Below are positions 1 through 64,000 of a DNA stretch of 64,000 bases, piece by piece. The stretch lies in NCBI GenBank assembly GCA_965231015.1, contig OZ246408.1, positions 83,755 to 147,754 of the forward strand. The letters run 5' to 3'. The position numbers and the translations under genes are program-made. The notes beneath the pieces were generated by a model. That model worked only from the letters and a program-made list of their open reading frames with translations, had not been told where the DNA came from and did no database searches. Origin of the DNA: an uncultured Gammaproteobacteria bacterium. Its GTDB lineage: Bacteria; Patescibacteriota; Patescibacteriia; UBA9934; CAZDDW01. Positions within the stretch are counted from its first letter, which is position 1. Every line of letters begins with the position of its first letter.

Positions 1-644
1 TGCACCAGTCCAATAAACAAATTATGATCAGCTCAGACCGCCCACCAAAAGCTATCCCTGCCCTTGAAAACCGGCTTCTGTCGCGTTTTGAGTGGGGAAT
101 GATGACAGACATTGGAAGTCCGGACTTTGAGACTCGTATCGCGATTTTAGAGGCCAAGTGCCGGGAAAAAAACTATCTACTAGATAAGGAAATCTTGCAC
201 CACATGGCCACCGTAGTTCAATCTAATGTGCGTGAGCTTGAGGGTGCACTCAATAAAATCATTGCCTTTCATCAATTTAAAAACGTTGACCCTACCATTG
301 ATTCGGTAAAGCCTATTGTTTCCAGTTTTGGGCCCATGAAATCAAAAAAGTCAGTCACACCAAAACAACTTATCCAAACCGTGGCCGCATACTTTGATCT
401 GCAAATTGATGACCTGCTTGGAAAAAGCAGAGAAAAACGCCTGGCTTTTCCGCGACAAATCATCATGTATATTATGAGAGAGGAGATGAAAAGTTCTTAC
501 CCATCAATAGGACAGGAACTGGGAGGACGAGACCACACCACCGCCATGCACGCATATGATAAAATTTCCTCAGCCCTGACCGATGATGAAAAACTGCAGC
601 ACGACCTGGAACTCATCAAACAACGACTTTATTCCATCCAATAG
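1..644 (+). CDS. dnaA: Chromosomal replication initiator DnaA, C-terminal part (gene starts upstream of window)
   Basis: The frame is open from the window start. The translation has the DnaA domain III/IV signature (…GGRDHTTAMHAYDKI… helix-turn-helix) and is followed by dnaN, the canonical order. Confidence 0.88.
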   Translation, partial: HQSNKQIMISSDRPPKAIPALENRLLSRFEWGMMTDIGSPDFETRIAILEAKCREKNYLLDKEILHHMATVVQSNVRELEGALNKIIAFHQFKNVDPTIDSVKPIVSSFGPMKSKKSVTPKQLIQTVAAYFDLQIDDLLGKSREKRLAFPRQIIMYIMREEMKSSYPSIGQELGGRDHTTAMHAYDKISSALTDDEKLQHDLELIKQRLYSIQ

Positions 645-902
645 GTTGTGCAAAACCTGCCGACAGGTGCGTGGGCAACCAAAACAAAAACATGGCACAA
701 ACAGTGCACAAATCAAACAAAAACTTTCGTTCCAAAAAAACAAAAACTTTCCCACAGGAAAACCAAAAACAAACTTACTGTTTGTGCACACTTCAAAAAT
801 CAAAATCACCCCGAAAACAAACCCTAAAACCCACTTACCAACACAGTCCACAACCCCTATTGTTAATACTTACAAATAAATTTATTTCAGTTAGTAATAG
901 TT
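645..902. promoter_or_regulatory. dnaA-dnaN intergenic region, candidate oriC (A-rich tract with degenerate DnaA-box-like 9-mers such as TTGTGCACA and AGTCCACAA)
   Basis: The position between dnaA and dnaN, the strong A/C skew and the absence of credible coding (only low-complexity ORFs) support this. The boxes are imperfect. Confidence 0.35.
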
Positions 903-2045
903 ATGAAATTGTCGTGTACCAAAGATAACCTGCACCAAGGGCTGGCCATCACCGCTCACGTGACCGGAAAAAACGTTAACCTGCCGATTCTTGGAAATGT
1001 TTTGATGAAAACCGAGGGAGGATCACTGCGTTTAACCACCACTAACCTGGAAATGGCCACCACCTGCGTGGTGCGAGGAAAAATGGAGGAAGAAGGAGAT
1101 TTTACCGTACCAAGCAAATTGTTTTTTGACTACGTTGCCCTGCTTCCAAACGAAAATGTAGAGCTTGAGGTGGTGAAAGATAACCTTTCGGTTAGGTGTG
1201 GTCAGCACACCACCAAGATCAGGGGGTTGTCTTCAAGTGAGTTTCCATTGATTCCGCCGGTCAGTGGAGGAGACAAATATTTGCTTGATCCGGAACCGTT
1301 TCGTGATTCACTTTCTCAGGTTTTGTTCGCGGTGGCCGGGAACGAGTCTAGACCAGAACTGGCCGGTGTCTCTATGAAATTTCATGATGCTACAGCCGGT
1401 AAAAACAAACTAACCATGGCCGCCACAGACAGCTATCGTCTGGCTGAGCGCACCGCAAGCTTGTCCAGCGGATCATCAGACAAGGCTCAAGATGTGATTG
1501 TGCCGGCTCGCGCTCTTGGAGAGGTGCTTAGAATATTATCCCTATTTAAAGACTCTGTTGATACTCCGGAAAACATCTCGATTGAGTTAGCCGACAACCA
1601 GATTGTGTTTCGGTTTGGGCCGGTTGAGTTAACGTCTCGAATCATCGAAGGAACCTATCCGGATTACCAGCAAATTATTCCAAAGAGTTTTCAAACCGAA
1701 GCGGTGCTTAAACGAGAAGAACTGATTAAGGTCGTAAAAACAGCCAGCCTTTTTTCACGAACCGGCCTGTTCGATGTCACTCTCAAGGTGTTGCCGGATG
1801 AGAAGCGGTTTCAGGTATCGGCCACCGATGTAACTCGAGGTGAGAACACGGCCGTGTGTGAGGCCGACGCCACCGGAAGTGAAAACCAGATTACAGTAAA
1901 CTTTCGTTATTTGCTCGATGGGCTAAACGCCATGAACACGGACGAGGTGTTGTTTCAGGCTATAGACGGGGCCAACCCGTGTTTAATCAAACCAAAAACT
2001 GAGACTGACGAATACTTGTACATCGTCATGCCAATAAAACAATAA
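903..2045 (+). CDS. dnaN: DNA polymerase III beta sliding clamp
   Basis: It is 380 aa with a three-domain clamp-like sequence (…LEMATT…, …MAATDSYRLAER…, C-terminal …LIKPKTE…). The position after dnaA fits. Confidence 0.92.
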   Translation: MKLSCTKDNLHQGLAITAHVTGKNVNLPILGNVLMKTEGGSLRLTTTNLEMATTCVVRGKMEEEGDFTVPSKLFFDYVALLPNENVELEVVKDNLSVRCGQHTTKIRGLSSSEFPLIPPVSGGDKYLLDPEPFRDSLSQVLFAVAGNESRPELAGVSMKFHDATAGKNKLTMAATDSYRLAERTASLSSGSSDKAQDVIVPARALGEVLRILSLFKDSVDTPENISIELADNQIVFRFGPVELTSRIIEGTYPDYQQIIPKSFQTEAVLKREELIKVVKTASLFSRTGLFDVTLKVLPDEKRFQVSATDVTRGENTAVCEADATGSENQITVNFRYLLDGLNAMNTDEVLFQAIDGANPCLIKPKTETDEYLYIVMPIKQ

Positions 2046-2049
2046 AGAA

Positions 2050-2268
2050 ATGGGGTTAAGTAAACAAGATGTTACTGGAATTATCACTGTGAGCGGCGTG
2101 ATCATTGCCGTGTTGGTGTACGTGGCTATACAAACCGTGGCCATAAACAACGCTGAACCCGCACAGGAGAATCCTCAACACATGTACATTGATCTTGATA
2201 CGGGAGAGCAGTGGGTGGAAGGAGAACAGCCAGGTGGTGTGATGTTGCAACCAGCTGAAGAAAAATAA
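2050..2268 (+). CDS. Small hypothetical membrane protein (one TM helix)
   Basis: It is a 72-aa ORF with a hydrophobic segment, tightly following dnaN. Confidence 0.35.
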   Translation: MGLSKQDVTGIITVSGVIIAVLVYVAIQTVAINNAEPAQENPQHMYIDLDTGEQWVEGEQPGGVMLQPAEEK

Positions 2269-2280
2269 ACAGCCAAAAAC

Positions 2281-2351
2281 AAAACCACCCTCGAGACGGA
2301 TTCGGAGGTGGTTTTTGGCTTGGTCCTTATTTGGTCCACGTGGACCAAATA
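2281..2351. terminator. Bidirectional terminator region between convergent genes (hairpin AACCACC…GGTGGTT plus a perfect 20-nt palindrome TTTGGTCCACGTGGACCAAA)
   Basis: Stem-loops flanked by A/T runs are seen directly in the sequence. Confidence 0.5.
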
Positions 2352-2366
2352 GCGTTCTTTTTGAAC

Positions 2367-5324
2367 TTATTGATTGAACGGATTTAATTCATCTGGATCG
2401 TAAGGCTCTTCCTCTTCTTCCTCGACCGGCTCGCAGTCTTCCCCTTCGCATTCTTCAACCGGCTCCTTGGTCTCGATGATGTTGCTTGTGACGTGAACTA
2501 AGATACCGGCGGTGTCCAGGTTGCCCCCGTCACCACGAGCGCGAGCGCTCAAGAAGTAATCCCCGGCTTCAGGTAGGGCCCAGTCGATCGTAATGAATGG
2601 TGAGGTTGGATTTTCAACCGTGGCCACCACCTCGCGCAAGCTTTCACCATACGGCAGTAAGTACAAACTTATTGAGTTATATGAGCTAGGGTTTTCGAGC
2701 TCCAGCACGACTGAATAGGTCTCGCCCATTGGATCAATGCTTTCATTGTTGGTTGGGTTGTGAATGACAAAGGTGTCATCAGCCGGATCGCTCGTGATTT
2801 TTACACTAATCTCATGAATCGCTGAGTTGTCGATGTCGTCGTAGGCCACTGCGCGCAGGGTATAAGTCCCTCTGTCAATTGTGTTGGGAATGGTGGCAAA
2901 AGTAGTGTTGGTTCCGGTACCAGAGGTTAAGTAGTAGCCGTCGAGATAGTATTCAACCCGCTTTATACCTCGCGGAGCATCTCCGTCGACCTCAATCTCT
3001 AAATTTCTGTTTGCCAAACTTTCCCCCGAGCTTGGGCTTGTGATTTGAATGTTTGGGAAGTTGGCCGGTACGTGCAGGTCATCATACTCGGTTGGTGGCT
3101 CTCCCTCAGTGATGGTGACTCCGGTCTCTTCTTCCTGACGATCCAGCCAGCTTTGTACTGCGGTTTCCCAAGGTTCATACATAGAGTCAGACGATTCTGC
3201 GCCCGGTACATCACCAAGCGGATCATACCGGTCTACATAATGTAGAACGTTGTGATACTCAGCAAAGGTGGTTTCTTCTGTGTAAGAGGCCGGGGTGTAT
3301 TCAGTGGCCAGCTTGCCTGAGGCCTTATCGATTTTTACTGTGGTGGCCGGCAGGTTGCCGTCGAGCATGGCTTTTCCGGTGGTTGGAATATTAGGAGCGG
3401 TAAAATATTCGTAATCAGTTCCTTCAAGCGCCGCGCGCATGAAAGCGTTCCAAATTGGCGCGGCCACGGTGGATCCACCGGCGCCGTAAGCCATTTCGCT
3501 GTTGTCGTTGTTACCACCCCAGACCCCGGCCACAAGCGATGGAGTGTAGCCAATGGTCCAACCATCGCGGTAATCATTGGTGGTACCAGTTTTAGCCGCC
3601 ACCGGTCGTCCGCTAAGTTGTAGTTTGCTTCCGGTGCCAAACACATAAGCACGAGCGTTGTTGTCAGACAAGACGTTTGTAATCATGCGGGCAAAATTTG
3701 GTTCCAGGGCCTTGCTGCCCGAGCTTTCTTTCCATTCTTCTAAAATGTTTCCGTCCGGTTCTTCCACCCGCAAAATTGCGGATGTTTCATGGTATACTCC
3801 TTCATTAGCTAACGTGGCATAAGCGTTAACATGTTCTAAAAGCTCAACCTCGGCTCCACCAAGCACCATGGACAGTCCAAAGCGTGAACGATCCTCAAGT
3901 GTGGTGTAGCCAAGCGACTCAGCAAAACTGGCGGCCTGTTCAACACCAACAAGATACAGCATCTTCACAGCAGGGATATTTAGTGAGCCCTGTAGAGCCG
4001 TGCGCACAGTAACCGGCCCGCGCTCGCCAAGATCGTAGTTATTTGGCGAGTAAGTGCCGGTCACGGTTGGGAAGTCGGTTTTTACGTCCCAAAGAACCGT
4101 GCTGGGGGTGTAGCCTTTGGCAAACCCGGCCGTGTAAACAATTGGTTTGAAGCTCGAACCGGGTTGGCGAGGGCGCAGTGTCACATTCACCTGACCGTCA
4201 ATCTCGTCATCAAAATAATCTTTGCTTCCGACCATGGCCAGAATTTGTCCGTTAGTTGGGTCAATGGCCACAAGGGAGGCGTTGGAGAAACCGTATTGTT
4301 CTCCAGTGGCTTCAACGTGTTCAGATACCGCGGTTTCAGCCGCCTGTTGTTTATCCCAATCAAGCGTAGTAATAACTTTTAGTCCCCCCTGTTCCACTAA
4401 ACGCTCACCATACTTTTCTTCAAGCTGTTCTTTAACCCACAACACAAAGTGAGGTGCATCAATATTTGAAATTTGGTCTTTAATCACCACCACCTCGGCC
4501 ATGGCCAAATCTGCAGTCTCTTGATCCAAGTAACCCTCGTTTACCATCATGGCAAGAATTAGGTCTCGTCTCTCATCAAGTAAATCCGGATTATTTAAGT
4601 ATCGACTCGGAGCCTTGGGCAGTGCGGCAAGCGTTGCCGATTCAGCAAGGGTTATTTCACCAACCGTCTTTCCAAAGTAGGCCTGAGCTGCCGACTCCAC
4701 ACCGTAGTTGGTAGAACCGTACGGGATTTCATTAAAGTACATCTGCAGGATTTCATCTTTGTCAAATCGGCGCTCAATTTCAATCGAGAGAATAAGTTCT
4801 TTTATCTTTCGGCTGATTTTACGTTCGTCAGACAGGATGGCATTTTTAACAAGTTGTTGAGTTATGGTTGACCCTCCGGCCGCGCGGCCTTTTACAATCT
4901 GTCCATACACCACACTCCATACAATTCGGAACGGATTAAAACCCTTGTGTTTATAAAATTGCTGGTCTTCCACTGTGATGGTGGCATTGATAAGATTCTG
5001 AGGAATATTCTCAAGCTGAACCAAGGTTCGATTTTCGTTGCCGTGAATTTCGTATAGAAGGTGTTCTCCGGTGCGGTCATAGATTTTGGTAGCCTGTTCA
5101 ATGTTGCGCTCGAGGAGCTCGCCCGGTTCTGGCAAGTCACGTGTAGCCCAAGCAAAAATACCGAGCACAAATATAGACCCCAGCACTGCTAAACCAGCCG
5201 TGGCAAGAATAATATTTTTGGCTAACGTTTTTTTGTCCCATTTACGCCAGAATTTTTTAGTTCGACGCCGGCGGACATTGTGGCTTTTCCAACCACCCCC
5301 AATATTGTTGTTTTTTGCACTCAT
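2367..5324 (-). CDS. Class A penicillin-binding protein (glycosyltransferase GT51 plus transpeptidase) with a long C-terminal extension
   Basis: It has an N-terminal TM helix and GT51 motifs (…EDQQFYKHKGFN…, …GGSTITQQLVKN…). The transpeptidase domain follows. The C-terminal ~300 aa has Ig-like character and an acidic tail (EEEEEEPYDPDE). Confidence 0.9.
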   Translation of the reverse strand: MSAKNNNIGGGWKSHNVRRRRTKKFWRKWDKKTLAKNIILATAGLAVLGSIFVLGIFAWATRDLPEPGELLERNIEQATKIYDRTGEHLLYEIHGNENRTLVQLENIPQNLINATITVEDQQFYKHKGFNPFRIVWSVVYGQIVKGRAAGGSTITQQLVKNAILSDERKISRKIKELILSIEIERRFDKDEILQMYFNEIPYGSTNYGVESAAQAYFGKTVGEITLAESATLAALPKAPSRYLNNPDLLDERRDLILAMMVNEGYLDQETADLAMAEVVVIKDQISNIDAPHFVLWVKEQLEEKYGERLVEQGGLKVITTLDWDKQQAAETAVSEHVEATGEQYGFSNASLVAIDPTNGQILAMVGSKDYFDDEIDGQVNVTLRPRQPGSSFKPIVYTAGFAKGYTPSTVLWDVKTDFPTVTGTYSPNNYDLGERGPVTVRTALQGSLNIPAVKMLYLVGVEQAASFAESLGYTTLEDRSRFGLSMVLGGAEVELLEHVNAYATLANEGVYHETSAILRVEEPDGNILEEWKESSGSKALEPNFARMITNVLSDNNARAYVFGTGSKLQLSGRPVAAKTGTTNDYRDGWTIGYTPSLVAGVWGGNNDNSEMAYGAGGSTVAAPIWNAFMRAALEGTDYEYFTAPNIPTTGKAMLDGNLPATTVKIDKASGKLATEYTPASYTEETTFAEYHNVLHYVDRYDPLGDVPGAESSDSMYEPWETAVQSWLDRQEEETGVTITEGEPPTEYDDLHVPANFPNIQITSPSSGESLANRNLEIEVDGDAPRGIKRVEYYLDGYYLTSGTGTNTTFATIPNTIDRGTYTLRAVAYDDIDNSAIHEISVKITSDPADDTFVIHNPTNNESIDPMGETYSVVLELENPSSYNSISLYLLPYGESLREVVATVENPTSPFITIDWALPEAGDYFLSARARGDGGNLDTAGILVHVTSNIIETKEPVEECEGEDCEPVEEEEEEPYDPDELNPFNQ

Positions 5325-5407
5325 AGTGCTTCTAGACTACCTCAATTTTGGGCTAAAGACAAGGCAAACTTCCCCAATTTGTGTTAGGTCTGATTGACAT
5401 ATGGGGA

Positions 5408-5436
5408 TTGACTTTTTGGTCAAAATATGCTATAGT
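5408..5436 (+). promoter_or_regulatory. Promoter module TTGACT-17-TATAGT with the conserved spacer …GGTCAAAATATGC
   Basis: It is a consensus-like sigma70 promoter about 45 nt upstream of the 3D-domain gene and shares the recurrent spacer motif (see findings). Confidence 0.5.
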
Positions 5437-5479
5437 GCACCTCGTTCCGCAGTAAAGCGGAATTTTATTTTATCAATAT

Positions 5480-6037
5480 ATGCCTAAACGCAAGAAACAA
5501 CTTAAAAAGGTATCTAAGTGGAAGAAGTTCGCTAAATTTAGCAAGAAAAATGCTTTCAATTTGGCTCTAATCGGTTTTACTTCGCTTGGTTTAGCCTATT
5601 TTTCACTTCCAAATACCGCCAAGGCTTACTTTGGTGTTTCACCAGAGTTTGATAGCACCTGGGCTGAGGAAATGCGTCTTGAGTTTGAGGTGCTTGAAAA
5701 CCAGTCTAAATCTTACGGCGAGCTTCCGCTTGCCGGAGACGCCAAGCCGCGTTACGAGACCACTGTGCCAACCACTGCTTATACTTCAACCGTGTGGCAG
5801 TGTGATGACACCCCGTTTATTACAGCTTCGGGAACCCATGTTCGTCACGGTGTGGTAGCGGCTAACTTCCTACCGATTGGTACCAAGCTTAAGATTCCTG
5901 AGCTTTACGGTGATCAAGTCTTTATTGTAGAGGACCGAATGAATGCCCGCTATTACAAAAAGATGGACATTTGGATGGAGGACTATGACGAAGCTATCGC
6001 CTTTGGAGTACAAAACTTAACCATTCAGGTTTTCTAA
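5480..6037 (+). CDS. 3D-domain (MltA/YocH-like) cell-wall-binding protein with an N-terminal signal/TM
   Basis: The C-terminus (…TASGTHVRHGVVAAN…PIGTKLKIP…IVEDRMNARYYKKMDIWMEDYDEAIAFG) fits the 3D domain pattern. Confidence 0.6.
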   Translation: MPKRKKQLKKVSKWKKFAKFSKKNAFNLALIGFTSLGLAYFSLPNTAKAYFGVSPEFDSTWAEEMRLEFEVLENQSKSYGELPLAGDAKPRYETTVPTTAYTSTVWQCDDTPFITASGTHVRHGVVAANFLPIGTKLKIPELYGDQVFIVEDRMNARYYKKMDIWMEDYDEAIAFGVQNLTIQVF

Positions 6038-6153
6038 AGATTTGAATGATGTAAAAACGAAAAACTCGTCAGGTATGGCGGGTTTTTCTGTTCTGGTTGT
6101 GGCTTGATCGGATCTGATTTTTATGATAATGTCCCCTCACAAGAATTGTTTTT

Positions 6154-6228
6154 GGCTGCGTGGCGAAGTGGTAACGCAGGGGTCTGCAAAACCTCGATGC
6201 ATCGGTTCGAATCCGATCGCAGCCTCCA
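6154..6228 (+). tRNA. tRNA-Cys (GCA)
   Basis: A cloverleaf was folded by hand: acceptor GGCTGCG/CGCAGCC, anticodon loop CTGCAAA, T-arm ATCGGTTCGAATCCGAT, encoded CCA. Confidence 0.85.
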
Positions 6229-6378
6229 TCCTTCGCTTCATCATATTTTGTTGGTGAAGCGGAGGATGCCCCTCGAGGCTCCGGAGGAGCGAAGTGGGGG
6301 CTTTGATCAGAATAATGAAGCTACGGATGATAAACCAGCATGACAGGGCTGTTTTTTGTTGCTACAATATATAACAAT

Positions 6379-6948
6379 ATGGGAGGAACTAAGAAAAAGA
6401 TTATCGGCCCCGTAATTCGCATCCGCGAGATAGTTTTTGGTTTAGAGGACGGTCTGGTCTCCACGGTTGGAGCTGTGACCGGCATTGCTGCCGGAAGCGG
6501 TAGTACATATGTCGTAGTTTTATCAGGGTTGGTCTTAATTATAGTCGAGGCTCTCTCAATGGGAGCCGGGAGTTACTTGTCAGAGAAGAGTAATCGCGAG
6601 GCTATGTACGCGCGCTACGCGAATGATTCACACATGAAAAAGCATTTGCCGGAACTGTTTCCGGAAACTGACATTAAGGCAGGGTTTGTGATGTGGGCTT
6701 CGTACATGATTGGTGGAATTATTCCTTTGGCTCCATATTTCTTTTTTTCCATCAACAATTCTTATGCACCATCAATTATCGGAACCGCTTTTGCTCTATT
6801 TGGGGTTGGGGTTTGGAAGGCTCGGCACACCAAACGTGATTGGATTAAAAGTGCTCTTGAAATGGTAGTGGTATCGCTTGGGGCAGTAGTGCTGGGGTTT
6901 GTGATTGGGCGCTTGGTGTCAGGCTCTTTTGGAATAAACGTCTACTAA
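6379..6948 (+). CDS. VIT1/CCC1-family (DUF125) putative iron/manganese transporter
   Basis: …EIVFGLEDGLVSTVGAVTGIA… plus C-terminal TM helices are typical of the VIT family. The start was chosen at an internal ATG; the upstream ATG at 6340 is also possible. Confidence 0.65.
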   Translation: MGGTKKKIIGPVIRIREIVFGLEDGLVSTVGAVTGIAAGSGSTYVVVLSGLVLIIVEALSMGAGSYLSEKSNREAMYARYANDSHMKKHLPELFPETDIKAGFVMWASYMIGGIIPLAPYFFFSINNSYAPSIIGTAFALFGVGVWKARHTKRDWIKSALEMVVVSLGAVVLGFVIGRLVSGSFGINVY

Positions 6949-7004
6949 GTCAGTCCGGTTACAGCCTTGAAAAAGAGGCTGTTTTTTGTTAGGATCACTC
7001 TACT

Positions 7005-8201
7005 ATGAAACATGTTTATTTAGATCACGCCGCTACAACCCCGCTTGATCCACGGGTCAAAGAGGCAATGGAGCCGTACATGACGGACCGATTTGGTAAT
7101 CCGTCTAGTTTTCATACTCCGGGCAAACAGGCTAAAGATGACCTGGATGCGGCTCGGGAGCGTATTGCCCGCCAGCTTGGAGTGCGCACAGAAGAGATTA
7201 TTTTTACTTCCGGTGGAACCGAATCTGATAATTTGGCTCTGCTTGGGTTTGCTCGAAAGAATTCTGAACACGGGAAACATATTATTACAACCAAAATCGA
7301 GCATCATGCGGTTCTACACTCTGCCGAGCAGCTGGAGCGGGAAGGTTTTGAGGTGACGTATCTTGAAGTCGATAAGGATGGGCTCGTCAGTGTTGATCAG
7401 GTAATAAAAGCGATTCGTCTGGATACGATCCTCGTAAGCATAATGTACGCCAACAACGAGATTGGAACCGTGGAACCTATTTCAGAAATTGGAAATGCAA
7501 TTGAAAAATATCGGCGCGACAACAAAACCGAGTGGCCAGTTTTTCACACGGATGCCTGTCAGGCCGCGGGCGCACTCGAACTTAACGTTCCAAAACTGCA
7601 TGTCGACATGTTGACGTGCAACGGATCTAAAATTTATGGACCAAAAGGAATCGGGTTATTGTTTAAGAGACGCGAGCTCAAGCTCGAGCCACTTACGTTT
7701 GGTGGTGGACAAGAAATGGGTTTGCGGCCAGGCACCGAGAATGTGGCAGGAGTTATCGGATTAGCCGAAGCTCTCAAGATTGCGGAAGAGGAACGCAAGA
7801 AAGAGTCAGCTCGATTAATTGCCTTGCGAGAAAAATTGATCGCGGGAATTCGTGATAAGATTGAAGGAGTGCGTTTGAACGGTTCAGCAATAGACCGGCT
7901 CCCGAACAATGTAAATATATCGTTTAAAGATATCGAAGGCGAGGCCTTGCTTTTATACCTCGATGCCAAGGGAATATATTGTTCGACCGGGTCGGCGTGC
8001 ACCAGTGCATCGCTTGATCCGTCACACGTGATTATGGCCCTTGGTTTGCCGGCTGAGGTAGCACATTCGGCCATGCGGTTTAGTCTGGGACGGAAAACAA
8101 CTGAAGATGACATTGATTATTTGCTCTCTGAGTTGCCACCACTCGTTGAAAAGATTCGAAAGATTTCCGCCGTTAAGATCGATAAAAAATATTTTGAATA
8201 A
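7005..8201 (+). CDS. iscS: Cysteine desulfurase (NifS/IscS family, PLP-dependent)
   Basis: …LDHAATTP…, …SGGTESDN…, HTDACQAAG and SxHK-type motifs; 398 aa. Confidence 0.9.
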   Translation: MKHVYLDHAATTPLDPRVKEAMEPYMTDRFGNPSSFHTPGKQAKDDLDAARERIARQLGVRTEEIIFTSGGTESDNLALLGFARKNSEHGKHIITTKIEHHAVLHSAEQLEREGFEVTYLEVDKDGLVSVDQVIKAIRLDTILVSIMYANNEIGTVEPISEIGNAIEKYRRDNKTEWPVFHTDACQAAGALELNVPKLHVDMLTCNGSKIYGPKGIGLLFKRRELKLEPLTFGGGQEMGLRPGTENVAGVIGLAEALKIAEEERKKESARLIALREKLIAGIRDKIEGVRLNGSAIDRLPNNVNISFKDIEGEALLLYLDAKGIYCSTGSACTSASLDPSHVIMALGLPAEVAHSAMRFSLGRKTTEDDIDYLLSELPPLVEKIRKISAVKIDKKYFE

Positions 8202-8202
8202 T

Positions 8203-8613
8203 ATGGCTGACGTTCAGTCTCACGATGGAGAAGAAAATTGGTTCTATTCCGCAACCGTGCAGGACCACTTTTTCAATCCGCGGAATCTTGCGACCGAGGG
8301 TCCAACTGATTATGATGCCATGGGTGAGGTTGGTTCGCCGGCTTGTGGGGACAAGATGAAAGTATGGATAAAAGTTGATCCAAAAACGAACAAGATTACT
8401 GACTTTAAATGGCGAACTTTCGGGTGCGCTTCAGCTATTGCTTCGACTTCTGTGGCTTCAGAAATGATGATTGGAAAAACCCTTGAAGAGGCTCAAAAAA
8501 TCACTCCAAGGAAAATTGTGGAAGAGCTTGGCGGTTTGCCTCCGCGAAAGATCCATTGTTCGGTGTTAGCAGATCAAGCCCTTCGAGCCGCAATTAAAAA
8601 CTATCAAAAATAA
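8203..8613 (+). CDS. iscU: Fe-S cluster assembly scaffold (IscU/NifU N-terminal domain type)
   Basis: …GSPACGDKMKVWIKV…, …FGCASAIASTS…, and a C-terminal …IHCSVLADQAL…; the ATG is 2 nt after the iscS stop. Confidence 0.85.
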   Translation: MADVQSHDGEENWFYSATVQDHFFNPRNLATEGPTDYDAMGEVGSPACGDKMKVWIKVDPKTNKITDFKWRTFGCASAIASTSVASEMMIGKTLEEAQKITPRKIVEELGGLPPRKIHCSVLADQALRAAIKNYQK

Positions 8614-8622
8614 GCCTAAAAT

Positions 8623-8883
8623 ATGAAAATAACCATTAAAGTAGATCCAGACCTTTGTATTGGAGCCGCAGCCTGCGTGGCAGTTGCCCCGGATTTTTAT
8701 CGTCTTAACGAAGACAATAAAGCAGTTGTGCTCGACCATGGAAAAGATGGGAATGAATACGAACGCACTATTGAGATCGAAGATGGTGAGCTCGATAATA
8801 TTCTGTTAAGTGCGGAATCTTGTCCGACCCTAGCAGTGTATATTTTTGACGAAGCGGGCAAACAATTGTTTCCCAAAAATTAA
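8623..8883 (+). CDS. Small [4Fe-4S]/[3Fe-4S] ferredoxin
   Basis: CIGAAAC…SCP cysteine pattern, 86 aa, within the Fe-S operon. Confidence 0.7.
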   Translation: MKITIKVDPDLCIGAAACVAVAPDFYRLNEDNKAVVLDHGKDGNEYERTIEIEDGELDNILLSAESCPTLAVYIFDEAGKQLFPKN

Positions 8884-8886
8884 ACT

Positions 8887-10026
8887 ATGAAATATTTGAT
8901 TATCGGTGGTGGCGTCGCTGGAACAACTTGCGCTGAAGAATTGCGCAAGCAGGATGCCAAGGCCGAGATCACAATTGTCAGCGAAGAAAACCACCCACTT
9001 TATTCCCGGGTGCTGCTTCCTCATTACGCCATGGGTAAGGTGTCGCGTGAAAAGTGTTTTTTGAAATCTTTTGAGTGGTACAGAAAACAAAAAATTGAAC
9101 TCATTGAAGGACAACGGGCAGTAAAACTCGACACAGAAAATAAGTTTGTCGAATTAGACGATGCGCGTGAGCTGCCGTATGATAAACTCGTAATCGCTAT
9201 CGGAACTGAGCCACGTCTTGAAACCGGTGAGCCGCGTGGAGTGGGTTACTTTTGGACCATCGACGACACGGACCACTTAGTTAAGTTGCTCGGCGAACCA
9301 GGACACAAACATGCCGTGATTCATGGTGGTGGATTTATTGCGTGTGAATTTTTGAATCTGTTTGCGCATCACGAACTAGCAACCACAGTAGTGTTGCGCG
9401 GTGAACATTTTTGGAATCGGATTCTTGAACCAAAAGTGGCAGATTATTTTATGAATTACCTGAAGGAGCAAGGGGTTGAAATTGTAACTGGGGCAAAAGA
9501 GTTAGAGGTGATGGGCAAGGAGGAGGTCAAAGCTGTTAGAACAAATGGAATTGAGACCAAGTGTTCGGTACTCGGGGTTGCAATCGGAAACGAGATCGAT
9601 TTAACCTGGCTTAAGGAGACAGGGGTTGAGATTGGGGATGGGATTCAAACAAATGAGTATCTTGAAACTAAAGTTTCCAATGTTTATGCTATTGGTGACG
9701 TGGCCGAGAGTTATGACTCGGTGGTGGACAGACAGTATTTGGCCGGAAACTGGGGTCGAGCGTTGACAATGGGCCGCACTTTGGCAAAAACCATGACCGG
9801 TGAGCGGACCGAGTTTCAGCACGTGAGTTCTTACGCGATCAATGTTTTGGGATTAGATGTGACTTTTATTGGTGACACGGACAAGGATGCATCGGAGCGA
9901 GTCGAAATCGAGGAAAAAGAGCAGGGAATTGCCCAAAAACACTATCGGAATGGAATAATGGTTGGAGTAGCCATTTTTGGTAGGGGATTTGATCGAAATA
10001 AGCTTACCCAGGAAGTAGGCAATTAA
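8887..10026 (+). CDS. FAD/NAD(P)-dependent pyridine nucleotide-disulfide oxidoreductase (ferredoxin/rubredoxin reductase-like)
   Basis: N-terminal GGGVAG Rossmann motif and a second GGGFIACE dinucleotide motif; last gene of the Fe-S operon. Confidence 0.8.
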   Translation: MKYLIIGGGVAGTTCAEELRKQDAKAEITIVSEENHPLYSRVLLPHYAMGKVSREKCFLKSFEWYRKQKIELIEGQRAVKLDTENKFVELDDARELPYDKLVIAIGTEPRLETGEPRGVGYFWTIDDTDHLVKLLGEPGHKHAVIHGGGFIACEFLNLFAHHELATTVVLRGEHFWNRILEPKVADYFMNYLKEQGVEIVTGAKELEVMGKEEVKAVRTNGIETKCSVLGVAIGNEIDLTWLKETGVEIGDGIQTNEYLETKVSNVYAIGDVAESYDSVVDRQYLAGNWGRALTMGRTLAKTMTGERTEFQHVSSYAINVLGLDVTFIGDTDKDASERVEIEEKEQGIAQKHYRNGIMVGVAIFGRGFDRNKLTQEVGN

Positions 10027-10067
10027 TTGAAAATTAGCTAAAATAAGATAAAAAGTAGATTTTTGGT

Positions 10068-10105
10068 CCTTATTATTCCTACGTACGAATAATAAGGTCT
10101 TTTTC
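10068..10105 (+). terminator. Rho-independent terminator of the Fe-S operon (CCTTATTATT…AATAATAAGG stem plus T-run)
   Basis: A 10-bp perfect stem followed by TTTTT. Confidence 0.65.
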
Positions 10106-10119
10106 TTTGTGTCTAGACA

Positions 10120-10148
10120 TTGACAAAAAGCCTAAAATATGCTATATT
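10120..10148 (+). promoter_or_regulatory. Promoter copy 1 of the island: TTGACA-17(…GCCTAAAATATGC)-TATATT
   Basis: A consensus -35/-10 at 17-nt spacing. Positions 10120-10155 are nearly identical to 12750-12785. Confidence 0.6.
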
Positions 10149-10290
10149 TGTATGTTCTCCGTGTTAGGCTTTTGGTCGTATTTTAGAAAATGCCGAGCGG
10201 AGGAAAAGATTTCCTCGCTCTTTACAATAAGGCAAAACCACAAAAAAAAATGTGCGGCGGCAAAAGCCGATCGCACGGAGGGAAACAAAA

Positions 10291-12675
10291 ATGGCCAAGT
10301 CTGCTACCGCAACCACTTTGATAAGCTTAGTGGCGAACATCGCCAACTGGACGAACGACAACCTGGGCGGTCGTATCGCGCGACCGTTCATCGAGAAGGC
10401 CATCCACGCGCTGTCCGCGCAGGGGGCCAAGTTGTCGGCCTCGGCCGTCATCAAAGAGCTCGTGAAGCTCGGCTTCAACCCGGAAGCCGTGCAGGGCTCG
10501 GCGCTCTTCAAGTACGCCGCTCCCACCCTGCTGACCGCAGGTGCGGGCGCGCTGAACGTGAAGGTGCCGGAATCGGTCTTCGGCGGTGATATCCGCCAGG
10601 CCAAGGAGCTCGAGAGCTTCTTGAACAACGTGATCGATCGAGCCGGCGAGGGAGCCTCGTCCGGCATCACCACAAGTGGGGTCGATGATCAGACCATGCC
10701 CGGGGTCACTCCCGGAACCATGGTCTACGGCAAGGCTCACAACATGCCGGGCCTCGCCGGGTACCGGCACCTGGCCATTCAGGGTCAGGGGGACCAGGTC
10801 TCCACGGTTTGTTCGGCCGTGGATCGGTTCTACGAGAACAACGCCTTGCGCGAGCTCATCATGAAGATGGGACTCCGGCGCCTCGACCGTGACACGGACG
10901 TCACGGAGATCGAGCCCCACATGACCTACCACCTCCCCCAGGAGGTCGACCACCTCCCGGACTGCCCCCACTGCCTCGGGCGTCTGATGGGCCTCGAGAG
11001 CGATGAGCTCTCGGGTCCGGACAGTCTGGAGCAGCTGCTCGACACTGAGCAGAAGCGAAAGTGGGCGGCTCTCGTCCGCCATGTGGCAGCTCACGAGCAC
11101 CGCGTGGCTATGATGATCCTGAAGAAGGGTCGCGTTGCGATCCTGAAGCAGGAGGGTCTCGTGGACGTGCTCAAGCTCGCCCTCGATGACATCGAGATCG
11201 GACCGGAGACGTTCGAGAAGGACGCCAGGCGGAAGGTGTTGCCCCACGGCATCACCGGAGCCGAGCATGACCGGACGGGCAACCAGATCGCCCCGTCGGC
11301 TCAGGGCGTCGTGGACGTCTTGTACCTCATGGACGAGGTTCAGGTCGATGGCGTCACCGAGTGGCGTCAGCTGCTCGACGAGTCCGTGGACGGGAACTGG
11401 TGGCAGGCCAAGAAGCGTCAGGCCGCCAAGTTCGTGGCCAACAACGGCGCGTTCGGCGTGGCAGTCCTGGCCTTCCTCGGGGTGCTCATGGGCATCCTGG
11501 TCCTCGGACTGGAGCTCATGTTCCTCGGGGCGGCGGCTCTTGGCGAGACGCTCTACGTCATGAGCTGGATGGGTGGTCCGGACTGGATGTTCGGCAACCC
11601 GATCGTTCCGGGCATCTTGAGCCTGTTCCTGGTCGCGATCGGCGTGGCCATCATGGCCGCTCCGTTTCACCTCCTTGAAAAGATGGTCTTTGGCCTTAAG
11701 AGCCACTGGCCGAGCTTTGACGAGGCAGTGGAGCGACTACCGGCATGGTTGCACTGGCTAAAGAGCGAGCGCGCCGAGGCCGGCACCACGGTGTACCGTC
11801 GCTCCGGGGTGGTCAAGTCACTGGCGCTGACCGTGATCACGGCTCACTTACTGTACGCCGTGCCGGTGCTGATCATCAACCTCGAGGCGTTTTTTTTCTT
11901 CCCGAACGTGCTGGAGGCAACCGAAGTGGTCAGCCGACTGATCGCCTTCCTGTCGCTGGCTATGCTCGGCTTCTGGATGCTGTCCGCCACGCGCGGGTCG
12001 TACCAGGAGGACAAGAATCGCGAAGAGGTTCTGTTGAATCGCCGGGGCGCGAACCGGTTCGTGGCTTTCCTATCGGATTCCGCGTACTCTGCGGTGAGGA
12101 GCTTCAACTGGGGCAGCGCGTTCACCTACGTGCTGTCCATCTGCGTGATCCCGGTCGTTTGGGGGGTCACGAAGATGTCTGGCTGGGCGTCCCCGTCGGT
12201 CACCAACCCCTCGATCATCGCGGGAGCCAACACGGGCTTCTTCACGAAGCTCACCGGTGTGCCCGGAAGCGTGCACCTCGGGGTGTTCGTGGGCATCTTG
12301 TTGGTCGCACTGCTTATATTGGTGGTGGCCGTGAACGTGCGCAACCGCGCCGGCGAGGTGGTGCTCTGGTCCATGATGGGCCTGTGCATCTTTCTGCTCG
12401 TCGGATACTTCGGCATCGGTGTTCCTGGTTTGACCGTGGCCAAGCTCGCCACGGACGTCGGACACGGAGACGGCTTCTTCGAAGCCCCGACGTACGACGG
12501 GATGTATCCCGACAAGAAGGACGAGCGACGCGCCCGGCGCAGTGCTCCGGTCTCGGGATATACCACAACCCCGACGACCGCCAACCCCCCTGTGGTTTCT
12601 AACCCCCAGCCCGGTTCGGATCGATCCGACGAGATCAAGAAGGCTCGTCAGGAATTGGCCGAATATGGCTGGTAG
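10291..12675 (+). CDS. GC-rich island protein A: 794 aa, a ~400-aa soluble N-domain (contains DCPHC) fused to a ~8-10 TM membrane domain and a Pro/Thr-rich tail; function unknown
   Basis: A GGAGGG RBS lies 9 nt upstream of the ATG. There is strong GC3 bias in this frame only. Long antisense ORFs are GC artefacts. No recognisable family motif. Confidence 0.72.
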   Translation: MAKSATATTLISLVANIANWTNDNLGGRIARPFIEKAIHALSAQGAKLSASAVIKELVKLGFNPEAVQGSALFKYAAPTLLTAGAGALNVKVPESVFGGDIRQAKELESFLNNVIDRAGEGASSGITTSGVDDQTMPGVTPGTMVYGKAHNMPGLAGYRHLAIQGQGDQVSTVCSAVDRFYENNALRELIMKMGLRRLDRDTDVTEIEPHMTYHLPQEVDHLPDCPHCLGRLMGLESDELSGPDSLEQLLDTEQKRKWAALVRHVAAHEHRVAMMILKKGRVAILKQEGLVDVLKLALDDIEIGPETFEKDARRKVLPHGITGAEHDRTGNQIAPSAQGVVDVLYLMDEVQVDGVTEWRQLLDESVDGNWWQAKKRQAAKFVANNGAFGVAVLAFLGVLMGILVLGLELMFLGAAALGETLYVMSWMGGPDWMFGNPIVPGILSLFLVAIGVAIMAAPFHLLEKMVFGLKSHWPSFDEAVERLPAWLHWLKSERAEAGTTVYRRSGVVKSLALTVITAHLLYAVPVLIINLEAFFFFPNVLEATEVVSRLIAFLSLAMLGFWMLSATRGSYQEDKNREEVLLNRRGANRFVAFLSDSAYSAVRSFNWGSAFTYVLSICVIPVVWGVTKMSGWASPSVTNPSIIAGANTGFFTKLTGVPGSVHLGVFVGILLVALLILVVAVNVRNRAGEVVLWSMMGLCIFLLVGYFGIGVPGLTVAKLATDVGHGDGFFEAPTYDGMYPDKKDERRARRSAPVSGYTTTPTTANPPVVSNPQPGSDRSDEIKKARQELAEYGW

Positions 12676-12683
12676 GACTTCCT

Positions 12684-12733
12684 GGCCCGGTCGGGACGCG
12701 CAGTAAAATGCGTTGTCTCGGCCGGGTCTTTTC
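12684..12733 (+). terminator. Imperfect hairpin terminator after protein A (GGCCCGGTCGGGAC…GTCTCGGCCGGGTC plus TTTT)
   Basis: A stem with 2 mismatches followed by a T-run. Confidence 0.4.
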
Positions 12734-12749
12734 CGTTTATGCTTATATC

Positions 12750-12778
12750 TTGACAAAATTGCTAAAATATGCTATATT
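12750..12778 (+). promoter_or_regulatory. Promoter copy 2 of the island: TTGACA-17(…TGCTAAAATATGC)-TATATT
   Basis: A near-duplicate of 10120-10148. Confidence 0.6.
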
Positions 12779-12980
12779 TATATGTTCACAATTCATACTC
12801 GAGGGGAAGAGTAAGGCGCTGATTCTTTGTTTAACTGGGTTTTCCGGTTAAATATCCCCTCAAGAATTAGCGCTTTATTCGTCCCATTGAGGACACCAAC
12901 CAGAACCTTTCAATAATAGAACGACGACGGGGGAGGACCCCCAACAATAAAGGGGTTCCACCCCGAAAGGAGATACGGGT
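12779..12980 (+). promoter_or_regulatory. Roughly 200-nt structured 5' leader of the lipoprotein gene (several G/C hairpins; AGGAGA RBS at its end)
   Basis: Hairpins CTCGAGGGGA…TCCCCTCAAG, GGGGGAGGACCCCC and AAAGGGGTTCCACCCC are seen directly. Confidence 0.4.
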
Positions 12981-13751
12981 ATGAGGTACATCCTCATGAT
13001 GCTCGCAACCCTGACCCTGGTCGGCACCTCCGGGTGCAGCACCTACAACACGGCCACTCGCGGTGGCCAGTTCTTCGGCACCGGTGCGGTGGCCGTGCGC
13101 GGCATGGACGTCGCACAGGACATGTGCACCACCAAGGACGGCGAGAGATTGCCGTGCAACCTGTCGGCCGTGAGCACCCCGCACGGGGCCGTGGTCGGCG
13201 CGAGCAACGGCGCCTACTACGGCTACCCGTACAGCGCGGTGCCGTACGCGCCGGGCATGATGCTCGGCGGATCGACCGGCAACCCGCAGCTAGACTCGGT
13301 CAAGTTGTACCGCGCCACCCATCCGGGGGTGCCGTACAACCAGACCGCGGCAGACCTGTCCGCGGCCGGGACGTACCAGGCGGTGCGTCAGGGTCAGATG
13401 ACCCGGGCCGCGGTGGCCGGCAACACCGCCGCGATCTACGATGTCGCGGCCGACCAAGCCGCCACGGACGAGTCCGTGCGCGGCCTTGAGGCGAACCAGG
13501 CCGCCACTGCGGCCGAGGTTGAGGACGTGAATCTGCGTTTGCATCAGAACGCGCAGACGCAACAACGGATGGCCCAGGACATTGCCGGGGCCATCAAGGA
13601 GAACGAGGACCGAGCCAATGCGGCCGGTCAGGCGGCCAGCCTGGCTCTCGAGGTTCTCGACGAGGGTGGGTCGAATGGTTCGGCACTGACCGTGGATCAC
13701 CAGATCGAGATCGCGGTTCCGGCCGGGACTGCGGAGGAGGACGACCGATGA
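12981..13751 (+). CDS. GC-rich island protein B: lipoprotein (lipobox LVGTSGC) with an Ala/Gln-rich coiled-coil C-terminus
   Basis: Signal peptide plus lipobox, AGGAGA RBS, and GC3 bias in this frame. Confidence 0.68.
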   Translation: MRYILMMLATLTLVGTSGCSTYNTATRGGQFFGTGAVAVRGMDVAQDMCTTKDGERLPCNLSAVSTPHGAVVGASNGAYYGYPYSAVPYAPGMMLGGSTGNPQLDSVKLYRATHPGVPYNQTAADLSAAGTYQAVRQGQMTRAAVAGNTAAIYDVAADQAATDESVRGLEANQAATAAEVEDVNLRLHQNAQTQQRMAQDIAGAIKENEDRANAAGQAASLALEVLDEGGSNGSALTVDHQIEIAVPAGTAEEDDR

Positions 13752-14566
13752 AGAAGCTAAACCTGATCGCGGTGGCCTTCGTGGTCGCCACCTGCTGTGT
13801 GCTCCCGGCCTACGGGCAGGGAGGCAACCAGCCTTTCGTGATCTCGGAGTCCACCTGGCAGATGTGCCGGGAGGAGGGGATCACGGTGTACGAGGAGTGC
13901 GTGCTCGCCAAGGCTGCCGTGTCCTACACGGCGGTCAAGGGAGAGCGTGACGAGCTTCAAACCCAGAACGCGCACCTGCGCGGTCAGGTCGCGAATCTCG
14001 AGGACGAGAACGCGCACCTGCGCGGTCGCGTCATCTCGCTTGAAGACGCCCAGAGCAGGCTCGAGGCCAAGCTCGACGACCTGCTCGCCGCATCCGCGAC
14101 CGGACCAGCGCCGAGCCTGACCACTCCGGCCATGCCCGCCGCCGCACCAGTGGCCGACCCGCTTTCGGTCGCCTGGAGCAGCGAGCCGCGCAACCACGAG
14201 TTCGCGGCCCTCACCGGTTTGACCTGGGAGTCGTGCGAAGACATGGGTCTTTGCACGGCGTTCGTGAACCAGTCCGCCTACTCGATCACGATCGACGTGG
14301 GCGGGGTGCGTACGGTCATCGGCCGGTCGCACGGGGTCGCGAGCCTCACTCCGGCGCCAACCACTCATGGCGCCGAGACTCTGGTCGGACCGGGTCAGCG
14401 GGTGTACTTGTACGTCGGAGAATCGAGCTTCGACGCCACGTACACCGCGTACGTGCCGATCCGAGGTACGTTCGTGCCGAGCTTCACAAAGACGGTCACG
14501 AACGTGAAGACCAAGGGGGCCAATCCTTTCAAGGGGATTGGCCGAGGTGGCTGGAGCTCCCTCTAG
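13748..14566 (+). CDS. GC-rich island protein C: secreted protein with tandem leucine-zipper-like repeats (NAHLRGQVANLEDENAHLRGRVISLED) and a C-terminal globular domain
   Basis: The ATGA start/stop overlap with protein B implies translational coupling. A signal peptide is present. The repeat is visible at the DNA level (13963-14040). Confidence 0.68.
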   Translation: MKKLNLIAVAFVVATCCVLPAYGQGGNQPFVISESTWQMCREEGITVYEECVLAKAAVSYTAVKGERDELQTQNAHLRGQVANLEDENAHLRGRVISLEDAQSRLEAKLDDLLAASATGPAPSLTTPAMPAAAPVADPLSVAWSSEPRNHEFAALTGLTWESCEDMGLCTAFVNQSAYSITIDVGGVRTVIGRSHGVASLTPAPTTHGAETLVGPGQRVYLYVGESSFDATYTAYVPIRGTFVPSFTKTVTNVKTKGANPFKGIGRGGWSSL

Positions 14567-14595
14567 CCCTGGTCTTCTTCTCTCCAAAAAAAAAA

Positions 14596-14634
14596 CACCC
14601 CGCAGGGTTCTCTTGCGGGGTGTCTCACTTTTTA
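14596..14634 (+). terminator. Strong rho-independent terminator ending the GC-rich cassette (CACCCCGCAGGG…CTTGCGGGGTG plus TTTTT)
   Basis: A 10-bp GC stem plus a T-run, immediately after protein C. Confidence 0.75.
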
Positions 14635-14644
14635 TAGAATTGTC

Positions 14645-15037
14645 TTAACCTTGGGCAGCTGTGACAATCGCGGAGATAACGTAGGAAGAAATGGCGTACG
14701 CAGCCACGGTAATGATCAGACCAATAATGGCATTGATCATAATTCCCTTGGCTTTCTTCACGGTGTCGGAATTACCACCGGCGGTCATCCAAAGAAATCC
14801 TGAATAAACAATCAGGACCACAAAGACAAGACCGAGCAACCCGAGCACCACGTTGATAATACCGGCAATTATGGTGGTCAAATCTCCTGAACCAAATCCA
14901 CCTTCTGTGCCAACGTCAGTCAGTGACTGTGAGGCTCCGTCTAAACCAGTAAAGGCATCATCTTGAGCATGAGCTACACTGGCACTAAGGTAAGTCAGTG
15001 GAGAAAGGGCCGCTAGGGTTTTGATAACCTTATGCAT
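14645..15037 (-). CDS. TrbC/VirB2-like pilin-family small membrane protein (paralog 5 of 5)
   Basis: Signal peptide, then hydrophobic helix, GGxxWMTxGGN loop, and a second hydrophobic helix (…YSGFLWMTAGGNSDTVKKAKG…). Confidence 0.5.
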   Translation of the reverse strand: MHKVIKTLAALSPLTYLSASVAHAQDDAFTGLDGASQSLTDVGTEGGFGSGDLTTIIAGIINVVLGLLGLVFVVLIVYSGFLWMTAGGNSDTVKKAKGIMINAIIGLIITVAAYAISSYVISAIVTAAQG

Positions 15038-15069
15038 AAGTTTGTTATTTATTAGTTTTCTAAAATTAA

Positions 15070-15456
15070 TTATCCGGCAGTACCTGATCCGCTCACGGCC
15101 TGAACAAGAGCCGGTACCACATAACTGGCAATGGCATAGGCCGCGGCCACAATCACAAGTCCAATCAGGGAATTAACAATGGTGGCTCGAGCCTTTTTGA
15201 CCGTTTCAGTGTTTCCCATCGCGGTCATCCAGGTAATACCACCATAAATTAAAAGCACTACAAAAACAAGACCAACAATACCAAGCACTGCATTAATGAT
15301 GCCAGCAACCACTCCGGCCAGGGACGGGGCCGTGGAACCAAATCCGGCCGCACCGGCAGTGTCCTGGAGACCGGTATCTTCCGGACTGATAGCCTGAACC
15401 AGGCTTGGTGGACCAAGCATCAGCAGACTCAAAATAACGTAGTAGACTTTTCGCAT
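15070..15456 (-). CDS. TrbC/VirB2-like pilin-family small membrane protein (paralog 4)
   Basis: Same architecture (…YGGITWMTAMGNTETVKKARA…). Confidence 0.5.
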   Translation of the reverse strand: MRKVYYVILSLLMLGPPSLVQAISPEDTGLQDTAGAAGFGSTAPSLAGVVAGIINAVLGIVGLVFVVLLIYGGITWMTAMGNTETVKKARATIVNSLIGLVIVAAAYAIASYVVPALVQAVSGSGTAG

Positions 15457-15530
15457 ATGACGCGAGAGGACGAAATATTCATCCGCTCACGCCAGGCCCC
15501 TTCTAAAATGAATCAGAAGGGGCTTTGGTT

Positions 15531-15956
15531 TTAAGCAACCGCTTCCACCAGAGCATTGATAACAAAGCTGGCGATAGCGTAGGCGGCAAGTACAATAGCC
15601 AGACCAATGATACCCATGATGATCAGCTTGCGTGCGTTACGCACCTTTTCATCTTGACCACCAGAGGTCATCCACAGGAAGCCACCCCAGAGAATGATCA
15701 CAACTGCTACTACTCCGAGGAATCCAAGGATGGCTCGGATAATGGTAGCGATCACAGTGGCCAGATCTGCCTGACCAAGACCAGCTACGTCCCCAATCGT
15801 TTCACCTTCCCCGCCTTCAACCCGTAAAAGATCATTAGCGGAAATTGGAGCGTAGGAGTCGTCATCATCGTCCTGCGCCAAGGCTGGAACAGCCACCATG
15901 CTCATGCATAGAGCCATACCAAGACCAAGGGCAATCAGCTTCTTTGTCATAGACAA
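15531..15956 (-). CDS. TrbC/VirB2-like pilin-family small membrane protein (paralog 3)
   Basis: Same architecture (…WGGFLWMTSGGQDEKVRNARK…) with an acidic DDDDD segment after the signal peptide. Confidence 0.5.
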   Translation of the reverse strand: MSMTKKLIALGLGMALCMSMVAVPALAQDDDDDSYAPISANDLLRVEGGEGETIGDVAGLGQADLATVIATIIRAILGFLGVVAVVIILWGGFLWMTSGGQDEKVRNARKLIIMGIIGLAIVLAAYAIASFVINALVEAVA

Positions 15957-16064
15957 ATGTGTTAATTAACTAGTTAATTACTTAAATAATTATAGCACAA
16001 TAAGCAGGAAACCGTATACACAAACAACTTAAATCAGAGTTTTTATTATTTGAAGCATAGCTTC

Positions 16065-16412
16065 TTAATTTCCACTGATTTCTCCACTCGTCAGAGCGCG
16101 AATGACTTGATCTACAGCTAAATACGAAGTGAAAATAATAGCCAGACCAATCACGGCCCAAATAAGAGTCTTTTTTCCTTTTTCTATTGCCTCGCTTTTA
16201 CCGCCCGAAGTTAACCAAAGAAAACCACCGTAGATGAACATTAAAAGAGCTACTGATCCGGAAATACCAAGAGCCACTCGAATGACGCGACCGATTAAAA
16301 CCGGAATAGAAGCTCCACCGAGTGGATCAGTTAATTCTTGAGCCAGGGCCGGGTTAATAATTACAACTAGGGCAACAAGGGTGAGAAAAGAAATTAAGTA
16401 AAACTTTTTCAT
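16065..16412 (-). CDS. TrbC/VirB2-like pilin-family small membrane protein (paralog 2)
   Basis: Same architecture (…YGGFLWLTSGGKSEAIEKGKK…). Confidence 0.5.
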   Translation of the reverse strand: MKKFYLISFLTLVALVVIINPALAQELTDPLGGASIPVLIGRVIRVALGISGSVALLMFIYGGFLWLTSGGKSEAIEKGKKTLIWAVIGLAIIFTSYLAVDQVIRALTSGEISGN

Positions 16413-16426
16413 ATAAATGTTTTTGA

Positions 16427-17071
16427 TTAAAATTCTTCAGGAGCCTCTCCAATATCAACTTCAGTACAACACACTTCCTCAGCTCCCAAAGGGCACAGTC
16501 CGGTTCCTGAACTACAGTTAGGGGCTAGGCCGTGGGTACTTTCCGAATAACACACGCCGCCTTCTTGATAATTACAAAGTGTGGTACAGATTCCGTTTTC
16601 ACAAACCGCGTTGACATCGCAGGCGGTTCCATCCTCAGTATCAAAGGTACATGGAGCATATTCAGCACTACTGCCGGCAATGGTTCCTCGGGTGATGGTT
16701 GATTCAACAGTTTGTATTCCGATGTAAGCCACGAATACAATAATGATTCCCACAATAGCCCCGGTTATATAGGCCTTGCCTTTTTGAACTCGACCGGATT
16801 CACCCTGGGAAGCCAGTAAATAAAAGCCACCAACTACAAACAGGAGCAGAGCCAAAGAGCCAACTATGCCCAAGATGTAATCTGAAATATTAACAAAGAC
16901 CTGTAAAAAGTCGTTTAAAGAACAGTCCCCGGTTTCCCAGCAGAGAGTGGTTACTCCCGAGAGTATTCCGGCCTCAGAAGCACTCACCGTACTTTCACTT
17001 TCCTGAGCCAGGGCTGGCAGGGCAGTGGCCGATAAGGTCAGGGCTATCAATAATCCTGTCAACCTTTTCAT
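16427..17071 (-). CDS. TrbC/VirB2-like pilin-family protein with an extra C-terminal Cys-rich domain (paralog 1)
   Basis: Core …GGFYLLASQGESGRVQKGKA…, plus a ~70-aa C-terminus with 14 Cys. The start overlaps the stop of the upstream SBP gene by 4 nt. Confidence 0.5.
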   Translation of the reverse strand: MKRLTGLLIALTLSATALPALAQESESTVSASEAGILSGVTTLCWETGDCSLNDFLQVFVNISDYILGIVGSLALLLFVVGGFYLLASQGESGRVQKGKAYITGAIVGIIIVFVAYIGIQTVESTITRGTIAGSSAEYAPCTFDTEDGTACDVNAVCENGICTTLCNYQEGGVCYSESTHGLAPNCSSGTGLCPLGAEEVCCTEVDIGEAPEEF

Positions 17072-18462
17072 AAAGTTTGATTTACTTGCGATTGAGCTTT
17101 GCGTAATTCTTTTTCCAGGTCTTCCGCACCGGTTAAGACATCTTCGACAAAGTTTAACAGGGCTTCTTCAGCGGCTTCAGCATCTTCTCCGTCATACCAA
17201 TCATCAGCTGTTAACACTTGGCTGGCGAAAACAGACAGGTCAAGATCATCAAGTTGGGTGTTAATCAGTGAGCGCAAAGCGGTTGGTTTATCTGCGCTTT
17301 CTAAAAACTTGATTACGTTTTCAGCCTCGGCAGTATATTGGATAAAGTCCCAGGCTTCATTTAAGTGCTCGGTGTCTTTGGCCACAACCTCGATCCAATA
17401 GTTAGCAAAATTGACTGTACGGCTGTTTTCAATTTGTGGCACCGGAGCAATTTCAAAGTTGAGTTTTGGATTGCGAGCTCGCAGCTGTGGAATGTGATAG
17501 GCATAGCCAAAGAAGAAGGCGGTAGTGCCATTGGCAAAAGCATCAAACGAATCTTCCATATCTTCGTTCCAAGTATAAACTTCTTTGATTGGATTGGCAA
17601 AATCAGTGTAGAAACGCACGGCATCAATGGCCGGAGGAGTGCGACTGGTAGACCCAGTCGGAACCTCGGCAAAGTAAGCACGGTTCCCACTCATCATCTG
17701 AGTTCCATTTTGCATCATTAAAATTGATACAATATCGACCGCCCGTTCCACATTTTCTGTGGTTCCAATTGCTGCTCCAGACTGAACAATTCCACCATCT
17801 AGGTCAACCAAGGTGAGTTCTTTAACTTGAGATTGAAAATCTGACCATGTAGCCGGTGGTTCCGGAATTCCGGCCGCGTTCAAAAGATCCTTGTTGTAAA
17901 AAAGGGCCAGGGTATCGACTGAATAGGGTAGGCCCCAAATGCGGTTCTCTGAAGCTGATTGACTTGAGGCCTGATAACGGCGCACCACGTCATCAGCCAC
18001 CACATCGACATAGTCATTTTTTAGCTTATTAATGGTCAGGCTTTTTTCTTCCCGAATGACAGCCACAGTTTCTTTTTGAAGAGTGCCCTGAACTTCAAGA
18101 TAGACCAGGTTAAGACTTTCCGGTAGCGGAGTAATCAGAGGCTCATATTTTTCCATCCATGTGTTGTGAATACTAAACATGTCCGGCCCTCGGTCTTCTG
18201 CAAAAGCTTGCACCAGCTCGTCCTCATATTCTTCGTATCTCTTTTTTACGATGTTGATGTTGATGTTGGGGTGGATTTCACGGTAAGCACTGATAATTTC
18301 ATCAAAATCATTCTCTCCCTCGAAAACTCGCCAGTAGGTCAAGTTGATTTTTTCATTGGCGGCTTGTTGGGCTGCCTGGTTTCCACCTTTAAAACAGCTC
18401 TGTCCAGTGGTTACTAGAAAAATCAAGACCAAGGCCAATAAACTGATTCTTTTTATTTTCAT
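17068..18462 (-). CDS. ABC transporter extracellular solute-binding lipoprotein (family 1, sugar-type)
   Basis: Lipobox (TTGQSC), length and composition typical of SBP_bac_1. Confidence 0.75.
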   Translation of the reverse strand: MKIKRISLLALVLIFLVTTGQSCFKGGNQAAQQAANEKINLTYWRVFEGENDFDEIISAYREIHPNININIVKKRYEEYEDELVQAFAEDRGPDMFSIHNTWMEKYEPLITPLPESLNLVYLEVQGTLQKETVAVIREEKSLTINKLKNDYVDVVADDVVRRYQASSQSASENRIWGLPYSVDTLALFYNKDLLNAAGIPEPPATWSDFQSQVKELTLVDLDGGIVQSGAAIGTTENVERAVDIVSILMMQNGTQMMSGNRAYFAEVPTGSTSRTPPAIDAVRFYTDFANPIKEVYTWNEDMEDSFDAFANGTTAFFFGYAYHIPQLRARNPKLNFEIAPVPQIENSRTVNFANYWIEVVAKDTEHLNEAWDFIQYTAEAENVIKFLESADKPTALRSLINTQLDDLDLSVFASQVLTADDWYDGEDAEAAEEALLNFVEDVLTGAEDLEKELRKAQSQVNQTL

Positions 18463-18465
18463 ATT

Positions 18466-19338
18466 TTATAAATCCTTACAGATTTTTTTGAGTTCTTTTT
18501 TAAAGTTGGCTCCGTACTTTTTATCGGCCAAAGCCATTTCTACGTTGGTTTTGAGCCAGGCCTCAATAGTTCCAATATCACGGTAAACACCCTCAACTTT
18601 TTTGGCGTAAATTGGTCGTTTTTTTGCCAGAGCAAAAATGGCGTCCACCAGCCAAAGCTCGTTGTCTTTACCAAGCTTGGTTTTTTCCAAGATGTCGAAG
18701 ATGTCCGGGGTCAAGATGTAACCACCGATAGCGGCTAATTTTGACGGTGCTTTGTCAGGACCTGGTTTTTCCACGATCCCGTTAACTTGAACTACACCAG
18801 GTTCAACTTCGGCAGCAGGATCAATGATTCCAAAACGACTTTGCCCCTTTTTGTCGGTTGGGATAGCGGTTAGAACCGGGTCAGTGTATTTGTTGTAAAC
18901 TTCAATCAGTTGCTTGACCCTAGGCTTCTTGCTTGAGAGAAATTCATCACCCCAAACCACTACAAATGGTTCGTCTCCGACCACGTGTCGAGCGTTCAAA
19001 ACCGGTGTCCCATTTCCATATGGGCCTTTTTGTCGAATATAAACGAAGTTGGCCATGTCAGCAATGTGTTTGACCTCTTCGCGCAAAGCATCCTTGCCCT
19101 GCTTTTTAAGCATGGTCTGAAGTTCGAAGTTGTAATCAAAGTGGTCCTCAACTGCACGTTTACTCATTCCGGTCACCAGAACTATGTTCTCGATTCCGCT
19201 CGCGACACATTCCTCAACCACATATTGAATCACCGGCTTGCCTACAACCGGCATCATTTCTTTAGGCATTGCCTTAGTGGCGGGCAAAAATCTGGTTCCA
19301 AATCCCGCAACAGGGATAACAGCGGTTTTGATGGCCAT
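18466..19338 (-). CDS. galU: UTP--glucose-1-phosphate uridylyltransferase
   Basis: …AVIPVAGFGTRFLPATKAMPKEM… N-terminal motif; 290 aa. Confidence 0.88.
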   Translation of the reverse strand: MAIKTAVIPVAGFGTRFLPATKAMPKEMMPVVGKPVIQYVVEECVASGIENIVLVTGMSKRAVEDHFDYNFELQTMLKKQGKDALREEVKHIADMANFVYIRQKGPYGNGTPVLNARHVVGDEPFVVVWGDEFLSSKKPRVKQLIEVYNKYTDPVLTAIPTDKKGQSRFGIIDPAAEVEPGVVQVNGIVEKPGPDKAPSKLAAIGGYILTPDIFDILEKTKLGKDNELWLVDAIFALAKKRPIYAKKVEGVYRDIGTIEAWLKTNVEMALADKKYGANFKKELKKICKDL

Positions 19339-19639
19339 ATTCGGTTAAAAATAGGATTAATTTCGCTTTATAGTATACCTTTTTTGCCTATTTTAGTAAA
19401 ACAAAAATATCCCGAGCAACAAACTTGGAATACTTATCATCTTTGCTATCCAGTGTTTTAATATTTCAGCTAACATTTCGGCATATCTGATGTTTGCCGT
19501 AGCGTAGCAGAGGCAAATATAGGTGAAGGCTCTACAAGAGCCGTAACCAGATATACGCTGTTATATGATGTACATGTTTTCCTTTAATTTCTGAAAGAAA
19601 TTGCTCTTACAAAAGAAAGATCCGATTTTGTTTTTCCGT

Positions 19640-19757
19640 TTTGGGCGAAGGGCAGAGGGGATTAAGGGGTGAATGCCCGAGCCCAAAACACCACTTTCTG
19701 TTTGAGGGAGGGGCAAGAGGGGAATTAAAGGGGTGAATTGCCCCGACCGAAAACATA
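19640..19757. repeat. Two tandem copies of a ~55-nt unit (GGGCARAGGGGAATTAAAGGGGTGAATKGCCCSRRCCSAAAACA) at the left edge of the AT-rich island. On the minus strand each unit reads as a GGGG-loop-CCCC hairpin plus a T-run (tandem terminators)
   Basis: Direct repeat seen in the sequence. Confidence 0.55.
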
Positions 19758-20630
19758 CTATTTCTTGAAATATTTCTTGATAATAGCAATTACATCTTTT
19801 TTATCACTGACTTTCATTAAATCTTGTGTGCTTTCTTTTGCGAAACGATTCAGTTTCGGTAAATTCAGATGACAAGCTCGAATAATTTTATGTTTTGCAA
19901 ATTTAATTAGGCTGGGATCGTTTTTGTTGAAAATACCAAGACGAACAAAAAGTGTTTCGTATGCCATTATTATTGCGAAAAAATAAACAAATGGAATAAA
20001 CGAGAATGTTAATAATGGAGGCAAAATAAAAGTCTTCAAATTTTGTGAAGTCATAATATTCTGAAAATCACCAAAAACTTTTCCAAGTGCAAAAACAATG
20101 AAAAAAACACCAATCAAAGACAGAATAAAATCAAATAACTTTTTTACAGGCAGATACTCTTTTTTTAATTCAGAAACAGCACTCATTGCTACGATAAAAA
20201 CCAAAACGGGAACTAAAATTATTTCCGCTACTAAATTAAATGTGTAGAGCGTTAGAATAAACTCAAGGGCTAAAATGATTTTGAGGTTATCTTTCAAGAT
20301 TTTAATGAAAAATCCTTTTTCCTGATTTGCCTTGTTAGTATTCATGAGTAATACAAACGCAACGGCTAAAAACCAGTAAATCGTATCTTTTAGAAGTGAA
20401 AAATCCCAGATTCCAATTTTAACTAATACTAAAACTGTAAATCCGGTATATACAATCGCAGCAATAATGACAGATAGTATTTTTATTTGGAAAAGAGATT
20501 TTAAAACACCAGAAAAGGATTGTCTGATTTTCTCTTGAGAAAGTATCCAAATTGTCAAAACAAGAAGCCAGAGAATTATTGCTATTTCTCTTGTGTTGAA
20601 TTGTTGAAAAAAGGTCATGAATTTATCCAT
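19758..20630 (-). CDS. Polytopic membrane protein of unknown function (8 predicted TM helices), AT-rich island
   Basis: The 290-aa hydrophobic ORF overlaps the stop of the upstream 517-aa gene by 8 nt. Confidence 0.5.
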   Translation of the reverse strand: MDKFMTFFQQFNTREIAIILWLLVLTIWILSQEKIRQSFSGVLKSLFQIKILSVIIAAIVYTGFTVLVLVKIGIWDFSLLKDTIYWFLAVAFVLLMNTNKANQEKGFFIKILKDNLKIILALEFILTLYTFNLVAEIILVPVLVFIVAMSAVSELKKEYLPVKKLFDFILSLIGVFFIVFALGKVFGDFQNIMTSQNLKTFILPPLLTFSFIPFVYFFAIIMAYETLFVRLGIFNKNDPSLIKFAKHKIIRACHLNLPKLNRFAKESTQDLMKVSDKKDVIAIIKKYFKK

Positions 20631-22176
20631 TCTTTATGTCGTCAAAGAATTTGTGGTAAATTCTATCCAATAAATCAATTTGATAAATCTCATTTCTTCC
20701 AGCGATAATATCTTCCAGTGAATCAAACAAATTCTGTTGTTTGTTTTTTGCTTGCTGGCAAACTAGCTCAAATTCCCAACAGCCAAAAATATAAAAATTG
20801 TCTGACTGTTCTTTCATTTTCTCTTTTATTTTTTCTCGTGCATATTTGTTTACTCCAAACATCTCATCTAAAAACACAACAATGTTGATGATTTTTTGGT
20901 TTTTATATTTTACTTGGCTAACATTATCGGCTTTTATGTGTGTTTCTTTTTTAGCTATTTTATCAACTTCTTTAGCCAAATCTTCGATCAGTTTATTGAT
21001 ACCATTACCATCTTCGTTTTGTATACCAGCTCTTGAATAATTATCTATCTTTCGTTTTTTGCACTCGATCTGAAAAATAAAATCGTCTGAGACTAAAAGC
21101 CAATCGGTTGTTTTCCATTCATTTTTCCCTACTTTGTAAGTTGCTTCTTTGATTACTTCTGCCCTTGTTAGAGCGTCTATATTGTATTGTTTAAAAAATT
21201 CTCCGATATAATCTTCAAAAATACTGCCGATTTCCTGAAGTAATGTTGTTTTGTCACTATTTTCTAATCTTTCGAGAAGCACGTAATATAAGCCTTCAAA
21301 TGTGCCATATAAAAAGTCTGAAATAGACGGAATTACAAATTTTTCGTTTTCCTTTGCGGAATTGGTTTTTATTACAGGGTATCTTTTTAATACGTTAAAT
21401 TCGTATTTTTTAAGTAGCGAATCAGTTATTTCATGTTTTTTATTTTCTTCTACGAATTTATCTGATGATACAGAAAAAATATCGAAAAACTTATTTATGT
21501 TTTCTTCGCTAAGCAGTGGTCTAAGCGGAATAATTGAGGTATTTGTGTAGCTACTCATTAAAAATGAAGTAGCAAATTGTCCGTCCTCTCTTGGGCAATA
21601 ATTGGCGAAAATACAAGTGCCAATTTTCATTGCTTTGAATATTTCTATTCCAAGTGCTGAATCTAATTTCTTCCCAAGCGATGGATTCCGTTCAAAAATT
21701 TTTGAAAAAATCCAATAGTATCTTGCAATAATACTTGAATGAAAACGTAAATAAAACCACTGATGATTTGTGTTGCGAATAACCCATAACCATCCCTTGT
21801 CTGTTCTGTCCTCTTCAGTTTTAATGTGGTTTAATTCTGTCTCCATATTTCCGTACATATAAACCAAATTCGTTAAATCCACATCGTTATATTGTACCTC
21901 TTGCTCTTTGCAATTCAGTAAAATCTGTTTAGAGAGAAAGGAAACAAAATCTCTAGTGAGAGTACCTGCTTTTAATTTAACTTTTGGTGATGCATAAAAT
22001 TCAAATTCAACATTTACATTTACATACACTTGGTTCCCCATTAGGGCACCTAATTTTTGAATCGACATTAAAGAACCGACAAAATCAAAATTTTTGACGA
22101 CATTATTAAAATCATCAACAGTAAAGTGTCTTGAAAATGGAATATCTGACGAAGTTTGAATTTTTATATCGCTCAT
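20623..22176 (-). CDS. Uncharacterised 517-aa protein (candidate defence/restriction component), AT-rich island
   Basis: A long ORF with very low-GC codon usage. The start was placed at the ATG 29 nt downstream of the stop of the DUF262-HNH gene (the upstream in-frame ATG at 22314 would overlap that gene by 110 nt). No recognisable motif. Confidence 0.5.
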   Translation of the reverse strand: MSDIKIQTSSDIPFSRHFTVDDFNNVVKNFDFVGSLMSIQKLGALMGNQVYVNVNVEFEFYASPKVKLKAGTLTRDFVSFLSKQILLNCKEQEVQYNDVDLTNLVYMYGNMETELNHIKTEEDRTDKGWLWVIRNTNHQWFYLRFHSSIIARYYWIFSKIFERNPSLGKKLDSALGIEIFKAMKIGTCIFANYCPREDGQFATSFLMSSYTNTSIIPLRPLLSEENINKFFDIFSVSSDKFVEENKKHEITDSLLKKYEFNVLKRYPVIKTNSAKENEKFVIPSISDFLYGTFEGLYYVLLERLENSDKTTLLQEIGSIFEDYIGEFFKQYNIDALTRAEVIKEATYKVGKNEWKTTDWLLVSDDFIFQIECKKRKIDNYSRAGIQNEDGNGINKLIEDLAKEVDKIAKKETHIKADNVSQVKYKNQKIINIVVFLDEMFGVNKYAREKIKEKMKEQSDNFYIFGCWEFELVCQQAKNKQQNLFDSLEDIIAGRNEIYQIDLLDRIYHKFFDDIKNG

Positions 22177-22204
22177 AACTCTATTTCTGCAATCATGAAA
22201 TTTA

Positions 22205-23374
22205 CTATCTGTTACCCTTTGCCCGATTATGTGTTTTACACAACATCTCACAATTTTTAATGTCACTTTTGCCGCCCTTACTCCAAGCCGAAACATGGTC
22301 GGCGTCCATTTCACTTAAACTCCAAATTTTTGTTTTGTTTACGTCGTGACCGATAGCACAATGCGGACAATTTGATTTACCCTTTTTCTCCGCTTCAGCG
22401 GTTTGTGTTTTATAAACTGCTTTTTTGGTTGCTTCATCAAAAACTCGAACTTCAAGTAATTTTGTATCAACTGAACCTCCGAGAATATATTCAAAAATGC
22501 CTTTGCGCTTTTTAACATACGGATCGGCATAGAGTGTTTGCACCTCAACTGACACTTTCTTGGGATCATATGCTTTCTTATGGTACTGCTCATACAGTCG
22601 GCCCCACTCAAGTCCGCGCATTTCACTTTCAACATCAATAAATACACTGGAAACCCAATCGATGACGCTGTTGAAATAGGTTTTTAGCTCTTTGATATTC
22701 TCGTCGTAGCGATGATGACTCATATAATCACCAATATTCCCCTTACTTACCCAATCAAGGGCGCACTCTAAAAAATCTTGCCGATTTGCGCTGCCTTTTA
22801 CATATGCACTCCATTTTTGGATATTGGCATTTTGACTATTGCTGAATTCAGCTTTTCCAAGAGTAACAAATGGGCCAGAGTAAACTGCGTTGAGTAGTTC
22901 CTGATTGTTAAGTGGTACTCCAACAATATTGATTGTTTTGAACCATTCTTTTATCTCACTTTCGGTTCCTTCGCACTCATAAATAGTTAGTTTTGTTTCC
23001 AAAATCTTGGTTTGTTTGTCTTTTGCCATGCCACCAAAATATTGCTCCATGCCGTTTTCATCTTTGATAGCAAATTTGTCAGTAACAAATCGCCCAAGAC
23101 TGGTAATGCGCTGTTGACCGTCTAAAACTTCGAGATTGTTGTCGCTTACCTTATTAAAATAAATCAATCCTATTGGGTAACCTTTTAGGACTGAATCAAT
23201 AACAGCTATTTCTTTTTTGCCGCCGTCAGAAGCGTAAATATAGTTTCGCTGATATTCAGGCTGAATAGTCAGTTTGCCGGATAAACCGAATAAGCCCTTA
23301 CCTTCTAGCTCGTTATATACAAAGCCATCGCAGATTTCTTTGACAGTAATGGTGATTTGTAAACTTGTTTTCAT
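22205..23374 (-). CDS. DUF262 (ParB/GmrS-like, DGQQR motif) plus HNH endonuclease fusion protein
   Basis: N-terminal …IQPEYQRNY…DGQQR… and C-terminal …CPHCAIGH…[32 protein letters not shown] (HNH). Confidence 0.78.
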
Positions 23375-23375
23375 A

Positions 23376-24566
23376 TTATTGTTTGTTATGTTTGATAAGC
23401 ACCCTTTGATAAACTTTTACTAATAGCCCGTCACGGTTAACAACGCCGCTTGCATTTAAGTCATAAGTTCCTTTTTTTCCGAATTTATCTAAATACGCTT
23501 GTTTACATTCTTCAGTCGTGTACACCCTTGTTTTTAATTTGTACAAATCTTCATTTTCACACATCCCAACAATTTTAAACTGTTCGGGGCTATATTTATC
23601 AAGAATGCTTATCGGCACGCCCATAATGCCATCGAAATCACTCGGAATGTTTTTTACTAACGATACTTCTATCGCGTCATAATTTTCGTACTTTTCAAAA
23701 GGTTTTTTTGTTACGAATTTGATTACCTCTGCTTGTGTCATGAGTGGTAGAGGTTGATGACGGCGACCATGATCAAGGTTAGTGAACCAACGAACACCTT
23801 GCACTCGTGTAACATAAACTTTTTTGCCACTTGCATTTGTTTTGATTTCACGGACTTGCTCCAAATTCGCAATAGCTTCTGGTATCTCAAAAAACATTGC
23901 GCCGGCATTAATTTTGTAATTATTGCCCAACCAAACTTTATTTTCTTTAAGTAATGGGAATATTTCTTTGTATGTTATCGCGTTCAGGTTGCCGATGATC
24001 AAAAACTTTTTATCATAATCAACAAGTTGTTTTATGTATTCTCGAAATAGACTGAATGGTGGATTTGTTACCACAATGTCAGCTTGTTTAAGTAGAGCAA
24101 TAGATTCTTCGCTACGAAAATCACCATCGCCATCTAGCGGAGTCCACTCATTGTCTTTATTTTGCTTAAGCTGTAGAGCAATGTCCTCTAAGTCAAAATC
24201 GCCGTCGCCATCTATGTCGCCTACTTTATTAATAATGAATTTATTTGCAGTTACCTTTCGGCGGCCTTTTGGTTTTGTGAGAGTTTTATCATCGCCAAAC
24301 AATGCTAGTTGCGTATTGGCTACGGGTGATGGTTTATAACTGGTAGTAATAAGCTGTTTTAGTCCGAGCCTGTCAAAGTTGAGTACAAAATATCGAAAGA
24401 AATTGCTTTCAAACGGATCGTCGCAGTTGCAATACACTACCTTGCCTCGGAATACATTGGGGTCGTATTCCAAATAGGCCTCTATTTCTTTTTGAATATC
24501 GGAATATTGAGTATAAAACTCATCATTCTTTGTTCTTTTTGCGTTGGTGAGATTTTTATTCGCCAT
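23376..24566 (-). CDS. N6-adenine DNA methyltransferase (gamma-class-like, NPPF motif)
   Basis: …DEFYTQ… near the N-terminus and …[13 protein letters not shown]… catalytic motif. The stop abuts the start of the DUF262-HNH gene. Confidence 0.78.
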
Positions 24567-24596
24567 AATTTCTAAAGTTTACGTTTTGTATTATAT

Positions 24597-24725
24597 TCAT
24601 TTTCCCCTAATAAATAAACCGTTTCCGGAGCGAAGCGGAGGAAACACCGCTTTATTCCCCTTATCAAATAAATGTTTTCGTAGCGGAGCGAAGAAAACTC
24701 CATATTTCCCCTCTATAATAAAAGA
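24597..24725. repeat. Degenerate tandem repeats (TTYCCCT-WATMAAATAAA…GGAGCGAAG units) between the MTase gene and tRNA-Ser
   Basis: Three related units are seen directly. Confidence 0.4.
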
Positions 24726-24784
24726 AAAACAAAATTGGATTCTTTTTAAGAGCTGGGGCGATAGCCCCAAAAGGAAAACATGTA

Positions 24785-24955
24785 TTTCATATAACGGCCG
24801 GCGGCTATGCGACGTGGTCCGGAGACGAGCTTGCTCGTCGACGGGCCATGTCCGCATAGCTGACTGTTGTGCGATGTCGCGTAGCGACGAGCGCAACAAA
24901 AGGCGTAGCCGCCGGCCGTTGTGGCGAAGGAGCGAAGCGATTTCGCCACAACTCG
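24785..24955. other. GC-rich, highly structured ~170-nt element in AT-rich DNA (a 16-bp long-range stem ACGGCCGGCGGCTATGCG/CGTAGCCGCCGGCCGT enclosing internal hairpins, then an 11-bp hairpin GTTGTGGCGAA…TTCGCCACAAC); candidate ncRNA or recombination site
   Basis: Inverted repeats are seen directly. The strand is unknown. Confidence 0.35.
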
Positions 24956-25011
24956 TTTATATGTGAAGTAAAGTTCGGATAAGGTGTAAAAAATGGAGAA
25001 TATGTGAAATT

Positions 25012-25103
25012 TGGCGGAGGGAGGGAGATTCGAACTCCCGGTACCCTATAAGGATACACCGCATTTCGAGTGCGGCGCCTTCAACCACTCGAGCCATCCC
25101 TCC
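25012..25103 (-). tRNA. tRNA-Ser (CGA)
   Basis: A 92-nt cloverleaf with a long variable arm; anticodon stem CCGCA/TGCGG, loop CTCGAAA; encoded CCA. Confidence 0.85.
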
Positions 25104-25116
25104 GTGGGCTCTAAAT

Positions 25117-25731
25117 TTAGTTCAATTTTACCTCAGTGTCAACCGATAGTTCATCTTCTGTTTCTTCTTCCGGATAAAGACCAAAAGAGCTGATCATGGC
25201 CTTAAGGTCTGGTTCGTAATCATATAGACCGCGTTCAAAGGTGAACTCAAAAGTGTAGACATTGTTGTCAGACGCCACAATGGAGCCAATGGTTCGGATT
25301 TCCTCACTATCGCGGGTTTTGTCTTCAAAAACCTCTGCAAGATATAGACCAATCCCGTCTTGAAGCAGGGTTAAAGTTCGCTCCGCTCGAGCAATTGGCA
25401 CCTCGGCGTTAATATAGAGGTTGAGTTTAGGGTGTTGGGGGCTGGCCCAGTCCTCAAGGGTTAGGATCAGAACGTGTGGGCGCTGTTCGCGTTCCTGACT
25501 AAGGTCTTCAAATTTTTCGCAACTGATTTGATAACGAGTCGGATAGCGAAAACCAAAACCGATGAGCGGATTTGTGTAAACGCCGTTTAGTTCTTCAGTT
25601 TCATACTCAATACCCACTCCATTTGTTTCTTCCTCTGGCCGGTCTTCAATAATAAAAAAATACACCAGACCAGCTACCATAAGGAGCAGTATTAAAATGA
25701 CAAAACTAGCTATTTTTTCTTGTAATTTCAT
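25117..25731 (-). CDS. Hypothetical membrane-anchored/secreted protein
   Basis: N-terminal TM helix, 204 aa, no motif recognised. Confidence 0.45.
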   Translation of the reverse strand: MKLQEKIASFVILILLLMVAGLVYFFIIEDRPEEETNGVGIEYETEELNGVYTNPLIGFGFRYPTRYQISCEKFEDLSQEREQRPHVLILTLEDWASPQHPKLNLYINAEVPIARAERTLTLLQDGIGLYLAEVFEDKTRDSEEIRTIGSIVASDNNVYTFEFTFERGLYDYEPDLKAMISSFGLYPEEETEDELSVDTEVKLN

Positions 25732-26956
25732 AAGAGGTGCTCAAAGAGAATAAAGCAAGGATTACCCAGGTCAGCACTGCCAAGTCATTTTTAAAGTACG
25801 GTACATCAACCAAGCCGTGAATAAACATGACTAAAAGTGCCCCGGCTGTACCATAAAAAAGCCAGTTGATTCGATGATCCGGATCACGTCCGCGGTATAA
25901 AACACGCAAACAAGCCAGAGTCAAAACAAGTAAAGCCAATAGACCCAGGGCTCCGAGTTCAACCCAGGTGTTGAGAAAAATGTTGTGTGGGTACTGAAAG
26001 ATTTCAATGTGTTCCTGGCTGTGGTACGGCACAATCAAGACCGGGTAACCGTTCAAACCGGCTCCAAATATAGGTTGATCCCCCAAAAATTCAACTGTTT
26101 CCGCCCATTGTACGCGACGAATGCTGCCGGAGTAATCTTGCAGGGTTAGTTTTTCAAAAACTGGTCCGCGAATAGCCGGTACCAACAGGATTACAGCGGT
26201 GGTTATAATGGTAAGGGGCAGGGCCCACCAGCGAGTCCATTTTGAAATGAGCGCCATGAGGCCAAGGGTGGCAGTCAAAGCCACCCAGGCGGCTTCGGTC
26301 TTGGAGAGGATAATGGCAGTCAAGGATAAGGCCAGAGTGAGCATCCAGAAGTATGCGGTGTAGATCTCGGTTCGGTGAAAAGCTTTACCAAGCGCAGTAA
26401 ATCCAAGGACGATGATTGGAGCCAGATACAGGCCAACGGCATTCGGATAAGGGAAGACACTGGTAATTCGCCGCTCCAAGTCCCAGGCTTCTGGAATGGC
26501 CAGTCCGGTAAATTTTTGTAAAATAGCAAATAAAGCCACGAGAAGAGCCCCGACTCCAAGAGCCATTACAGCCTGATTTGCTTCGCCCTCGTTTTTTATT
26601 TGTGATCGCAAGACAAAGTAGAAAAGAATCGGCTCAATAAAGTATGATTTCCAAATACCAAGGGCGGTTAGTTTGTCCGGGGCAACAAAAATCGCTATGG
26701 TTGAAGCGATGATGAATAAGGCGACGGGCCAGCGAAAGTCACGGGTTAGTTTTTTCCAATCACGAAAACGAATCAACCAAATCACAATGACAATAAGCAG
26801 CATGATTTCAAGCAGGGTCATGGGAAGCGAACCAAATTCAAAGCGAACTAGGTAAGCGGGCAGGGTGGCCAGAATGAGCAACGAAGCTGTCCGTGGGTTA
26901 GTCCAGGCAAGCACAGCAAAGCCGAGTATGATAATGGCTAAAATAAATTCGAACAT
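25706..26956 (-). CDS. O-antigen ligase/polymerase-like (Wzy_C-type) polytopic membrane protein
   Basis: A 416-aa multi-TM protein adjacent to a flippase. The assignment is by architecture only. Confidence 0.5.
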   Translation of the reverse strand: MFEFILAIIILGFAVLAWTNPRTASLLILATLPAYLVRFEFGSLPMTLLEIMLLIVIVIWLIRFRDWKKLTRDFRWPVALFIIASTIAIFVAPDKLTALGIWKSYFIEPILFYFVLRSQIKNEGEANQAVMALGVGALLVALFAILQKFTGLAIPEAWDLERRITSVFPYPNAVGLYLAPIIVLGFTALGKAFHRTEIYTAYFWMLTLALSLTAIILSKTEAAWVALTATLGLMALISKWTRWWALPLTIITTAVILLVPAIRGPVFEKLTLQDYSGSIRRVQWAETVEFLGDQPIFGAGLNGYPVLIVPYHSQEHIEIFQYPHNIFLNTWVELGALGLLALLVLTLACLRVLYRGRDPDHRINWLFYGTAGALLVMFIHGLVDVPYFKNDLAVLTWVILALFSLSTSYEITRKNS

Positions 26957-26957
26957 G

Positions 26958-28376
26958 CTAATCGCGTTTTAACATTTCTTGAATAGTTTTGAAGCTTACT
27001 CCGCCGGTACCAAATAAAACCGTAGCATAGACCACTGCACCAATAATAACCTGCCACAGGACGTGCGTGTCTGGCATCACCGTTAAAACGGCATACATAA
27101 CCGCTCCGGCTCCGATGGCTTTAGCAGTAACAACAAGATTTGGTTTAAACTTACTGACTCGAGCCACTACGAAAAATGTGATTCCGGCAATCAAGGCTTC
27201 AGAGGCTACGGTCGTCCAAGCCGCTCCCCACATTCCAAAACGAGGAATGACCACAAAATAGCTAATCAGAGCCACTACGGCTGTAGTGGCGTAACCCCAA
27301 GTCATTACTTTCTGAAGCTTAAGAGCCACAATGGCGTGACCGGTTAAAGCTCCATAGAAAACAAAAACCGCCGCAATCATTAACACCTTTAGGATTTCAC
27401 CTGATTCTCGGAAGGCTTCACCAGAGACAAAAACCAACAAGGGTACCCCAACGACCAGAGCTCCGGCCAAGATTGGTGCGGCCACGATGGAAAAAAAGTC
27501 AAATGATTTTTGGACCAGGTTTTGGAAGTCTTTTTTGGCTTCTAAGCTCCAGTAGTGAACGAGCGCTGGCAGAGCAATACCCATGTACATGACCGGGATT
27601 GCCGTGATAACGTCCAAAATTTTATATGCGGCACCATAAATTCCTACGTCAGCCTGAGGCCGGAAGATACCAAGAATCAAAATGTCACTTTTTAGATAAA
27701 TCAGGTTGAATAGAATTGACAATCCAATTGGCCAGCCTCGAATAACAGCCTCCTTCCATATTTTTATGTCCAAACTCGGCCAGATTTTGACGAAAGGCCG
27801 AGCAAAATAAATGGTGGTTACAAATTGGAGGAAGTTGCCGATCACAAACGCAACCATCATGGCCACCACACCAAGTTCCAGGTAAGCAAATAATATTACT
27901 ACTCCCATGGTGGTAGAGCGATTGATAAGCTCGGATAGAGCTACGCGCCACATGGCTAAATGTTTTTGAAAAATTCCGACCAACATACCGGACGAAGTCA
28001 TAAAAAGGTATGACAGAGTTCCAACCGCAATGGTCATTTTAATAATGGGCGAATAGGGTAAATATGCTCCAATAAAAGCCGCTAACCCAAAAAAGATAAT
28101 TCCAGAAAGCAGTCTGAGTCCCAAGATTCCTCCGGTGATACGTCGTTCATTCGCCCCGTGTTCGGAAATCATTTGTACGAGCGTAAGGGTCAAGCCAAAA
28201 TCGACCATGACACCAAATATTTGTAGAAAGGTCATGGCTGTTGTCAGTTCTCCATAACTGGTGTCGCCCAGGTGCCGAGTCAAAATAGCAATTGTGACAA
28301 CACCAAAAAGTGTGCCGAGTAATCGGCCAAAAAAATGAACTGAATAATTTCGTGCAAGTTCTCTGGTTCGTCCCAT
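26958..28376 (-). CDS. Polysaccharide biosynthesis protein / oligosaccharide flippase (MOP superfamily, Wzx-like)
   Basis: A 472-aa protein with ~14 TM helices and a typical N-terminal region. Confidence 0.7.
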   Translation of the reverse strand: MGRTRELARNYSVHFFGRLLGTLFGVVTIAILTRHLGDTSYGELTTAMTFLQIFGVMVDFGLTLTLVQMISEHGANERRITGGILGLRLLSGIIFFGLAAFIGAYLPYSPIIKMTIAVGTLSYLFMTSSGMLVGIFQKHLAMWRVALSELINRSTTMGVVILFAYLELGVVAMMVAFVIGNFLQFVTTIYFARPFVKIWPSLDIKIWKEAVIRGWPIGLSILFNLIYLKSDILILGIFRPQADVGIYGAAYKILDVITAIPVMYMGIALPALVHYWSLEAKKDFQNLVQKSFDFFSIVAAPILAGALVVGVPLLVFVSGEAFRESGEILKVLMIAAVFVFYGALTGHAIVALKLQKVMTWGYATTAVVALISYFVVIPRFGMWGAAWTTVASEALIAGITFFVVARVSKFKPNLVVTAKAIGAGAVMYAVLTVMPDTHVLWQVIIGAVVYATVLFGTGGVSFKTIQEMLKRD

Positions 28377-28428
28377 AACAAATGTTAGTATACCCCATTG
28401 TGGCGATCGTTGAAAGGTAATGATTTGA

Positions 28429-28457
28429 TTGACAATAAGGCCAAAATATGCTAAAAT
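28429..28457 (+). promoter_or_regulatory. Promoter module TTGACA-17(…GGCCAAAATATGC)-TAAAAT
   Basis: Same spacer motif as the other copies. It lies inside the annotated 5' end of the 28429 ORF, so the true CDS start is downstream. Confidence 0.5.
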
Positions 28458-28542
28458 AAGCAGGGAAGATAAAAATAAAAATGTGTTAAATTTTGCAAAA
28501 AATTGTGTTCAATTATTCCAAGGCGTCACACGAGCCGTAGCG

Positions 28543-30351
28543 ATGGCTTTTTTAGTTTTTACTGTTTTGTTGATTGGTTTTGGAGTCAATGAGGCCGAAG
28601 CTGCTCCGTTGCACGGTTACGAAACGTTGCAGGTTAGTTCTACCGGGACCGGACAGATTAAAATGCAACCAAGGGAGCGTCGTCAATTTGCGATCGAGTT
28701 TCTAAATAACGGAACCAAGAATTGGGTCAATGATGGACCGGAGTATGTTTCGGTTTATACATATGGCCCCAAGTATCGTCGGAGTGATTTCGATCCGGGA
28801 AATTGGGAGTGGTCTGATCATGTCACCAGGATCCAGCAACCGAGAGTTCCGATTGGTGGTACGGCAACCATTACTTTTGAGTTGCACGCACCCGTGGCTG
28901 AAGGTACTTATCAGGAAACTTTCCATTTGGCTGCTGAAGATACAGCTTGGATTCCGGGTGGAGAATTTACATTGAATATTTTGGTGTCTGAGGAAGCGGA
29001 AACTGTGACTCAGGTCACTGATGAAGAAAACGAACAGGAAGTAGTGGTGGTTGATGGTTATGGAGCCTTGGTTGATCACATCAATGCTGATGAAGTAGAG
29101 GCTACGGCCGGTGAGGTGATCACGGTTTCGGTTGATTTTTCCAATGTGGGAAGCAAAACCTGGGTTAAACGACGTTTGCAGTTGCCGGACCTGGTTATCT
29201 CCAGCACGCAAGGTGATTGGTTCCATTCCAGTTGGTTAACCAGGTTTATTCCGATTGCAAGAACTGGTTCTGTAGCACCTGGAGAAAAAGATACCTATAC
29301 ATTTAAATTTGCCGCGCCGGTTGACCCGGGTAACTATACCGCTCAGTTTAGATTGATTGCTGACGAAGTGGATATCCCGGGCGGAGAGATCAATATTCCG
29401 GTCACGGTAACAAGTGGATCTCCGGACGCTGTAAACTCACCTTTGCGTGACGATGTAGATGTGGTAAACCGACTGGATGAAATGCCAGTAATGAGGATCG
29501 GAGTTTTGATAGTTGATGAAGAAACCGATTGGGGAGTAGAAATTCTCTGTGAAGAATCTGATATGGAGCTGCGAAACGAGCGCGGAGAGTTGTTGGCTAA
29601 CGTTGATGCGGGTGACGAAGTGCTGGCTTACTTTGATAATGATCGATATTACTATGATGTGGGGCGGGGTCTTGAAAAAACCAGTTATCCCATTCGGTTT
29701 GAACCGGAAGAAGAAAACGCTGTGCTAGAGGTGACCAACTTTGACCGTCGGGCTACCCGAAGTGCTGCGCATGCGGACAACACTTTCCGCAATGTGCTCG
29801 AACTTCGTTACAACGACGAGTATGATCGAACCTGGCTTATCAATGAACTCGAAATTGAAATGTATTTGCGCGGTTTGGCTGAAACCTCTAATTATTCACC
29901 GGACGCTTTTCAACAAACTCTGATTACAGCTGCTAGAACCTACGCCTTTTACCATTGGGAGCGCGCCACCAAGCACGCGGACGAGGGTTACCATATAGAT
30001 GCTTATTGGGACCAGGTGTACAAAGGTTACGGTTACGAGGAGCGAACGCCAAACATTACTCGTGCGGTTGGACAAACTGAAGGAGTTATTGTGACTTATG
30101 ATGGTGAGACTGCAATTACGCCGTACTTTTCGCGTTCAGACGGCCGAACTCGAGACTGGTCAGAGGTGTGGTACGGAGAAGTCGAGTGGTGTCAATCAGT
30201 AGAGGTTCCCTGTGATCGGGGGGAAACTCTTTGGGGTCACGGAGTTGGCATGTCTGCTTCCGGAGCGCTTTGTATGGCCGAAGACGGTGAAGATTATGAT
30301 GATATTTTGCACTATTTTTATCAGGGAATTGAATTAATGGAACGTTGGTAG
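28543..30351 (+). CDS. SpoIID/LytB-domain protein with N-terminal Ig-like repeats (secreted)
   Basis: Signal peptide from the internal ATG. The C-terminal domain (…YLRGLAE…AARTYA…ITPYFSRSDGRTRDWSEVW…) matches SpoIID/LytB. Confidence 0.72.
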   Translation: MAFLVFTVLLIGFGVNEAEAAPLHGYETLQVSSTGTGQIKMQPRERRQFAIEFLNNGTKNWVNDGPEYVSVYTYGPKYRRSDFDPGNWEWSDHVTRIQQPRVPIGGTATITFELHAPVAEGTYQETFHLAAEDTAWIPGGEFTLNILVSEEAETVTQVTDEENEQEVVVVDGYGALVDHINADEVEATAGEVITVSVDFSNVGSKTWVKRRLQLPDLVISSTQGDWFHSSWLTRFIPIARTGSVAPGEKDTYTFKFAAPVDPGNYTAQFRLIADEVDIPGGEINIPVTVTSGSPDAVNSPLRDDVDVVNRLDEMPVMRIGVLIVDEETDWGVEILCEESDMELRNERGELLANVDAGDEVLAYFDNDRYYYDVGRGLEKTSYPIRFEPEEENAVLEVTNFDRRATRSAAHADNTFRNVLELRYNDEYDRTWLINELEIEMYLRGLAETSNYSPDAFQQTLITAARTYAFYHWERATKHADEGYHIDAYWDQVYKGYGYEERTPNITRAVGQTEGVIVTYDGETAITPYFSRSDGRTRDWSEVWYGEVEWCQSVEVPCDRGETLWGHGVGMSASGALCMAEDGEDYDDILHYFYQGIELMERW

Positions 30352-30364
30352 GGAAAACAAATTT

Positions 30365-31453
30365 TTGATTTCAAAATTTATGAATTTCAAGATTTTAGGA
30401 TTGTTTGGGATCGCGGTGGTCCTTGGTATGGGGCTCGGTTTTGCACCGAGCGCTTTTGCCTTTGATCAAGATGCTGTGCGAGCGATTTATGAGGTACGCC
30501 CTGACCTACAAGCGGCGTTTGATGAAAATGGAGTAGCCATTCCAGGAACCGCGGCCGGTTTTTTGATTGATATTTATGATTGGGCTCGGCAATACGGATG
30601 GCGCGAACATGAGGAGTTGATTGAATATGCTCCGGAGAGTGAGTTTGTACCTGTACACAATGAAATTAATGTTCCGGAAGTCACGGCAGACAATTATATT
30701 GTCATAGATAAATCCAGTGGTCAGATTTTGGCGGCTCAAAATGCCAATGTGGTGTGGCCGGTCGCTTCGCTGACTAAGCTTGTGACTGCTGACGTGGTGT
30801 TAGAGCGTGCCATGGAGCCGGATTCAATTTTTGCCGTTGCAGATAAAGATGATGTGGGTGGGGCCAAGCTTTACGTAGAAGACGGGGCAACCTTTACACT
30901 CGATGATTTGTTTTTTAGCGCGCTGGTTGGTTCAGCCAACAATGCGGCTAATGCGCTGTCGCGAACCTGTGGTTTAACAGAAGGGGAATTTGTATTTGAA
31001 ATGAACACTCGACCATTCGAGTTAGGGCTTGGTTATACCGAGTTTGTAGAGCCTACCGGAATTGAGCTTGGCAATGTTTCCACAGCTCGAGAAATGGCCC
31101 GTTTAGCTGGAAATATTTTTGAATCGCCTGACGTACGGCGTTACACCACCACAGCCACTCGTTATGTGGACGTGTTAAGTGATGGCACCACCAAATATTT
31201 AAAAAATACTAATTGGATGCTGTATTACCCTGAGTATCACGACGTGTATGTAACCGCAGGTAAAACCGGATACTTGCATGAGTCAAAATGGAATCTAGCC
31301 ATTCAATTGCGGCCAAGTGCAGAAGAAACAAAAAAAGAGCTCCTAATTATTGTTTTTGGAGCTGAGTCTAGACCGGATAGTTTTAATGACACAGAGGCCT
31401 TGGCCAATTGGGCTTGGCAAAACCATGACTGGATTTCTAATAAGGCCATTTAA
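30365..31453 (+). CDS. D-alanyl-D-alanine carboxypeptidase (S11 family)
   Basis: SxxK (ASLTKL), SxN (SANN) and KTG (AGKTGY) motifs. Confidence 0.8.
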   Translation: MISKFMNFKILGLFGIAVVLGMGLGFAPSAFAFDQDAVRAIYEVRPDLQAAFDENGVAIPGTAAGFLIDIYDWARQYGWREHEELIEYAPESEFVPVHNEINVPEVTADNYIVIDKSSGQILAAQNANVVWPVASLTKLVTADVVLERAMEPDSIFAVADKDDVGGAKLYVEDGATFTLDDLFFSALVGSANNAANALSRTCGLTEGEFVFEMNTRPFELGLGYTEFVEPTGIELGNVSTAREMARLAGNIFESPDVRRYTTTATRYVDVLSDGTTKYLKNTNWMLYYPEYHDVYVTAGKTGYLHESKWNLAIQLRPSAEETKKELLIIVFGAESRPDSFNDTEALANWAWQNHDWISNKAI

Positions 31454-31474
31454 AAACCGACTCTTTTAGTCGGT

Positions 31475-32050
31475 TTAAAGCTTGGTTGTTTTTACTTCGG
31501 CGGGAGCCGGAGTTTTGTTTTGTTCACTTCGAGCCACGTCAACGAGGTGTACAATTTGTCTTTTGATAAGTTCCGGCTTTTCCACTTGCTTGAATACAAA
31601 TCGGGTTGTTTCTGCCGCAGTTTGAACATGAACCGTACCAAAGTCTAGAAAAGTTTGGACTATACCACGTACATCAGAGGTGACATCTTGAATGTCGGTC
31701 AGGTTCAACTCCGAGGCTACACGGGCAAATAATCCCAACTGTTCAATATTAATGATCTTTTCATTGGTCACAATCCAAATATCCAGATAATAATCAATAT
31801 ATTCTGAAAAACTGTAAACCCAGACCGCAAAATAATATACGCTGGCCAAAAGGGCCAGCAATGGAGTGATAACGCTATGGCTTAAAAGCCACGGTAGTTC
31901 CGCTCGAATAAGAAAGTAGGCAGCAATTGGGACCAAAAGTAATAAAAACAGCATTCCTAATATACGCAATGGCACCAGCCAATGTCGACGCAAAAATAAG
32001 ATAGTGCGTTCGCCGGGTTTTGTGTTTGGTAGGTTGTCTAATCGCATCAT
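31475..32050 (-). CDS. Membrane protein with a bacterial PH-like (YdbS/bPH_2-type) domain
   Basis: Two N-terminal TM helices then a soluble domain; weak family call. Confidence 0.45.
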   Translation of the reverse strand: MMRLDNLPNTKPGERTILFLRRHWLVPLRILGMLFLLLLVPIAAYFLIRAELPWLLSHSVITPLLALLASVYYFAVWVYSFSEYIDYYLDIWIVTNEKIINIEQLGLFARVASELNLTDIQDVTSDVRGIVQTFLDFGTVHVQTAAETTRFVFKQVEKPELIKRQIVHLVDVARSEQNKTPAPAEVKTTKL

Positions 32051-32325
32051 AATTGTGGAGGTAGTTCATTTTGAAAAAATTCCGGATTAGGAGCCAGGTA
32101 CGAACTTAGGGTAAGGGGAACGCTCCAGTCAAAATCATTTAGAACAATGTAGCTGGCTCCTAAAACAAAAATAGTTCCACCTACATAGATCACACTTAAT
32201 ATATATAGATTAAAATTATAAATACCGTATCGCATCAGATGGTAAACATTAAAAAAACTGAAAAAAATAAAAACCATCATGATTAATAGGTATGGATATA
32301 TGAAGTAGCTGATGGGAAAGCTCAT
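32047..32325 (-). CDS. Small hypothetical membrane protein
   Basis: A 92-aa ORF with two hydrophobic helices, overlapping neighbours by 4 nt. Confidence 0.35.
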   Translation of the reverse strand: MSFPISYFIYPYLLIMMVFIFFSFFNVYHLMRYGIYNFNLYILSVIYVGGTIFVLGASYIVLNDFDWSVPLTLSSYLAPNPEFFQNELPPQL

Positions 32326-32328
32326 AGA

Positions 32329-33366
32329 TTAAAAATCAATTCCGCTTTGAGGTAATTGACGATTCAGATGTTTGTAAGCTTCACGGGTGACCATGCGGCC
32401 GCGTGGGGTTCGGTTGAGAAAACCAATCTGCATTAAAAAAGGTTCGTACACTTCTTCCAAGGTGGCAATTTCTTCCTGAATAGACGCGGCTAATGTGCCA
32501 AGACCGACTGGACCACCGCCAAATTTATCAATAATGGTAGAGAGGATTCGGCGGTCAACTGCGTCCAGACCATGCTCGTCAATTTCAAGCAGGTTTAAGG
32601 CTTCAGTAGTCACCACATCATCTATTTTACCGTCAAACTTAACTTCTGCAAAATCACGTACTCGCCGAAGAAGACGGTTGGCGATTCTTGGAGTGCTTCT
32701 AGAACGCTTGGCAAGTTCAATTGTGGCCGGTTCGTTTATGTTGACGTCTAGTAATCCTGCACTGCGTTTGATGATCTGGCCGATATCTTGGTCTTCGTAG
32801 AAGTTAAGTCGATATGTGACTCCAAATCGGTCACGTAAAGGGCTTGAAAGCAGGGAAATTCTGGTGGTGGCGCCAATGATAGTAAAACGATCCAGGCTCA
32901 AGCGAAGGGTGCGGGCGGTGGGTCCCTTCCCAACTACAAGGTCTAGGGCAAAGTCTTCCATGGCCGGGTAGAGAACCTCCTCAATCGATTTGTTCATACG
33001 ATGAATTTCATCAATAAACAAAATGTCGCCTTCTTTCATGTTAGAAAGAATGGCAGCCAGGTCTCCAAGTTTTTCCAGAGCCGGACCGCTTGTGACTTTG
33101 ATTTTCGAATCGGTCTCGTTGGCAATAACGTGAGCTAGAGTGGTTTTACCAAGTCCCGGATTACCATAAAGCAAGACATGTTCCATGGGTTCACCCCGCT
33201 TTTTAGCAGCGGTTAGAAAAATTTCAAGGTTCTGTTTGATTTCTGGCTGACCCACGAATTCCTCTAAGTTCTGCGGTCGAAGTCCAACCTCAAAATTCTG
33301 CTCGTCTTCTTGAGCGTCATCGTTGACAACACGTTCCTCTTTAAGCTCATCTGGGCGTTCAATCAT
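32329..33366 (-). CDS. ruvB: Holliday junction branch migration helicase RuvB
   Basis: Walker A GNPGLGKTT, …ILFIDEIHRM…, and a C-terminal winged helix. Confidence 0.92.
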   Translation of the reverse strand: MIERPDELKEERVVNDDAQEDEQNFEVGLRPQNLEEFVGQPEIKQNLEIFLTAAKKRGEPMEHVLLYGNPGLGKTTLAHVIANETDSKIKVTSGPALEKLGDLAAILSNMKEGDILFIDEIHRMNKSIEEVLYPAMEDFALDLVVGKGPTARTLRLSLDRFTIIGATTRISLLSSPLRDRFGVTYRLNFYEDQDIGQIIKRSAGLLDVNINEPATIELAKRSRSTPRIANRLLRRVRDFAEVKFDGKIDDVVTTEALNLLEIDEHGLDAVDRRILSTIIDKFGGGPVGLGTLAASIQEEIATLEEVYEPFLMQIGFLNRTPRGRMVTREAYKHLNRQLPQSGIDF

Positions 33367-33548
33367 ATCCGGCAGGACAACATTGGACTTTTGGTCGTCA
33401 GTTAATCCTATTAAACGTTGTTTAGAATAAAAAACTGTTGATGGTTTTTAGCTATATTTCTTTATTGTTCCCGGCTACTTAAATCCAATGTTGTACTGCC
33501 GAGCATACGTTCCCATTATGGCGGAGATCGCGTTTCTCGTCAAAAGAA

Positions 33549-33575
33549 AAAACAGGTCGGATTGACCTATTCTTT
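33549..33575 (-). terminator. Terminator downstream of the minus-strand tRNA cluster (AGGTCAATCCGACCT plus T-run on the minus strand)
   Basis: Hairpin plus TTTTTTCTTTT on the minus strand. Confidence 0.5.
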
Positions 33576-33577
33576 CT

Positions 33578-33640
33578 GGTACCGCGGGTGGGACTCGAAC
33601 CCACACGGTATTGCTACCAGAGGATTTTAAGCTTGCCCGC
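33578..33640 (-). pseudogene. tRNA-Leu(TAA)-like 3' fragment (anticodon loop CTTAAAA through variable arm, T-arm, acceptor 3' strand and CCA) lacking a matching 5' half
   Basis: The 3' 55-60 nt folds like a class II tRNA, but no complementary 5' acceptor or anticodon strand exists upstream. It is diverged from the intact tRNA-Leu 170 nt away. Confidence 0.35.
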
Positions 33641-33810
33641 CGGAGGCGAGTCCTCAAGCATGATTAAGATTTGCTAAAAAATGAACCACTTTTGTTTTTC
33701 AGTATCTACTTCGATAAAACCTACCCCTTTATACCGCCTTCGGGTAATATCTCGGATCGGATTAAGACAAGATCATGTCGTTTGAATTTATTATGTGTCA
33801 TATAAACATG

Positions 33811-33896
33811 TGGTAGGCGAGGCGGGAGTCGAACCCGCACGGCATCGCTGCCAAGGGATTTTAAGTCCCTAGTGTCTACCATTCCACCACTCGCCC
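33811..33896 (-). tRNA. tRNA-Leu (TAA)
   Basis: An 86-nt cloverleaf with a long variable arm, anticodon loop CTTAAAA and encoded CCA. Confidence 0.85.
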
Positions 33897-34133
33897 TTAT
33901 ATTATCGAATCGATATAATCTCGACCCGATCCTGTTTTAAGATACTTTTCATGTTTCCTGGCTTCTACTGAGTCAGGGAAAGTCCGCTGATAAATAATTT
34001 TATATGGTCGATGGTTTTTTGTTGATCGATTATAGCCTGAATTATGTTCATGAAAACGATGTTCAAGGTTTTTGGTCATGCCAGTATACCTGAACTTTTC
34101 TTTTCCTTCGATTACATAAACATGATATTCCAT
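33897..34133 (-). CDS. Stand-alone GIY-YIG nuclease-family protein
   Basis: …YVYVIEGKEKFRYTGMTKNLEHRFHEHNSG… is the classic small GIY-YIG pattern. The stop abuts the tRNA-Leu 5' end. Confidence 0.72.
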   Translation of the reverse strand: MEYHVYVIEGKEKFRYTGMTKNLEHRFHEHNSGYNRSTKNHRPYKIIYQRTFPDSVEARKHEKYLKTGSGRDYIDSII

Positions 34134-34252
34134 AGTCTACCACCCGCCCCAGGCGGGTAAATTCCGCCACCGCGGCACAAGTCCTTGTCAGATAGGGCAC
34201 GAGGCAAAATATATCGGAAAATAAGCAAAATGTCAATCCGGAGGCTTGACAG

Positions 34253-34645
34253 ATGCGTCGTAAAATTATAGCATGCACTCTGTTCTATCAGGGAGGCAGG
34301 ATCTTGAAAGTTAAACCCAGTCAAAGATTGGCCGGCAACGCGTACACTTTTCGTTTCGTGGGTCAGGCGGACATTATTCAGGTGTTGCGCCAGCTGGGGC
34401 TTCGCGTCGGCCCGTTTCAGTATCATGTGGTTACCCGTTGGCGTTTTCACAACGAGTTTACTGAGAAACAGCAACGAGCCAAAGAGGTGGTGGCTTACAT
34501 CGAGAAAGGTCGGTTGGTGGTTTCTCCTCGGGCTATGGATCTTTATCTGGCCCTCCTTGGTCACTCGGATTTTATTCTGGTTCGGGACGTAATGGGCCCA
34601 CTGGAACAGAAATTCGGCATCCATCGTCATGGCGGGTACCCCTAG
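34253..34645 (+). CDS. Hypothetical protein (uncertain; the ATG lies inside a promoter-like TTGACA element)
   Basis: The ORF is in a slightly GC-richer patch and an overlapping antisense ORF also exists, so it may be non-coding. Confidence 0.2.
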   Translation: MRRKIIACTLFYQGGRILKVKPSQRLAGNAYTFRFVGQADIIQVLRQLGLRVGPFQYHVVTRWRFHNEFTEKQQRAKEVVAYIEKGRLVVSPRAMDLYLALLGHSDFILVRDVMGPLEQKFGIHRHGGYP

Positions 34646-34741
34646 GGGTGCCCTTTTTTTCTTCGTCTACTCTTGAAATCGAATCGTTCGTATGCTAATA
34701 TTTTTCCACAAAAAGATTTTTGCGGGAATAGCTCAGTGGTA

Positions 34742-34816
34742 GAGCGTCTCCTTGCCAAGGAGAAGGCCGCGGGTTCGATCCCCGTTTCCCGCTCCAAAAA
34801 ATTCTCTGACTTTTAT
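34742..34816 (+). tRNA. tRNA-Gly (GCC)
   Basis: A 75-nt cloverleaf with anticodon loop TTGCCAA, T-arm GCGGGTTCGATCCCCGT and encoded CCA. Confidence 0.88.
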
Positions 34817-34957
34817 CAGGGGATTTTTTGATGTTTGAACAGGATCGAACCGGAGGGGGTTTGGGGGAACACGTTGTTCCCCCACCTCCTGCCGGGGGAT
34901 GGCATGGGAAGGGGTGGAAACCCCTTTCCAGGAGCGAGCTTTAGCGAGCGACGTGAG

Positions 34958-34977
34958 ATTCCCCGTTTCCCGCTCCA
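34958..34977 (+). repeat. Direct repeat of the last ~19 nt of tRNA-Gly (TCCCCGTTTCCCGCTCCA), 140 nt downstream of the gene
   Basis: Exact repeat of 34799-34816; an att-like remnant. Confidence 0.6.
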
Positions 34978-34981
34978 TTAC

Positions 34982-35010
34982 AAAACCAGCCTCATCGGCT
35001 GGTTTTGTGT
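34982..35010 (+). terminator. Terminator (CCAGCC-TCAT-CGGCTGG plus TTTTG)
   Basis: Hairpin plus T-run. Confidence 0.55.
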
Positions 35011-35030
35011 TTCTAGATTCCGCAGTGGTT

Positions 35031-35339
35031 TTATAGTCTGGTTAATCGAGTGCAGTGAGCAGCGTTTTCAAGATCAAGTTTTCTTTCAATCCGGGCACAA
35101 GTATCGCCAACACGAGCTTGTTCAAGTTTCATGGAAATGTGTTCTTGGTCATTTTGATTGAGTCGCTCAAAGGTTTCATCAAAACTCATTTTCATAAAGG
35201 CAAAACCAGATTCCATGTCGTCATGTAGTTCATCAAATCGACCTTCCAGGTTGTCGAACCTGCCTTCCAGATTGTCGAATCGTGCATCGAGTTTGTCGAA
35301 TCGTTCGGCTAATTGGTTGTTGGTTATTTCTTTGGCCAT
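35031..35339 (-). CDS. Hypothetical coiled-coil protein with RFDNLEG tandem repeats
   Basis: A 102-aa ORF; the repeats are visible at the DNA level. Confidence 0.4.
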   Translation of the reverse strand: MAKEITNNQLAERFDKLDARFDNLEGRFDNLEGRFDELHDDMESGFAFMKMSFDETFERLNQNDQEHISMKLEQARVGDTCARIERKLDLENAAHCTRLTRL

Positions 35340-35403
35340 AGGAATTACATTATAGCATATCAGCTGGGGCGGGACAGAATTAACCTATCCCGCCGGCTTT
35401 AAT

Positions 35404-35613
35404 TCAACTCTTGGCCGCGAAGTACGCTTTTCCTTCGTCACTCAGAGCAAAACGAATTCCAGATTTATTCCCAGATTTATACTGGCTCTTGGCTACCTCG
35501 ATCACAAAATTGCGTATTTCAGCTAAGGCTGGGCCTTCGATTCCCAGATTAGTAGCCAGGTTGTTTAGTTTGGTGGTCATTTCGATGTACCATTTTGGGG
35601 CTTGTTTTTCCAT
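35404..35613 (-). CDS. Small hypothetical protein (69 aa)
   Basis: The ORF lies immediately downstream of the LTD protein gene on the minus strand. Confidence 0.35.
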   Translation of the reverse strand: MEKQAPKWYIEMTTKLNNLATNLGIEGPALAEIRNFVIEVAKSQYKSGNKSGIRFALSDEGKAYFAAKS

Positions 35614-35617
35614 AGGT

Positions 35618-38146
35618 TTAACTAGTTAAATTATAATTTATGTTTTGAGGTTTGTTATTGGTTGACTGAAGACGAGCTCGGTATTTAATGATCAGAACCA
35701 GTAGAATTATGCCAACCGTGGTTGCCAAGGAAACAGCATAAAGTCCACGGCGACCCTGGGCCTGTTCCTTAGTGGACAGACCAGCCAGTCCGGTCGGTTT
35801 TGGTTCTGTTTGTTTCAGATCCTCGGCATCTCTTGGTAATAAACGGTATTCATCAATATATTGGGTCACAATACCCGTTATTTCAACTTGATCACCAATG
35901 TTGTATTTTGCAAGATCAATTTCAGTCTCTTCTTTGATAATCACTTTTAGAGTCGAATTACCGTCTTCTAAGATGAACCGATCATTTTCAATTGATTGAA
36001 TCATGCCGGTTACACTCACTAGCCAGCCCTCAGTTTCTTCGCTGATTTTTGCCAGGCTCATTTTGTGAGCAACCGGTCCTTTTGTGTGGCCAATAATTGA
36101 TAGGTCATCAGCACTTGAGAGTTTTATTCTTGTTTCGTTGTAGCTTTCCACTAGTTCCCCCGTGACGGTCACGGTGTCTCCACGATTGAGCTCTGGCCAA
36201 TCAGCTCGATAGAAATAGATTTGAATTCCTGATCCAGCTAAATACATGACTTGTTTGCCCAAGACTCCTGGCTCTACCGAAACCGTTCCTGTAACTCGAA
36301 CTTCAGTTCCTCGAGCCATGGCCCGAACTTCGTCTAAACTCGACTCGAAGATTGAACTCGAGCTTTTGGTAGCTGTGGGTTCTATTTCTTCGACTGGATT
36401 TGGAGCCAGAGCCATGTTTATGGGTTCAGTCGGTAAATTGGTTGATGTTTCATCTGTCGAAGTAGTTTCTGATTCATTTCCCAGAGCTGTGTTCTGCCAC
36501 GCCCATCCGCCAGTGCCGAGAATAAGTTCGAAGCCTTTTTTGGTTTTTTCATAGGTGAGTTGGTCAGTGATTACTCCATTGGGAGCAATGATGGAGACGG
36601 TTTCGCCGCCGCTGTTGTTAAGGGCCAGGTTAGTATCAGTTCTATAGAAGGTTAAGGATTCATCAGGGTCAATCGAGATGTTAGGCAGGTCGTAACCCTT
36701 GCTCGCGTCGGCTAGCTGCCAACCGTCAAGCTCGATTGGTTCAGTTCCAGTGTTGGTAATCGAGATGAATTCACTGGTGGCGTCTCCTTGGCTTGTGTTT
36801 GGGTATAGGGCAAGAAGCCGGAGGTCGTAAGAGCCTTCCCAACCTTCTTGGTCTTCTAAGCCTTCCAGCTCTTCTTTTGGGGAGGAGGCGGTAGACGAGT
36901 TCAAGGGCTCGTCGCTCGTCGCTTGTGGCACGTCGATCTCAGGCTCTGGATCAGGTTCCGGATCAATCGTAGTCGTAATTTCGTTAACCCAGCCCGGTGT
37001 TGGAGTTTCTGTTTCAGACCAAGTTCCGTCATCAGCTCGAGCTGCTGAATTTGGATCATCTGCAGCCGGAATTGAATCGGTTCCGTACATAATCTCGTCA
37101 ATAACAGCATCGGTGGGGTCGAATAAAGTGATGGTGTCTCCATTGTTATTTAGTTTGCCTTTCGGAGCGGTTACCAGAACAAACTGGTGCAGGCCAAGAA
37201 GTTGGTCCGGCAAGTTTGTCTTGGCTCCAGAACCATCTTGAACAGTCCAGCCAGCTAGATTGATGACATTGTTATATGGGTTCCAGATTTCAATCCATTC
37301 TTCTCCACCCTCGCTCGGGTCACAAACGAATTCGTTGATGATTAACGTGCCAGTTGGGTGAGTAATGGGAAGAATTTCGTTTGTTTCATCTTCGGAAGAG
37401 TCGGTTGAATCGGTTCCGGAAGGGTCATCTCCATCTTCAGATTCAGACTCCTCGCTCTCTTCTGAAGGATCTGTTGGATCGGGGTCATAGGGTTTTTGAT
37501 CATTTGAATTATCGTCTGTAGGGGCGAACGGTTGTTCGCCCAGGTTGCTAGTGCCTGGCGTGCCCAGCTCGATTGCTTCAGGATCAAAGCCATTCGACTC
37601 GGTTGCGTCGGACCACGAACTCGCCAGTGTTCCATCATCAGTCGAAATTCGGGTCATGGATTTGTATTGCCCCGAGCTTCCCGCTGCCGGAGGGCCGCCA
37701 TCTCCAGCAGAATCAACAATTGTCCCAAACTCATCCGAGAGAGTAATTCCGAGCGAGGAATTAGATAAGCTGATCGACGTGCTGACGAAGTTGGGGGTGA
37801 CGCCGAGCACGCTTTTTTTGTTTTCTTGGTCATAGTTACTTATAAGATAGGTAGAGTTGGGTTCAATGACGGCTTCGTTCGGAAGTGTCAGGTTAGAACC
37901 GTTGCTTCCCGATCCAATTAAGATCCAACCCGAGATATCGACCGATTCTGTTTCTAAATTAACAAGTTCTATCCATTCATCAGCGTTCGACAAGCTAGAG
38001 CCTGCCCAGGCGATCTCGGATATATAGATGGAAGGTGGGTTTAAGGTTTCTTCAGTTAGAGTCTCGTTCGCTCTAACGTTTATCGGAGCCAACAAGACCG
38101 CACTGAACCAACCGAGAGCAATTAGCAATCGTAAAGGTTTTTGCAT
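35618..38146 (-). CDS. Large surface protein with lamin-tail-domain (LTD) repeats, an acidic linker and a C-terminal TM anchor
   Basis: Signal peptide and LTD-type segments (…EWIELVNLETESVDISGWIL…, …EWIEIWNPYNNVINLAGWTV…, …EFISITNTGTEPIELDGWQL…); 842 aa. Confidence 0.7.
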   Translation of the reverse strand: MQKPLRLLIALGWFSAVLLAPINVRANETLTEETLNPPSIYISEIAWAGSSLSNADEWIELVNLETESVDISGWILIGSGSNGSNLTLPNEAVIEPNSTYLISNYDQENKKSVLGVTPNFVSTSISLSNSSLGITLSDEFGTIVDSAGDGGPPAAGSSGQYKSMTRISTDDGTLASSWSDATESNGFDPEAIELGTPGTSNLGEQPFAPTDDNSNDQKPYDPDPTDPSEESEESESEDGDDPSGTDSTDSSEDETNEILPITHPTGTLIINEFVCDPSEGGEEWIEIWNPYNNVINLAGWTVQDGSGAKTNLPDQLLGLHQFVLVTAPKGKLNNNGDTITLFDPTDAVIDEIMYGTDSIPAADDPNSAARADDGTWSETETPTPGWVNEITTTIDPEPDPEPEIDVPQATSDEPLNSSTASSPKEELEGLEDQEGWEGSYDLRLLALYPNTSQGDATSEFISITNTGTEPIELDGWQLADASKGYDLPNISIDPDESLTFYRTDTNLALNNSGGETVSIIAPNGVITDQLTYEKTKKGFELILGTGGWAWQNTALGNESETTSTDETSTNLPTEPINMALAPNPVEEIEPTATKSSSSIFESSLDEVRAMARGTEVRVTGTVSVEPGVLGKQVMYLAGSGIQIYFYRADWPELNRGDTVTVTGELVESYNETRIKLSSADDLSIIGHTKGPVAHKMSLAKISEETEGWLVSVTGMIQSIENDRFILEDGNSTLKVIIKEETEIDLAKYNIGDQVEITGIVTQYIDEYRLLPRDAEDLKQTEPKPTGLAGLSTKEQAQGRRGLYAVSLATTVGIILLVLIIKYRARLQSTNNKPQNINYNLTS

Positions 38147-38193
38147 ATATTGTGCTTAGCACGTCGCACGTCGCGAATCGCACGTCGTACTGG

Positions 38194-38544
38194 TTATTTA
38201 ATTACTTGTTTAAAACGCCGCGTTTTTCTTATTATTTTTTCAGCTTTTTCGTATAGTTCATTTTTTGTTTCTGAATCAATGTAGTCAAGTTTATGAGCGA
38301 GAGTGATCAAACTAACTGTTTCTGCGGTAGATCCAATACTGTAGCCGAGAAATCGAATGAAATCTTTTGTAGTGTTTGTTCCAGAGCCCTCCGCAATATT
38401 TGTTGGTATTGAGATCGCAGCACGTCTTAGTTGATCAGATAGAGAGAATCGTTCGAGTTTTGGAAAATGATCAATTGTTTTATATAAATCTAAACAAAAC
38501 TCAAGGGATAAGTTCCAAATATCTAATTCTTCGAATCGAAACAT
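38194..38544 (-). CDS. Four-helix-bundle protein of the 23S rRNA-intervening-sequence protein family
   Basis: 116 aa with …LSDQLRRAAISIPTNIAEG…GYSIGSTAE… typical of this family. It is flanked by imperfect inverted repeats. Confidence 0.75.
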   Translation of the reverse strand: MFRFEELDIWNLSLEFCLDLYKTIDHFPKLERFSLSDQLRRAAISIPTNIAEGSGTNTTKDFIRFLGYSIGSTAETVSLITLAHKLDYIDSETKNELYEKAEKIIRKTRRFKQVIK

Positions 38545-38708
38545 GTGTTATCGAACGACGTGCGACGGGCCACGTGCGCTTTGCATAAATAAAAACCCCG
38601 CCCAAAGTTGGGGGGAGTCTTTATTTGTAATTTCTTCTTACCATTATTTAACCCTCATGTCAACCCTTGATTTTGGGGACAAACTGGGTTAATATCACGA
38701 ATGTTGAT

Positions 38709-38794
38709 GCCGGGGTGGCGAAATGGTAGACGCGCCAGGTTTAGGACCTGGTGGGAGTAATCCCGTGGAGGTTCGAGCCCTCTCCCCGGTACCA
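38709..38794 (+). tRNA. tRNA-Leu (TAG)
   Basis: An 86-nt cloverleaf with anticodon loop TTTAGGA, a long variable arm and encoded CCA. Confidence 0.85.
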
Positions 38795-38804
38795 GACAAT
38801 TTTT

Positions 38805-39389
38805 ATGCGTATCATATTAATCCATGGCTTTAATGCCAGTCCAGAAATGAATTTCCATCCTTGGTTGCGCGACAAACTGCACCAAGCTGGTTTTGAGGTA
38901 CTCGCACCAGAGCTGCCGTTTTCAGGTGAGCCAGATTTAGCAGCCTGGATCAAAGCGATGGAAGATCAGGTAGGAAGACTGGAGTCAGACGACATTATCC
39001 TCGGGCATAGTCTCGGTGGAGTGATGGCGTTACGATATTTAGAGGCAGCTGAGATGACGGGGACACCAAAGGCGGTTGTGTTAGTTGCTGCTCCGTGGAA
39101 TTTGAAAGGAAATGCTCTGCAATCGTTTTTTACACATGAACTTGATGCCGATGTGTTAATGTGGAAAGCTAACGAATTTGTGGTTGTACATTCTAAAGAT
39201 GATGACAAAGTTCCGTTTGATCATGCAGAAAAATATAAAAAGATGCTGAAAGGTAAGTTGTTAGTGCGTGAAGGCGAGGATCATTACATGGGAGAAAAAT
39301 ATCCTGTGTTACTCGAGCTTATAAAAAAGCTCGCGGAAAGGGAATACGAAATCAATCCGGGTGAAGGTTTGGGTGATGATTTTGAATAA
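38805..39389 (+). CDS. Alpha/beta-hydrolase (YdeN/RBBP9-like serine esterase)
   Basis: …ILIHGF… then nucleophile elbow GHSLGG; start at the ATG after the tRNA. Confidence 0.65.
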   Translation: MRIILIHGFNASPEMNFHPWLRDKLHQAGFEVLAPELPFSGEPDLAAWIKAMEDQVGRLESDDIILGHSLGGVMALRYLEAAEMTGTPKAVVLVAAPWNLKGNALQSFFTHELDADVLMWKANEFVVVHSKDDDKVPFDHAEKYKKMLKGKLLVREGEDHYMGEKYPVLLELIKKLAEREYEINPGEGLGDDFE

Positions 39390-39452
39390 AATCTATTTTG
39401 AAAGAAACAAACCGGCCCAGTGAAGGGTCGGTTTTTTGGTTGGGAGCGTGGC

Positions 39453-40568
39453 CTAGTCCCAGATGAACTCGTGGTTTTTCCGGTAGAGGATCAGGAAGAG
39501 TAGGGTCACGCGGGCCCACATACCGTTGCGGATCTGGCGCCAATAGAGTATACGCGGGTCATTGTCGAATTCGTCGGTCAGCTCCGGACCACGTGGCCCT
39601 GGATGTAAGACGGCCAGCTTGTGCTTACCCATCATGTACTGAGCTTTGAAGTAGAACGGATTGTAATCGGCCTCGATCGAATCTTTGTCGTCATCGTTCT
39701 GTGCACGAACCATATAGATCGCGTCAGCCCCACGACAGGCCTCGGCCATATCCGTGGTTACCACGAACTTTATGTTGTGTGTTTCCATGTATTCGAGCAT
39801 TTCGACCGGTAGACGCATCTCCGGCGGAGAGACGAGCCGAAGCTCAACCCCCGAATAATTGCGGAGCAGATGAATGTCTGAATGCACAGTTCGGCTACGC
39901 AACAGATCACCGCAGTACACAAGCACCTTGTTGTCGATCCGCCCGTGCTTGCGGAACGTGCGATCCAGTGTGTAGATGTCCAGAAGTCCCTGGGTGGGGT
40001 GGTGCATGGTGCCACCACCTGCGTTGATCACCGGAAGCGAACGATTGCTATGCGTATCCAGGTACTCGGCAGCTCGTGCTGCCAAGCCGGAAATAGGCGA
40101 GCGCATGATGATGATATCGTAGTAGCTCGAGAAAGTTCTGATGGTTTCGAGTTCCTTCTCGTCCTTGACGGCCGATGTAACCTGCTTGTCTTGGACGATC
40201 GTCGGTTCGATGCCAAGCATCTTGCAGGCGACTTCGAACGACTGCACTGTACGTGAGCTCGGTTGTGTGAAGTACAGCATAGCCCTTCTGCCCCGCAACC
40301 AGGAGCGCATGGCGTCCCGCCCCGGCTTGATTTGGCCCCAGTCCCGCATACGGGAGGTCAGGTCGCAGAAGAGGTTCAGGAACGGCCGACTGAACTCCGG
40401 TTGCGTAGTAGCCAGCACATGTCGCAGATGCCGACGGTAATCCGGCGGCTTACCGGTCTCGGCCTGCGTCTCGAACAGCTCGGTCAGCAGGGCGACCTGC
40501 TCGGAATTGAACTCGGTAGCAAGCTTAGCTTGGACGGCTTCGATCTTGGGTCCACTCTTTCCGTTCAT
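39453..40568 (-). CDS. Aspartate/ornithine carbamoyltransferase-family protein with an N-terminal extension
   Basis: SSRT (STRT-like), HHPTQ and LHPGP motifs. An AGGGGGAAAA RBS lies before the internal ATG at 40568. The patch is GC-richer. Confidence 0.55.
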   Translation of the reverse strand: MNGKSGPKIEAVQAKLATEFNSEQVALLTELFETQAETGKPPDYRRHLRHVLATTQPEFSRPFLNLFCDLTSRMRDWGQIKPGRDAMRSWLRGRRAMLYFTQPSSRTVQSFEVACKMLGIEPTIVQDKQVTSAVKDEKELETIRTFSSYYDIIIMRSPISGLAARAAEYLDTHSNRSLPVINAGGGTMHHPTQGLLDIYTLDRTFRKHGRIDNKVLVYCGDLLRSRTVHSDIHLLRNYSGVELRLVSPPEMRLPVEMLEYMETHNIKFVVTTDMAEACRGADAIYMVRAQNDDDKDSIEADYNPFYFKAQYMMGKHKLAVLHPGPRGPELTDEFDNDPRILYWRQIRNGMWARVTLLFLILYRKNHEFIWD

Positions 40569-40661
40569 GGGATTTTTCCCCCTAGAAAAAAGCACCGGCG
40601 TTCGTGCCGGGCGTAGTTTGGTAATGTACCGCAAAGATTGTAACATTTTCCTTGTTCCGGG

Positions 40662-41138
40662 TCAATAATGGTAGGTTTTATTTTTGAGAATCGTGATTGC
40701 GCGGTAGATCTGTTCGAGCAAGAAGACCCTGGCTTCGTCGTGCGGCATGGTGAATTTGGAAAGCGCGAGTGTGACATCGGTGTCATCCGAGCAAACATTC
40801 TTGTGTAACCCGAGTGGGCCGCCGATAATAAAGGCGAGTTCGGTTTGGCCCTGGTTCGACCATTCGTCGAGCCGGGCGGCAAAACTTTGTGAGCTCATGT
40901 GTTGCCCACGTTCATCCATACAAATTTTAAACGCTCGAGCCGGAATTGCTTTGGCTAACTTCTTAGCTTCATCCTTTTGTACTCGCTCTCGCTCGGATTC
41001 ATTCTTAAACTTGGTTTCGGCAACTTCAACGACTTCAACTTTAGCGTACGGCTTAAGCCGCTTTAAATACTCGTCCGCCAGCTCCTTCCAAGCTCCGGAT
41101 TTTAGTTCAGAAATGGCAATTATTTTGATCTTTAACAT
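40662..41138 (-). CDS. rlmH: 23S rRNA (pseudouridine1915-N3)-methyltransferase RlmH (SPOUT)
   Basis: 158 aa with a C-terminal …FIIGGPLGLH… motif. Confidence 0.82.
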   Translation of the reverse strand: MLKIKIIAISELKSGAWKELADEYLKRLKPYAKVEVVEVAETKFKNESERERVQKDEAKKLAKAIPARAFKICMDERGQHMSSQSFAARLDEWSNQGQTELAFIIGGPLGLHKNVCSDDTDVTLALSKFTMPHDEARVFLLEQIYRAITILKNKTYHY

Positions 41139-41204
41139 ACTCTTCCAGCATAGAACAATTTTTTGAAAGAAGAAACCCCACCATGAAGTTGGTGGGGTGT
41201 TGGG

Positions 41205-41816
41205 TTACACAATCCAGCGACCCTGCGAGCGATCCCAGTACGTCTTGCGACCCTTGTACGAGGCACTCTGTTCCGGGTCCGGAATGCGACCGCGCAGAAT
41301 CACGCGCTCGTCAGGGAGCTCGCGCGTCATGCCGTCGATCACCTTGGTTGAGGTCACCCGCTGGCGACCTACCTCAGAGAACCCGTAGTGTTTCTGGTAT
41401 ACCCCGATGACAATCGGCTGCACAATCGAGGTGCGCACGACCGCGTCGTAGTAGCAGAGGAAGGCGGCCTGACGAAAACGTTCGTGAATGAGCTGACGGG
41501 CAATACCCTCGCCACGCCTGTCAGCGTCAACGAAGAGCTCAGCCAGGTAGAAATCCTGGTGTGCGTCTTTGTGCACGACAGGCAGGTCGGTCTTGAACCG
41601 GAGCGGGAAACCGATCGCGGAGCCAACGAGTTCTCCCTCGTCCTCGGCCACTAAGAAGACCCGGTGTTCCATACTCCAGATCTCTTCGAACATGCTTCGG
41701 ACCCCCTCGAGTTCGAACTGTTCGAACCATGGTGGCTCGGCAAAGCAGCTCTTGTAGAGCTTGGCCAGGGTGTACATGTCGGTTTCGGGGTTGAAAGAGC
41801 GGACGTCGATCATGTT
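41205..41816 (-). CDS. GNAT-family N-acetyltransferase
   Basis: …RRGEGIARQLI… acetyl-CoA binding motif. Confidence 0.65.
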   Translation of the reverse strand, partial: NMIDVRSFNPETDMYTLAKLYKSCFAEPPWFEQFELEGVRSMFEEIWSMEHRVFLVAEDEGELVGSAIGFPLRFKTDLPVVHKDAHQDFYLAELFVDADRRGEGIARQLIHERFRQAAFLCYYDAVVRTSIVQPIVIGVYQKHYGFSEVGRQRVTSTKVIDGMTRELPDERVILRGRIPDPEQSASYKGRKTYWDRSQGRWIV

Positions 41817-42104
41817 GTCTCTCCTCGAGACAGAAGTTGGTTCAATCGAGAAAAATAAAAACACCCTCCTCGACTGAGAAGGGGGCTGGGTAATAATTTA
41901 TTTAGGAAACACTAACCAGAGCTCTTCTCAATCGAGGAAGGCCCGGTATGATGTACAAAATTAGCAATATATTTATTTTCCATGTCTCTATTTAATCATG
42001 AATATTGTTTGATGTAAAATTAAGCTTATTTTTGGCATAAAAAGAGCCCGCCAAGACAAGGGTCCTGGCGGGGACGGGAAAGGACTGGGTGGGAGGAGGG
42101 ATTC

Positions 42105-42824
42105 CTAGAAGCAACGCTCCATGGCCGCGATGGCGTAGGACAGCACGTGCTGCTCGGTGGTATCCATTTCCTCTGTACCAAACCTGCAGTCGAGCACGAG
42201 ATCGGCTTGTGCCTGGACTACACCAGTCTGGTTGTAGGTCAGGGTGATTGAATCGCGTTCGTGACGGCGGCCACCTGTGGGAGAAGCTGTGATCTCGATT
42301 TGACCATTCGATAAACGGAAGAACAGCAGGTCATCACAGCGGAAACGTTCGTAACGATAAGACGTTTCGGATGTGCTGGGATATTGTCCCATTAGGTCGT
42401 AGGCCTTCCTGCCCAAACGGACTATCTCAGCATCATCTCGATCACTTTTTCGACAACCAAGCGGGTCGTCCGACCAGTACAGATCCGTGGTCTCAGCTTT
42501 CGGAGAGACACTGATGCTCGGTCGTATCCCCTGTGTCCTGCTGTTGGAGTCATTGCCTGAATCCGTAGTCGTCTTTTTTCCTGGCAGATGGGCCGGAGGA
42601 GGAGTCGACTTATTGGACGGAGGCGGTGCCGGGGTAGGATCGCGCTCCTCACCCGCAGGAAGTGGATCAACCTCGGCTTCTCCGTCTTCGTCATCCTCGA
42701 TCGGATCGGGTTCGGCAGGTTCACGATCAGTCTTGAAGCCGAATCTCTGAAACAGGAAGAGGGCTGCACAGAGACCAGCCAGCCAAAGTACAATATTTCT
42801 TCGGGACAGCATGGGCTTTTCCAT
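42105..42824 (-). CDS. Secreted/anchored protein with an N-terminal TM helix, Pro/acidic-rich linker and C-terminal globular domain (TonB-like architecture only)
   Basis: The architecture and its position after the ExbB/ExbD-like pair support this. No TonB C-terminal motif was recognised. Confidence 0.35.
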   Translation of the reverse strand: MEKPMLSRRNIVLWLAGLCAALFLFQRFGFKTDREPAEPDPIEDDEDGEAEVDPLPAGEERDPTPAPPPSNKSTPPPAHLPGKKTTTDSGNDSNSRTQGIRPSISVSPKAETTDLYWSDDPLGCRKSDRDDAEIVRLGRKAYDLMGQYPSTSETSYRYERFRCDDLLFFRLSNGQIEITASPTGGRRHERDSITLTYNQTGVVQAQADLVLDCRFGTEEMDTTEQHVLSYAIAAMERCF

Positions 42825-42833
42825 CGCTTTTTC

Positions 42834-43322
42834 CTAGGGCCGGGCTTCCGAGGGAAGGATAGTTAAAGAGTACTCCTCGATACCTGCCCGGATTGACAGG
42901 TCTCTTAGCCTAGTGTACTCATCGTTGGCTCCGTTTTCGATCACGAATACCACATCGGGACCGTTTTTAGTAGCGACTTTGGCGAACCAGATCTGAATGG
43001 CCTCGTCGCTCAAGGCCTCGGCCGTGGGGTCATAGTAAATACCTTCTCGCAGTGCGTAGAGAGTGAGGTCCGGGACGCGCTGTTTGCGCTCCTGCCAAAC
43101 AAATTTCTGCGTCACGACCTCCCATTGACTCTGTCGTAGCTGATCGAGACGGATCTCGGCGTCGTTGATCTTCTGCTCCATCTCTTTAACATCCTGCTCT
43201 ACCTGCTCTCGCTTTGCTTCAAGTTTTTCTTTTTCTACGACGAGCATCAAGAACAGTACGCCGATGAAACAGGCCATCAGATCAGCCGCCGACATGAGCG
43301 CGATTTTGCGCAGCCGTATCAT
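42834..43322 (-). CDS. ExbD/TolR/MotB-like single-TM partner protein
   Basis: N-terminal TM (…LMACFIGVLFLMLVV…) then a periplasmic domain; the start is 3 nt after the stop of the MotA-like gene. Confidence 0.45.
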   Translation of the reverse strand: MIRLRKIALMSAADLMACFIGVLFLMLVVEKEKLEAKREQVEQDVKEMEQKINDAEIRLDQLRQSQWEVVTQKFVWQERKQRVPDLTLYALREGIYYDPTAEALSDEAIQIWFAKVATKNGPDVVFVIENGANDEYTRLRDLSIRAGIEEYSLTILPSEARP

Positions 43323-43729
43323 TGCCAGCCCCGTTGTCCGGCTTTCTTGGCCAGTGAGACAAACATGAGCACAGCGTTCAAAGCCAAGGCTTGACCGGTG
43401 GTTAAAAACGCCAGCTGTAGACCAGTGAGGTCTGGTTGGGTCCCTTCCGTTCCCCATTCGATCAAGAACATGGTGAAGCCGAGGGCCGTGCCGAGAAACC
43501 CGAGCGTGGGCAGAATCTCCATGCAAGTACTAGCCCTCTCGTCGTCTTCACGAAGAAGAAAGACGATGGCCGTCACGAAGACCGCTGACTCCAGGTAAAC
43601 AATCCATCCCTGATCCAGGAGGCCCTGGAAGTACCGTAAACCATCCAGAAGGTTGGTAATTATGATGCTTCCAACGATCACCGCTACCAGTTCGATAATG
43701 ATGCGCCAATGGCGCTTGAAAAAGTCCAT
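43319..43729 (-). CDS. MotA/TolQ/ExbB-family proton-channel protein
   Basis: Three TM helices with …LPTLGFLGTALGF… channel motif. Confidence 0.55.
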   Translation of the reverse strand: MDFFKRHWRIIIELVAVIVGSIIITNLLDGLRYFQGLLDQGWIVYLESAVFVTAIVFLLREDDERASTCMEILPTLGFLGTALGFTMFLIEWGTEGTQPDLTGLQLAFLTTGQALALNAVLMFVSLAKKAGQRGWQ

Positions 43730-43865
43730 GAACCCTCCTGATTTGGTTGCGGTAAATTCCACCGCTAGGAGTCGAGAATCGACATGAATTAATACCATGT
43801 TCAAAGGTCGTTGTCAACTTATCTGACCCTTATCTTTCTGTGGACGGTAAAGGGATATCTGGGAC

Positions 43866-43894
43866 TTGACAGGAAATACCCTATAAGCTAAAAT
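43866..43894 (+). promoter_or_regulatory. rRNA promoter P1 (TTGACA-17-TAAAAT)
   Basis: A perfect -35 with good -10 at 17-nt spacing, ~440 nt upstream of the 23S. Confidence 0.55.
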
Positions 43895-43981
43895 TCCGTC
43901 AGTTCTGTGGATAGGACACTACTTAAAACTTAAGGTCTTTACATCTTTGTCCCAAGAAATAAGCGGAAATGCTGCCAAAAT

Positions 43982-44010
43982 TTGACTTTTTGGCTAAAAT
44001 AAGGTATTAT
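43982..44010 (+). promoter_or_regulatory. rRNA promoter P2 (TTGACT-17(…GGCTAAAATAAGG)-TATTAT)
   Basis: A second tandem promoter that shares the conserved spacer motif. Confidence 0.5.
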
Positions 44011-44948
44011 TGCAGGGATGGAGAGATGTAAAAGGCTATGGAGACACAAAATATGACAAATTTAACCCAATTGCTTATAGACTAGGCGGTATCCTAAGAC
44101 CGTAAACATTATAATCGTTTACGCAGGATCGCTCACTAGGCGGTTTTTTGGTTGTAAAACAAAGCCTCTGCTCGAGTGCGAACTCGAACAGGGACCAGGA
44201 TCGCAACCGATCCCATGAACTTTCACAATTGAATTCCATAACAACAAACAATACGACAAACTTAAGATCTGATTGTTGGAGAATCGTTCAGCAATCGAAA
44301 CAGATTCATTAAGTGGTTGTAGAGCATCATAAGAGCATATGGTGGATGCCTCGACAGAAGACGCCGATGAAGGACGTAGCAGCCTGCGATAAGCCTCGGG
44401 AAGGTGGCAAGCAACCTTTGATCCGGGGATTTCCGAATGGGGAAACCTAGCATGGAGAATGCCATGTTGTCTTGCACTGAATATATAGGTGTAGGATGGG
44501 AACCTGGTGAAGTGAAACATCTCAGTAACCAGAGGAAAAGAGATCAAGACTTGCTAATGTAGTAATTGCATAATGCTTTATGCGATGGCTACATTCTGCA
44601 AGTTCATTCCCTTAGTAGCGGCGAGCGAAAGGGGATGAGCCCAAACCTTTAATGTGAAGTTTTATTGAACTATCTCTTCGGAGTTAGGGATTTATAACGA
44701 AAGCTATTAGGCGTTGCATTTAAGGGGTTGTAAGATAGTTGTGTTCTCTTGCTAATACAAGAGAGGTAAGGTCAAAAATTATGACTTCCCTAATAGAAGC
44801 CGTTGGAAAGCGGCACCAAAGAGGGTGATAGTCCTGTACATAAAAGGGGTTATATCCTTACGACAATTATTCTTGAGTACCACGAGACTCGTGAAATCTT
44901 GTGGGAACCTGCCGCGACTATGCGGTAAGGCTAAATACGTCTTCTGAT

Positions 44949-44985
<37 letters not shown>

Positions 44986-45552
44986 CACCCCGGGAGGGGA
45001 ATGAAATAGTATCTGAAACCGTATGCTTACAAGGAGTCGGAGTCCCGTCTAACGGGATGACGGCGTTCCTATTGAAGAATGAGCCAACGAGTGTGCTGTG
45101 CGTCGCTTGGTTAAGTCCTTTGGGACGAAGCCTCAGTGAAAGCGAGCGTTAACCCGCGAATTTTGTGGCGCGCACACGACCCGAAACCGAGCGACCTAAC
45201 CATGGGCAGGGTGAAGCGAATGTAACAATTCGTGGAGGCCCGAACCCACTGGCCGTGCAAAACCAGGGGATGACCTGTGGTTAGCGGAGAAATTCCAATC
45301 GAGCTCGGTAATAGCTGGTTCTCGCCGAGATAGCTTTAGGGCTAGCGTCAGTTAATAGCGTATTGGGGGTAGAGCACTGAATGGAGCTGGGGCCGCAAGG
45401 TACCCTCTCTAACCAAACTCCGAATACCAATACGTGTTCCTGGCAGTCAGACTATGGGGGCGAAGCTCCATTAGTCGAAAGGGGAACAGCCCAGATCTCA
45501 AACTAAGGTCCCTAAATCGTGATTAAGTGTGAAAGGTAGTGAAAAGGCAAAT

Positions 45553-45587
<35 letters not shown>

Positions 45588-45679
45588 TAAAGATAGCGTA
45601 ACAGCTCACTGGTCAAGCTTTTTTGCGCCGAAAATGTAACGGGGCTAAATCACGTACCGAAGTTGAGGGTGTTTGTGTC

Positions 45680-45833
45680 TCACTAGCGTTCGACATGAAA
45701 ATGATCAATTTACGAATGATCAATGATCAATGAATGTTCAATTTGAAAATTTACAAATTGTAACTTCAATGAAAATTGAAAACTAAAAATTGAAAATTCC
45801 TGTGGCGAGCGGTAGCGAGACACAGACGCGGTA
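45680..45833 (+). other. IVS-1 in the 23S helix-45 region: stem-flanked AT-rich ~100-nt core
   Basis: It replaces the helix-45 tip (the E. coli ~1170 region) and is flanked by GTGTCTCACTAGCG/CGCTACCGCTCGCCACAG-type complementarity. Confidence 0.7.
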
Positions 45834-46492
45834 GGCGAGCGTTCGCATTGCGTTGAAGCAGTATCGTAAGGTCCTGTGGAGCGATGTGAAGTGAGAATGT
45901 TGGCATGAGTAGCAAAAAGACGGGTGAGAACCCCGTCCACCGAAAACCCAAGGTTTCCTGGGCAACGTAAATCGTCCCAGGGTTAGTCGGGTCCTAAGGC
46001 GAGGCCGAAAGGCGTAGTCGATGGACAGCAGGTTAATATTCCTGCACCACGTATTGTGTCCGATGGAGGGACACTTGTTCGAGCTTCCCGCGTCCTATGG
46101 CTATGACGTTGGGCGCTTGGGGATGGATAGTAGGCAAATCCGCTATCCGTAAGTCTCTGAGTGAGCGCGATTCCACCGCAAGGTGGGAAAGGGGAAGGTA
46201 GAATGAGTCTAGAAAAGCTTCTAAGGATTCCACAATATGTGCCCGTACCGCAAACCAACACAGGTGGGTAGGTATAAGAGTACCAAGGTGTACGAGAGAA
46301 ACATTGTTTAGGAACTCGGCAAAACAGCGGCCGTAACTTCGGGATAAGGCCTGGTTTCCCTCGGGAGAGGGAGACCCGCAGCGAAAGATAGCGAGCGACT
46401 GTTTATCAAAAACACAGGTCCCTGCTAAACCGTAAGGTGATGTATAGGGGCTGATGCCTGGCCAGTGTCCGAACGTTAAGGGAGGGGGTTAG

Positions 46493-46644
46493 CCGTGCCA
46501 TGTGAGCACTTAGCACGGAATGATCAATTTATAAATGATCAATGATCAATGAATGTTCAATTTGAAAATTAACAAATTGGAAATTCAATGAAAATTGAAA
46601 ACTGAAAATTGAAAATTCCATGCCGAGGATTCACATGGCATGGT
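46493..46644 (+). other. IVS-2 in 23S domain IV (the hairpin equivalent to E. coli ~1860), with the same AT-rich core flanked by two hairpins
   Basis: It replaces a GCAAG-type tetraloop between …GGGGTTAGC and TGAAGCTC…. The core is ~92% identical to IVS-1. Confidence 0.7.
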
Positions 46645-46691
46645 GAAGCTCCTGACCGAAGCGCGGATGAACGCCGGCGATAACTATAATC

Positions 46692-46754
<63 letters not shown>

Positions 46755-47242
46755 GCTAACTGTCTCAACAATGTACTCGGCGAAATTGCGAGGAGAGTGA
46801 AGATGCTCTCTAACCGTGGCCGGACGAAAAGACCCCATGAAGCTTTACTACAGCTTGCTATTGGGTTTATGTTTCGCATGTTCAGTATAGGTGGGAGCCT
46901 TCGGGCGCCAGTGAGATACCACCCTTGCGTTGTGTAAATCCTAACTGGATACCGTGAAACCGGTATCTGGGACAGTAGCTGGTGGGTAGTTTACCTGGGG
47001 CGGGTGCCTCCCAAAAAGTAACGGAGGCGTTCACAAAGGTTGGCTTAGCGCGGATGGAAATCGCGCTGGACGTGCAAGCGCACAAGCCAGCTTTACTGCA
47101 AGGCCGACCAGCCGCGCAGTTGCGAAAGCAGGAGCTAGTGATCCGACCGTACGATATAGGACGGCGGAAGCTCATCGGATAAAAGCTACTCTGGGGATAA
47201 CAGGCTAGTCTCCCCCAAGCGTCCACAGCGACGGGGAGGTTC

Positions 47243-47273
<31 letters not shown>

Positions 47274-47287
47274 AGCTGGAGAAGGTT

Positions 47288-47361
<74 letters not shown>

Positions 47362-47708
47362 CTATCCGCCACGGTCGTAGAAAGTTGAGGGAACCCATTC
47401 CTAGTACGAGAGGACCGGAATGGACGAACCTCTGGTGTACCGGTTGTCCTGCCAAGGGCATCGCCGGGTAGCTACGTTCGGGTCGGATAAGCGCTGAAAG
47501 CATATAAGCGCGAAGTCGATCCCAAGATTAACTTTCATTATGAGACCCCTCGGAGATGACGAGGTTGATAGGCTCTAGGTGTAAGCGTGGTAACACGTTC
47601 AGCCGAGGAGTACTAATAGGTCCAGCTCTACAATCACTTAACGAGTTTATTTCAAAATCGCCAAAATTATTTTGACGATTTGAATTCGTTGTTTATAAAA
47701 CCTTCAAA

Positions 47709-47819
47709 GTTCTGGTGGTTCTTCCAGAAGGGCCACACCCGTTCCCATCTCGAACACGGCAGTTAAGTCTTCTAGGGCCGATGGTAGTCAATTGGCGAGA
47801 GTAGGTAGCCGCCAGAACT
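47709..47819 (+). rRNA. rrf: 5S rRNA
   Basis: …CCCGTTCCCATCTCGAACACGG…GCCGATGGTAGT…GAGAGTAGG… with terminal helix TCTGGTGG/CCGCCAGA. Confidence 0.85.
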
Positions 47820-48022
47820 TTGGAGGTTTTTTGATTGGCGCTCGGAATATATTTTGGCCAGCGCTCGGCCTCGGTTTGAAATAAATTGATTGATAGGTAA
47901 AAGGCCTCGCTCATACGTCGACCGGAACATAACTGGTTGTTTTTATTTGATTGGATTGTTTTCAGTCCGGTCTCCGAATGTGTCTAAAATATATTCCTCG
48001 CTTGGGTGGGTGGGGGATAGAC

Positions 48023-48052
48023 TTGACAATTTAGCTAAATTATGGCCATAAT
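48023..48052 (+). promoter_or_regulatory. Promoter-like module TTGACA-18(…TTAGCTAAATTATGG)-CATAAT
   Basis: A variant of the recurrent module upstream of the 48106 gene. Confidence 0.35.
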
Positions 48053-48105
48053 CAGACAGTACTTTATACATCAACCTCCCGGGTAGAGCCGGGGAAGGAG
48101 GAGAG

Positions 48106-49623
48106 ATGTACCGCTTTGGAGTGGTTCTTGGTTTCTGGTTGATTTTCGTGGCCGGCTGTAGCCCGAATGATGATGATTTCATTACGTCGAATCCAATCGA
48201 TGACAACGATGATGATGACGACGACGTGATCGACTACGGTGACGTTACCATCGAGCCGACCGGTCACCTGACCGCGTGGGTGCGCTGGGAAACGGATGTC
48301 CCGTCTGACTCGATCGTTGAGTTCGGCATCGGGGAGCTGGAGTATCGGCAGATCTATACTGAGCTCGTGACTGATCATGAGGTGTTGCTCGCCGGGACGA
48401 GGACCGACGAGACATACCAGATTCGGGTCACTAGCTCCACGACGGACGCTCTCGTTTTCGAGAACGCTGACATAGAGTTCACAAATGACCCGTTGCCTGA
48501 CTGGCTCCCGCTTGAAGCGGAGTTCAACTGGGACGTGTACGACGCAGAAGCGGTCGATCCTGGGTGGACGGTGATGAACATTGCCGTTCTTCAGGAGGAC
48601 GCCTCCATGGTTACCAGTCCGGTCACGGTGATCGTTCTCGATCACGAGGGACAGCCCATCTTCCACTATCGTCAGGAAGCAGAGATTCCGGCCACAGCCG
48701 ACATCGAAGCCACCTGGGACGAAGGTGAAATTCTGGTCGGTGGAGGACTGGCCGAGGGTAAGAGCCCATTCAAGTTGAATCTGGCCGGCCAAATCACCTG
48801 GGAAGACAGCTTTGTCCAACCGTTTCCAATGTCCGAGGAGTACATGCATCACGTGTACTACAAGGACGACTCCGGTAACCTTATTTCCATGCTTGTTTCA
48901 TATGCCGACGGCCTCTCTGATGAGATCGTGGCATATGATGCATCCATGGCCGAGGTGTGGAGTTGGAATTCGGTCAAGCTCAAAGAAGAAGGGTACTCGG
49001 AGTATCCAGACCTCTCGAACGTGGCGATCGTAGAGCCGGAGAACGGCGTGGCTTACTACGGGTTGCGCGACGACTCAATGCTCTATAAGATCGACATGGC
49101 CACCGGAGATGTGGTCTGGGAGTTCGGACAGAATCACTCAAGTGGTGATCTTGGTGACTTCGCCGGCGAATACGGACACCCTCGTGCCTGGCCGATGCTC
49201 CCGCACGGTATGGAACACGACGGTGACCGGTGGCTCTTCTATGACAACCGCTCGGATTTCACTGGCTCCCGTGTGGTCGAGTATGAGGTTGATGAGGCGA
49301 CCATGGAAGCGTCTATCGTCTGGGAGTATCCAGGCGAATACGCGGACGATCCCTGGTACGGCTATGTCTGGGGTGACGCCGATTGGCTTTTGAACAGCAA
49401 TGTTCTCGTGACCACCGGTCAGTCCTGGGCAGTGGATCCGTCCTCTACTCCGCATGAGCTCAACGATGCTTGGGCCGAGGCTGGTCACGCCCGTCTGTTC
49501 GAACTCGCTCCGGTCGGTGGCGAGTCGGACCAGATGCGGATCGTCTGGGAGGTCGCTCTCGAAGGAGATATCACGGGTAGCTACGCTGCCGACCGTTTCT
49601 CTGCGCTGGTCGAGTTCCTGTAA
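48106..49623 (+). CDS. Secreted lipoprotein (lipobox FVAGCS) with poly-Asp linker and beta-propeller-like body; function unknown (possibly arylsulfotransferase-like)
   Basis: GGAGGAGAG RBS, signal plus lipobox, 505 aa. The gene is moderately GC-rich. Confidence 0.55.
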   Translation: MYRFGVVLGFWLIFVAGCSPNDDDFITSNPIDDNDDDDDDVIDYGDVTIEPTGHLTAWVRWETDVPSDSIVEFGIGELEYRQIYTELVTDHEVLLAGTRTDETYQIRVTSSTTDALVFENADIEFTNDPLPDWLPLEAEFNWDVYDAEAVDPGWTVMNIAVLQEDASMVTSPVTVIVLDHEGQPIFHYRQEAEIPATADIEATWDEGEILVGGGLAEGKSPFKLNLAGQITWEDSFVQPFPMSEEYMHHVYYKDDSGNLISMLVSYADGLSDEIVAYDASMAEVWSWNSVKLKEEGYSEYPDLSNVAIVEPENGVAYYGLRDDSMLYKIDMATGDVVWEFGQNHSSGDLGDFAGEYGHPRAWPMLPHGMEHDGDRWLFYDNRSDFTGSRVVEYEVDEATMEASIVWEYPGEYADDPWYGYVWGDADWLLNSNVLVTTGQSWAVDPSSTPHELNDAWAEAGHARLFELAPVGGESDQMRIVWEVALEGDITGSYAADRFSALVEFL

Positions 49624-49716
49624 AGCCCACCCAATCAAAACACGCCCTACCGGGTTCTCCGGCGGGGCGTTCAACTTTTTGAATCGGATGGCGTGTCGGA
49701 TTGCCGCAGGTAATTT

Positions 49717-50433
49717 CTACTTTAACACTTCGACTTCAGGTAAATGTCGCAAGCTTGGCCAGTAGATGTCAATGTCGTTTAGTTTAATGTAATCGTTTTG
49801 ATTGGCTCCACGCTTCAGGGAAAGCGACAACAACATTCGTTTACTCTCAGCCCATAAAAATAGAGAATCATCTTTTCGCCAGGCGGCAATATTTTGTACT
49901 TTTCGAGTTTTTGGCTTAGTCTTTTCGGTGACTTTATACTTTCCAGTTTCAAGTCGTTTGATCAAACGGTTAATGACCCAAGACACAGTTTCCTTTTCCG
50001 GCTCGGACAAGTTAGCGGCTCGACTGACTTCATCTGGGGAAAGCAGAGTTTCGATTATTTCCTCTTGCTTGGTGGCTTTTGGATCAAACAACTTGCGTAC
50101 ACTTTCTGGTAATGTTGTCTTTCCAGGTTGACTTGCTCCCTCACCCAAGAAAACAGAAAGAAACCGCGTTTCCACGGTCCCGCTTTGTAAAGTGTGATTA
50201 ATTCCGGCACTAATAATAATGGCTTCACCTGAGGCAACAACCTTGGTCGATTGCGGAGTGATAATTATAAGCTCGCCATCAGCCACACTGATGAACTGGT
50301 CATAATAGGGATGGACGTGCATTGGTGTACGCACTCCTGGCAAATAACAAGCAGTAGTCACGCGAATATTTGGTTGCGTGATTACAACGTGCGTTGCAAA
50401 TCCACCGTGCTCGACAGCAGGCCAGATTGACAT
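49717..50433 (-). CDS. Cupin-domain protein with a C-terminal extension
   Basis: N-terminal cupin beta-barrel motif (…PMHVHPYYDQFISVADGEL…). Confidence 0.55.
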   Translation of the reverse strand: MSIWPAVEHGGFATHVVITQPNIRVTTACYLPGVRTPMHVHPYYDQFISVADGELIIITPQSTKVVASGEAIIISAGINHTLQSGTVETRFLSVFLGEGASQPGKTTLPESVRKLFDPKATKQEEIIETLLSPDEVSRAANLSEPEKETVSWVINRLIKRLETGKYKVTEKTKPKTRKVQNIAAWRKDDSLFLWAESKRMLLSLSLKRGANQNDYIKLNDIDIYWPSLRHLPEVEVLK

Positions 50434-50451
50434 AGAGTGTTTGAAATATTT

Positions 50452-50676
50452 CTATACCTCCAAGTCAAGAATCAGGGAGTCGAGAGCGGTTTGCATTTGG
50501 CTGATGGCCTGGCTGCGCTCGTCCTTGTCCGCGTTGGAATTCAGCAACACTTCAATAACGCGGCGTCCTTCGAGCATCGGGTCAAACCCGGCCAGACCGC
50601 TCGCCAGCCCCACTTGTCGGCGAACATTTTTTGGCCACATAAAAATGCTTTTAATACTCTCTATATTCATTGTCAC
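50452..50676 (-). CDS. Small hypothetical protein (74 aa)
   Basis: ORF only. Confidence 0.25.
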   Translation of the reverse strand: MTMNIESIKSIFMWPKNVRRQVGLASGLAGFDPMLEGRRVIEVLLNSNADKDERSQAISQMQTALDSLILDLEV

Positions 50677-50783
50677 CAGAGAAAGGCTTATTTGTCAATA
50701 AATTTAGGGGCAGTTATTGACATGTTTTGCCCAATTGGGTCATATTCGGTACAATGGAACCGCTAAATTAAGCTTAAATATAT

Positions 50784-51554
50784 ATGGATAATCCAAAGGT
50801 TAGGGTAGTCATTTTAGCTGCCGGTAAAGGAAAACGAATGGGCTCTGATAAACAGAAGGCTTTGATGGAAATTTGTGAGAAACCCATGATCGGGCATTTG
50901 CTTGATTCGGTAGAACAGGCAGAAACCGTGAATATGAAACCGATTGTGGTGTATGGACACGGGGGAGATGAACTGGTTGAGTATGTAAAAGATAGAGCCG
51001 AGGTTGTGCTTCAAGAAGAACAAAAGGGAACCGGACATGCTGTGGCAGTTACTCGCAAAGCAGTAGCAGATGCAGATCTGGTGATGGTGTTATATGGTGA
51101 TACATCACTCGTTTCATCGGCCACGATTGACAAATTAGTCAACTATCATACTAAGCGACCCGCTCCAATTGTTATGGCTGTCGGAACTGTTGGTGATTTT
51201 ACAGGCTGGCAAGAGGCTTTTAAGGGTTTTGGAAGGATTGTCCGTGGGAGTGATGAAATGATTACAGCAATTCGTGAGGCTAAGGATGCAACCGATGAAG
51301 AGCTCATGATTAAAGAAGTGAATCCCGCTTACTTTGTGTTCGAAGCCGATTGGTTGTGGGATCACATTGATAAGATTGGTTCAGAAAATGCACAAGGTGA
51401 AATTTATCTAACAGACTTGATTGAAATGGCTTTTGCCGAAGGTGAACCGATCCGCACCGTACCGATTCCGATTGAAGAATGTGTGGGGTGCAATACTCGT
51501 GAAGAGTTGAGTGTGGCTGAAAAATTGATGAAAGACAGGGGATTATGCGAATAA
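50784..51554 (+). CDS. Sugar-1-phosphate nucleotidyltransferase resembling the GlmU N-terminal uridylyltransferase domain (no LbH acetyltransferase domain)
   Basis: …VVILAAGKGKRMGS… and …VLQEEQKGTGHAVA… match the GlmU NTase signature. Confidence 0.65.
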   Translation: MDNPKVRVVILAAGKGKRMGSDKQKALMEICEKPMIGHLLDSVEQAETVNMKPIVVYGHGGDELVEYVKDRAEVVLQEEQKGTGHAVAVTRKAVADADLVMVLYGDTSLVSSATIDKLVNYHTKRPAPIVMAVGTVGDFTGWQEAFKGFGRIVRGSDEMITAIREAKDATDEELMIKEVNPAYFVFEADWLWDHIDKIGSENAQGEIYLTDLIEMAFAEGEPIRTVPIPIEECVGCNTREELSVAEKLMKDRGLCE

Positions 51555-52816
51555 TTGCCGATTGGCATATTCATTCTGGATTTTCACGGGCATGCTCCAA
51601 AGATTTAACGCTACCGAAAATTGCAAAAGCGTGTGAACGTAAAGGAATCAATGTTGTGGCTGCGCCGGATTGGACTCATCCGGCGGTTTTTAGTTCTATT
51701 GAAGATTTGTTGAAAGAAGATCGACCGGGCATGTATCGACTCAAAGATGGATCAAGCCCAACTTGGTTCATGCTTTCAACTGAGGTTTCACAAATTTATA
51801 AAAACGGTGGGAAGTGTCGGCGCATTCATAATAATATTTTGTCGCCGAGTATCGAGACGAGTCAGAAAGTTAATATCGAGCTCGAGAATCGTGGTTTTAA
51901 TCTCAAGTCTGATGGCCGACCGATTCTTGGAATCGATTCCGAGGAACTATATAAGATGCTCAAAGAAATCGATGAACGAATTATTGTGATTCCAGCCCAC
52001 GCCTGGACACCGTGGTATTCGATCTTCGGCTCAAAATCTGGTTTCGATTCAATCGAAGAGTGTTTTGGGTCCATGACCAAGTACATTTATGCGATTGAAA
52101 CTGGTCTCTCGAGCGACCCGACCATGAACTGGCATCTTTCCGGGCTCGACAAAGTCGTGCTTGTCTCTAATTCGGACGCTCATTCATTACCGAAGCTTGG
52201 ACGGGAAGCCAATGTGTTTGAACTCGAAGAACCAAGCTTTGATGAGTTTGTACGAATTTTCAAAGAGCAAGATAAGAGTAAGTTTTTATACACGATCGAG
52301 CTCTATCCGGAAGAAGGGATGTATCACGCGGACGGCTGCCGCAAGTGCGGCTTTTGGTGCGAGCCAGTGGAAACGAAAAAGCTTGGCGGGATTTGCCCGA
52401 AGTGTAAAAAGCCGATGGTGATCGGAGTTTGGAATCGGGTGGCGCAATTGGCAGATCGTTCAACCGTAGGGGCGAACGGCCGTTCGCCCCTACCGACCAA
52501 TCGCATTCCCTTCAAGTCCATCGTACCGCTCGATGTTATTCTTGCCGAGGTGAACAATGTCAAATCAACGAATTCAAAAAAAGTGCGCGAACAATACGAT
52601 CGAATTATCAATGAGCTCGGTCCCGAGTTTACCGTCCTAATCGACACACCGATATTCGAAATAAAAAAATTCGATGAACGAGTGGCTGATGCAATCGAGC
52701 GCATGCGCACCGGCAACATCCACATCCGCCCGGGTTATGACGGAGTGTATGGCGAAGTCAGTATTTGGTCGGAGGAAGAACGCCCCAAAAGCCCAACGCA
52801 AAAAACACTAATCTAA
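51545..52816 (+). CDS. Endonuclease Q (EndoQ)-like PHP-domain endonuclease with a Zn-ribbon
   Basis: …IADWHIHSGFSRACS…, …VSNSDAHS…LGREANVFE…, …CPKCKK…, …IRPGYDGVYGEV… are collinear with the archaeal EndoQ. The gene overlaps the preceding gene by 10 nt. Confidence 0.75.
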   Translation: MRIIADWHIHSGFSRACSKDLTLPKIAKACERKGINVVAAPDWTHPAVFSSIEDLLKEDRPGMYRLKDGSSPTWFMLSTEVSQIYKNGGKCRRIHNNILSPSIETSQKVNIELENRGFNLKSDGRPILGIDSEELYKMLKEIDERIIVIPAHAWTPWYSIFGSKSGFDSIEECFGSMTKYIYAIETGLSSDPTMNWHLSGLDKVVLVSNSDAHSLPKLGREANVFELEEPSFDEFVRIFKEQDKSKFLYTIELYPEEGMYHADGCRKCGFWCEPVETKKLGGICPKCKKPMVIGVWNRVAQLADRSTVGANGRSPLPTNRIPFKSIVPLDVILAEVNNVKSTNSKKVREQYDRIINELGPEFTVLIDTPIFEIKKFDERVADAIERMRTGNIHIRPGYDGVYGEVSIWSEEERPKSPTQKTLI

Positions 52817-52875
52817 ATCAAAAATCCCCCACGAATTCGTCTGGGGAACCCAGGCACGCTAGGGGATTTTTGTAA

Positions 52876-53253
52876 CTATTTGCGCTTCTTAGTAGTCTTA
52901 CGACGCTTAGGAGCGGCTTTTCGTTTCTTTGGAGCTGCTTTACGCTTAGCAGGCTTACGAGTGACTTTGCGCTTTGTAGTCTTTCGTTTAGCAGGCTTGC
53001 GCTTAGCAACCTTGCGCTTCTTAGCTACTTTTTTCTTAGCAACTTTTCGCTTCGCTGGCTTGCGCTTAGCAGGTTTCTTCTTAGAGACTTTCTTTCGCTT
53101 AGGAGCAGCTTTGCGTTTTGCAGGCTTTCGCTTTGCAACCTTACGCTTCGCTGGCTTCTTAGTTACCTTCTTGCGTTTTGGTGCAGCCTTCTTAGCAGGC
53201 TTTCGCTTTTTAGCGACCTTACGCTTAGCAGGTTTCTTTTTCTTTGCTGGCAT
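52876..53253 (-). CDS. Histone H1-like, Lys/Ala/Pro-rich (KPAKRK-repeat) DNA-binding protein
   Basis: 125 aa made almost entirely of PAKRK/VAKKRK repeats; the DNA is a degenerate 15-18 nt tandem repeat. Confidence 0.65.
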   Translation of the reverse strand: MPAKKKKPAKRKVAKKRKPAKKAAPKRKKVTKKPAKRKVAKRKPAKRKAAPKRKKVSKKKPAKRKPAKRKVAKKKVAKKRKVAKRKPAKRKTTKRKVTRKPAKRKAAPKKRKAAPKRRKTTKKRK

Positions 53254-53448
53254 GTTATTTCACCCCCCTTCTTTTTTAAGATAAATATTTTTTAAAAATC
53301 CTCCAATAGCTTTGTGAATTTTTAAATTCGACCGTATAGTAATTATAAAACTTTTTTTGTTTTGCAACAATACAAAATAGTAAAAAGTCAAAAGTAAAAA
53401 GTAGAAAGATTTTAGATTCTTTCTACTTTCTAGATTCAACTTTCTATT

Positions 53449-54816
53449 TTAGTCCACGACGTCAACCGGAATACCTACTTCAGCCCAGTGAAAAATCCAT
53501 TCTGCGTTTTCTGTTGAGGCATTTACGCAGCCATGACTCATGCGGTTGCCAAAGTTGTTGTGCCAAGGGGCAGAGTGAATATAAAAGTGTGGCTGGAACA
53601 TTAAATTCCACGGCGTTAGACCCAAGCTGTAATTGTTAGGATTGCCTTCCCCATAACTCCAGGTGTAATCGACCCACTCTTTTTTGGCTAAAACATCGAA
53701 ATTTCCTTGAGGTGATGGAGAAGAATAAAGCCCTGAAGAGATGTAGAACGAGTTATCTAAGATGCCATTCTTATAGGCAAATAATCGTTGTTCAGAGACG
53801 TCAATAATGATGTGTCGTTCACTTGATGGTCCAGCCAGAGCCCCGTTAGGAACCATGACTATTTCATCTTCACCGTCTTGGTCTAAATCGATTAGTTCAA
53901 CATCTTGCACCCAGTCTCTTTTTATCTCAATAACTTCGCCATTATTTTTTTCAATTCGAACGTTGTTATTGTTATAACTGGTTGGTGCAACAACTAAATT
54001 GTTATCCACAGTTTGTGAAAAATTAATTCCACTTTGTATATTTTTTTGTACGGAAGAAATAAAAATTGGTGCACTGTGAACAGAATAAGATATTATTTCA
54101 GAATTATTTCCGGTCATGTGTGAAACTAAAAGTTGTTTGTCACCGTTTGCAGTCTTAACGATTTCAATATTTGTTCCGTCACTGTCTGCAGCATCGAACG
54201 CAAAAAATTCTTCTTCAATCTGCCAATCTTTTCCATTCCATTCCCACATGCGTACGTGTGGTCCTCCGGTTGGCCCAGGCGCGGTCACAATCTCGACTTC
54301 ACCGTCTCCATCTAGATCATCACAGGCTACGTTGACTCCACCGCGGAAGTCTTCCGCGTAGGCAAAGAATCCGTTACTAAATTTTACATTTCCATTGGTA
54401 TCAAAAACCCGCACTTGGGGACCGCCACCGTATTGAGTTCCAGTTACAATCTCGGCTGGACCATCACCATCAAGGTCACAAACTGCCACGTTAATTCCGC
54501 GACCAAAGTTGGCAGCGTAGGCTAAGAAACTGGTGATCTCTGATCCGTCCTGGCGAAAAATTCGTACTCGTGGATCATTGCCAAAACCTTGACCGAGAAT
54601 GATTTCTGGCACTCCATCGATCCCAAGATCAGCTACAGCCAAGCTGGCTCCACCGGAGTTGTTATGAATCGAAATCTCAAAGCTTGATTCTAGCTCACCG
54701 TTTAGATTATAAATTTCAACCGGTAGGGTTCGATACACTGCCGCATTAGCGTTTAAGGCAAATACAAAACTCGCTATAAAAAGCGAAGTAATTGAAAGTG
54801 GGGCTAATTTTTTCAT
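53449..54816 (-). CDS. FG-GAP/VCBS-repeat protein fused to a C-terminal L,D-transpeptidase (YkuD) domain
   Basis: Repeated …DLDGDG..EIV.G… motifs and a C-terminal …SHGCVNAS… catalytic motif. Confidence 0.72.
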   Translation of the reverse strand: MKKLAPLSITSLFIASFVFALNANAAVYRTLPVEIYNLNGELESSFEISIHNNSGGASLAVADLGIDGVPEIILGQGFGNDPRVRIFRQDGSEITSFLAYAANFGRGINVAVCDLDGDGPAEIVTGTQYGGGPQVRVFDTNGNVKFSNGFFAYAEDFRGGVNVACDDLDGDGEVEIVTAPGPTGGPHVRMWEWNGKDWQIEEEFFAFDAADSDGTNIEIVKTANGDKQLLVSHMTGNNSEIISYSVHSAPIFISSVQKNIQSGINFSQTVDNNLVVAPTSYNNNNVRIEKNNGEVIEIKRDWVQDVELIDLDQDGEDEIVMVPNGALAGPSSERHIIIDVSEQRLFAYKNGILDNSFYISSGLYSSPSPQGNFDVLAKKEWVDYTWSYGEGNPNNYSLGLTPWNLMFQPHFYIHSAPWHNNFGNRMSHGCVNASTENAEWIFHWAEVGIPVDVVD

Positions 54817-54862
54817 ATCAATCCAAGATTACCAAAAATAGGCCTTTACGTCCATGAAACTG

Positions 54863-54891
54863 TTGACAAAAATAGCCAAGCATAGTACTAT
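54863..54891 (+). promoter_or_regulatory. Promoter TTGACA-17(…AATAGCCAAGCATAG)-TACTAT upstream of tRNA-Ala
   Basis: Consensus-like elements related to the recurrent module. Confidence 0.4.
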
Positions 54892-54986
54892 ATCCGCACT
54901 TTAGGATAACCGATCCGTTTTATCATCTGAACGTGCACCGTTGTTTTCGAACGTGTTAGGGCCCGCCCCGCCGTTCGCGAACGGCG

Positions 54987-55062
54987 GGGCCCGTAGCTCA
55001 GCTGGTAGAGCACCTGCTTTGCAAGCAGGGGGTCAGGAGTTCGAGCCTCCTCGGGTCCACCA
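54987..55062 (+). tRNA. tRNA-Ala (TGC)
   Basis: A 76-nt cloverleaf with anticodon loop TTTGCAA and encoded CCA. The 5' acceptor strand is also part of an upstream palindrome. Confidence 0.88.
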
Positions 55063-55220
55063 TCCTTCGCTCCAGCAAGTTATTTATTGATGGAGCGTAG
55101 GATGTCCTCCGAAGCTTTGGCGAAGGAGGACCACTGAAAAAGAATTGTGCTGGAGCTACGGATGGCAGGCCAGCAAATCAAAACGATCGAGCTAAGCTCG
55201 ACCGCTTTTTGTTTATGGTT

Positions 55221-55952
55221 TTATTTTTCACAATCAGCTTCCCGGGCTTCTGCTTCGGCTATCTGTTCATTGCTCGGGGCGTATTCACTAAACCCTGCAT
55301 ATGGATCATTGATATCCATACTAAGAAGGTTTCGGCTTTCACCTCGGTCATCTCCGATTCCGGTTAGGAGAGCCTCTTCACAGGTGTCGAGCTCGTCAGC
55401 ATAGTCCATCATTAAAAGAATCAATTTTCCGTCTTCATATCCTACAGTTAACATTTTGGGTACCATTGCCTCATCCAGTAGTGAAGTTGCCCCACGACGG
55501 TATCGAGTTCGAAATAGTCTTTCAAAGTTATCATTACTCTCGTTATAGCGATAGATACTAATCAGGTTTTCATCAATGTCACTATTGTAAGCTGAGGTAG
55601 AAAAATAAACCAGGTCTACATCATTTGGGTCAACCACAATTGATTCGTGTATTACCTGTCCCACCCCCAGGGTCTGAATGTTAGTCATGGCTGTTTCATA
55701 ATTAGGCCAGTCATTAGGTGTACCGCCCTCATATGAGCTACCACTGATTTGTTCACTGGTCTCATTTACCTGCTCTGAAACTTCATTATCCGTGACCGTG
55801 TCTTCACTTGGAGCTTGGGCGGTCTGAAACCATACTATAAGCAGAATGACGATAATAGCTGCCAAGATGCCAATTGCTAAATTACTTGTTTTTGGCTTTG
55901 GGGTTTGGTGACCGTTTGTGTTTCCTCCATTTGTTTGCATTTCATCTTGCAT
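55221..55952 (-). CDS. Hypothetical secreted/membrane-anchored protein
   Basis: N-terminal TM helix, 243 aa, acidic. Confidence 0.4.
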   Translation of the reverse strand: MQDEMQTNGGNTNGHQTPKPKTSNLAIGILAAIIVILLIVWFQTAQAPSEDTVTDNEVSEQVNETSEQISGSSYEGGTPNDWPNYETAMTNIQTLGVGQVIHESIVVDPNDVDLVYFSTSAYNSDIDENLISIYRYNESNDNFERLFRTRYRRGATSLLDEAMVPKMLTVGYEDGKLILLMMDYADELDTCEEALLTGIGDDRGESRNLLSMDINDPYAGFSEYAPSNEQIAEAEAREADCEK

Positions 55953-55957
55953 AATTC

Positions 55958-56956
55958 TTACTTAACTTTATTAGGGATTTTTTTGTTGTCAACAAAAGCT
56001 AGAATATTTGTGGCAGCCGTTCGACTCATAGCCTGTCTAGCTTCAATGGTTGCCGAAGCAGTGTGCGGAGTCAGAATTACGTTATCAAGCTTTTTGAGCT
56101 CGTGCTTATCGGTTGGATCACAATCAATGGCCGGCTCACATTCGTAAACGTCCAGACCGGCTCCCCCGATTTCACCACGCTCGAGTGCCTTTGTCAAAGC
56201 CAACTCATCAATTACTGGACCACGAGCGGTGTTGATCAAAAAGGCAGTTTTTTTCATGGCCTTAAGTTCTTTGGTCGAAACAAGGTGTCGCGTGGCTGGT
56301 AAAAGAGGGACGTGAAGCGAAACAAAGTCAGCTTTTTTTAGAAGTTGCATCTTGGTAGAGAATTTGGCTCCGTATTTTTTCTCGAGTACCGGATTGCGAC
56401 GAATGTCGTTGTACAAAATATTGAGTCCAAAACCGTCATGCAGACGTTGAATCAAATGGGTCCCAATAGCCCCGGTTCCAATGACCCCAAGAGTTTTGCC
56501 GTGTACATCGGTTCCAAGAAACATCTTTGGTCCCCAACCTTTGTATTTTTCGCCGCGAGTAAACTTATCGACTTCAACGATCCGGTGGGCTAAAGCAAAG
56601 ATCATACCCACAGCATGTTCAGCAACCGTCTCCGAAACTTCAGGGGCGGGGGTATTCGAAACAATGATTTTACGTTCTTTAGCTGCTTTTAGGTCAATGT
56701 TGTCAAAACCAACGGCATAATTAGCAATCATTTTTAAATTTGGTCCGGCTGCGTCCATGATCTTAGCGTCAATTCGTTCCGTTAAGAGTGATAAAATAAT
56801 ATCCACGCCCTTAACCTGCTTGAGTAACTCGCGGCGCGGAATTTTTTTGTCTTGATTGTAAATTTTGACCTGAAGATTTTTTCTCTTTTTTAGCATCTTG
56901 ATGCCTTCATCCGGAATGTCTCGCGTTACAAAGACCTTCATATTTGATTTAGCCAT
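55958..56956 (-). CDS. NAD-dependent D-isomer-specific 2-hydroxyacid dehydrogenase (glycerate/hydroxypyruvate reductase-like)
   Basis: GxGxxG (GVIGTGAIG), catalytic R/E/H arrangement, 332 aa. Confidence 0.82.
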   Translation of the reverse strand: MAKSNMKVFVTRDIPDEGIKMLKKRKNLQVKIYNQDKKIPRRELLKQVKGVDIILSLLTERIDAKIMDAAGPNLKMIANYAVGFDNIDLKAAKERKIIVSNTPAPEVSETVAEHAVGMIFALAHRIVEVDKFTRGEKYKGWGPKMFLGTDVHGKTLGVIGTGAIGTHLIQRLHDGFGLNILYNDIRRNPVLEKKYGAKFSTKMQLLKKADFVSLHVPLLPATRHLVSTKELKAMKKTAFLINTARGPVIDELALTKALERGEIGGAGLDVYECEPAIDCDPTDKHELKKLDNVILTPHTASATIEARQAMSRTAATNILAFVDNKKIPNKVK

Positions 56957-56957
56957 A

Positions 56958-57959
56958 CTATATTTTTTTTACTTTGATCTTGTTTAAATTTTTACTTGAA
57001 GGAAATTTTTTTAAAATTCCTCGCTTGGCTCCGATTGAACCAATGACAGACTCTGCGTTCAAGGTCCCGGTCTGGAGAGCTCGGGGCAGGTCATCATACT
57101 TTAAAAGCGAAGACAGGAAACCCGAGCCAAAAGCGTCACCTGCACCGGTTCTGGACACGACTTTAGATTTTGTTGGCTTAGCAAACCACACTTCATCACC
57201 AAGGCAAGCATAACTTCCGGCTTCGCCATCAGTAATAATCAAAATCGAGTTATGCTTTGTCAGGTCCTTCATGATCCCCATCAAGTTTTTAATTGGTCGT
57301 CCGGTTAAAGCCGCGGCCTCTTCACGGTTGACCATAAGAACTGAAAGCATGGGCAGTAATGAAGAGAAAGCTTTACGCCCTTTTTTGATTTCACTCATTC
57401 CCGGGTTATATGCAACCTGAATATTTTTTTCATGAGCTGTCTGGACGATCCTTTTTACAAGAGACAAGTTGCCGCCCAGGGAAGTTATGTATAACCATTT
57501 GCTTTTCAGTTTTGACCAGGGGATGTCAGATGGGCTTAGTTTGGCAGAAACACCTCGGTGTACTAAAACGGTACGTTCACCGGTTGGAGTGGTTAAAAGA
57601 CATGAATAGGCCGTTTGACCAACCACCCGTTTTATCATGCTGGTATTAATTTTTTGCTGTTTTAGTTCATCGATCAAGCCACGCCCGGTAGAGTCATTAC
57701 CAATTTTTCCCACGCAGGCCACACGGTAGCCGAGCGAAGCGAAAGTTGCCGCGGCATTAGTTGCACCACCACCGGTGGTTAGAACCATTTTATCGATTTC
57801 GATTTTTGATCCCAGGGTAACACACTCGTAGGCTCCGGTAGCAGATTTAGGTGATTTTAAAATCTTGAAGTCATCAGAGACTAAAAATACATCACGTGTA
57901 GCAGATCCAATGGTAATTACATCAAACATACTATTTTTTGTTTTCCTCCCAGAGGTCAA
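56958..57959 (-). CDS. PfkB-family carbohydrate kinase
   Basis: N-terminal GG motif (…TTGGGATNAAA…) and C-terminal …GAGDAFGSGFL… anion hole. Confidence 0.75.
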   Translation of the reverse strand: MTSGRKTKNSMFDVITIGSATRDVFLVSDDFKILKSPKSATGAYECVTLGSKIEIDKMVLTTGGGATNAAATFASLGYRVACVGKIGNDSTGRGLIDELKQQKINTSMIKRVVGQTAYSCLLTTPTGERTVLVHRGVSAKLSPSDIPWSKLKSKWLYITSLGGNLSLVKRIVQTAHEKNIQVAYNPGMSEIKKGRKAFSSLLPMLSVLMVNREEAAALTGRPIKNLMGIMKDLTKHNSILIITDGEAGSYACLGDEVWFAKPTKSKVVSRTGAGDAFGSGFLSSLLKYDDLPRALQTGTLNAESVIGSIGAKRGILKKFPSSKNLNKIKVKKI

Positions 57960-58839
57960 TTAAGCCCATAAAGTTTTGGGAGATTTTTTGCACCGCTTCA
58001 TCACGTTTGATTTTTTTGTCACGGTATTCTTCCAAAGCTTCCATGAAAACAGTCCGGCCGACAGCAAAACCATTCACCAGTCCGGTTGAGGCGGCAGTTT
58101 TTATCCATTTATTAACTTGCGATGCATCTGCACCTCGCCCAAGCACAATGATGCCGACATTTCTGGTCATCCGAGAGCCGCGAACCACCTCACTTAGTTT
58201 TTTCCATTCCTGCTTGTTTTCCATAGCCTCGATTTTCCAAACATCAGGAACGATTTTATTATCATATAACTCTTTGATCATCTGGCGAGCCATTTCCGGG
58301 CGCATTTTTTTGTCATAGGTTCGAACATTGCCTTTGCATTTTTTCAGCTGAGCCTTAGTGGCCGGAACCAGAGGTTCAATCATTAGTTTTATCTCTGCTT
58401 GATCACAGAAATCTACCAATTGTTTTAGACGCTTTCTTTGTTCTGCATTAGCCTTTTTATTGGCCGGATTGTACCGGATCAGGGCCTTAGCAAAAGTTGG
58501 TTTATATTTTAATAGATGGTCCTTAAACTTGGTTCCGTATTCAAATTTGAATATGTCCTGTCCACTTTTTTCCACGGGCATGAAAAAATTTAAACCGTTC
58601 TTTTTGGCCTGTTTGATAATGGGAAGACCGAATTCTTCGTCAACTAGAATTGCTAAGCACTGGGCACAGTAGGAGTGCTTTTGAGATTCTTGAAAACCGT
58701 CAAAAACAATTTTTTTATAGAGGGTCACTTTTTTCTTATCGGATTCTTTGACCGGGTAACCAAGATCAAGCAGCCCTTTGGCAAATGTGGAGCGATGATC
58801 AAATGGTAAAACGTATAGTGGTGCCGCGTAACCTTTCAT
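57931..58839 (-). CDS. Putative aldolase of the DUF2090-like family (as fused to IolC kinases elsewhere)
   Basis: N-terminal …LYVLPFDHRSTF… motif; the family call is weak. Confidence 0.4.
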   Translation of the reverse strand: MKGYAAPLYVLPFDHRSTFAKGLLDLGYPVKESDKKKVTLYKKIVFDGFQESQKHSYCAQCLAILVDEEFGLPIIKQAKKNGLNFFMPVEKSGQDIFKFEYGTKFKDHLLKYKPTFAKALIRYNPANKKANAEQRKRLKQLVDFCDQAEIKLMIEPLVPATKAQLKKCKGNVRTYDKKMRPEMARQMIKELYDNKIVPDVWKIEAMENKQEWKKLSEVVRGSRMTRNVGIIVLGRGADASQVNKWIKTAASTGLVNGFAVGRTVFMEALEEYRDKKIKRDEAVQKISQNFMGLIDLWEENKK

Positions 58840-58840
58840 A

Positions 58841-59812
58841 TTAAAGTTCTTTTACTTTAATATTTTTGTGGTTTCTGAGCCGGGACATAATTTGTGTTTT
58901 TTTAAGAAGCCCCTTTTGCGGACCAATGTATTTTATCACCGAGGCGGCATTCATGTTGCCCCAGCGAATCGCGTCAGAAATCTTTTTTTCGTAAAGAATT
59001 GCTCCCATAAACGCGGTTGTGAAGGAATCACCTGCTCCGGTGGTTTCTACCACTTTGGCTGGATAGATTGGACAGTGTAGAACACTGGTACCATTGAAAG
59101 TGTACGAGCCGTTTTTCCCATCAGTAAGAGCCACTATTTCCGGTCCCATTTTCCAGAGTTTATGAATCAAAGTCTTGGTATTTTTCTTTGAGTTACCCGG
59201 AGCCAAACGTTCGCCCTCACCTCGATTAACGAATAAAATACTGCTGACTTCTATCAGATCCAGTAAAGATTTTTTTCGCTCCGCCAGTTGTACTGCACCC
59301 GGATTAAAAGCAAGTTTTATTTTGTTCTTTTTAATATAAGGAATCAATTTTCGGTACATGTCTTCATATTTATCACCCAGCTCCCCTACATAAATCCATT
59401 TGGTCTTTTCCAGCTTTGGTAAGCGATATTTAAACGGTTGGTGACTGGCTAGAATAGTGCGCTCACCCTTATAGTTTAAAACCGCTGAATAACTTGAGGG
59501 TAAAGAGTGATCAATTTCAATATAACGACTATCAACTCCTTCCCGCCCTAATTTTTTAAAAGCCAGATCAGTGGTTTCGTCGTCTCCCATGACTGAATAA
59601 ACCGCTGAATTAAAACCTAGTCTGGAAAGACCGACTGCAACGTTTGGAGCACTGCCGGCGATTTGTTCTTCATAATCTTTGACGGGAATTTTTCTTCCGT
59701 AGGCCAAACACAACTGGCAACCTCGTTTTCTCAGTTTACAGTTAACGGAGGCCTCAGATAGGTTGATAAAAGAGTCAAGTTTAATGTCTCCAATAGCAAT
59801 GGCATCAAACAT
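58841..59812 (-). CDS. PfkB-family carbohydrate kinase (second copy)
   Basis: …GSAPNVAVGLSRLG… and …TGAGDSFTTAFMG… motifs. Confidence 0.75.
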   Translation of the reverse strand: MFDAIAIGDIKLDSFINLSEASVNCKLRKRGCQLCLAYGRKIPVKDYEEQIAGSAPNVAVGLSRLGFNSAVYSVMGDDETTDLAFKKLGREGVDSRYIEIDHSLPSSYSAVLNYKGERTILASHQPFKYRLPKLEKTKWIYVGELGDKYEDMYRKLIPYIKKNKIKLAFNPGAVQLAERKKSLLDLIEVSSILFVNRGEGERLAPGNSKKNTKTLIHKLWKMGPEIVALTDGKNGSYTFNGTSVLHCPIYPAKVVETTGAGDSFTTAFMGAILYEKKISDAIRWGNMNAASVIKYIGPQKGLLKKTQIMSRLRNHKNIKVKEL

Positions 59813-59813
59813 A

Positions 59814-60797
59814 TTATTTTTTGTTGAATACTTTTTTAATGGCTTTGATAATGTGGGGAGCGGTAAGGCAGAAGTGTTCTAAAAGTTCATTTGGATTTCC
59901 TGATTCTCCGAAAGTGTCTTGGATTCCAACACGTTCCATTGGTACCGGACAACATTCACTAAGTAGTTCCGCTACTGCTCCTCCGAGTCCGCCGGCGGCT
60001 TGATGTTCTTCCACTGTGACCACAGCACCAGTTTTTTTGGCGGCTTTAGTAAGAGTGATTTTATCAAGAGGCTTAACGGTGTGAGAATTAATGACTTGTA
60101 CGTCAATTTCATTTTCTAGTTCGCGGGCGGCTTTCAGAGCTTCGTAAACAAGTGGTCCGCAAGCGATAACGGTCACATCCTTCCCAGTGCGTAACATCTC
60201 AGCTCGGCCAACCTGGAAAGGACTGGCTTTGGTGGTGAAGACCGGAGTGGCTGAACGGGCAAAACGGATGTAAACCGGACCCTTGAGTTTAGCCGCAGCT
60301 ATTGTTGCTTTTTTGGTTTCCGTAGTGTCAGCGGGCACAATAACGGTCAGGTTGGGGAGGACCCGCATCAGTGAAATGTCTTCGATCATTTGGTGAGTGG
60401 CTCCATCCGGACCAACCGAGATGCCAGCGTGTGCGCCGGCAATCTTGACGTTGGTTTCAGAGAGGGCAATACAGGTACGAATTTGTTCATAGTTCCGTCC
60501 CGGTGAAAAAGCGGCGTAGCTTGAAATGAAAGGAATTTTTCCGACCATGCTCATACCGGCGGCAAAAGCGGCCATCCCTTGCTCGTGTACGCCAAGCTGA
60601 ACAAAACGATCAGGATACGCTTCTTTAAATGCCTGCGATCTGGTTGATTCTGTTAAATCAGCACAAAGTACTACTACGTTGTCATCTTTTGCTCCAGCTT
60701 CAACTAAGCCTTCGCCGTATCCGTTGCGGGTTGGAACCTGTTCAATTTTAGGATCAAACAGCCTTCTCTTGAGTTTTGCATTTTTGTTCAAGGCCAT
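59814..60797 (-). CDS. Transketolase, C-terminal (pyrimidine-binding) subunit
   Basis: Split transketolase with …FIQLGVHEQGMAAFAAGM… and a C-terminal domain; 327 aa. Confidence 0.88.
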   Translation of the reverse strand: MALNKNAKLKRRLFDPKIEQVPTRNGYGEGLVEAGAKDDNVVVLCADLTESTRSQAFKEAYPDRFVQLGVHEQGMAAFAAGMSMVGKIPFISSYAAFSPGRNYEQIRTCIALSETNVKIAGAHAGISVGPDGATHQMIEDISLMRVLPNLTVIVPADTTETKKATIAAAKLKGPVYIRFARSATPVFTTKASPFQVGRAEMLRTGKDVTVIACGPLVYEALKAARELENEIDVQVINSHTVKPLDKITLTKAAKKTGAVVTVEEHQAAGGLGGAVAELLSECCPVPMERVGIQDTFGESGNPNELLEHFCLTAPHIIKAIKKVFNKK

Positions 60798-60798
60798 A

Positions 60799-61677
60799 TT
60801 ATTTGTGCTCTTTTTTGATGTTGGCCAGATTTTCTTCTAAAGACTTGATGGCTTGATTTAGTTCTGCTCCTTTTTTTGGCGGTTTTCCATGCCAGGTGTA
60901 ATCACCCTCCATAAAATCAACGCCCTTGCCGGGGGTGGTATGGGCAATAATCATGCTTGGTTTTTCTTGTACGGCTTGAGCTTCGCCAATGGCGTTTACG
61001 ATTTCTCGAATGTTGTTGCCATCGATTTCAATGACATGCCAATTAAAGGCTTCGAATTTTTCAGCCAAGGGTTCTAGCGGCATTACGTCTTCAGTGCTAC
61101 CGTCAATTTGGATATTGTTGCGGTCACAGATTGCGATTAAGTTTTTCAACTGATATTTACCTGCAAATAGAAAAGTTTCCCAATCGATTCCTGCTTCAAG
61201 CTCACCATCGCTCATAACGCAATAAGTGAACCAGCGAGCTTTGTCCATTTGTGCCGCATAGGCACATCCGGCGGCCTGAGCAATCCCATCTCCAAGTGGA
61301 CCGGATGTGTTTTCCACTCCAGCGAGTTTAGTTTTTTCCGGGTGGCCTTGCAGGGGAGAGCCAAGCTGACGAAGATTTTTTAGTTCTTTCTTGGGAAAAT
61401 ATCCCGCAAATGCCATTGTCACGTATTGGATGGGACAGACATGACCGTTAGAAAGAAAAAGTCGATCACGGTCGGACCAATCAGGTTTTTTTGGGTCATG
61501 GTTGAGAACGTGAAAATAAAGAGCGGTAAAAATGTCAGCCAAACCAAGTGGTCCGGCTGAATGACCACATTTTGCGTTGGCTAAAGTTTGCATAAGCTCC
61601 ATGCGGATTTCATAGGCCTTTACTTCAAGCTGACGCAGTTTCTTATCGTGTAATTGGAGAGGTTTTCTTCTTGGCAT
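60799..61677 (-). CDS. Transketolase, N-terminal (TPP-binding) subunit
   Basis: …GHSAGPLGLADIFTALYF…, …GDGIAQAAG… and MSDGELEAG motifs. Confidence 0.88.
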   Translation of the reverse strand: MPRRKPLQLHDKKLRQLEVKAYEIRMELMQTLANAKCGHSAGPLGLADIFTALYFHVLNHDPKKPDWSDRDRLFLSNGHVCPIQYVTMAFAGYFPKKELKNLRQLGSPLQGHPEKTKLAGVENTSGPLGDGIAQAAGCAYAAQMDKARWFTYCVMSDGELEAGIDWETFLFAGKYQLKNLIAICDRNNIQIDGSTEDVMPLEPLAEKFEAFNWHVIEIDGNNIREIVNAIGEAQAVQEKPSMIIAHTTPGKGVDFMEGDYTWHGKPPKKGAELNQAIKSLEENLANIKKEHK

Positions 61678-61756
61678 AGTGGTATCATTTTATCACACTT
61701 TCTGATTCTACTCGAATAACCAAAAACAGGGCCCGTAGGCCCTGTTTTATGGTATT

Positions 61757-62560
61757 TTACTCTACAATGATAACTCCGGTCATGTCTGGATGATAGCTAC
61801 AGAAGAAGTAGTAGTTACCGGCTTCCTCAAACTTCTTAATATAGTTGACTCCAGGTGCCATGGTACCGCTTCCCCAGGTCAGATCATCCGCGGTTACAGT
61901 ATGGTTTTCGTCTCCGTCGTTGGTGAATCGAACAGCGGTTCCAGCGTCAATTGTGACTGCGTCCGGTGAATAATCAAAGTCAATAATTGACATTTCAGCC
62001 GGGGCTTCTAATCCTTTGTCAGTATTAATGTCAGCAGAATCTGCCATGACGTCATCTTTATCGTAATCACTGGCATCGTTAATAGGGTCGCTGTAGTAGT
62101 AGTTCCCAAAAAAGCTATCTGGCACATCGTCAATCATTTGGTTCCAATCAGACCCATAAAGATCAGTAGCTACTGACTCACTGGTGACATGACGTAACTC
62201 TCCGTTCATGCCTACGGCATAGGTTTTAGGATCACTGTTGATCTTGACCATGCGTGTGCCAGGGCGGTAGGTGACATTGCCACCGATTTGGATCTTGGTC
62301 AGGTCTTCATCACTAATCCATTTTACGTCATCAAAATTTTCGTACCATGTGAAGTAGGTTTTGTCGTTTGGAAAAACGTAACGGAATCCATCCATGCCAT
62401 AATAGTAAACTGCCGGGAAGGTTTCTCCGCGAATCATGTCGCCGGAAGAAAGGTCTTCCAGGGCAACCAAACTGTTAGCCTTAGCTGAATTCAGGTTAGA
62501 TAGACCAAACCCGAGAGCTACGCCAAGTGCGATTAGGGCAATAAATATTTTCTTAGTCAT
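61757..62560 (-). CDS. Secreted protein with a C-terminal cupredoxin (plastocyanin-like) domain
   Basis: Signal peptide; C-terminal …HTV…FFCSYHPDMTGVIIVE (Cys-His-Met copper ligands). Confidence 0.55.
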   Translation of the reverse strand: MTKKIFIALIALGVALGFGLSNLNSAKANSLVALEDLSSGDMIRGETFPAVYYYGMDGFRYVFPNDKTYFTWYENFDDVKWISDEDLTKIQIGGNVTYRPGTRMVKINSDPKTYAVGMNGELRHVTSESVATDLYGSDWNQMIDDVPDSFFGNYYYSDPINDASDYDKDDVMADSADINTDKGLEAPAEMSIIDFDYSPDAVTIDAGTAVRFTNDGDENHTVTADDLTWGSGTMAPGVNYIKKFEEAGNYYFFCSYHPDMTGVIIVE

Positions 62561-62637
62561 AAGAGACTGGCTTTAAATTTTTTTTATGCATTAATGTTAA
62601 ATTCGTACTTGAGTATAGCACACTGAGGGCGAAATAT

Positions 62638-63324
62638 CTAGGCTTGTTTTTCAGCTATTTTTTGCATTTTCCCGAGAGCATCCACAGGGTCATCAGTGTT
62701 GAAGATGGCACTGGCTGCACTTAGGCGCGTAGCTCCAGCCGTGATCATCTGCCCGGCTCGTTCCTCATTTACCCCACCATCTACTCCAAGCGGCAGGTTG
62801 GGATAGCGGTTGTGAATACGGGCGATTTTTTTCATAATGGCTTGACCACTGATACCATGAGCTTCATCGCCAAAAGATTGGCCGCTGGCCCCTGGGTAAA
62901 CCCCCATTATCAGTACTTCATCAACGTGTGACATTACGTGATGAATTTCATCGACAGGTGTTGCAGGATTAAGAGCCACGCCGGCCTCTATTTTATGAAC
63001 TTGTTTAATAGTATCAATCAGGGTTCCGAGTGGTCGATCAAGTTCGGCGTGGATGATGGCTCGCACGGTGTTTGGAACATGCACGGCAAACTGCTCAATA
63101 ACCAGCAAGGGATTTTCAATCATGAGGTGCAATTCAAAATTGACCGGGCTTTTCATGGCCGCAATTGTTTTAGCATCAAACCAGCTGGTGGCATCAAACA
63201 TTGAGCCATCCAGAATGTCTATTTGGACAGTGTTGCAATCGTGCTCAACTAAACGTAACCGATGTTCAAACTCTTCAACGTTATCAACGAGTAATGACGG
63301 AATGATTTCAGGCACATTCATCAT
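62638..63324 (-). CDS. rpe: Ribulose-phosphate 3-epimerase
   Basis: …HLMIENP…, …MGVYPGASGQSF…, …GVDGGVN… motifs. Confidence 0.85.
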   Translation of the reverse strand: MMNVPEIIPSLLVDNVEEFEHRLRLVEHDCNTVQIDILDGSMFDATSWFDAKTIAAMKSPVNFELHLMIENPLLVIEQFAVHVPNTVRAIIHAELDRPLGTLIDTIKQVHKIEAGVALNPATPVDEIHHVMSHVDEVLIMGVYPGASGQSFGDEAHGISGQAIMKKIARIHNRYPNLPLGVDGGVNEERAGQMITAGATRLSAASAIFNTDDPVDALGKMQKIAEKQA

Positions 63325-63784
63325 ATTCTTGTTTTTCTATTTCTTTGACTTTGGCCAATCGTCGTTTGTGGCGCGGGGCTTCACTGAATTCTGTATTGAT
63401 CCATTTGTCGACAATTTTTTTAGCTTCACGTTTTGATAAAACCCGCCCCGGTAGACAAAGGATGTTTGAATCATCATCGGTGCGACTAGTCTCAGCTGCA
63501 AATTCGGAAAAGCCAACCGCCGCCCGAATTCCCTTTACTTTGTTGGTGACGATGCAGATTCCCTGCGCATTACCACAGCTGACAATACCGTAGCTTCCCG
63601 GGTCAGATACGACTCTTTTAGCTACAGCATGTCCAAAGTCCGGGTAGTCATCGTCATCGACCAAGTCACGGTTACCCATGTCTATAGTCTTAAAACCTTG
63701 TTCCTCCAAAACTTCTTTGATGTGTTCCTTGGTTTCCCAACCAGCGTGATCGGCTCCAAGGTAGATTGTTGGTTTTTCATTCAT
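63308..63784 (-). CDS. rpiB: Ribose-5-phosphate isomerase B
   Basis: …IYLGADHAGWETK…, …GIVSCGNAQGI…, …RAAVG… motifs; overlaps rpe by 17 nt. Confidence 0.85.
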   Translation of the reverse strand: MNEKPTIYLGADHAGWETKEHIKEVLEEQGFKTIDMGNRDLVDDDDYPDFGHAVAKRVVSDPGSYGIVSCGNAQGICIVTNKVKGIRAAVGFSEFAAETSRTDDDSNILCLPGRVLSKREAKKIVDKWINTEFSEAPRHKRRLAKVKEIEKQEYDECA

Positions 63785-63903
63785 ACCCGCCTATTATATC
63801 AAATAAGCTTGTCACTGTCGCTCGCGAGCGACGTAACTTGATAAATCATGCTAAAATTGGTAGGATTTGAGCGTTATTTAGCTAAGAAACTGCTGAAAAA
63901 TTT

Positions 63904-64000
63904 ATGTCAAAAGGTGGCTCCAATTTTCCTCAAAAAGAAGAAAAAATCCTCGAATTTTGGGAGAAAGAGCGGATTTTCGAAAAATCGATCGAACGAGAGG
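63904..64000 (+). CDS. N-terminus of a class I aminoacyl-tRNA synthetase (Ile/Val/Leu type), continuing beyond the window
   Basis: MSKGGSNFPQKEEKILEFWEKERIFEKSIE is a typical IleRS-like start. Confidence 0.45.
   Translation, partial: MSKGGSNFPQKEEKILEFWEKERIFEKSIERE

Follow-up and report, generated by a model that had tools for sequence, protein, structure and literature searches.

Shared spacer sequence in near-consensus promoters of an Uhrbacteria-like Patescibacterium and its likeness to known RNA polymerase contact elements

Five sites in the 64-kb stretch of DNA analysed here (the window) carry -35 and -10 hexamers, and the spacers between them have the stretch Y-AAAATA-W-G-S in common. 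This shared spacer is probably made up of accessory RNA polymerase (RNAP) contact elements that are already known, and the finding is real but ordinary. The five sites are probably full-consensus, maximal-strength housekeeping σA/σ70 promoters of highly expressed genes in a ~1.0-Mb Uhrbacteria-like Patescibacterium. From the sequence we infer promoter strength, start sites and the part of RNAP that would read each block.

Promoter sites in the window

The five promoters that share the module are the following.
5408..5436, + strand: module promoter 1, TTGACT-TTTTGGTCAAAATATGC-TATAGT
10120..10148, + strand: module promoter 2, TTGACA-AAAAGCCTAAAATATGC-TATATT
12750..12778, + strand: module promoter 3, TTGACA-AAATTGCTAAAATATGC-TATATT
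28429..28457, + strand: module promoter 4, TTGACA-ATAAGGCCAAAATATGC-TAAAAT
43982..44010, + strand: module promoter 5, which is rRNA P2, TTGACT-TTTTGGCTAAAATAAGG-TATTAT

Their architecture is that of σ70/σA promoters. The -35 hexamers match TTGACA at five or six of six positions, and the spacer is 17 bp in 5/5 sites, at the centre of the 17±1 bp range. The -10 hexamers (TATAGT, TATATT, TATATT, TAAAAT and TATTAT in sites 1 to 5) all read TAnnnT. Each site is co-oriented with a gene or rRNA that lies 25-307 nt downstream, and all five are on the leading strand, just right of dnaA. They rank among the best -35/-10 pairs of the window, with 10-11 of 12 matches and a TG before the -10 in four of them. 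From 5' to 3' the spacer is laid out as an A/T tract, a G/C block, an A tract at -21 to -18 and TATG at -17 to -14. The last of these has the T-R-T-G form of the extended -10 element in four sites, while rRNA P2 has TAAG there (of the TG, G-14 only).

The module stands far above chance. The pattern TTGACW-N8-AAAATAWGS-TAWWNT fits five + strand sites (starting at 5408, 10120, 12750, 28429 and 43982) against a chance expectation of 0. Exact matches to TTGACWNNNNNNNNAAAATAWGSTAWWNT number five, each with a spacer of 17 nt, and 0.00 were expected from 100 dinucleotide shuffles of the window. The 13-mer AAAATATGCTATA occurs four times in the window with at most one mismatch against 0.05 expected. 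The 9-mer AAAATATGC occurs only four times in the window, each time in promoter register. A repeat search of the window found the module independently, as two families (D5 and D6). The first-pass annotation had described the spacer string GSYMAAAATAWGS as invariant, which does not hold: it is exact at two sites, has one mismatch at two and two mismatches at one. When it was tried as an IUPAC descriptor, its matches at two mismatches numbered 55 against 39 expected, barely over chance, and it was rejected.

Three further promoters or promoter-like sites of the window serve for comparison.
43866..43894, + strand: rRNA P1, TTGACA-GGAAATACCCTATAAGC-TAAAAT, near-consensus and without the shared spacer stretch
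48023..48052, + strand: promoter-like site, TTGACA...CATAAT with an 18-nt spacer, loosely resembling the module
54863..54891, + strand: promoter-like site, TTGACA-N17-TACTAT, in which the shared spacer stretch is absent

The site at 48023 reads GCTAAATTATGG and lies 53 nt 5' of the gene at 48106-49623. The site at 54863 reads GCCAAGCATAG and lies 95 nt 5' of tRNA-Ala. Both had been counted as weaker members in a claim of at least six sites. The sequences at all seven coordinates of that claim are present as it gave them, and the repeated module stands. The number of sites is five rather than at least six, because a position weight matrix (PWM) built from the five scores them at 37-41, the site at 48023 at 16 and the site at 54863 below 12; neither of these two has the shared stretch. 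TRTG-n-TAnnnT is also present 5' of tRNA-Cys, tRNA-Gly, the pilin genes and other genes of the window that do not have a good -35.

Module promoter 1 is divergent from a class A PBP gene; the ATG 43 nt downstream of it starts a 185-aa protein with a membrane anchor (5480-6037). The 3D domain that had been assigned to the 185-aa protein was not confirmed by Pfam. Module promoter 2 directly follows a terminator-like hairpin (10068-10097) and lies 142 nt 5' of the gene of a 794-aa GC-rich membrane protein (10291-12675). Module promoter 3 is 202 nt 5' of a lipoprotein gene (12981-13751). Module promoter 4 is ~25 nt 5' of a SpoIID/LytB-like gene, counted to its likely GTG start at 28483, and a D-Ala-D-Ala carboxypeptidase gene comes next. 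The 5' end of the 23S rRNA (44318) is 307 nt downstream of rRNA P2. A T-rich sequence, judged by eye to look like a terminator tail, is common to the DNA upstream of sites 3 and 5.

Conservation in relatives and across phyla

Orthologous promoters were found for site 1 (L202, L146, L157, L123, L129 and L126), site 3 (L202 and L205) and site 4 (L206, L208, L209 and L210), and the promoter of site 2 is identical in the sister species L202. Alignments with sister species are divergent or unalignable upstream of the -35 and nearly identical from the -35 on. Substitutions fall at 5 of 116 module positions, all of them at -25 to -22 or at -13, and the exact 9-mer AAAATATGC is unchanged in sister species at all four sites that have it. 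For sites 1 and 4, positional orthologues reach as far as relatives with only 48-65% protein identity. The distant orthologues keep TTGACA, W tract, S block, W tract, TnTG and TAnnnT, and the exact letters differ: AAAATATGC becomes AATTTTTGC or AATTTGTGC. Across 17 promoters of the clade, T, R, T and G are present in 16, 13, 15 and 16 of 17 at -17 to -14. The S block at -25 to -23 is 76-94% G/C and position -13 is 94% G/C, where a generic promoter set is flat; the clade table is biased, since the site 1 orthologous promoters in it were chosen by PWM similarity. For the rRNA promoters, just one of the loci compared has a 23S gene, and the pattern site there faces away from the 23S. The protein that adjoins the rRNA operon is an orphan for which no homologues were found.

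The same pattern extends far beyond the clade. TTGACW-N8-AAAATATGCTAWA has at least 120 matches in species genomes of several phyla in the same register, and this 27-nt pattern occurs in Clostridia, Patescibacteria, Elusimicrobia and others (at least 120 unrelated genomes). These cross-phylum matches are taken to be real promoters because position -7, which the pattern leaves unconstrained, is T in 114/120 among the matches listed. The letters of AAAATATG are each the commonest base at their position in a set of 115 independent near-consensus promoters drawn from many phyla: W prevails at -21 to -18, followed by T (73%), R (73%), T (66%) and G (59%) down to -14. An extended promoter consensus peculiar to this lineage had been proposed for the module. 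The kind of element was rightly identified, but it is found in many phyla. The premise behind that proposal, which denies conservation to σ70 spacers, is too strong given this generic consensus and the published spacer layout.

General consensus does not account for all of the uniformity. From generic frequencies, AAAATATG(C) is expected in <1% of near-consensus promoters and is seen in 4/13 here, and the exact 9-mer AAAATATGC is present in 0/47 near-consensus promoters from 1 Mb of relatives. The uniformity in this genome thus exceeds what the general consensus predicts.

Other readings of the shared spacer

It is unlikely that the RNAP of this lineage is unusually strict, in σA region 3.0 or the β' zipper, so that YAAAATATGC is a lineage-specific element holding more information than in model bacteria. 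The exact 9-mer occurs four times and is unchanged in sister species at all four places, and the clade set is G/C-rich at the S block and -13 where the generic set is flat, as such strictness would predict. Against it, relatives at 60-65% protein identity have W-tract variants at the same promoters, and other promoters of the window, rRNA P1 and the tRNA promoters among them, have quite different spacers; the clade table is in addition biased by the choice of orthologues. Related to it, and somewhat more doubtful, is the proposal that a near-invariant 29-bp promoter with the spacer W4-GGCY-AAAATATGC marks a small top-expressed regulon (rRNA, cell-wall remodelling and the GC-rich membrane cassette) whose high-specificity reader is either a lineage-specific feature of RNAP, in σ region 3.0 or the β' zipper, or a small spacer-binding factor. 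If that were true, genome-reduced CPR bacteria would have a simple growth-rate control based on one promoter class.

Another suggestion was a portable promoter cassette, ~30-50 bp long, whose copying within the genome would make the sites alike by common descent. We regard this as improbable for the module in general, and only the two promoters of the GC-rich cassette share more than its core. Promoters 2 and 3 have 52 nt in common at 81% identity, from -49 to +9 (repeat family D8), and are probably local paralogues. Codon usage looks foreign in the genes behind them, where GC3 is 0.84-0.86 compared with ~0.45 in neighbouring genes. At the other sites the similarity stops at the -35/-10 borders, so that the module is 26-29 bp long and its flanks are dissimilar. 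Sites 1 and 4 are old and resident, because they have the distant positional orthologues described above, and sites 1-4 are all at orthologous positions. The GC-rich cassette, with both promoters, is already at the same place in the sister species and is also found in one relative at 58% identity. Neither inverted repeats nor target duplications were observed. When 44 nt of site 2 were compared with phage and plasmid collections, only non-significant partial matches were obtained (E ~1-10). Most of these partial matches fall between genes of Firmicute phages.

The predicted transcripts of both cassette promoters begin with conserved leaders.
10149..10290, + strand: 5' leader of promoter 2 (predicted transcript), conserved in L202 and L205
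12779..12980, + strand: structured 5' leader of promoter 3 (predicted transcript), conserved, with a ~40-bp hairpin
In the leader of promoter 2, a 5'-proximal CTCCGTG is complementary to CACGGAG at the Shine-Dalgarno region. A search of Rfam with E up to 1 over 5300-13100 returned tRNA-Cys only and left both leaders unmatched.

Most improbable is an operator function of the spacer stretch, in which a global DNA-binding regulator or a nucleoid protein would sit between the -35 and the -10 and control rRNA, envelope and cassette genes jointly. In its favour, the promoters serve rRNA and cell-wall genes, a coherent set in high demand, and AAAATATGC is far more uniform in the strongest promoters of the window than generic promoter statistics predict. 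The stretch, however, has neither dyad nor direct-repeat symmetry. In the window it is absent outside promoter register, and its register to the -35 and -10 is fixed. It is in the G/C block (GSYY) that sister species differ, and in distant orthologues T or W tracts replace the A tract and the promoter is retained. Groups that would not have such a factor in common, Clostridia, Elusimicrobia and further phyla, carry the same sequence at the same register, and known RNAP contact zones coincide with every conserved block. Spacer operators of the MerR type or of repressors have dyad symmetry, and the MerR-type spacer is 19-20 bp. The module resembles them in having conserved sequence between the -35 and the -10, but its spacer is 17 bp and has no dyad. 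A palindrome around the -10, AATAT-GCT-ATATT, was considered as an operator and set aside on inspection; it is in sites 2 and 3 and is not kept in 1, 4 and 5. The regulator site and the portable cassette are therefore unsupported, as there is no dyad, no extended repeat flank and no phage or plasmid match.

Meaning and comparison with known promoter elements

The preferred reading is that of full-consensus housekeeping promoters, and it may be put as follows. The five promoters would unite every known positive element, namely TTGACA/T, the optimal 17-bp spacer, further blocks within it and TAnnnT. An A or T run would continue over -30 to -26, followed by a short G/C block at -25 to -22. The β' zipper may contact or sense the spacer at the A tract from -21 to -18, and TATG at -17 to -14 would be the TRTG '-16 region' read by σ region 3.0. 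The genes driven (23S-5S rRNA, the membrane/lipoprotein cassette and two operons for cell-wall remodelling) probably rank with the most highly expressed. Selection would keep each contributing position at its optimum, and selection at every position would make the promoters resemble copies of one another.

The case serves mainly as a calibration point: conservation of the spacer between the -35 and the -10 is by itself no sign of a regulator or of a mobile cassette. It shows the Firmicute-type TRTG extended -10, and likewise the spacer of four blocks, reaching into Patescibacteria. It also offers a ready consensus for a predicted strong promoter of Uhrbacteria-like CPR bacteria, TTGACA-AAAA-GGCY-AAAA-TATGC-TATAAT. 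Genetic tools for Patescibacteria are just starting to appear, and our literature search found no promoter or transcription start site study for the group.

Conservation across 49 species has been described for a spacer of four regions (AT tract, GC region, AT tract and Ex), for which strong variants in sort-seq are enriched (NAR 2025, PMC12641261). The module has the same order, AT tract, GC-enriched block, AT tract and G-rich Ex, at positions that agree approximately: W at -29 to -26, S at -25 to -23, W at -21 to -18 and TRTG at -17 to -14. The published signal differs in being weak and statistical, with a GC region described as 'low-signal', whereas the blocks of the module are nearly invariant in a few promoters. 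There are no Patescibacteria among the 49 species of that survey (PMC12641261).

The Z-element at -22 to -18 works via the β' zipper with T. aquaticus, E. coli and B. subtilis RNAP (Yuzenkova et al. 2011, PMC3173786). The YAAAA of the module sits exactly at -22 to -18 and is kept as a W tract in orthologues, and the described AACCT, AACAT and AATGT likewise begin with AA. The sequence is only loosely like these examples; the published consensus is itself loose, and its effects are modest and mainly seen without a -35. We treat the AAAA of the module as a putative Z-element.

The closest likeness at the -10 side is to the '-16 region' TRTGn of B. subtilis σA promoters (Voskuil and Chambliss), where TRTG stabilises the open complex according to these authors as cited in PMC6570832. 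The module has TATG at -17 to -14 abutting an n-TATAAT-like hexamer, together with TTGACA and the 17-bp spacer. Promoters of the window that are without a good -35 also carry TRTG. The host, however, is an Uhrbacteria-like Patescibacterium and no Firmicute, rRNA P2 departs from the motif, and the C/G preference of the module at -13 lies outside the classical Gram-positive TRTGn.

The promoter module and its genomic setting

A promoter module recurs in the window at five places, where the pattern TTGACW-N8-AAAATAWGS-TAWWNT is matched exactly, with the same 17-nt spacer, orientation and strand (5/5):

5408, + strand (site 1): followed by a unit for a 185-aa membrane-anchored protein
10120, + strand (site 2): followed by a unit for a 794-aa membrane protein
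12750, + strand (site 3): followed by two lipoprotein-like genes
28429, + strand (site 4): followed by a SpoIID/LytB-like gene and a D-Ala-D-Ala carboxypeptidase gene
43982, + strand (site 5): rRNA promoter P2, followed by 23S-5S rRNA; a separate promoter, P1, lies at 43866

Chance matches to this pattern amounted to 0.00 over 100 dinucleotide-preserving shuffles. The 13-mer AAAATATGCTATA, with up to one mismatch, is found four times (0.05 expected), and AAAATATGC occurs four times, always in the same promoter register. An independent repeat search of the window also yields the module, as families D5 and D6. The first-pass annotation had listed seven sites, and its quoted sequences are confirmed at all seven coordinates. 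Two of them, described as weaker variants, resemble promoters, yet the shared stretch is missing from both (48023 has an 18-nt spacer and 54863 reads GCCAAGCATAG). On a PWM derived from the five module sites themselves, these score 16 and <12, against 37-41 for the module sites, and the observation therefore stands for five sites. The spacer string once called invariant, GSYMAAAATAWGS, was too strict a description; it is exact at only two of the five sites, with one mismatch at two others and two mismatches at the remaining one.

The window adjoins dnaA and dnaN, on their right, and all five sites point away from the origin. It contains T4SS-pilin (PF18895) genes, and the closest named relatives of the SpoIID/LytB-like protein belong to Candidatus Uhrbacteria and the "Patescibacteria group", so the organism is probably an Uhrbacteria-like CPR bacterium. 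The module sites rank among the best -35/-10 pairs of the 64 kb, where just 13 pairs reach 10/12 matches or more, and each is followed within 25-307 nt by a co-oriented transcription unit (5/5). Site 2 has a terminator-like hairpin directly upstream, and sites 3 and 5 share a T-rich upstream sequence that, by eye, looks like a terminator tail. Another terminator-like hairpin (5444-5463, GTTCCGC-AGTAAA-GCGGAAT and then a T run) lies between promoter 1 and the start codon; the sister species keeps 100% of it, and it could act as an attenuator or a 5' stabiliser.

Spacer architecture and conservation

Spacer composition at the five sites, then among 17 distinct promoters (a set somewhat biased, as site 1 orthologues were picked by PWM similarity)
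-29 to -26: AAAA or TTTT (W4), extending the last -35 base; W 76-100%
-25 to -22: G/C-rich (GGTC, GCCT, TGCT, GGCC, GGCT); S 76-94% at -25 to -23
-21 to -18: AAAA; W 94-100%
-17 to -14: TATG, or TAAG in rRNA P2; T-17 16/17, R-16 13/17, T-15 15/17, G-14 16/17
-13: C, or G in P2; S 16/17

Sites 1-4 are kept in a syntenic sister species (loci L202 and L206; 81-89% protein identity), where alignments are divergent or broken upstream of the -35 and near-identical from the -35 on. The 116 module positions carry five substitutions, confined to -25 to -22 and -13 (GGTC to GCCG at site 1; T to C within -25 to -22 and C to G at -13 at site 3). In relatives with 48-65% protein identity, promoters stand at orthologous positions with changed letters. 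Orthologues of site 1 read TTGACA-AAAATGGTAAAATATGG-TATATT, TTGACA-AAATGGTCAAAAAGTGC-TATAGT and TTGACC-AAAAGGCTAAAGTGTGC-TATACT, two further ones have AAAA replaced by TTTTT, and spacers of site 4 orthologues end in AATTTTTGC, AATTTGTGC and AAATTTTGC. The conserved feature is a compositional and contact pattern in a register fixed to the -35 and -10, as expected for recognition by RNA polymerase and not for a sequence-specific operator.

Unrelated genomes, 884 kb in all, supplied a generic set of 115 other near-consensus promoters; the loci had been fetched by pattern scan, and the scan-selected sites themselves were left out. Here A is the commonest base at -21 to -18 (44-49%; W ~80%), followed by T-17 (73%), R-16 (73%), T-15 (66%) and G-14 (59%), while -25 to -22 and -13 are flat. 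AAAATATG is thus the consensus letter throughout of a generic extended promoter. TRTG-n-TAnnnT is also found before tRNA-Cys, tRNA-Gly, the pilin operon and several other window genes that have no good -35.

When one genome per species was searched, TTGACW-N8-AAAATATGCTAWA was found at at least 120 loci, nearly each from a separate genome. The matches listed are mostly from Clostridia (Ruminococcus, Oscillospiraceae, Eubacteriales) and Patescibacteria, and the others come from Elusimicrobia, Anaerolineae, Ignavibacteria, Omnitrophica and one cyanobacterium. The final -10 position, which the pattern leaves free, is T in 114/120 of those listed and the penultimate is A in 74/120, which indicates that they are real promoters and not chance matches. 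This wide occurrence across phyla means that the most conserved part of the module is not peculiar to the lineage. A modest lineage flavour is seen in the G/C-Y-Y block at -24 to -22, commoner in CPR-like matches (10/35) than in the others listed (4/85; chance ~11% by our own estimate). Among the same matches, TTGACT is followed by TT in 16/27 and TTGACA by AA in 37/93, so the AT tract tends to extend the last -35 base across phyla. Five loci with the CPR-flavoured variant (L006, L023, L030, L052, L099) come from MAGs titled 'uncultured Gammaproteobacteria'; with CPR-type content such as a PBP 48% identical to that of the window, T4SS pilins and a 1.34-Mb single contig, these MAGs are probably mislabelled Patescibacteria.

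The GC-rich cassette and other features of the window

The cassette served by sites 2 and 3 (10291-14566) encodes the 794-aa protein, which is polytopic, and lipoprotein-like proteins of 256 and 272 aa; none of the three has a Pfam family. Its GC3 is 0.84-0.86, against ~0.45 in neighbours, and its codon usage is strikingly foreign. In the sister species (81% identity), the cassette stands at the equivalent position, with both promoters, conserved leaders and equal GC content, so its GC-richness is stable and not decaying. A relative has it as well, at 58% identity, and only three homologues were found among 5.8 billion proteins. The leaders of promoter 3 (12779-12980) and promoter 2 (10149-10290) are long and highly conserved in relatives. 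The former contains a ~40-bp hairpin with five compensatory pairs among three sequences; in the latter, a CTCCGTG close to the 5' end is able to base-pair with CACGGAG in the Shine-Dalgarno region. An Rfam search at E up to 1 gave no match for either leader, and both may be unannotated cis-regulatory RNAs.

At 3317 nt, the 23S rRNA (44318-47634) exceeds the 2925 nt of its model and has within it two 101-nt copies (45700-45800 and 46519-46619; 94% identity, 819 nt apart), which suggests insertions (introns or intervening sequences). The operon in the window comprises 23S and 5S alone; no 16S gene lies upstream. Behind both tRNA-Cys and tRNA-Ala lies a similar stretch of ~65 nt, CCATCCTTCGCT...TTGGTGAAGCGGAGGATGCCC (6205-6271 and 55039-55107; repeat families D9 and D19), which may be a shared downstream element, a small RNA or a terminator. 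A low-GC block of four genes (19758-24566; 0.29-0.39 against ~0.46 elsewhere) adjoins a polysaccharide-synthesis (Wzx/Wzy-type) region and is probably an exchanged surface-glycan cluster. The ORF at 52876-53253 (- strand) consists of imperfect tandem repeats of ~21-30 nt, GCTTAGCAGGCTT... (D1, D3, D4), and its coding strand would specify a Lys/Ala/Arg-rich repetitive basic protein.

Explanations for the shared spacer

The first-pass annotation had offered a lineage-specific extended promoter consensus, a global-regulator site or a portable promoter cassette. Binding of a regulator to the spacer stretch is very improbable, as the stretch has neither dyad nor direct-repeat symmetry, is never found outside the promoter register in the window, varies in its G/C block between sister species and is identical in distant phyla. 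A portable cassette is slightly less implausible but still unlikely as a general explanation. Promoters 10120 and 12750, which serve the foreign-codon genes, do share more than the module (52 nt at 81% identity, family D8); in all other pairs, however, similarity stops at the module borders, no module was found in phages or plasmids, and the cassette with both promoters was already in position in the sister species. These two promoters are probably old local paralogues.

The pattern is real, and of the three options an extended promoter consensus is the one that fits; its architecture is, however, a known one and not peculiar to the lineage. The sole feature not fully explained is the excess uniformity of AAAATATG(C), present in 4/13 near-consensus promoters of the window against <1% predicted from generic frequencies and 0/47 in 1 Mb of relatives. 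It could stem from a lineage polymerase with a somewhat stricter spacer preference, from strong selection on a few top promoters, or from the two together.

Judged from sequence, the five sites are promoters of the σA/σ70 type that show the full consensus, a TRTG extended -10 and a spacer with an A tract. In this CPR bacterium they would serve rRNA, genes of the cell wall and the membrane-protein cassette; their transcription starts and strength are predictions. A search of the literature for promoter or TSS studies on Patescibacteria yielded none, so the five sequences have modest value as the group's first consensus for a strong promoter. T-R-T-G is the classical Gram-positive "-16 region", or extended -10, whose role has been summarised (PMC12641261; PMC6570832). 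The A tract, at -22 to -18, falls in the zone of the β' zipper "Z-element", which contributes to open-complex formation by the RNA polymerases of T. aquaticus, E. coli and B. subtilis (PMC3173786). In a 2025 study of 49 species plus sort-seq, a layout of AT tract, GC-enriched stretch, second AT tract and G-rich Ex element was described as widely conserved and under positive selection (PMC12641261), and the five spacers match this layout in all four blocks.

Follow-up and report, generated by a model that had tools for sequence, protein, structure and literature searches.

A clade-restricted, GC-rich three-gene envelope cassette of Patescibacteria, best read as vertically inherited

The cassette compared with known systems

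Operons for S-layer and other major surface proteins, such as Lactobacillus slpA, are driven by strong or multiple promoters and carry long stabilising hairpins in the 5' UTR, and long-hairpin 5' leaders can serve as sites for RNase III or as stabilisers of the 5' end. Highly expressed bacterial genes are codon-biased and have slow synonymous sites (the Sharp and Li type relationship). Here, we describe a cassette of three genes (A, B and C) in a 64-kb window, the whole stretch of DNA analysed, from a small genome (about 1.0 Mb, about 45% GC) with Patescibacteria/CPR hallmarks. Compared with the S-layer operons, the cassette likewise combines surface proteins that diverge rapidly between relatives with consensus promoters, long folded 5' leaders and strong terminators, but no SLH or other S-layer domain was detected in it, and one of its components, a polytopic membrane protein, is large and has a cytoplasmic domain. 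With genes of the Sharp and Li type it shares strong codon bias, low dS, the strongest promoters of the region and an origin-proximal location; however, its G/C endings are blanket (AAG, GAG, CAG) and spill into codon positions 1 and 2, and its proteins evolve fast, unlike the conserved products of classical highly expressed genes.

The cassette also resembles a genomic island: its three genes lie together in about 4.5 kb with terminators at both ends, their GC3 is more than 4 sd away from the rest of the genome, and their products are orphan envelope proteins. Unlike such islands, it has no mobility genes or att/tRNA borders, all related loci that were recovered have it at one and the same site, no homologue was found outside the clade, its GC is stationary past the saturation of flank dS, and its non-coding parts are native in composition. 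Next to VirB2-type pilins, the make-up of the trio (one polytopic protein, one lipoprotein and one protein that is secreted or anchored) further recalls VirB6/TrbL, VirB7 and VirB8 of the T4SS, but the A, B and C families match neither TrbL/VirB6, VirB8 nor any other Pfam family, the nearest 10 kb or so hold no gene for a VirB4 or VirD4 ATPase, and a more distant homologue (L043) is found in another context, away from pilin genes. Among the long-hairpin leaders, that of gene B is similar in having a helix with compensatory changes between the TSS and the SD, but no Rfam match was found for it, and it has a conserved UCCCCUC at its apex that hints at a possible alternative pairing, a feature atypical of simple stabilisers.

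Gene products and expression signals

The features of the cassette are collected in Table 1. The start of gene A is backed by homologue alignment. Its N-domain (approximately 380 aa, predicted to be cytoplasmic) carries conserved Cys...CPxC and HEH motifs and is followed beyond residue 380 by about 7-9 hydrophobic (TM) helices; the protein also has the conserved motif GDGFFEAPTYDxxYP, a patch of basic residues and a Pro/Thr linker, as well as an amphipathic helix at its C-terminal end. Its product had no match in Pfam, PHROG, NCBIfam, PADLOC or PDB. Gene B encodes a probable lipoprotein, as judged from a signal peptide ending TSG/C, with two conserved Cys, a Gly/Tyr/Pro-rich segment and an Ala/Gln-rich coiled coil. 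Gene C is translationally coupled to B via an ATGA overlap (13748-13751), with its SD GGAGGAGGA lying within the 3' end of B, and encodes a Sec signal peptide, a leucine-zipper coiled coil with a duplicated ENAHLRG (DNA repeat 13965-13990 / 14007-14032, 92% identity), a Pro/Ala linker and, at the C-terminal end, a domain of about 130 aa in which two Cys are conserved. All three products look envelope-associated, A being a polytopic membrane protein, B probably a lipoprotein and C a protein with a Sec signal, and extracytoplasmic cysteines are conserved among them.

Most of what the earlier note had said about these genes held. Its gene coordinates were correct, and the lipoprotein with an Ala/Gln coiled coil and the secreted, ATGA-coupled protein with a tandem NAHLRG repeat were both recovered. 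The envelope association of all three products agrees with their topology, signal peptides and extracytoplasmic cysteines, and the lack of any named family agrees with the family and structure database searches. For gene A, the DCPHC motif and the Pro/Thr-rich tail stood; about 7-9 hydrophobic helices were counted, and the note had given ~8-10 TM helices.

Table 1 Features of the cassette and its borders (positions in the window)
Feature	Position	Strand	Description
Fe-S operon intrinsic terminator, left cassette border	10068..10105	+	11-bp stem, then T run
Promoter module P_A	10106..10157	+	-35 TTGACA 10120-10125; TG-extended -10 TATATT 10143-10148
Leader of A	10155..10290	+	about 135 nt, structured; MFE -48.2 kcal/mol, z = -4.3
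Gene A	10291..12675	+	794 aa, GC3 0.84
Gene A intrinsic terminator	12684..12740	+	19-bp stem, then UCUUUUCCGUUU; -35.9 kcal/mol, z = -5.7
Promoter module P_B	12736..12787	+	-35 12750-12755; TG-extended -10 12773-12778
Leader-B RNA element	12790..12899	+	long, nearly continuous hairpin, about 27 bp
Second conserved GC hairpin	12925..12980	+	GGGG...CCCC / GGGG...CCCC, then gene B SD AAGGAG
Gene B	12981..13751	+	256 aa, GC3 0.86
Gene C	13748..14566	+	272 aa, GC3 0.84
Right-border strong terminator	14595..14634	.	13-bp stem, 8 GC pairs, flanked by A run and T run

The cassette falls into two transcription units, one with A and the other with B-C, separated by the terminator after A, which is kept in the related loci L001 and L004. 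It is origin-proximal, being encoded on the strand of dnaA-dnaN at a distance of about 10 kb from them, and lies downstream of an Fe-S operon (IscS-NifU-ferredoxin-pyridine nucleotide oxidoreductase). The cassette and a convergent array of T4SS-pilin genes (minus strand, 14645-17071) have the right-border terminator in common, and five VirB2-like (PF18895) pilin genes adjoin the cassette. Both promoters have the form TTGACA-N17-TATATT with a TG extension (10120-10148 and 12750-12778) and are 81% identical over 52 nt; TTGACA-N14-TGNTATAWT, with zero mismatches, occurs only at P_A and P_B in the whole 64 kb. In P_A, the 17-nt spacer holds CTAAAATA, and the -35 is abutted by a T-rich upstream segment and the palindrome TGTCTAGACA. 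P_A is kept in L001, L040, L042 and L044, as is the portion of it within the truncated start of L004, and P_B is kept in L001, L004, L040 and L042. The architecture TTGAC-N9-AAAATA-NGNTANNNT is also found at 5408, 28429 and 43982, the last being upstream of 23S rRNA. The two near-identical, native-type promoters described earlier as driving both units were seen again, although their proposed sharing with rRNA and housekeeping genes holds as a common architecture and not as identical copies. Clean RBSs and own terminators had also been claimed, and each unit has a strong SD and a strong terminator. The terminators were located at 10068-10097 (left border), 12684-12728 (after A) and 14595-14623 (right border), and all three are strong.

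In leader A, the 5'-terminal UUCUCCGUG is able to pair with CACGGAGGG, which includes the SD, and internal hairpins are present as well. This leader is highly conserved among the window, L001 and L004, and no robust consensus structure was found for it across distant lineages. The whole of leader B folds more strongly (MFE -81.3 kcal/mol, z = -7.3), and in its hairpin 92% of cells are paired, with compensatory changes at 6 pairs, compared with at most 58% in slid controls. A covariance model of this hairpin (R1) matches solely upstream of B, and does so in every cassette locus; with its covariation, the hairpin is a new predicted RNA element, whose apex UCCCCUC could pair alternatively with the 5' GAGGGGA. 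The leaders are thus strongly structured, as had been noted before, but they are not GC-rich overall (intergenic GC 0.36-0.46).

Composition, conservation and evolutionary rates

At 1-kb resolution, GC is 0.56-0.67 at 10-15 kb, compared with about 0.43-0.49 on both sides. GC1/GC2/GC3 is 0.63/0.43/0.84 in gene A, 0.67/0.51/0.86 in gene B and 0.62/0.51/0.84 in gene C. Against the 53 other ORFs of the window (GC3 mean 0.452, sd 0.095, maximum 0.73), these GC3 values correspond to z = +4.1 to +4.3, which confirms that the three genes are compositionally distinct from their surroundings. The cassette codons are uniformly G/C-ending (AAG 0.98, GAG 0.85, CAG 0.91, ATC 0.90, GTA 0.00), whereas background genes favour AAA (0.73), GAA (0.65) and ATT (0.59); the R/K count ratio is 1.4 in the cassette versus 0.8 in the background, and at each of the three codon positions the bias looks like that of a generic genome with 63-65% GC. 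Because of the blanket G/C endings, the raised GC1 and GC2 and the R/K ratio, the pattern is unlike classical translational selection. Ribosomal-protein and EF-Tu genes are absent from the window. Intergenic GC within the cassette is at or below background, and the non-conserved A-B spacer of L040 (356 nt) has a GC of 0.37, so the GC pressure is confined to the ORFs.

The trio occurs at the syntenic site in at least four further lineages (L001, L040, L042 and L044), in assemblies from other samples. The slot, VIT1-IscS-NifU-Fer4-oxidoreductase, then A B C, then 4-5 T4SS_pilin-SBP-NTP_transferase, is filled in the first three, and L044 shows the same slot as far as its short contig extends. Two more short contigs, L004 and L166, also carry the trio with a GC3 of 0.80-0.91 (0.84-0.86 in L004). 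Mean GC3 of cassette and flank is 0.85/0.45 in the window, 0.85/0.47 in L001, 0.79/0.46 in L040, 0.82/0.54 in L042 and 0.75/0.51 in L044. A orthologues go down to 22-24% identity to window A (three of the four further lineages) and B/C orthologues to 18-26%, and in the three lineages with the most divergent A, cassette GC3 is 0.69-0.87 and flank GC3 is 0.38-0.64. Among 1.84 billion representative proteins, only 7 homologue representatives were recovered, of which the five full-length ones with fetched loci belong to CPR-like loci and the other two are unplaced fragments; no homologue outside cassette loci was found in this set, and none in GTDB genomes or IMG/VR. The more distant L043 homologue is mildly GC-enriched (0.48 vs 0.28-0.65, with most neighbours at 0.28-0.46).

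Between the window and L001, the two closest lineages, flank dS is 1.1-3.0 or uncomputable, and flank synonymous sites are near saturation. Cassette dS is 0.46-0.60, compared with >1.1 in most flank genes (about one third, 2- to 5-fold lower), and dN is 0.11-0.15 versus 0.003-0.12, with the result that dN/dS is 5-10 times higher in the cassette (0.20-0.27) than in the flanks (0.01-0.05). Under a two-state model, an insert free of constraint and starting at 0.85 would already be down to 0.53-0.64. Since the flanks are saturated and decay of this size is predicted, the elapsed divergence was ample for GC to fade; the enrichment is ORF-confined and is best read as actively maintained, not as a fading donor signature. 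The neighbouring pil3 has a very low dS (0.39) with a GC3 of only 0.49, which indicates that synonymous constraint here needs no high GC. GC-rich codons kept across the whole clade call for an explanation besides gene transfer.

Origin and maintenance of the GC enrichment

The composition changes abruptly at 10.1 and 14.6 kb, as it would if high-GC DNA had been joined to a low-GC genome through contamination or a chimeric assembly. However, an independent Logan assembly (L005) is 100% identical over 19,215 nt across all junctions, which excludes a mis-assembly; the same arrangement is found in other samples and lineages, and low-GC promoters and leaders are interleaved with GC-rich ORFs. The identical assembly and the conserved arrangement refute this explanation, and its probability is practically nil. 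The earlier note favoured foreign or mobile coding sequence recently wired into host regulation, with a high-GC actinobacterial host as a speculative donor. Recent acquisition under native promoters would fit the composition and codons of an about 63-65% GC genome at all three positions, and the cassette borders coincide with terminators, but the same locus, promoters and high GC3 are found where orthologues are only about 22% identical, flank dS is saturated, and no integrase, tRNA or att-like repeats were found at the borders. The note had named equally GC-rich homologues in close relatives as the sign of an ancestral cassette, and these were found, whereas no actinobacterial or other outside homologue appeared in the databases searched. 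Conserved synteny, stationary GC3 and the missing donor refute recent import in practice, and we regard it as very unlikely. Codon matching to a high-GC host, with DNA or mRNA delivered via the adjacent T4SS-type apparatus and expressed there, would make sense of the five neighbouring pilin genes and of codon usage like that of a high-GC organism; it is extremely unlikely given promoters of the symbiont's own rRNA-promoter type with canonical SDs, ordinary signal peptides and polytopic topology suited to the producer's own envelope, and no oriT, relaxase or coupling ATPase nearby.

Ancient acquisition by the clade ancestor, with donor-like composition retained, would combine a foreign origin with local maintenance. 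The joint resemblance of GC1, GC2 and GC3 to a higher-GC genome, the three orphan proteins with no relatives detected elsewhere and the mildly enriched L043 homologue in another context speak for it, but it leaves persistence unexplained, and a maintaining force would still be needed; moreover, no donor lineage was detected, and the two promoters and the two leaders match the genes in age. We consider it unlikely, though deserving of some weight. GC-biased gene conversion (gBGC), in which hotspot exchange of surface genes in a competent lineage would fix W-to-S changes at all codon positions, could explain why GC1, GC2 and the R/K ratio are raised along with GC3, why dN/dS is elevated and why surface-protein products adjoin pilin genes. 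Conversion tracts, however, would not spare intergenic DNA such as the 356-nt spacer, cassette dS is below flank dS and not above it, and the GC3 shift of +0.40 is far beyond the effects reported for gBGC in bacteria, which leaves this explanation quite improbable.

We therefore prefer to read the cassette as a vertically inherited, clade-restricted, GC-maintained envelope module and not a recent import, with selection tied to expression as the likeliest cause, and we give this reading roughly even chances of being correct; vertical inheritance, fast evolution and clade specificity of the trio are the best reading of the sequences. A alone and the coupled B-C would form two units, each with a strong sigma-70 promoter like the rRNA design, a long conserved folded 5' leader and a strong terminator at its end. 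A would be a polytopic membrane protein whose cytoplasmic Cys/His domain is large, B a probable coiled-coil lipoprotein and C a coiled-coil protein, predicted to be secreted, whose C-terminal domain bears a disulfide, and the three may assemble into a membrane-anchored cell-surface structure. Some force would keep purging A/T-ending codons, and to a lesser extent A/T-rich amino-acid codons, from these three ORFs only, and selection from very high expression, or from mRNA stability or translation of these messages, is its most likely source. The best-consensus promoters, folded leaders, strong terminators and origin-proximal, same-strand site suggest that the cassette is probably very strongly expressed, and its fast evolution together with the adjoining T4SS-type pilin array points most likely to a role in cell-surface or host contact.

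Integrity and composition of the cassette

The three plus-strand reading frames described in the earlier note (genes A, B and C) are all present. An independently assembled locus (L005, run SRR7048225) is 100% identical to window positions 291-19505, every junction included; the junctions are therefore genuine, and an assembly chimera can be dismissed as practically negligible. Compared with the window average of ~0.45, GC rises to 0.56-0.67 across 10-15 kb. The GC1/GC2/GC3 values are 0.63/0.43/0.84 for A, 0.67/0.51/0.86 for B and 0.62/0.51/0.84 for C, whereas GC3 averages 0.452 in the other ORFs of the window (n = 53; sd 0.095, maximum 0.73), which places the cassette at z = +4.1 to +4.3 and bears out the sharply deviating composition and codon usage that had been claimed by eye. 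The cassette codons are switched wholesale to G/C endings (AAG 0.98, GAG 0.85, CAG 0.91, ATC 0.90, GTA none); AAA, GAA, CAA, ATT and TTT are the preferred codons of the background genes. GC1 and GC2 also exceed the background by 0.05-0.13, and the Arg/Lys count ratio is 1.4 as against 0.8. A force on nucleotides, beyond synonymous choice alone, is therefore indicated. Six tRNA genes are visible, and no ribosomal-protein or EF genes were found in the window or the fetched loci. Two long antisense ORFs were rejected as by-products, since the sense frame avoids TTA, CTA and TCA codons.

Positions of features in the window
Feature	Position	Strand	Remark
Gene A	10291-12675	plus	
Gene B	12981-13751	plus	
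Gene C	13748-14566	plus	
Antisense ORFs	10327-11706; 13757-14587		rejected
TTGAC-N9-AAAATA-NGNTANNNT	5408; 28429	plus	
TTGAC-N9-AAAATA-NGNTANNNT	10120; 12750	plus	cassette
TTGAC-N9-AAAATA-NGNTANNNT	43982	plus	upstream of 23S rRNA
Palindrome/inverted-repeat region	10111-10177		at promoter of A
14-nt inverted repeat	10122-10135 / 10164-10177		93% complementary
Five tandem paralogous T4SS_pilin genes (PF18895, VirB2-like)	14645-17071	minus	converge on cassette terminator
pil3	15531-15956		
Two low-GC ORFs (290 and 563 aa) beside an adenine methyltransferase	19758-22314, with 23376-24566	minus (19758-22314)	
GC3-rich genes flanking rRNA	39453-43526	minus	
GC3-rich genes flanking rRNA	48106-49623	plus	
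23S rRNA	44318-47817 (region with the following 5S rRNA)		

Conservation of the site and of its GC3

The cassette families are rare. Among 5.8 billion protein clusters, A, B and C have 3-4 close homologues each, and an A profile run against 1.84 billion representatives retrieved seven proteins in total. For five full-length A-family representatives, the loci were fetched and proved CPR-like; two fragments were left unplaced. A source contig of 1,002,985 bp, the T4SS_pilin arrays and the ~390 nt of 23S rRNA insertions would place the genome of the window itself within Patescibacteria/CPR. One source sample was a deep-subsurface groundwater biofilm (PMC5364579). A profile scan of the GTDB representative genomes with the A alignment found no relatives, the neighbouring oxidoreductase recovered distant, unrelated taxa only from the same genomes, and a scan of IMG/VR viruses gave no match. 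Where contigs are long enough for synteny to be judged (L001, L040, L042 and L044), the same order recurs: VIT1-IscS-NifU-ferredoxin-oxidoreductase, then A, B and C, then 4-5 T4SS_pilin genes, a solute-binding protein and a nucleotidyltransferase. The identity of A to that of the window is 82% in L001, 24% in L040, 23% in L042 and 22% in L044, and the B and C orthologues of the syntenic loci show 18-26% identity with their cysteines kept. No empty, cassette-free version of the syntenic site was recovered. The A-B interval of L040 (positions 9815-10170 of that locus) carries an extra AT-rich insert of ~356 nt (GC 0.37), absent from the other lineages, which holds another TTGACA-like site and a hairpin.

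High GC3 is kept in all seven cassette-bearing lineages (0.69-0.91; means in the table below). The closest relative, L001, has flank proteins 80-99% identical to those of the window, and flank dS between the two is 1.1-3.0 in most genes or uncomputable, i.e., near saturation; the identical-codon frequency in the flanks is 0.52, with 0.38 expected at saturation. In a two-state relaxation model, an unconstrained insert starting at GC3 0.85 would have fallen to 0.53-0.64 since the window/L001 split alone, and cassette GC3 is unmoved in the window, in L001 and in far more divergent lineages. Cassette dS is 0.46-0.60, two- to five-fold below that of most neighbouring genes, and dN is 0.11-0.15, above the neighbours, giving dN/dS of 0.20-0.27 versus 0.01-0.05; thus the synonymous sites are constrained and the proteins evolve fast. 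Outgroup-polarised synonymous counts (54 changes from G or C to A or T, 8 in the opposite direction) were not accepted as a sign of decay: with an outgroup that is saturated and 84% G or C, misinference by itself gives ~5:1.

Mean GC3 of cassette and flanking genes by lineage
Lineage	Cassette	Flanks	Remark
Window	0.85	0.45	
L001	0.85	0.47	
L040	0.79	0.46	
L042	0.82	0.54	
L044	0.75	0.51	
L004	0.84-0.86		range; short contig without flanks
L166	0.80-0.91		range; short contig without flanks

A more distant, truncated A homologue (L043, 699 aa) lies in a different context beside ProRS on a contig of GC 0.43. A 218-aa ORF missed by the gene caller (12315-12971, within L043 10001-12971) follows it, and both are just mildly GC-enriched. 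This mild enrichment hints that the strong enrichment arose inside the pilin-linked clade.

Promoters and leader RNAs

The cassette forms two transcription units, A and B-C, bounded by three strong intrinsic terminators. Using the pattern TTGACA-N14-TGNTATAWT, in which the -35 hexamer and a TG-extended -10 hexamer stand 17 nt apart, the only zero-mismatch matches in 64 kb are the two cassette promoters, both of which sit in a duplicated 52-nt module with 81% identity between its copies. Both are conserved near base for base where the proteins are down to ~22% identity, with the consensus TTGACAAAA[AT]G[CG]CTAAAATATGCTAT[AG]TT ahead of A and TTGACAAAAT[CTG]GCTAAAATATG[GC]TATATT ahead of B; in L044 the second promoter is degenerate. 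The proposal that the module serves elsewhere in the genome stands for a common architecture, TTGAC-N9-AAAATA-NGNTANNNT, found at five plus-strand sites including three outside the cassette (chance expectation 0.04), but not for identical copies. The spacer motif (G)CTAAAATA is conserved, pointing to a promoter element, or a site bound by a factor, that is specific to the lineage. A perfect palindrome, TGTCTAGACA, abuts the -35 element of the promoter of A, and a 14-nt inverted repeat brackets the -10 element and the transcription start; partly conserved in relatives, these may represent an operator.

The leaders had been described as GC-rich and structured. They are structured, but not GC-rich: GC is 0.36-0.46 in the non-coding parts, which include promoters, leaders and the 356-nt non-conserved A-B spacer of L040. 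Leader B contains a ~27-bp helix, and the whole leader folds at -81.3 kcal/mol (z = -7.3). Over six lineages, 92% of cells are paired, compared with at most 58% in slid controls, and six pairs carry compensatory changes. Its covariance model, R1, identifies one element per cassette, always upstream of B, and no other in the window. The conserved apical UCCCCUC could pair alternatively with a 5' GAGGGGA. Leader A likewise folds well (z = -4.3), with a 5' end able to pair with the SD; no consensus structure holding across distant lineages was found for it. With Rfam 15, neither leader gave a hit at the gathering threshold, and E <= 5 returned chance-level matches elsewhere only. A degenerate DNA pattern for leader B yielded 120 chance matches in a metagenome search, none of them confirmed by R1.

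Nature and maintenance of the module

Among the predicted features, the analysis confirmed the DCPHC motif and the hydrophobic helices of A, the signal peptides, the ENAHLRG duplication and the ATGA overlap between B and C. The N-terminal ~380 aa of A form a cytoplasmic region that bears conserved Cys...CPxC and HEH motifs. Next come 7-9 TM helices, and after them a conserved G[DE]G[FI][FY]xxxTxDxxY motif and a charged helix at the C-terminus; in distant homologues, the loop after TM5 holds an additional extracytoplasmic segment of 150-200 aa. B is probably a lipoprotein with a coiled coil; C, which also has a coiled coil, is secreted and contains Cys in its C-terminal domain. Searches of Pfam, PHROGs, NCBIfam and PADLOC gave no match for A, B or C beyond coiled-coil noise, and Pfam and NCBIfam likewise none for the 9 A-family and 7 C-family members searched. 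Against PDB sequence profiles no match fell below E = 0.03, the AF2 models were poor, and fold searches returned noise only. We infer a surface or host-contact role from the topology of the proteins, their rapid evolution and the neighbouring VirB2-type pilin array. Every syntenic relative has this pilin array too; for pil3, identity to the L001 orthologue reaches 99%, and dS is unusually low at 0.39.

Compared with known systems, the cassette resembles a recently acquired genomic island in composition only and differs from it in four of five defining tests; mobility signatures, patchy distribution, closer donor homologues (in the databases searched) and composition decay were not found. With highly expressed codon-biased genes it shares low dS and strong promoters, but in those genes the bias is confined to synonymous choice, whereas here it reaches GC1, GC2 and the Arg/Lys ratio. 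Strong promoters, long structured 5' leaders and strong terminators are shared with S-layer or major surface-protein operons, but the domain search found no SLH or other S-layer/cell-wall anchoring domain. As regards type IV secretion, the cassette adjoins five PF18895 pilin genes, but its proteins do not belong to the VirB6/TrbL, VirB7 or VirB8 families (Pfam, NCBIfam). No VirB4/VirD4 ATPase occurs in the surrounding 20 kb of any locus. The Pam pili of Mycosynbacter (10.64898/2026.03.03.709456) lie at a different locus, and no link to the cassette was found. We rate the cassette as a major envelope operon with codon bias, set apart by its new leader RNA and by a GC signature that is unusual and deeply conserved.

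The earlier note had read the cassette as an acquired or mobile system of foreign coding sequence. Relatives carry likewise high GC3 at the same site, the very outcome which that note took to speak for an ancestral block, and the proposal is therefore not supported. The site is filled in L001, L040, L042 and L044, the databases searched yielded no donor homologues, and the observed GC3 shows no amelioration toward the modelled values. The borders, set between Fe-S and pilin genes, have no integrase, no flanking direct repeats (the sole long repeat is the internal promoter pair) and no tRNA within 4 kb. Recent transfer, for which composition would be the attraction, is thus very improbable, and we are confident that the cassette is ancestral and maintained. 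An ancient acquisition followed by maintenance is compatible with this reading, but we consider it rather unlikely. GC enrichment is limited to the reading frames, which argues against regional mutational bias or GC-biased gene conversion; the latter, weakened by the AT-rich spacers, is a still less promising account. Expression in a host cell as the source of the codon usage is scarcely credible.

As to what the module is, we give about an even chance to the following description: an envelope module specific to the clade and passed on vertically, with very strong expression and with ORF-confined GC enrichment under active maintenance. Taken with a location ~10 kb away from dnaA-dnaN and in the same orientation, the promoters and leaders would fit very high and stable expression. 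Selection tied to expression or mRNA properties is a tentative cause of the enrichment, slightly short of an even prospect. A bolder and unlikely alternative is an undescribed kind of gene-specific compositional constraint, in which the GC-rich coding sequence would have a dedicated RNA- or translation-level function, acting with the novel hairpin leader and the duplicated rRNA-type promoter; it might make the mRNA extremely long-lived or shield it from an AU-directed RNase. It would address the third-position G+C of the cassette, which lies ~40 points above the rest of the genome despite protein divergence to ~22% identity; on this view the enrichment, present at every codon position and absent from the DNA separating the ORFs, has lasted as long as a Patescibacteria clade has diversified.

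A deviating composition is routinely taken to mean horizontal transfer. The cassette departs from the genome mean by more than 4 sd, yet it is old, vertical and compositionally stationary, so it can serve as a clean counter-example, and as a natural system for what holds local GC3 far from the genomic equilibrium of a bacterium. With it come three orphan protein families, linked to one another, and a structured leader RNA that is new. In this uncultured ultrasmall lineage, few surface modules are probably expressed more strongly, and the pilin array that it adjoins is presumed to mediate cell contact. If its products form a major surface structure, they would be prime candidates for host attachment or recognition, and the promoter-leader pairs would be useful as expression parts for genetics in such organisms.

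Elsewhere in the window, two low-GC ORFs (GC 0.29-0.32, GC3 0.27-0.28; no Pfam match) have as their neighbour an EcoRI-like adenine methyltransferase (PF13651, E = 3e-124). Together they are probably a restriction-modification island that was truly acquired, and they are the window's real low-GC outlier. The rRNA genes are flanked by moderately GC3-rich genes (0.53-0.73), which encode an OTCase-like carbamoyltransferase, a SPOUT methyltransferase, a GNAT acetyltransferase, two unknown membrane ORFs and a lipoprotein with an arylsulfotransferase-like domain; codon usage in these genes shifts in the direction of the cassette, more weakly. The 5S rRNA comes next after the 23S rRNA, with no adjacent 16S gene within the window, and the 23S rRNA spans 3317 nt compared with the 2925-nt model, corresponding to ~390 nt of insertions.

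Follow-up and report, generated by a model that had tools for sequence, protein, structure and literature searches.

Five consecutive minus-strand genes encoding proteins of 115 to 214 aa (pil1 to pil5, positions 14645-17071) were present where a preliminary description of this DNA had placed them, in a window (i.e., the whole stretch analyzed) of 64,000 nucleotides. They followed genes for a GalU-like protein and a solute-binding lipoprotein in the order GalU-like, binding protein and pil1 through pil5, with intergenic gaps of 3, -4, 14, 108, 74 and 32 nt. A strong terminator was noted solely after pil5, both by terminator scan and by reading of the sequence. The features of the region were as follows.

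18466-19338, minus strand: GalU-like (UTP-glucose-1-phosphate uridylyltransferase-like) protein, 290 aa (Pfam NTP_transferase, 6.6e-29)
17068-18462, minus strand: family-1 (sugar-type) extracellular solute-binding lipoprotein, 464 aa (SBP_bac_1, 5.9e-27; SBP_bac_8, 1.1e-20)
16427-17071, minus strand: pil1, VirB2-like pilin with Cys-rich module, 214 aa (PF18895, 30.3 bits)
16065-16412, minus strand: pil2, shortest VirB2-like pilin, 115 aa (PF18895, 42.4 bits; PF04956, 28.1 bits)
15531-15956, minus strand: pil3, VirB2-like pilin with DDDDD tract (PF18895, 43.5 bits; PF04956, 26.0 bits)
15070-15456, minus strand: pil4, VirB2-like pilin, 128 aa (PF18895, 37.7 bits)
14645-15037, minus strand: pil5, VirB2-like pilin, 130 aa, at the end of the operon (PF18895, 46.0 bits)
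14595-14623, both directions: terminator-like hairpin, bidirectional intrinsic (terminator scan and direct sequence reading)
10291-14566, plus strand: convergent three-gene neighbor cassette, in the same position in loci L002, L003 and L004
10291-12675, plus strand: gene a of the cassette, 794 aa, about 380 aa of soluble N-terminal domain, then about nine TM helices
12981-13751, plus strand: gene b, lipoprotein-like coiled-coil protein
13748-14566, plus strand: gene c, secreted coiled-coil protein

The GalU-like gene, which stops 3 nt ahead of the binding-protein start, probably opens the operon; most related loci have a same-strand gene of about 290 aa immediately ahead of the binding-protein ortholog. 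The start of pil3 is probably the ATG at 15950 called in public assemblies (139 aa) rather than the TTG (141 aa). The window is chromosomal, close to dnaA and dnaN, in an Uhrbacteria-like genome (GTDB class ABY1) of about 1 Mb, and the array is surrounded by housekeeping genes with no sign of a prophage. For both pil1 and the binding protein, the nearest named homologs were entries from Candidatus Uhrbacteria and other Patescibacteria MAGs.

The hairpin at 14595-14623 has a 13-bp stem with an upstream A-run and a downstream T-run and closes both convergent operons. The GC-rich block (GC3 of 83-86% compared with about 45% elsewhere) stops just past the array, as previously described, ending at 14566 or 78 nt from the pil5 stop with the hairpin between; GC of the pilin genes themselves is ordinary (41-52%). 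In the closest genomes the cassette keeps its place beside the array, and at 15 loci that place was occupied by a polytopic protein that resembles gene a in size and layout and, by chained BLAST hits, has partial homology to it. The layout of gene a is "extended VirB6-like", yet it matched no profile. Searches of Pfam, PDB and PHROG returned no match accounting for the cassette, and only seven relatives were found among 1.84 billion representatives.

Family membership and predicted topology of the pilins

Profile searches, proposed in the preliminary description as a check of VirB2/TrbC-type pilin identity, were favorable for all five proteins, which exceeded the Pfam gathering score of PF18895 (T4SS_pilin, 26.6 bits) with scores of 30.3 to 46.0 bits. 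With PF04956 (TrbC/VirB2, gathering score 27.9 bits), pil2 just passed (28.1 bits), pil3 and pil1 fell below the cut-off (26.0 and 14.0 bits, respectively) and no match was obtained for pil4 or pil5. Sub-threshold matches to NF045849, a pilin-like family of Mycoplasma ICEs, were also noted (E 4.6e-8 to 0.011).

A signal-peptide-like N-terminus and two long hydrophobic segments were evident from the hydropathy of each protein, as had been claimed. The signal peptides are 22-27 aa long with AxA-type sites (PALA/QE, PALA/QE, PALA/QD, LVQA/IS and VAHA/QD, the slash marking the site). AlphaFold2 gave a confident helical hairpin for pil1 (helices 52-87 and 92-128, pLDDT about 90) and for mature pil2 (helices 12-44 and 49-85, mean pLDDT 79), which was the structure anticipated. 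The loop motif earlier written as GGxxWMTxGGN is real but approximate; its versions in the five pilins are GGFYLLASQGES, GGFLWLTSGGKS, GGFLWMTSGGQD, GGITWMTAMGNT and SGFLWMTAGGNS, only two glycines are invariant, and the motif covers the end of helix 1 as well as the loop. The DDDDD tract noted in the third gene is present and lies at the mature N-terminus of pil3; mature N-termini of the pilins are acidic and variable.

Foldseek and PDB sequence searches returned no specific pilin match, the top matches being generic helical hairpins, and neither a solved VirB2 chain (8exh, E 3.6) nor the Aeropyrum conjugation pilus (in 9th and 33rd place in fold searches) was significant. Since fold searches do not distinguish this hairpin from generic ones, the assignment as pilins is based on sequence profiles and topology.

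In pil1, the hairpin (residues 52-128) is followed by a C-terminal module (residues 129-214) that was modeled by AlphaFold2 with low confidence (pLDDT below 50). The 14-Cys C-terminal domain previously attributed to pil1 was a miscount, as the module contains 10 Cys (at 141-202) and the whole protein 12, the others being C44 and C50 in the mature N-terminal region. Full-length orthologs of pil1, including those from Uhrbacteria and other Patescibacteria MAGs, were 41-92% identical with conserved Cys columns. Over 80 loci, the first pilin past the binding protein had a median length of 214 aa and 10 Cys, compared with 137 aa and 0 Cys for other pilins (n=337).

Conservation of the binding-protein linkage and of array positions

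The nearest solved structures to the binding protein in the PDB were oligosaccharide-binding proteins (E 3.7e-15 or weaker). The N-terminus of this protein, MKIKRISLLALVLIFLVTTGQSC, agrees with the PROSITE lipobox pattern, and a lipobox-type motif was found in 76 of 83 orthologs. The binding-protein stop and the pil1 start share 4 nt (ATGA), as verified in the sequence; such overlaps are usually a sign of translational coupling. Both the overlap and the order GalU, binding protein and five pilins were also seen in L002, L003 and L004. More generally, a pilin gene directly followed the binding-protein ortholog in 78 of 80 species-level genomes and was separated from it by one small ORF in the other two; the adjacency of the binding protein and a Cys-rich first pilin is near-invariant over at least 80 species. 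In a second architecture, the binding protein and one pilin were together while six more pilins were 2-6 kb away, which indicates that the pair is the conserved core. No ABC permease pair was found within about 10 kb of binding-protein orthologs at the 80 loci, nor were adjacent polytopic ORFs of 230-360 aa paired beside the binding protein at these loci, and Pfam searches of the window revealed no permease or ATPase genes of a carbohydrate importer. No earlier description of the pairing was found in the literature searched. The pairing may point to a function in uptake or in attachment to a host, and gene order suggests contact between the binding protein and pil1.

The pilin paralogs were 31-52% identical in local alignments and no DNA repeat longer than 18 nt linked their genes; these results indicate that they are not recent duplicates, in agreement with the divergence reported before. 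Positional orthology was assessed with 21 five-gene arrays (420 comparisons per position). The best match of pil1 was at array position 1 in 377/420 comparisons, that of pil2 at position 2 in 388/420 and that of pil3 at position 3 in 348/420. Thus, positions 1 to 3 are occupied by position-specific orthologs, and the paralogs are old and non-redundant. Identity to positional orthologs was 64-71% for pil3 and 59-62% for pil5. Together with pil4, these two form one subgroup (46-52% mutual identity), and best matches of positions 4 and 5 were often spread over positions 3 to 5, which indicates turnover inside that subgroup. Among related loci, arrays ranged from 1 to 16 pilins, and ortholog order was conserved over dozens of genomes.

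Secretion machinery and published pilin arrays

The absence of nearby VirB4, VirB6 or VirD4 genes, as first described, held in Pfam searches of window ORFs of at least 300 aa. Neither the 64-kb window nor the 5 kb preceding dnaA was found to encode VirB4, VirB6, VirB3 or a coupling protein; the window gave no TrbL/VirB6 match to Pfam, and none of the 80 related loci had a VirB4-like ORF within about 10 kb. The preliminary remark that arrays lacking a secretion ATPase are poorly understood holds insofar as no such ATPase is near; however, pilin arrays have already been published and one is essential. Thus, 441 arrays of 2-11 VirB2-like genes were reported from 383 Patescibacteria assemblies, most abundantly in Microgenomatia and Saccharimonadia, with mean and maximum mutual identities of 25% and 54%, and only 1135 of 1948 assemblies had a pilin gene in the vicinity of virB4 (PMC12102498). 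In Southlakia epibionticum ML1, a six-pilin array and the T4SS are essential (PMC10633639, PMC12857230). The present genes likewise form a tandem array of PF18895/PF04956 members of low identity in a Patescibacteria genome and, since arrays of 2-11 diverged pilins have been published, are of a known kind.

Of 7 genomes with the binding protein-pilin operon that are listed in Table S1 of PMC12102498, only 3 are scored VirB4-positive, as are 18 of 36 Uhrbacteria in one block of the table compared with 2417 of 3035 genomes phylum-wide, although two assemblies of near-identical size are scored "Yes" and "No", which makes VirB4 absences in draft MAGs unreliable. Given these counts and the lack of VirB4 at the loci, T4SS-driven assembly is not secured.

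Proposed role and likenesses to known systems

On balance, we favor the view that the locus is an operon of GalU, binding protein and pil1 through pil5 that supplies the T4SS-related surface apparatus typical of this phylum with five VirB2-like subunits, none of them redundant. Most likely, the pilins are subunits of a filament or conduit bearing a receptor module composed of the binding protein and the Cys-rich pilin, and we infer its assembly and function to be as follows. Pilin precursors would be exported by Sec and cleaved by signal peptidase I. As in VirB2 and TraA, both termini would then be outside the cell, with the short basic loop (KGK, NAR, KAR, KAK) facing the cytoplasm or lumen. 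The bulk of the filament or short conduit would come from pil3 to pil5, the pilins with the highest similarity and the most turnover, and would be polymerized by a machine of the VirB4/VirB6 type with genes at another place in the genome; pil1 and pil2 would serve as specialized minor subunits. On the cell surface, the predicted disulfide-rich ectodomain of pil1 would join the binding lipoprotein, translated together with it, in a receptor module, which may capture host-derived oligosaccharides for uptake or bind host surface glycans for attachment. The "surface fibre or uptake structure" of the preliminary description would thereby take a more concrete form, as suggested by the conserved binding-protein linkage. 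To our knowledge, no PF18895 protein has yet been seen as a filament.

The proteins might instead form a membrane-resident, non-polymerizing complex independent of a T4SS, in which pil1 docks the binding lipoprotein as part of a non-ABC uptake or sensing device. We regard this as rather doubtful, even though the binding protein is an orphan with no permease pair beside it in 80 loci, the binding protein and a single pilin make up the conserved core, VirB4 is missing within about 10 kb at related loci, the housekeeping neighborhood is devoid of T4SS genes, and VirB4 occurs in about half of listed Uhrbacteria as opposed to 80% phylum-wide (PMC12102498). Against it, the family is homologous to TrbC/VirB2 pilins, the known role of which is polymerization, the equivalent array of Saccharibacteria is inside an essential T4SS cluster (PMC12857230, PMC10633639), and the VirB4 absences come from draft MAGs and are unreliable. 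We also know of no precedent for a two-helix pilin as a transporter partner. A related idea, which we hold only tentatively, is that the binding lipoprotein, Cys-rich pilin and paralogs form a self-contained, VirB4-independent surface organelle of ABY1, a fiber or pore that carries the binding protein and would capture sugars from the host or bind its glycans; if true, this would be a new nutrient-acquisition or attachment device derived from a co-opted conjugative pilin fold.

That the five genes are interchangeable variants of a major pilin for antigenic or host-range variation, as proposed for VirB2 paralogs of Bartonella and Anaplasma and suggested for Patescibacteria arrays (PMC12102498), appears unlikely. 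The range in array size (1 to 16), turnover of positions 4 and 5 within the 3-5 subgroup and the acidic, variable mature N-termini are consistent with such variation, but in 21 genomes each of the first three positions has its own ortholog type (83-92% of best matches), with identities between genomes (43-71%) above those to paralogs of the same genome (31-52%). Moreover, pil1 alone has the conserved Cys-rich module, and the genes form one operon with no sign of switching repeats. A spurious pilin likeness of unrelated small membrane proteins (holins or chance hydrophobic ORFs), for which only the generic fold matches and modest PF18895 scores (30-46 bits) speak, is effectively refuted by the curated Pfam cut-off passed by all five, by orthologs of each gene conserved in order in dozens of genomes, by the prophage-free chromosomal context and by a PHROGs search in which no pilin matched a holin family, the sole match being a weak PnuC-like one to pil4 (E 0.003).

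The pilins most closely resemble the VirB2-like arrays of Patescibacteria (PMC12102498, PMC10633639), with which they share the families PF18895/PF04956, a tandem arrangement of 2-11 genes alike in structure and divergent in sequence, and a chromosomal location close to dnaA in a monoderm ultrasmall organism. Unlike those arrays, which are commonest in Microgenomatia and Saccharimonadia, the present one is from class ABY1, is neither inside nor beside a virB4 cluster and is headed by a solute-binding lipoprotein gene sharing 4 nt with the gene of an extended, Cys-rich pilin; the survey of those arrays covers virB4 neighborhoods and makes no mention of a binding protein (PMC12102498). A leader, two helices and a short basic loop are common to these pilins and to VirB2/TrbC/TraA of diderm T4SSs (Agrobacterium T-pilus, F-pilus). 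The signal peptides of pil1 to pil5 are short (22-27 aa) and classical, however, whereas VirB2 and TraA leaders are long; VirB3-VirB11 are not adjacent, and pil1 carries the predicted disulfide-rich ectodomain. The Mbov_0395 family of Mycoplasma ICEs (NF045849) is likewise composed of small two-helix proteins of a monoderm, with weak similarity over the whole hairpin, but all matches (15-33 bits) are under the family cut-off of 40 and the window is not an ICE context. Several diverged tandem VirB2 copies also occur in T4SSs of Bartonella, Anaplasma and Rickettsia, where the copies are regarded as surface-antigen variants of a single major pilin (cited in PMC12102498), whereas at least three positions of the present array are distinct conserved orthologous types. 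Finally, the part shared with carbohydrate ABC importers is the SBP_bac_1 binding protein with its lipobox; permease and ATPase genes do not adjoin it, and the position that importer permease genes usually occupy is taken by pilin genes, both in the window and at the 80 orthologous loci.

The operon and its five pilins

Seven closely spaced genes were identified on the minus strand between window positions 14645 and 19338, followed by a terminator-like hairpin:

18466-19338, minus strand: GalU-like nucleotidyltransferase, directly upstream of SBP
17068-18462, minus strand: SBP, a family-1 (sugar-type) solute-binding lipoprotein of 464 aa
16427-17071, minus strand: pil1, small gene of the array
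16065-16412, minus strand: pil2, small gene of the array
15531-15956, minus strand: pil3, small gene of the array
15070-15456, minus strand: pil4, small gene of the array
14645-15037, minus strand: pil5, last small gene of the array
14595-14623, 3' of pil5: terminator-like hairpin, its 13-bp stem lying between an A-run and a T-run

The array of five genes noted in the preliminary description is real. From the GalU-like gene through SBP and pil1 to pil5, successive intergenic gaps were 3, -4, 14, 108, 74 and 32 nt, the 4-nt overlap consisting of an ATGA common to the SBP stop and the pil1 start. An overlap of this kind usually means translational coupling. The hairpin after pil5 was the sole strong terminator-like hairpin of the operon and, with its flanking A-run and T-run, is able to close both convergent transcription units.

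In each of the five proteins, a positively charged N-terminus led into a hydrophobic core with an AxA-type cleavage site behind it; next came an acidic variable stretch and then two long hydrophobic segments, which a short, glycine-rich, basic loop connects. The pilin core was predicted by AlphaFold2 to be a helical hairpin (pLDDT of about 90). At the N-terminus, all five have classical Sec signal peptides that carry AxA sites and lack a G|F/M-xxxE motif, which rules out type IV (prepilin-peptidase) pilins. Mutual identity of the five was 31-52% in local alignments, and their genes had no DNA repeats in common. Mature pil3 starts with QDDDDD, and pil1 has an 86-residue tail beyond helix 2. The number of cysteines in pil1, originally given as 14, was corrected to 12 on recounting, with two ahead of helix 1 and ten in the tail. 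Since both pil1 termini are predicted to lie outside, all 12 would be extracytoplasmic, compatible with disulfide bonding.

In the profile search suggested by the preliminary description, all five proteins scored above the gathering score of Pfam PF18895 (T4SS_pilin; 30.3-46.0 versus 26.6 bits), pil2 also passed TrbC/VirB2 PF04956 (28.1 versus 27.9) with pil3 slightly under the cut-off, and sub-threshold similarity to the Mycoplasma ICE pilin-like family NF045849 was noted in NCBIfam. Thus, the interpretation of the five genes as pilins is supported at the family level. Foldseek comparison of full-length pil1 and mature pil2 with the PDB returned generic helical hairpins only (CHMP4B, ATP synthase subunit c and CnrX, E >1), the Aeropyrum conjugation pilus ranking 9th and 33rd, and neither single-sequence nor profile searches of PDB sequences with the pilins gave a significant match. 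For a two-helix hairpin, the lack of a specific structural match is to be expected and weighs neither for nor against the assignment.

Conservation of the SBP-pilin pair and of array positions

A scan for SBP in one genome per species identified 80 loci (40-69% identity) in Uhrbacteria, Falkowbacteria, Kuenenbacteria and others, in which pilin genes were called with a pilin HMM built in this analysis. Of the 80 loci with space for a following pilin gene, 78 had one directly after SBP and in the same orientation, and in the remaining 2 a single small ORF lay between SBP and the pilin. This first pilin had a median length of 214 aa and a median of 10 Cys, with at least 6 Cys in 55 of 80 loci, as compared with medians of 137 aa and 0 Cys for the other pilins (n = 337), and Cys columns were conserved among full-length pil1 orthologs. 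Some loci, surrounded by SMC, ComM-like, RodZ-like and methyltransferase genes, had a second architecture, with SBP and one pilin adjacent and six more pilins 2-6 kb downstream; retention of the pair there indicates that SBP and the first pilin are the conserved core. A third architecture was seen in L046, L050, L054, L058 and L063 (e.g., L050 5345-15258), where the first three "pilins" after SBP were large (approximately 215-230, 366-407 and 254-270 aa) and were followed by three same-strand proteins of approximately 370-760 aa with no Pfam match. No permease-like pair adjoined SBP in any of the 80 loci. Homologs of SBP numbered at least 2603, carried pipeline labels of sugar-transport binding proteins and, for named entries in the top 120, were all from Patescibacteria.

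Three loci (L002, L003 and L004) were syntenic with the whole neighborhood, comprising GalU, SBP, the 4-nt overlap, a Cys-rich pil1, four further pilins, three convergent genes, TrxR, ferredoxin, NifU and IscS. Pilins of the window were closer to the same-position pilin elsewhere (43-71% identity) than to their own paralogs. Among 21 five-gene arrays, the best hit matched the array position of the query in 377, 388 and 348 of 420 comparisons for positions 1, 2 and 3, respectively, while positions 4 and 5 intermixed with position 3. This positional orthology indicates an ancient array with at least three distinct subunit types and a more fluid pil3-5 subgroup.

The GC-rich neighbor and the wider setting

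Downstream of pil5, on the opposite strand, lies a GC-rich cassette that was also found at related loci:

10291-14566, plus strand, window: genes for an approximately 800-aa polytopic protein (a), a lipoprotein-like coiled-coil protein (b) and a secreted coiled-coil protein (c)
L002 12401-17384: cassette
L004 9758-13800: cassette
L008, L011-L016, L023, L024, L026, L027, L040 and L062: cassette

The GC3 of the cassette was 84-86%, in a genome of approximately 46% GC, and its intergenic regions were 36-46% GC. An AT-rich, promoter-like element of 52 nt, holding TTGACA-17-TATATT, was duplicated upstream of genes a and b (10106-10157 and 12736-12787, 81% identical), these being the only two copies in the window. 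GC enrichment is thus confined to coding sequences, with promoter regions that look native. A polytopic protein of like size and layout, partly tied to gene a by chained BLAST hits, occupied the cassette position in 15 loci, and GC3 of its gene exceeded that of the adjacent SBP gene in 15 of 15. Cassette proteins were 20-42% identical between loci as opposed to 54-87% for flanking genes. None matched a Pfam, PDB or PHROG family. The identity of gene a as VirB6, suspected from its layout, received no support; gene a had only 7 relatives among 1.84 billion representatives. An assembly chimera was rejected as the cause of the block, given the same junctions on an independently assembled Logan contig (SRR7048225) and the positional conservation of the block in other genomes. 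One hypothesis is that recurrent recombination with GC-biased gene conversion would have acted at a fast-evolving envelope locus.

The window begins within dnaA, followed by dnaN, and contains one 23S-5S pair and six tRNAs; among its homologs, the closest come from Candidatus Uhrbacteria (GTDB class ABY1). The 23S rRNA match (44318-47634) spans 3317 nt against a model of 2925 positions, indicating one or more insertions totaling approximately 390 nt. Only a 5S gene (47711-47817), and no 16S gene, is adjacent to it, and a "23S rRNA-intervening sequence protein" gene (PF05635, 38194-38544) lies 6 kb upstream. An 842-aa protein (35618-38146) with three lamin-tail domains and an OB-fold nucleic-acid-binding domain resembles a DNA-binding protein that is secreted or exposed on the cell surface, and may be of interest with regard to DNA uptake. 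Between GalU and tRNA-Ser (25012-25103), a low-GC block (19758-24566, 29-39% GC) encodes a membrane protein with 8 TM helices, an unknown protein of 563 aa, a GmrSD_N+HNH nuclease and an adenine methyltransferase of EcoRI type; this block, missing from syntenic loci L002 and L004, is probably an inserted defense island.

Secretion genes, possible function and published arrays

In agreement with the preliminary description, a Pfam scan of all window ORFs of at least 300 aa revealed no VirB4, VirB6 or VirD4; the scan also gave no relaxase. No T4SS genes were present in the 5 kb upstream of dnaA, as read from the Logan contig, which contained rnpA and trigger factor, and no VirB4-like ORF was found within approximately 10 kb in any of the 80 related loci, where the Walker-A ORFs of at least 450 aa that were inspected proved to be SMC, ComM-like, ABC-F, GyrA or unknown. 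Evidence on VirB4 from Table S1 of PMC12102498 is mixed and noisy: only 3 of the 7 genomes listed there that carry the SBP-pilin operon were VirB4-positive, and part 11 of that table scores 18 of 36 Uhrbacteria as positive versus 2417 of 3035 genomes (80%) phylum-wide. Absences are unreliable because the genomes are draft MAGs and because assemblies of 1,070,576 and 1,070,568 bp in part 11 were scored differently. VirB4 may be divergent or unevenly detected in Uhrbacteria.

The most likely mechanism starts from the observed family membership, topology, operon structure, positional orthology and conserved SBP/Cys-rich-pilin pairing, and is conditional beyond these. Sec would insert the pilins so that the two termini face outward and the basic loop faces inward. 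Subunits of the pil3-5 type would make up most of a thin filament or a short conduit, in which pil1 and pil2 would be minor subunits. Together, the ectodomain of pil1 and the SBP lipoprotein may act as receptor for a host-derived saccharide, in uptake or adhesion. Polymerization would depend on a VirB4/VirB6-type machine encoded elsewhere, and this need is the weak link of the mechanism. The near-invariant, ATGA-overlapping pairing in at least 80 species, without adjacent ABC permease genes, offers a concrete handle on the uptake idea, i.e., a soluble protein for ligand screening and a defined ectodomain for partner testing.

A membrane-resident, T4SS-independent SBP-pilin complex would fit both the orphan SBP and the missing ATPase, but we know of no precedent for one; an operon independent of VirB4 would put the conjugative pilin fold to a new use. 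Antigenic or host-range variation among pilins would fit the variable array size and turnover of pil3-5 but would not fit the way in which positions 1-3 keep their identities or the module found only in pil1, and position-specific orthology argues that the arrays are multi-component structures, not antigenic-variant pools. Spurious ORFs or holins are excluded, the latter, named in the preliminary description as the refuting outcome, by the lack of any holin match in PHROGs.

Arrays of VirB2-like genes have been described from 3,035 Patescibacteria genomes searched with profiles that included PF18895 and PF04956 (Quinonero-Coronel et al., 2025; PMC12102498). These comprised 441 arrays of 2-11 genes in 383 assemblies, with a mean within-array identity of 25% (maximum 54%); a pilin was near virB4 in just 1135 of 1948 assemblies, and proximity of T4SS genes to dnaA was frequent. 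In Southlakia epibionticum, the pilin series that lies within the T4SS cluster is essential (Wang et al., 2023), and a 2025 review regards this system as the sole monoderm T4SS with potential for conjugative pili. The role of T4SS and pilin arrays in Patescibacteria has been called "completely unknown" (PMC11665869); they are essential in the sole species tested, and uptake of host nutrients or DNA is among the speculated roles. No earlier report of the SBP-pilin link was found in the literature searched. Thus, the diverged five-gene array, located near the origin, adds one more example to a kind already described, and what is new here is that SBP and a Cys-rich pilin form a conserved module, that the paralogs are position-specific and that the locus is consistently separate from VirB4 and from ABC permeases.
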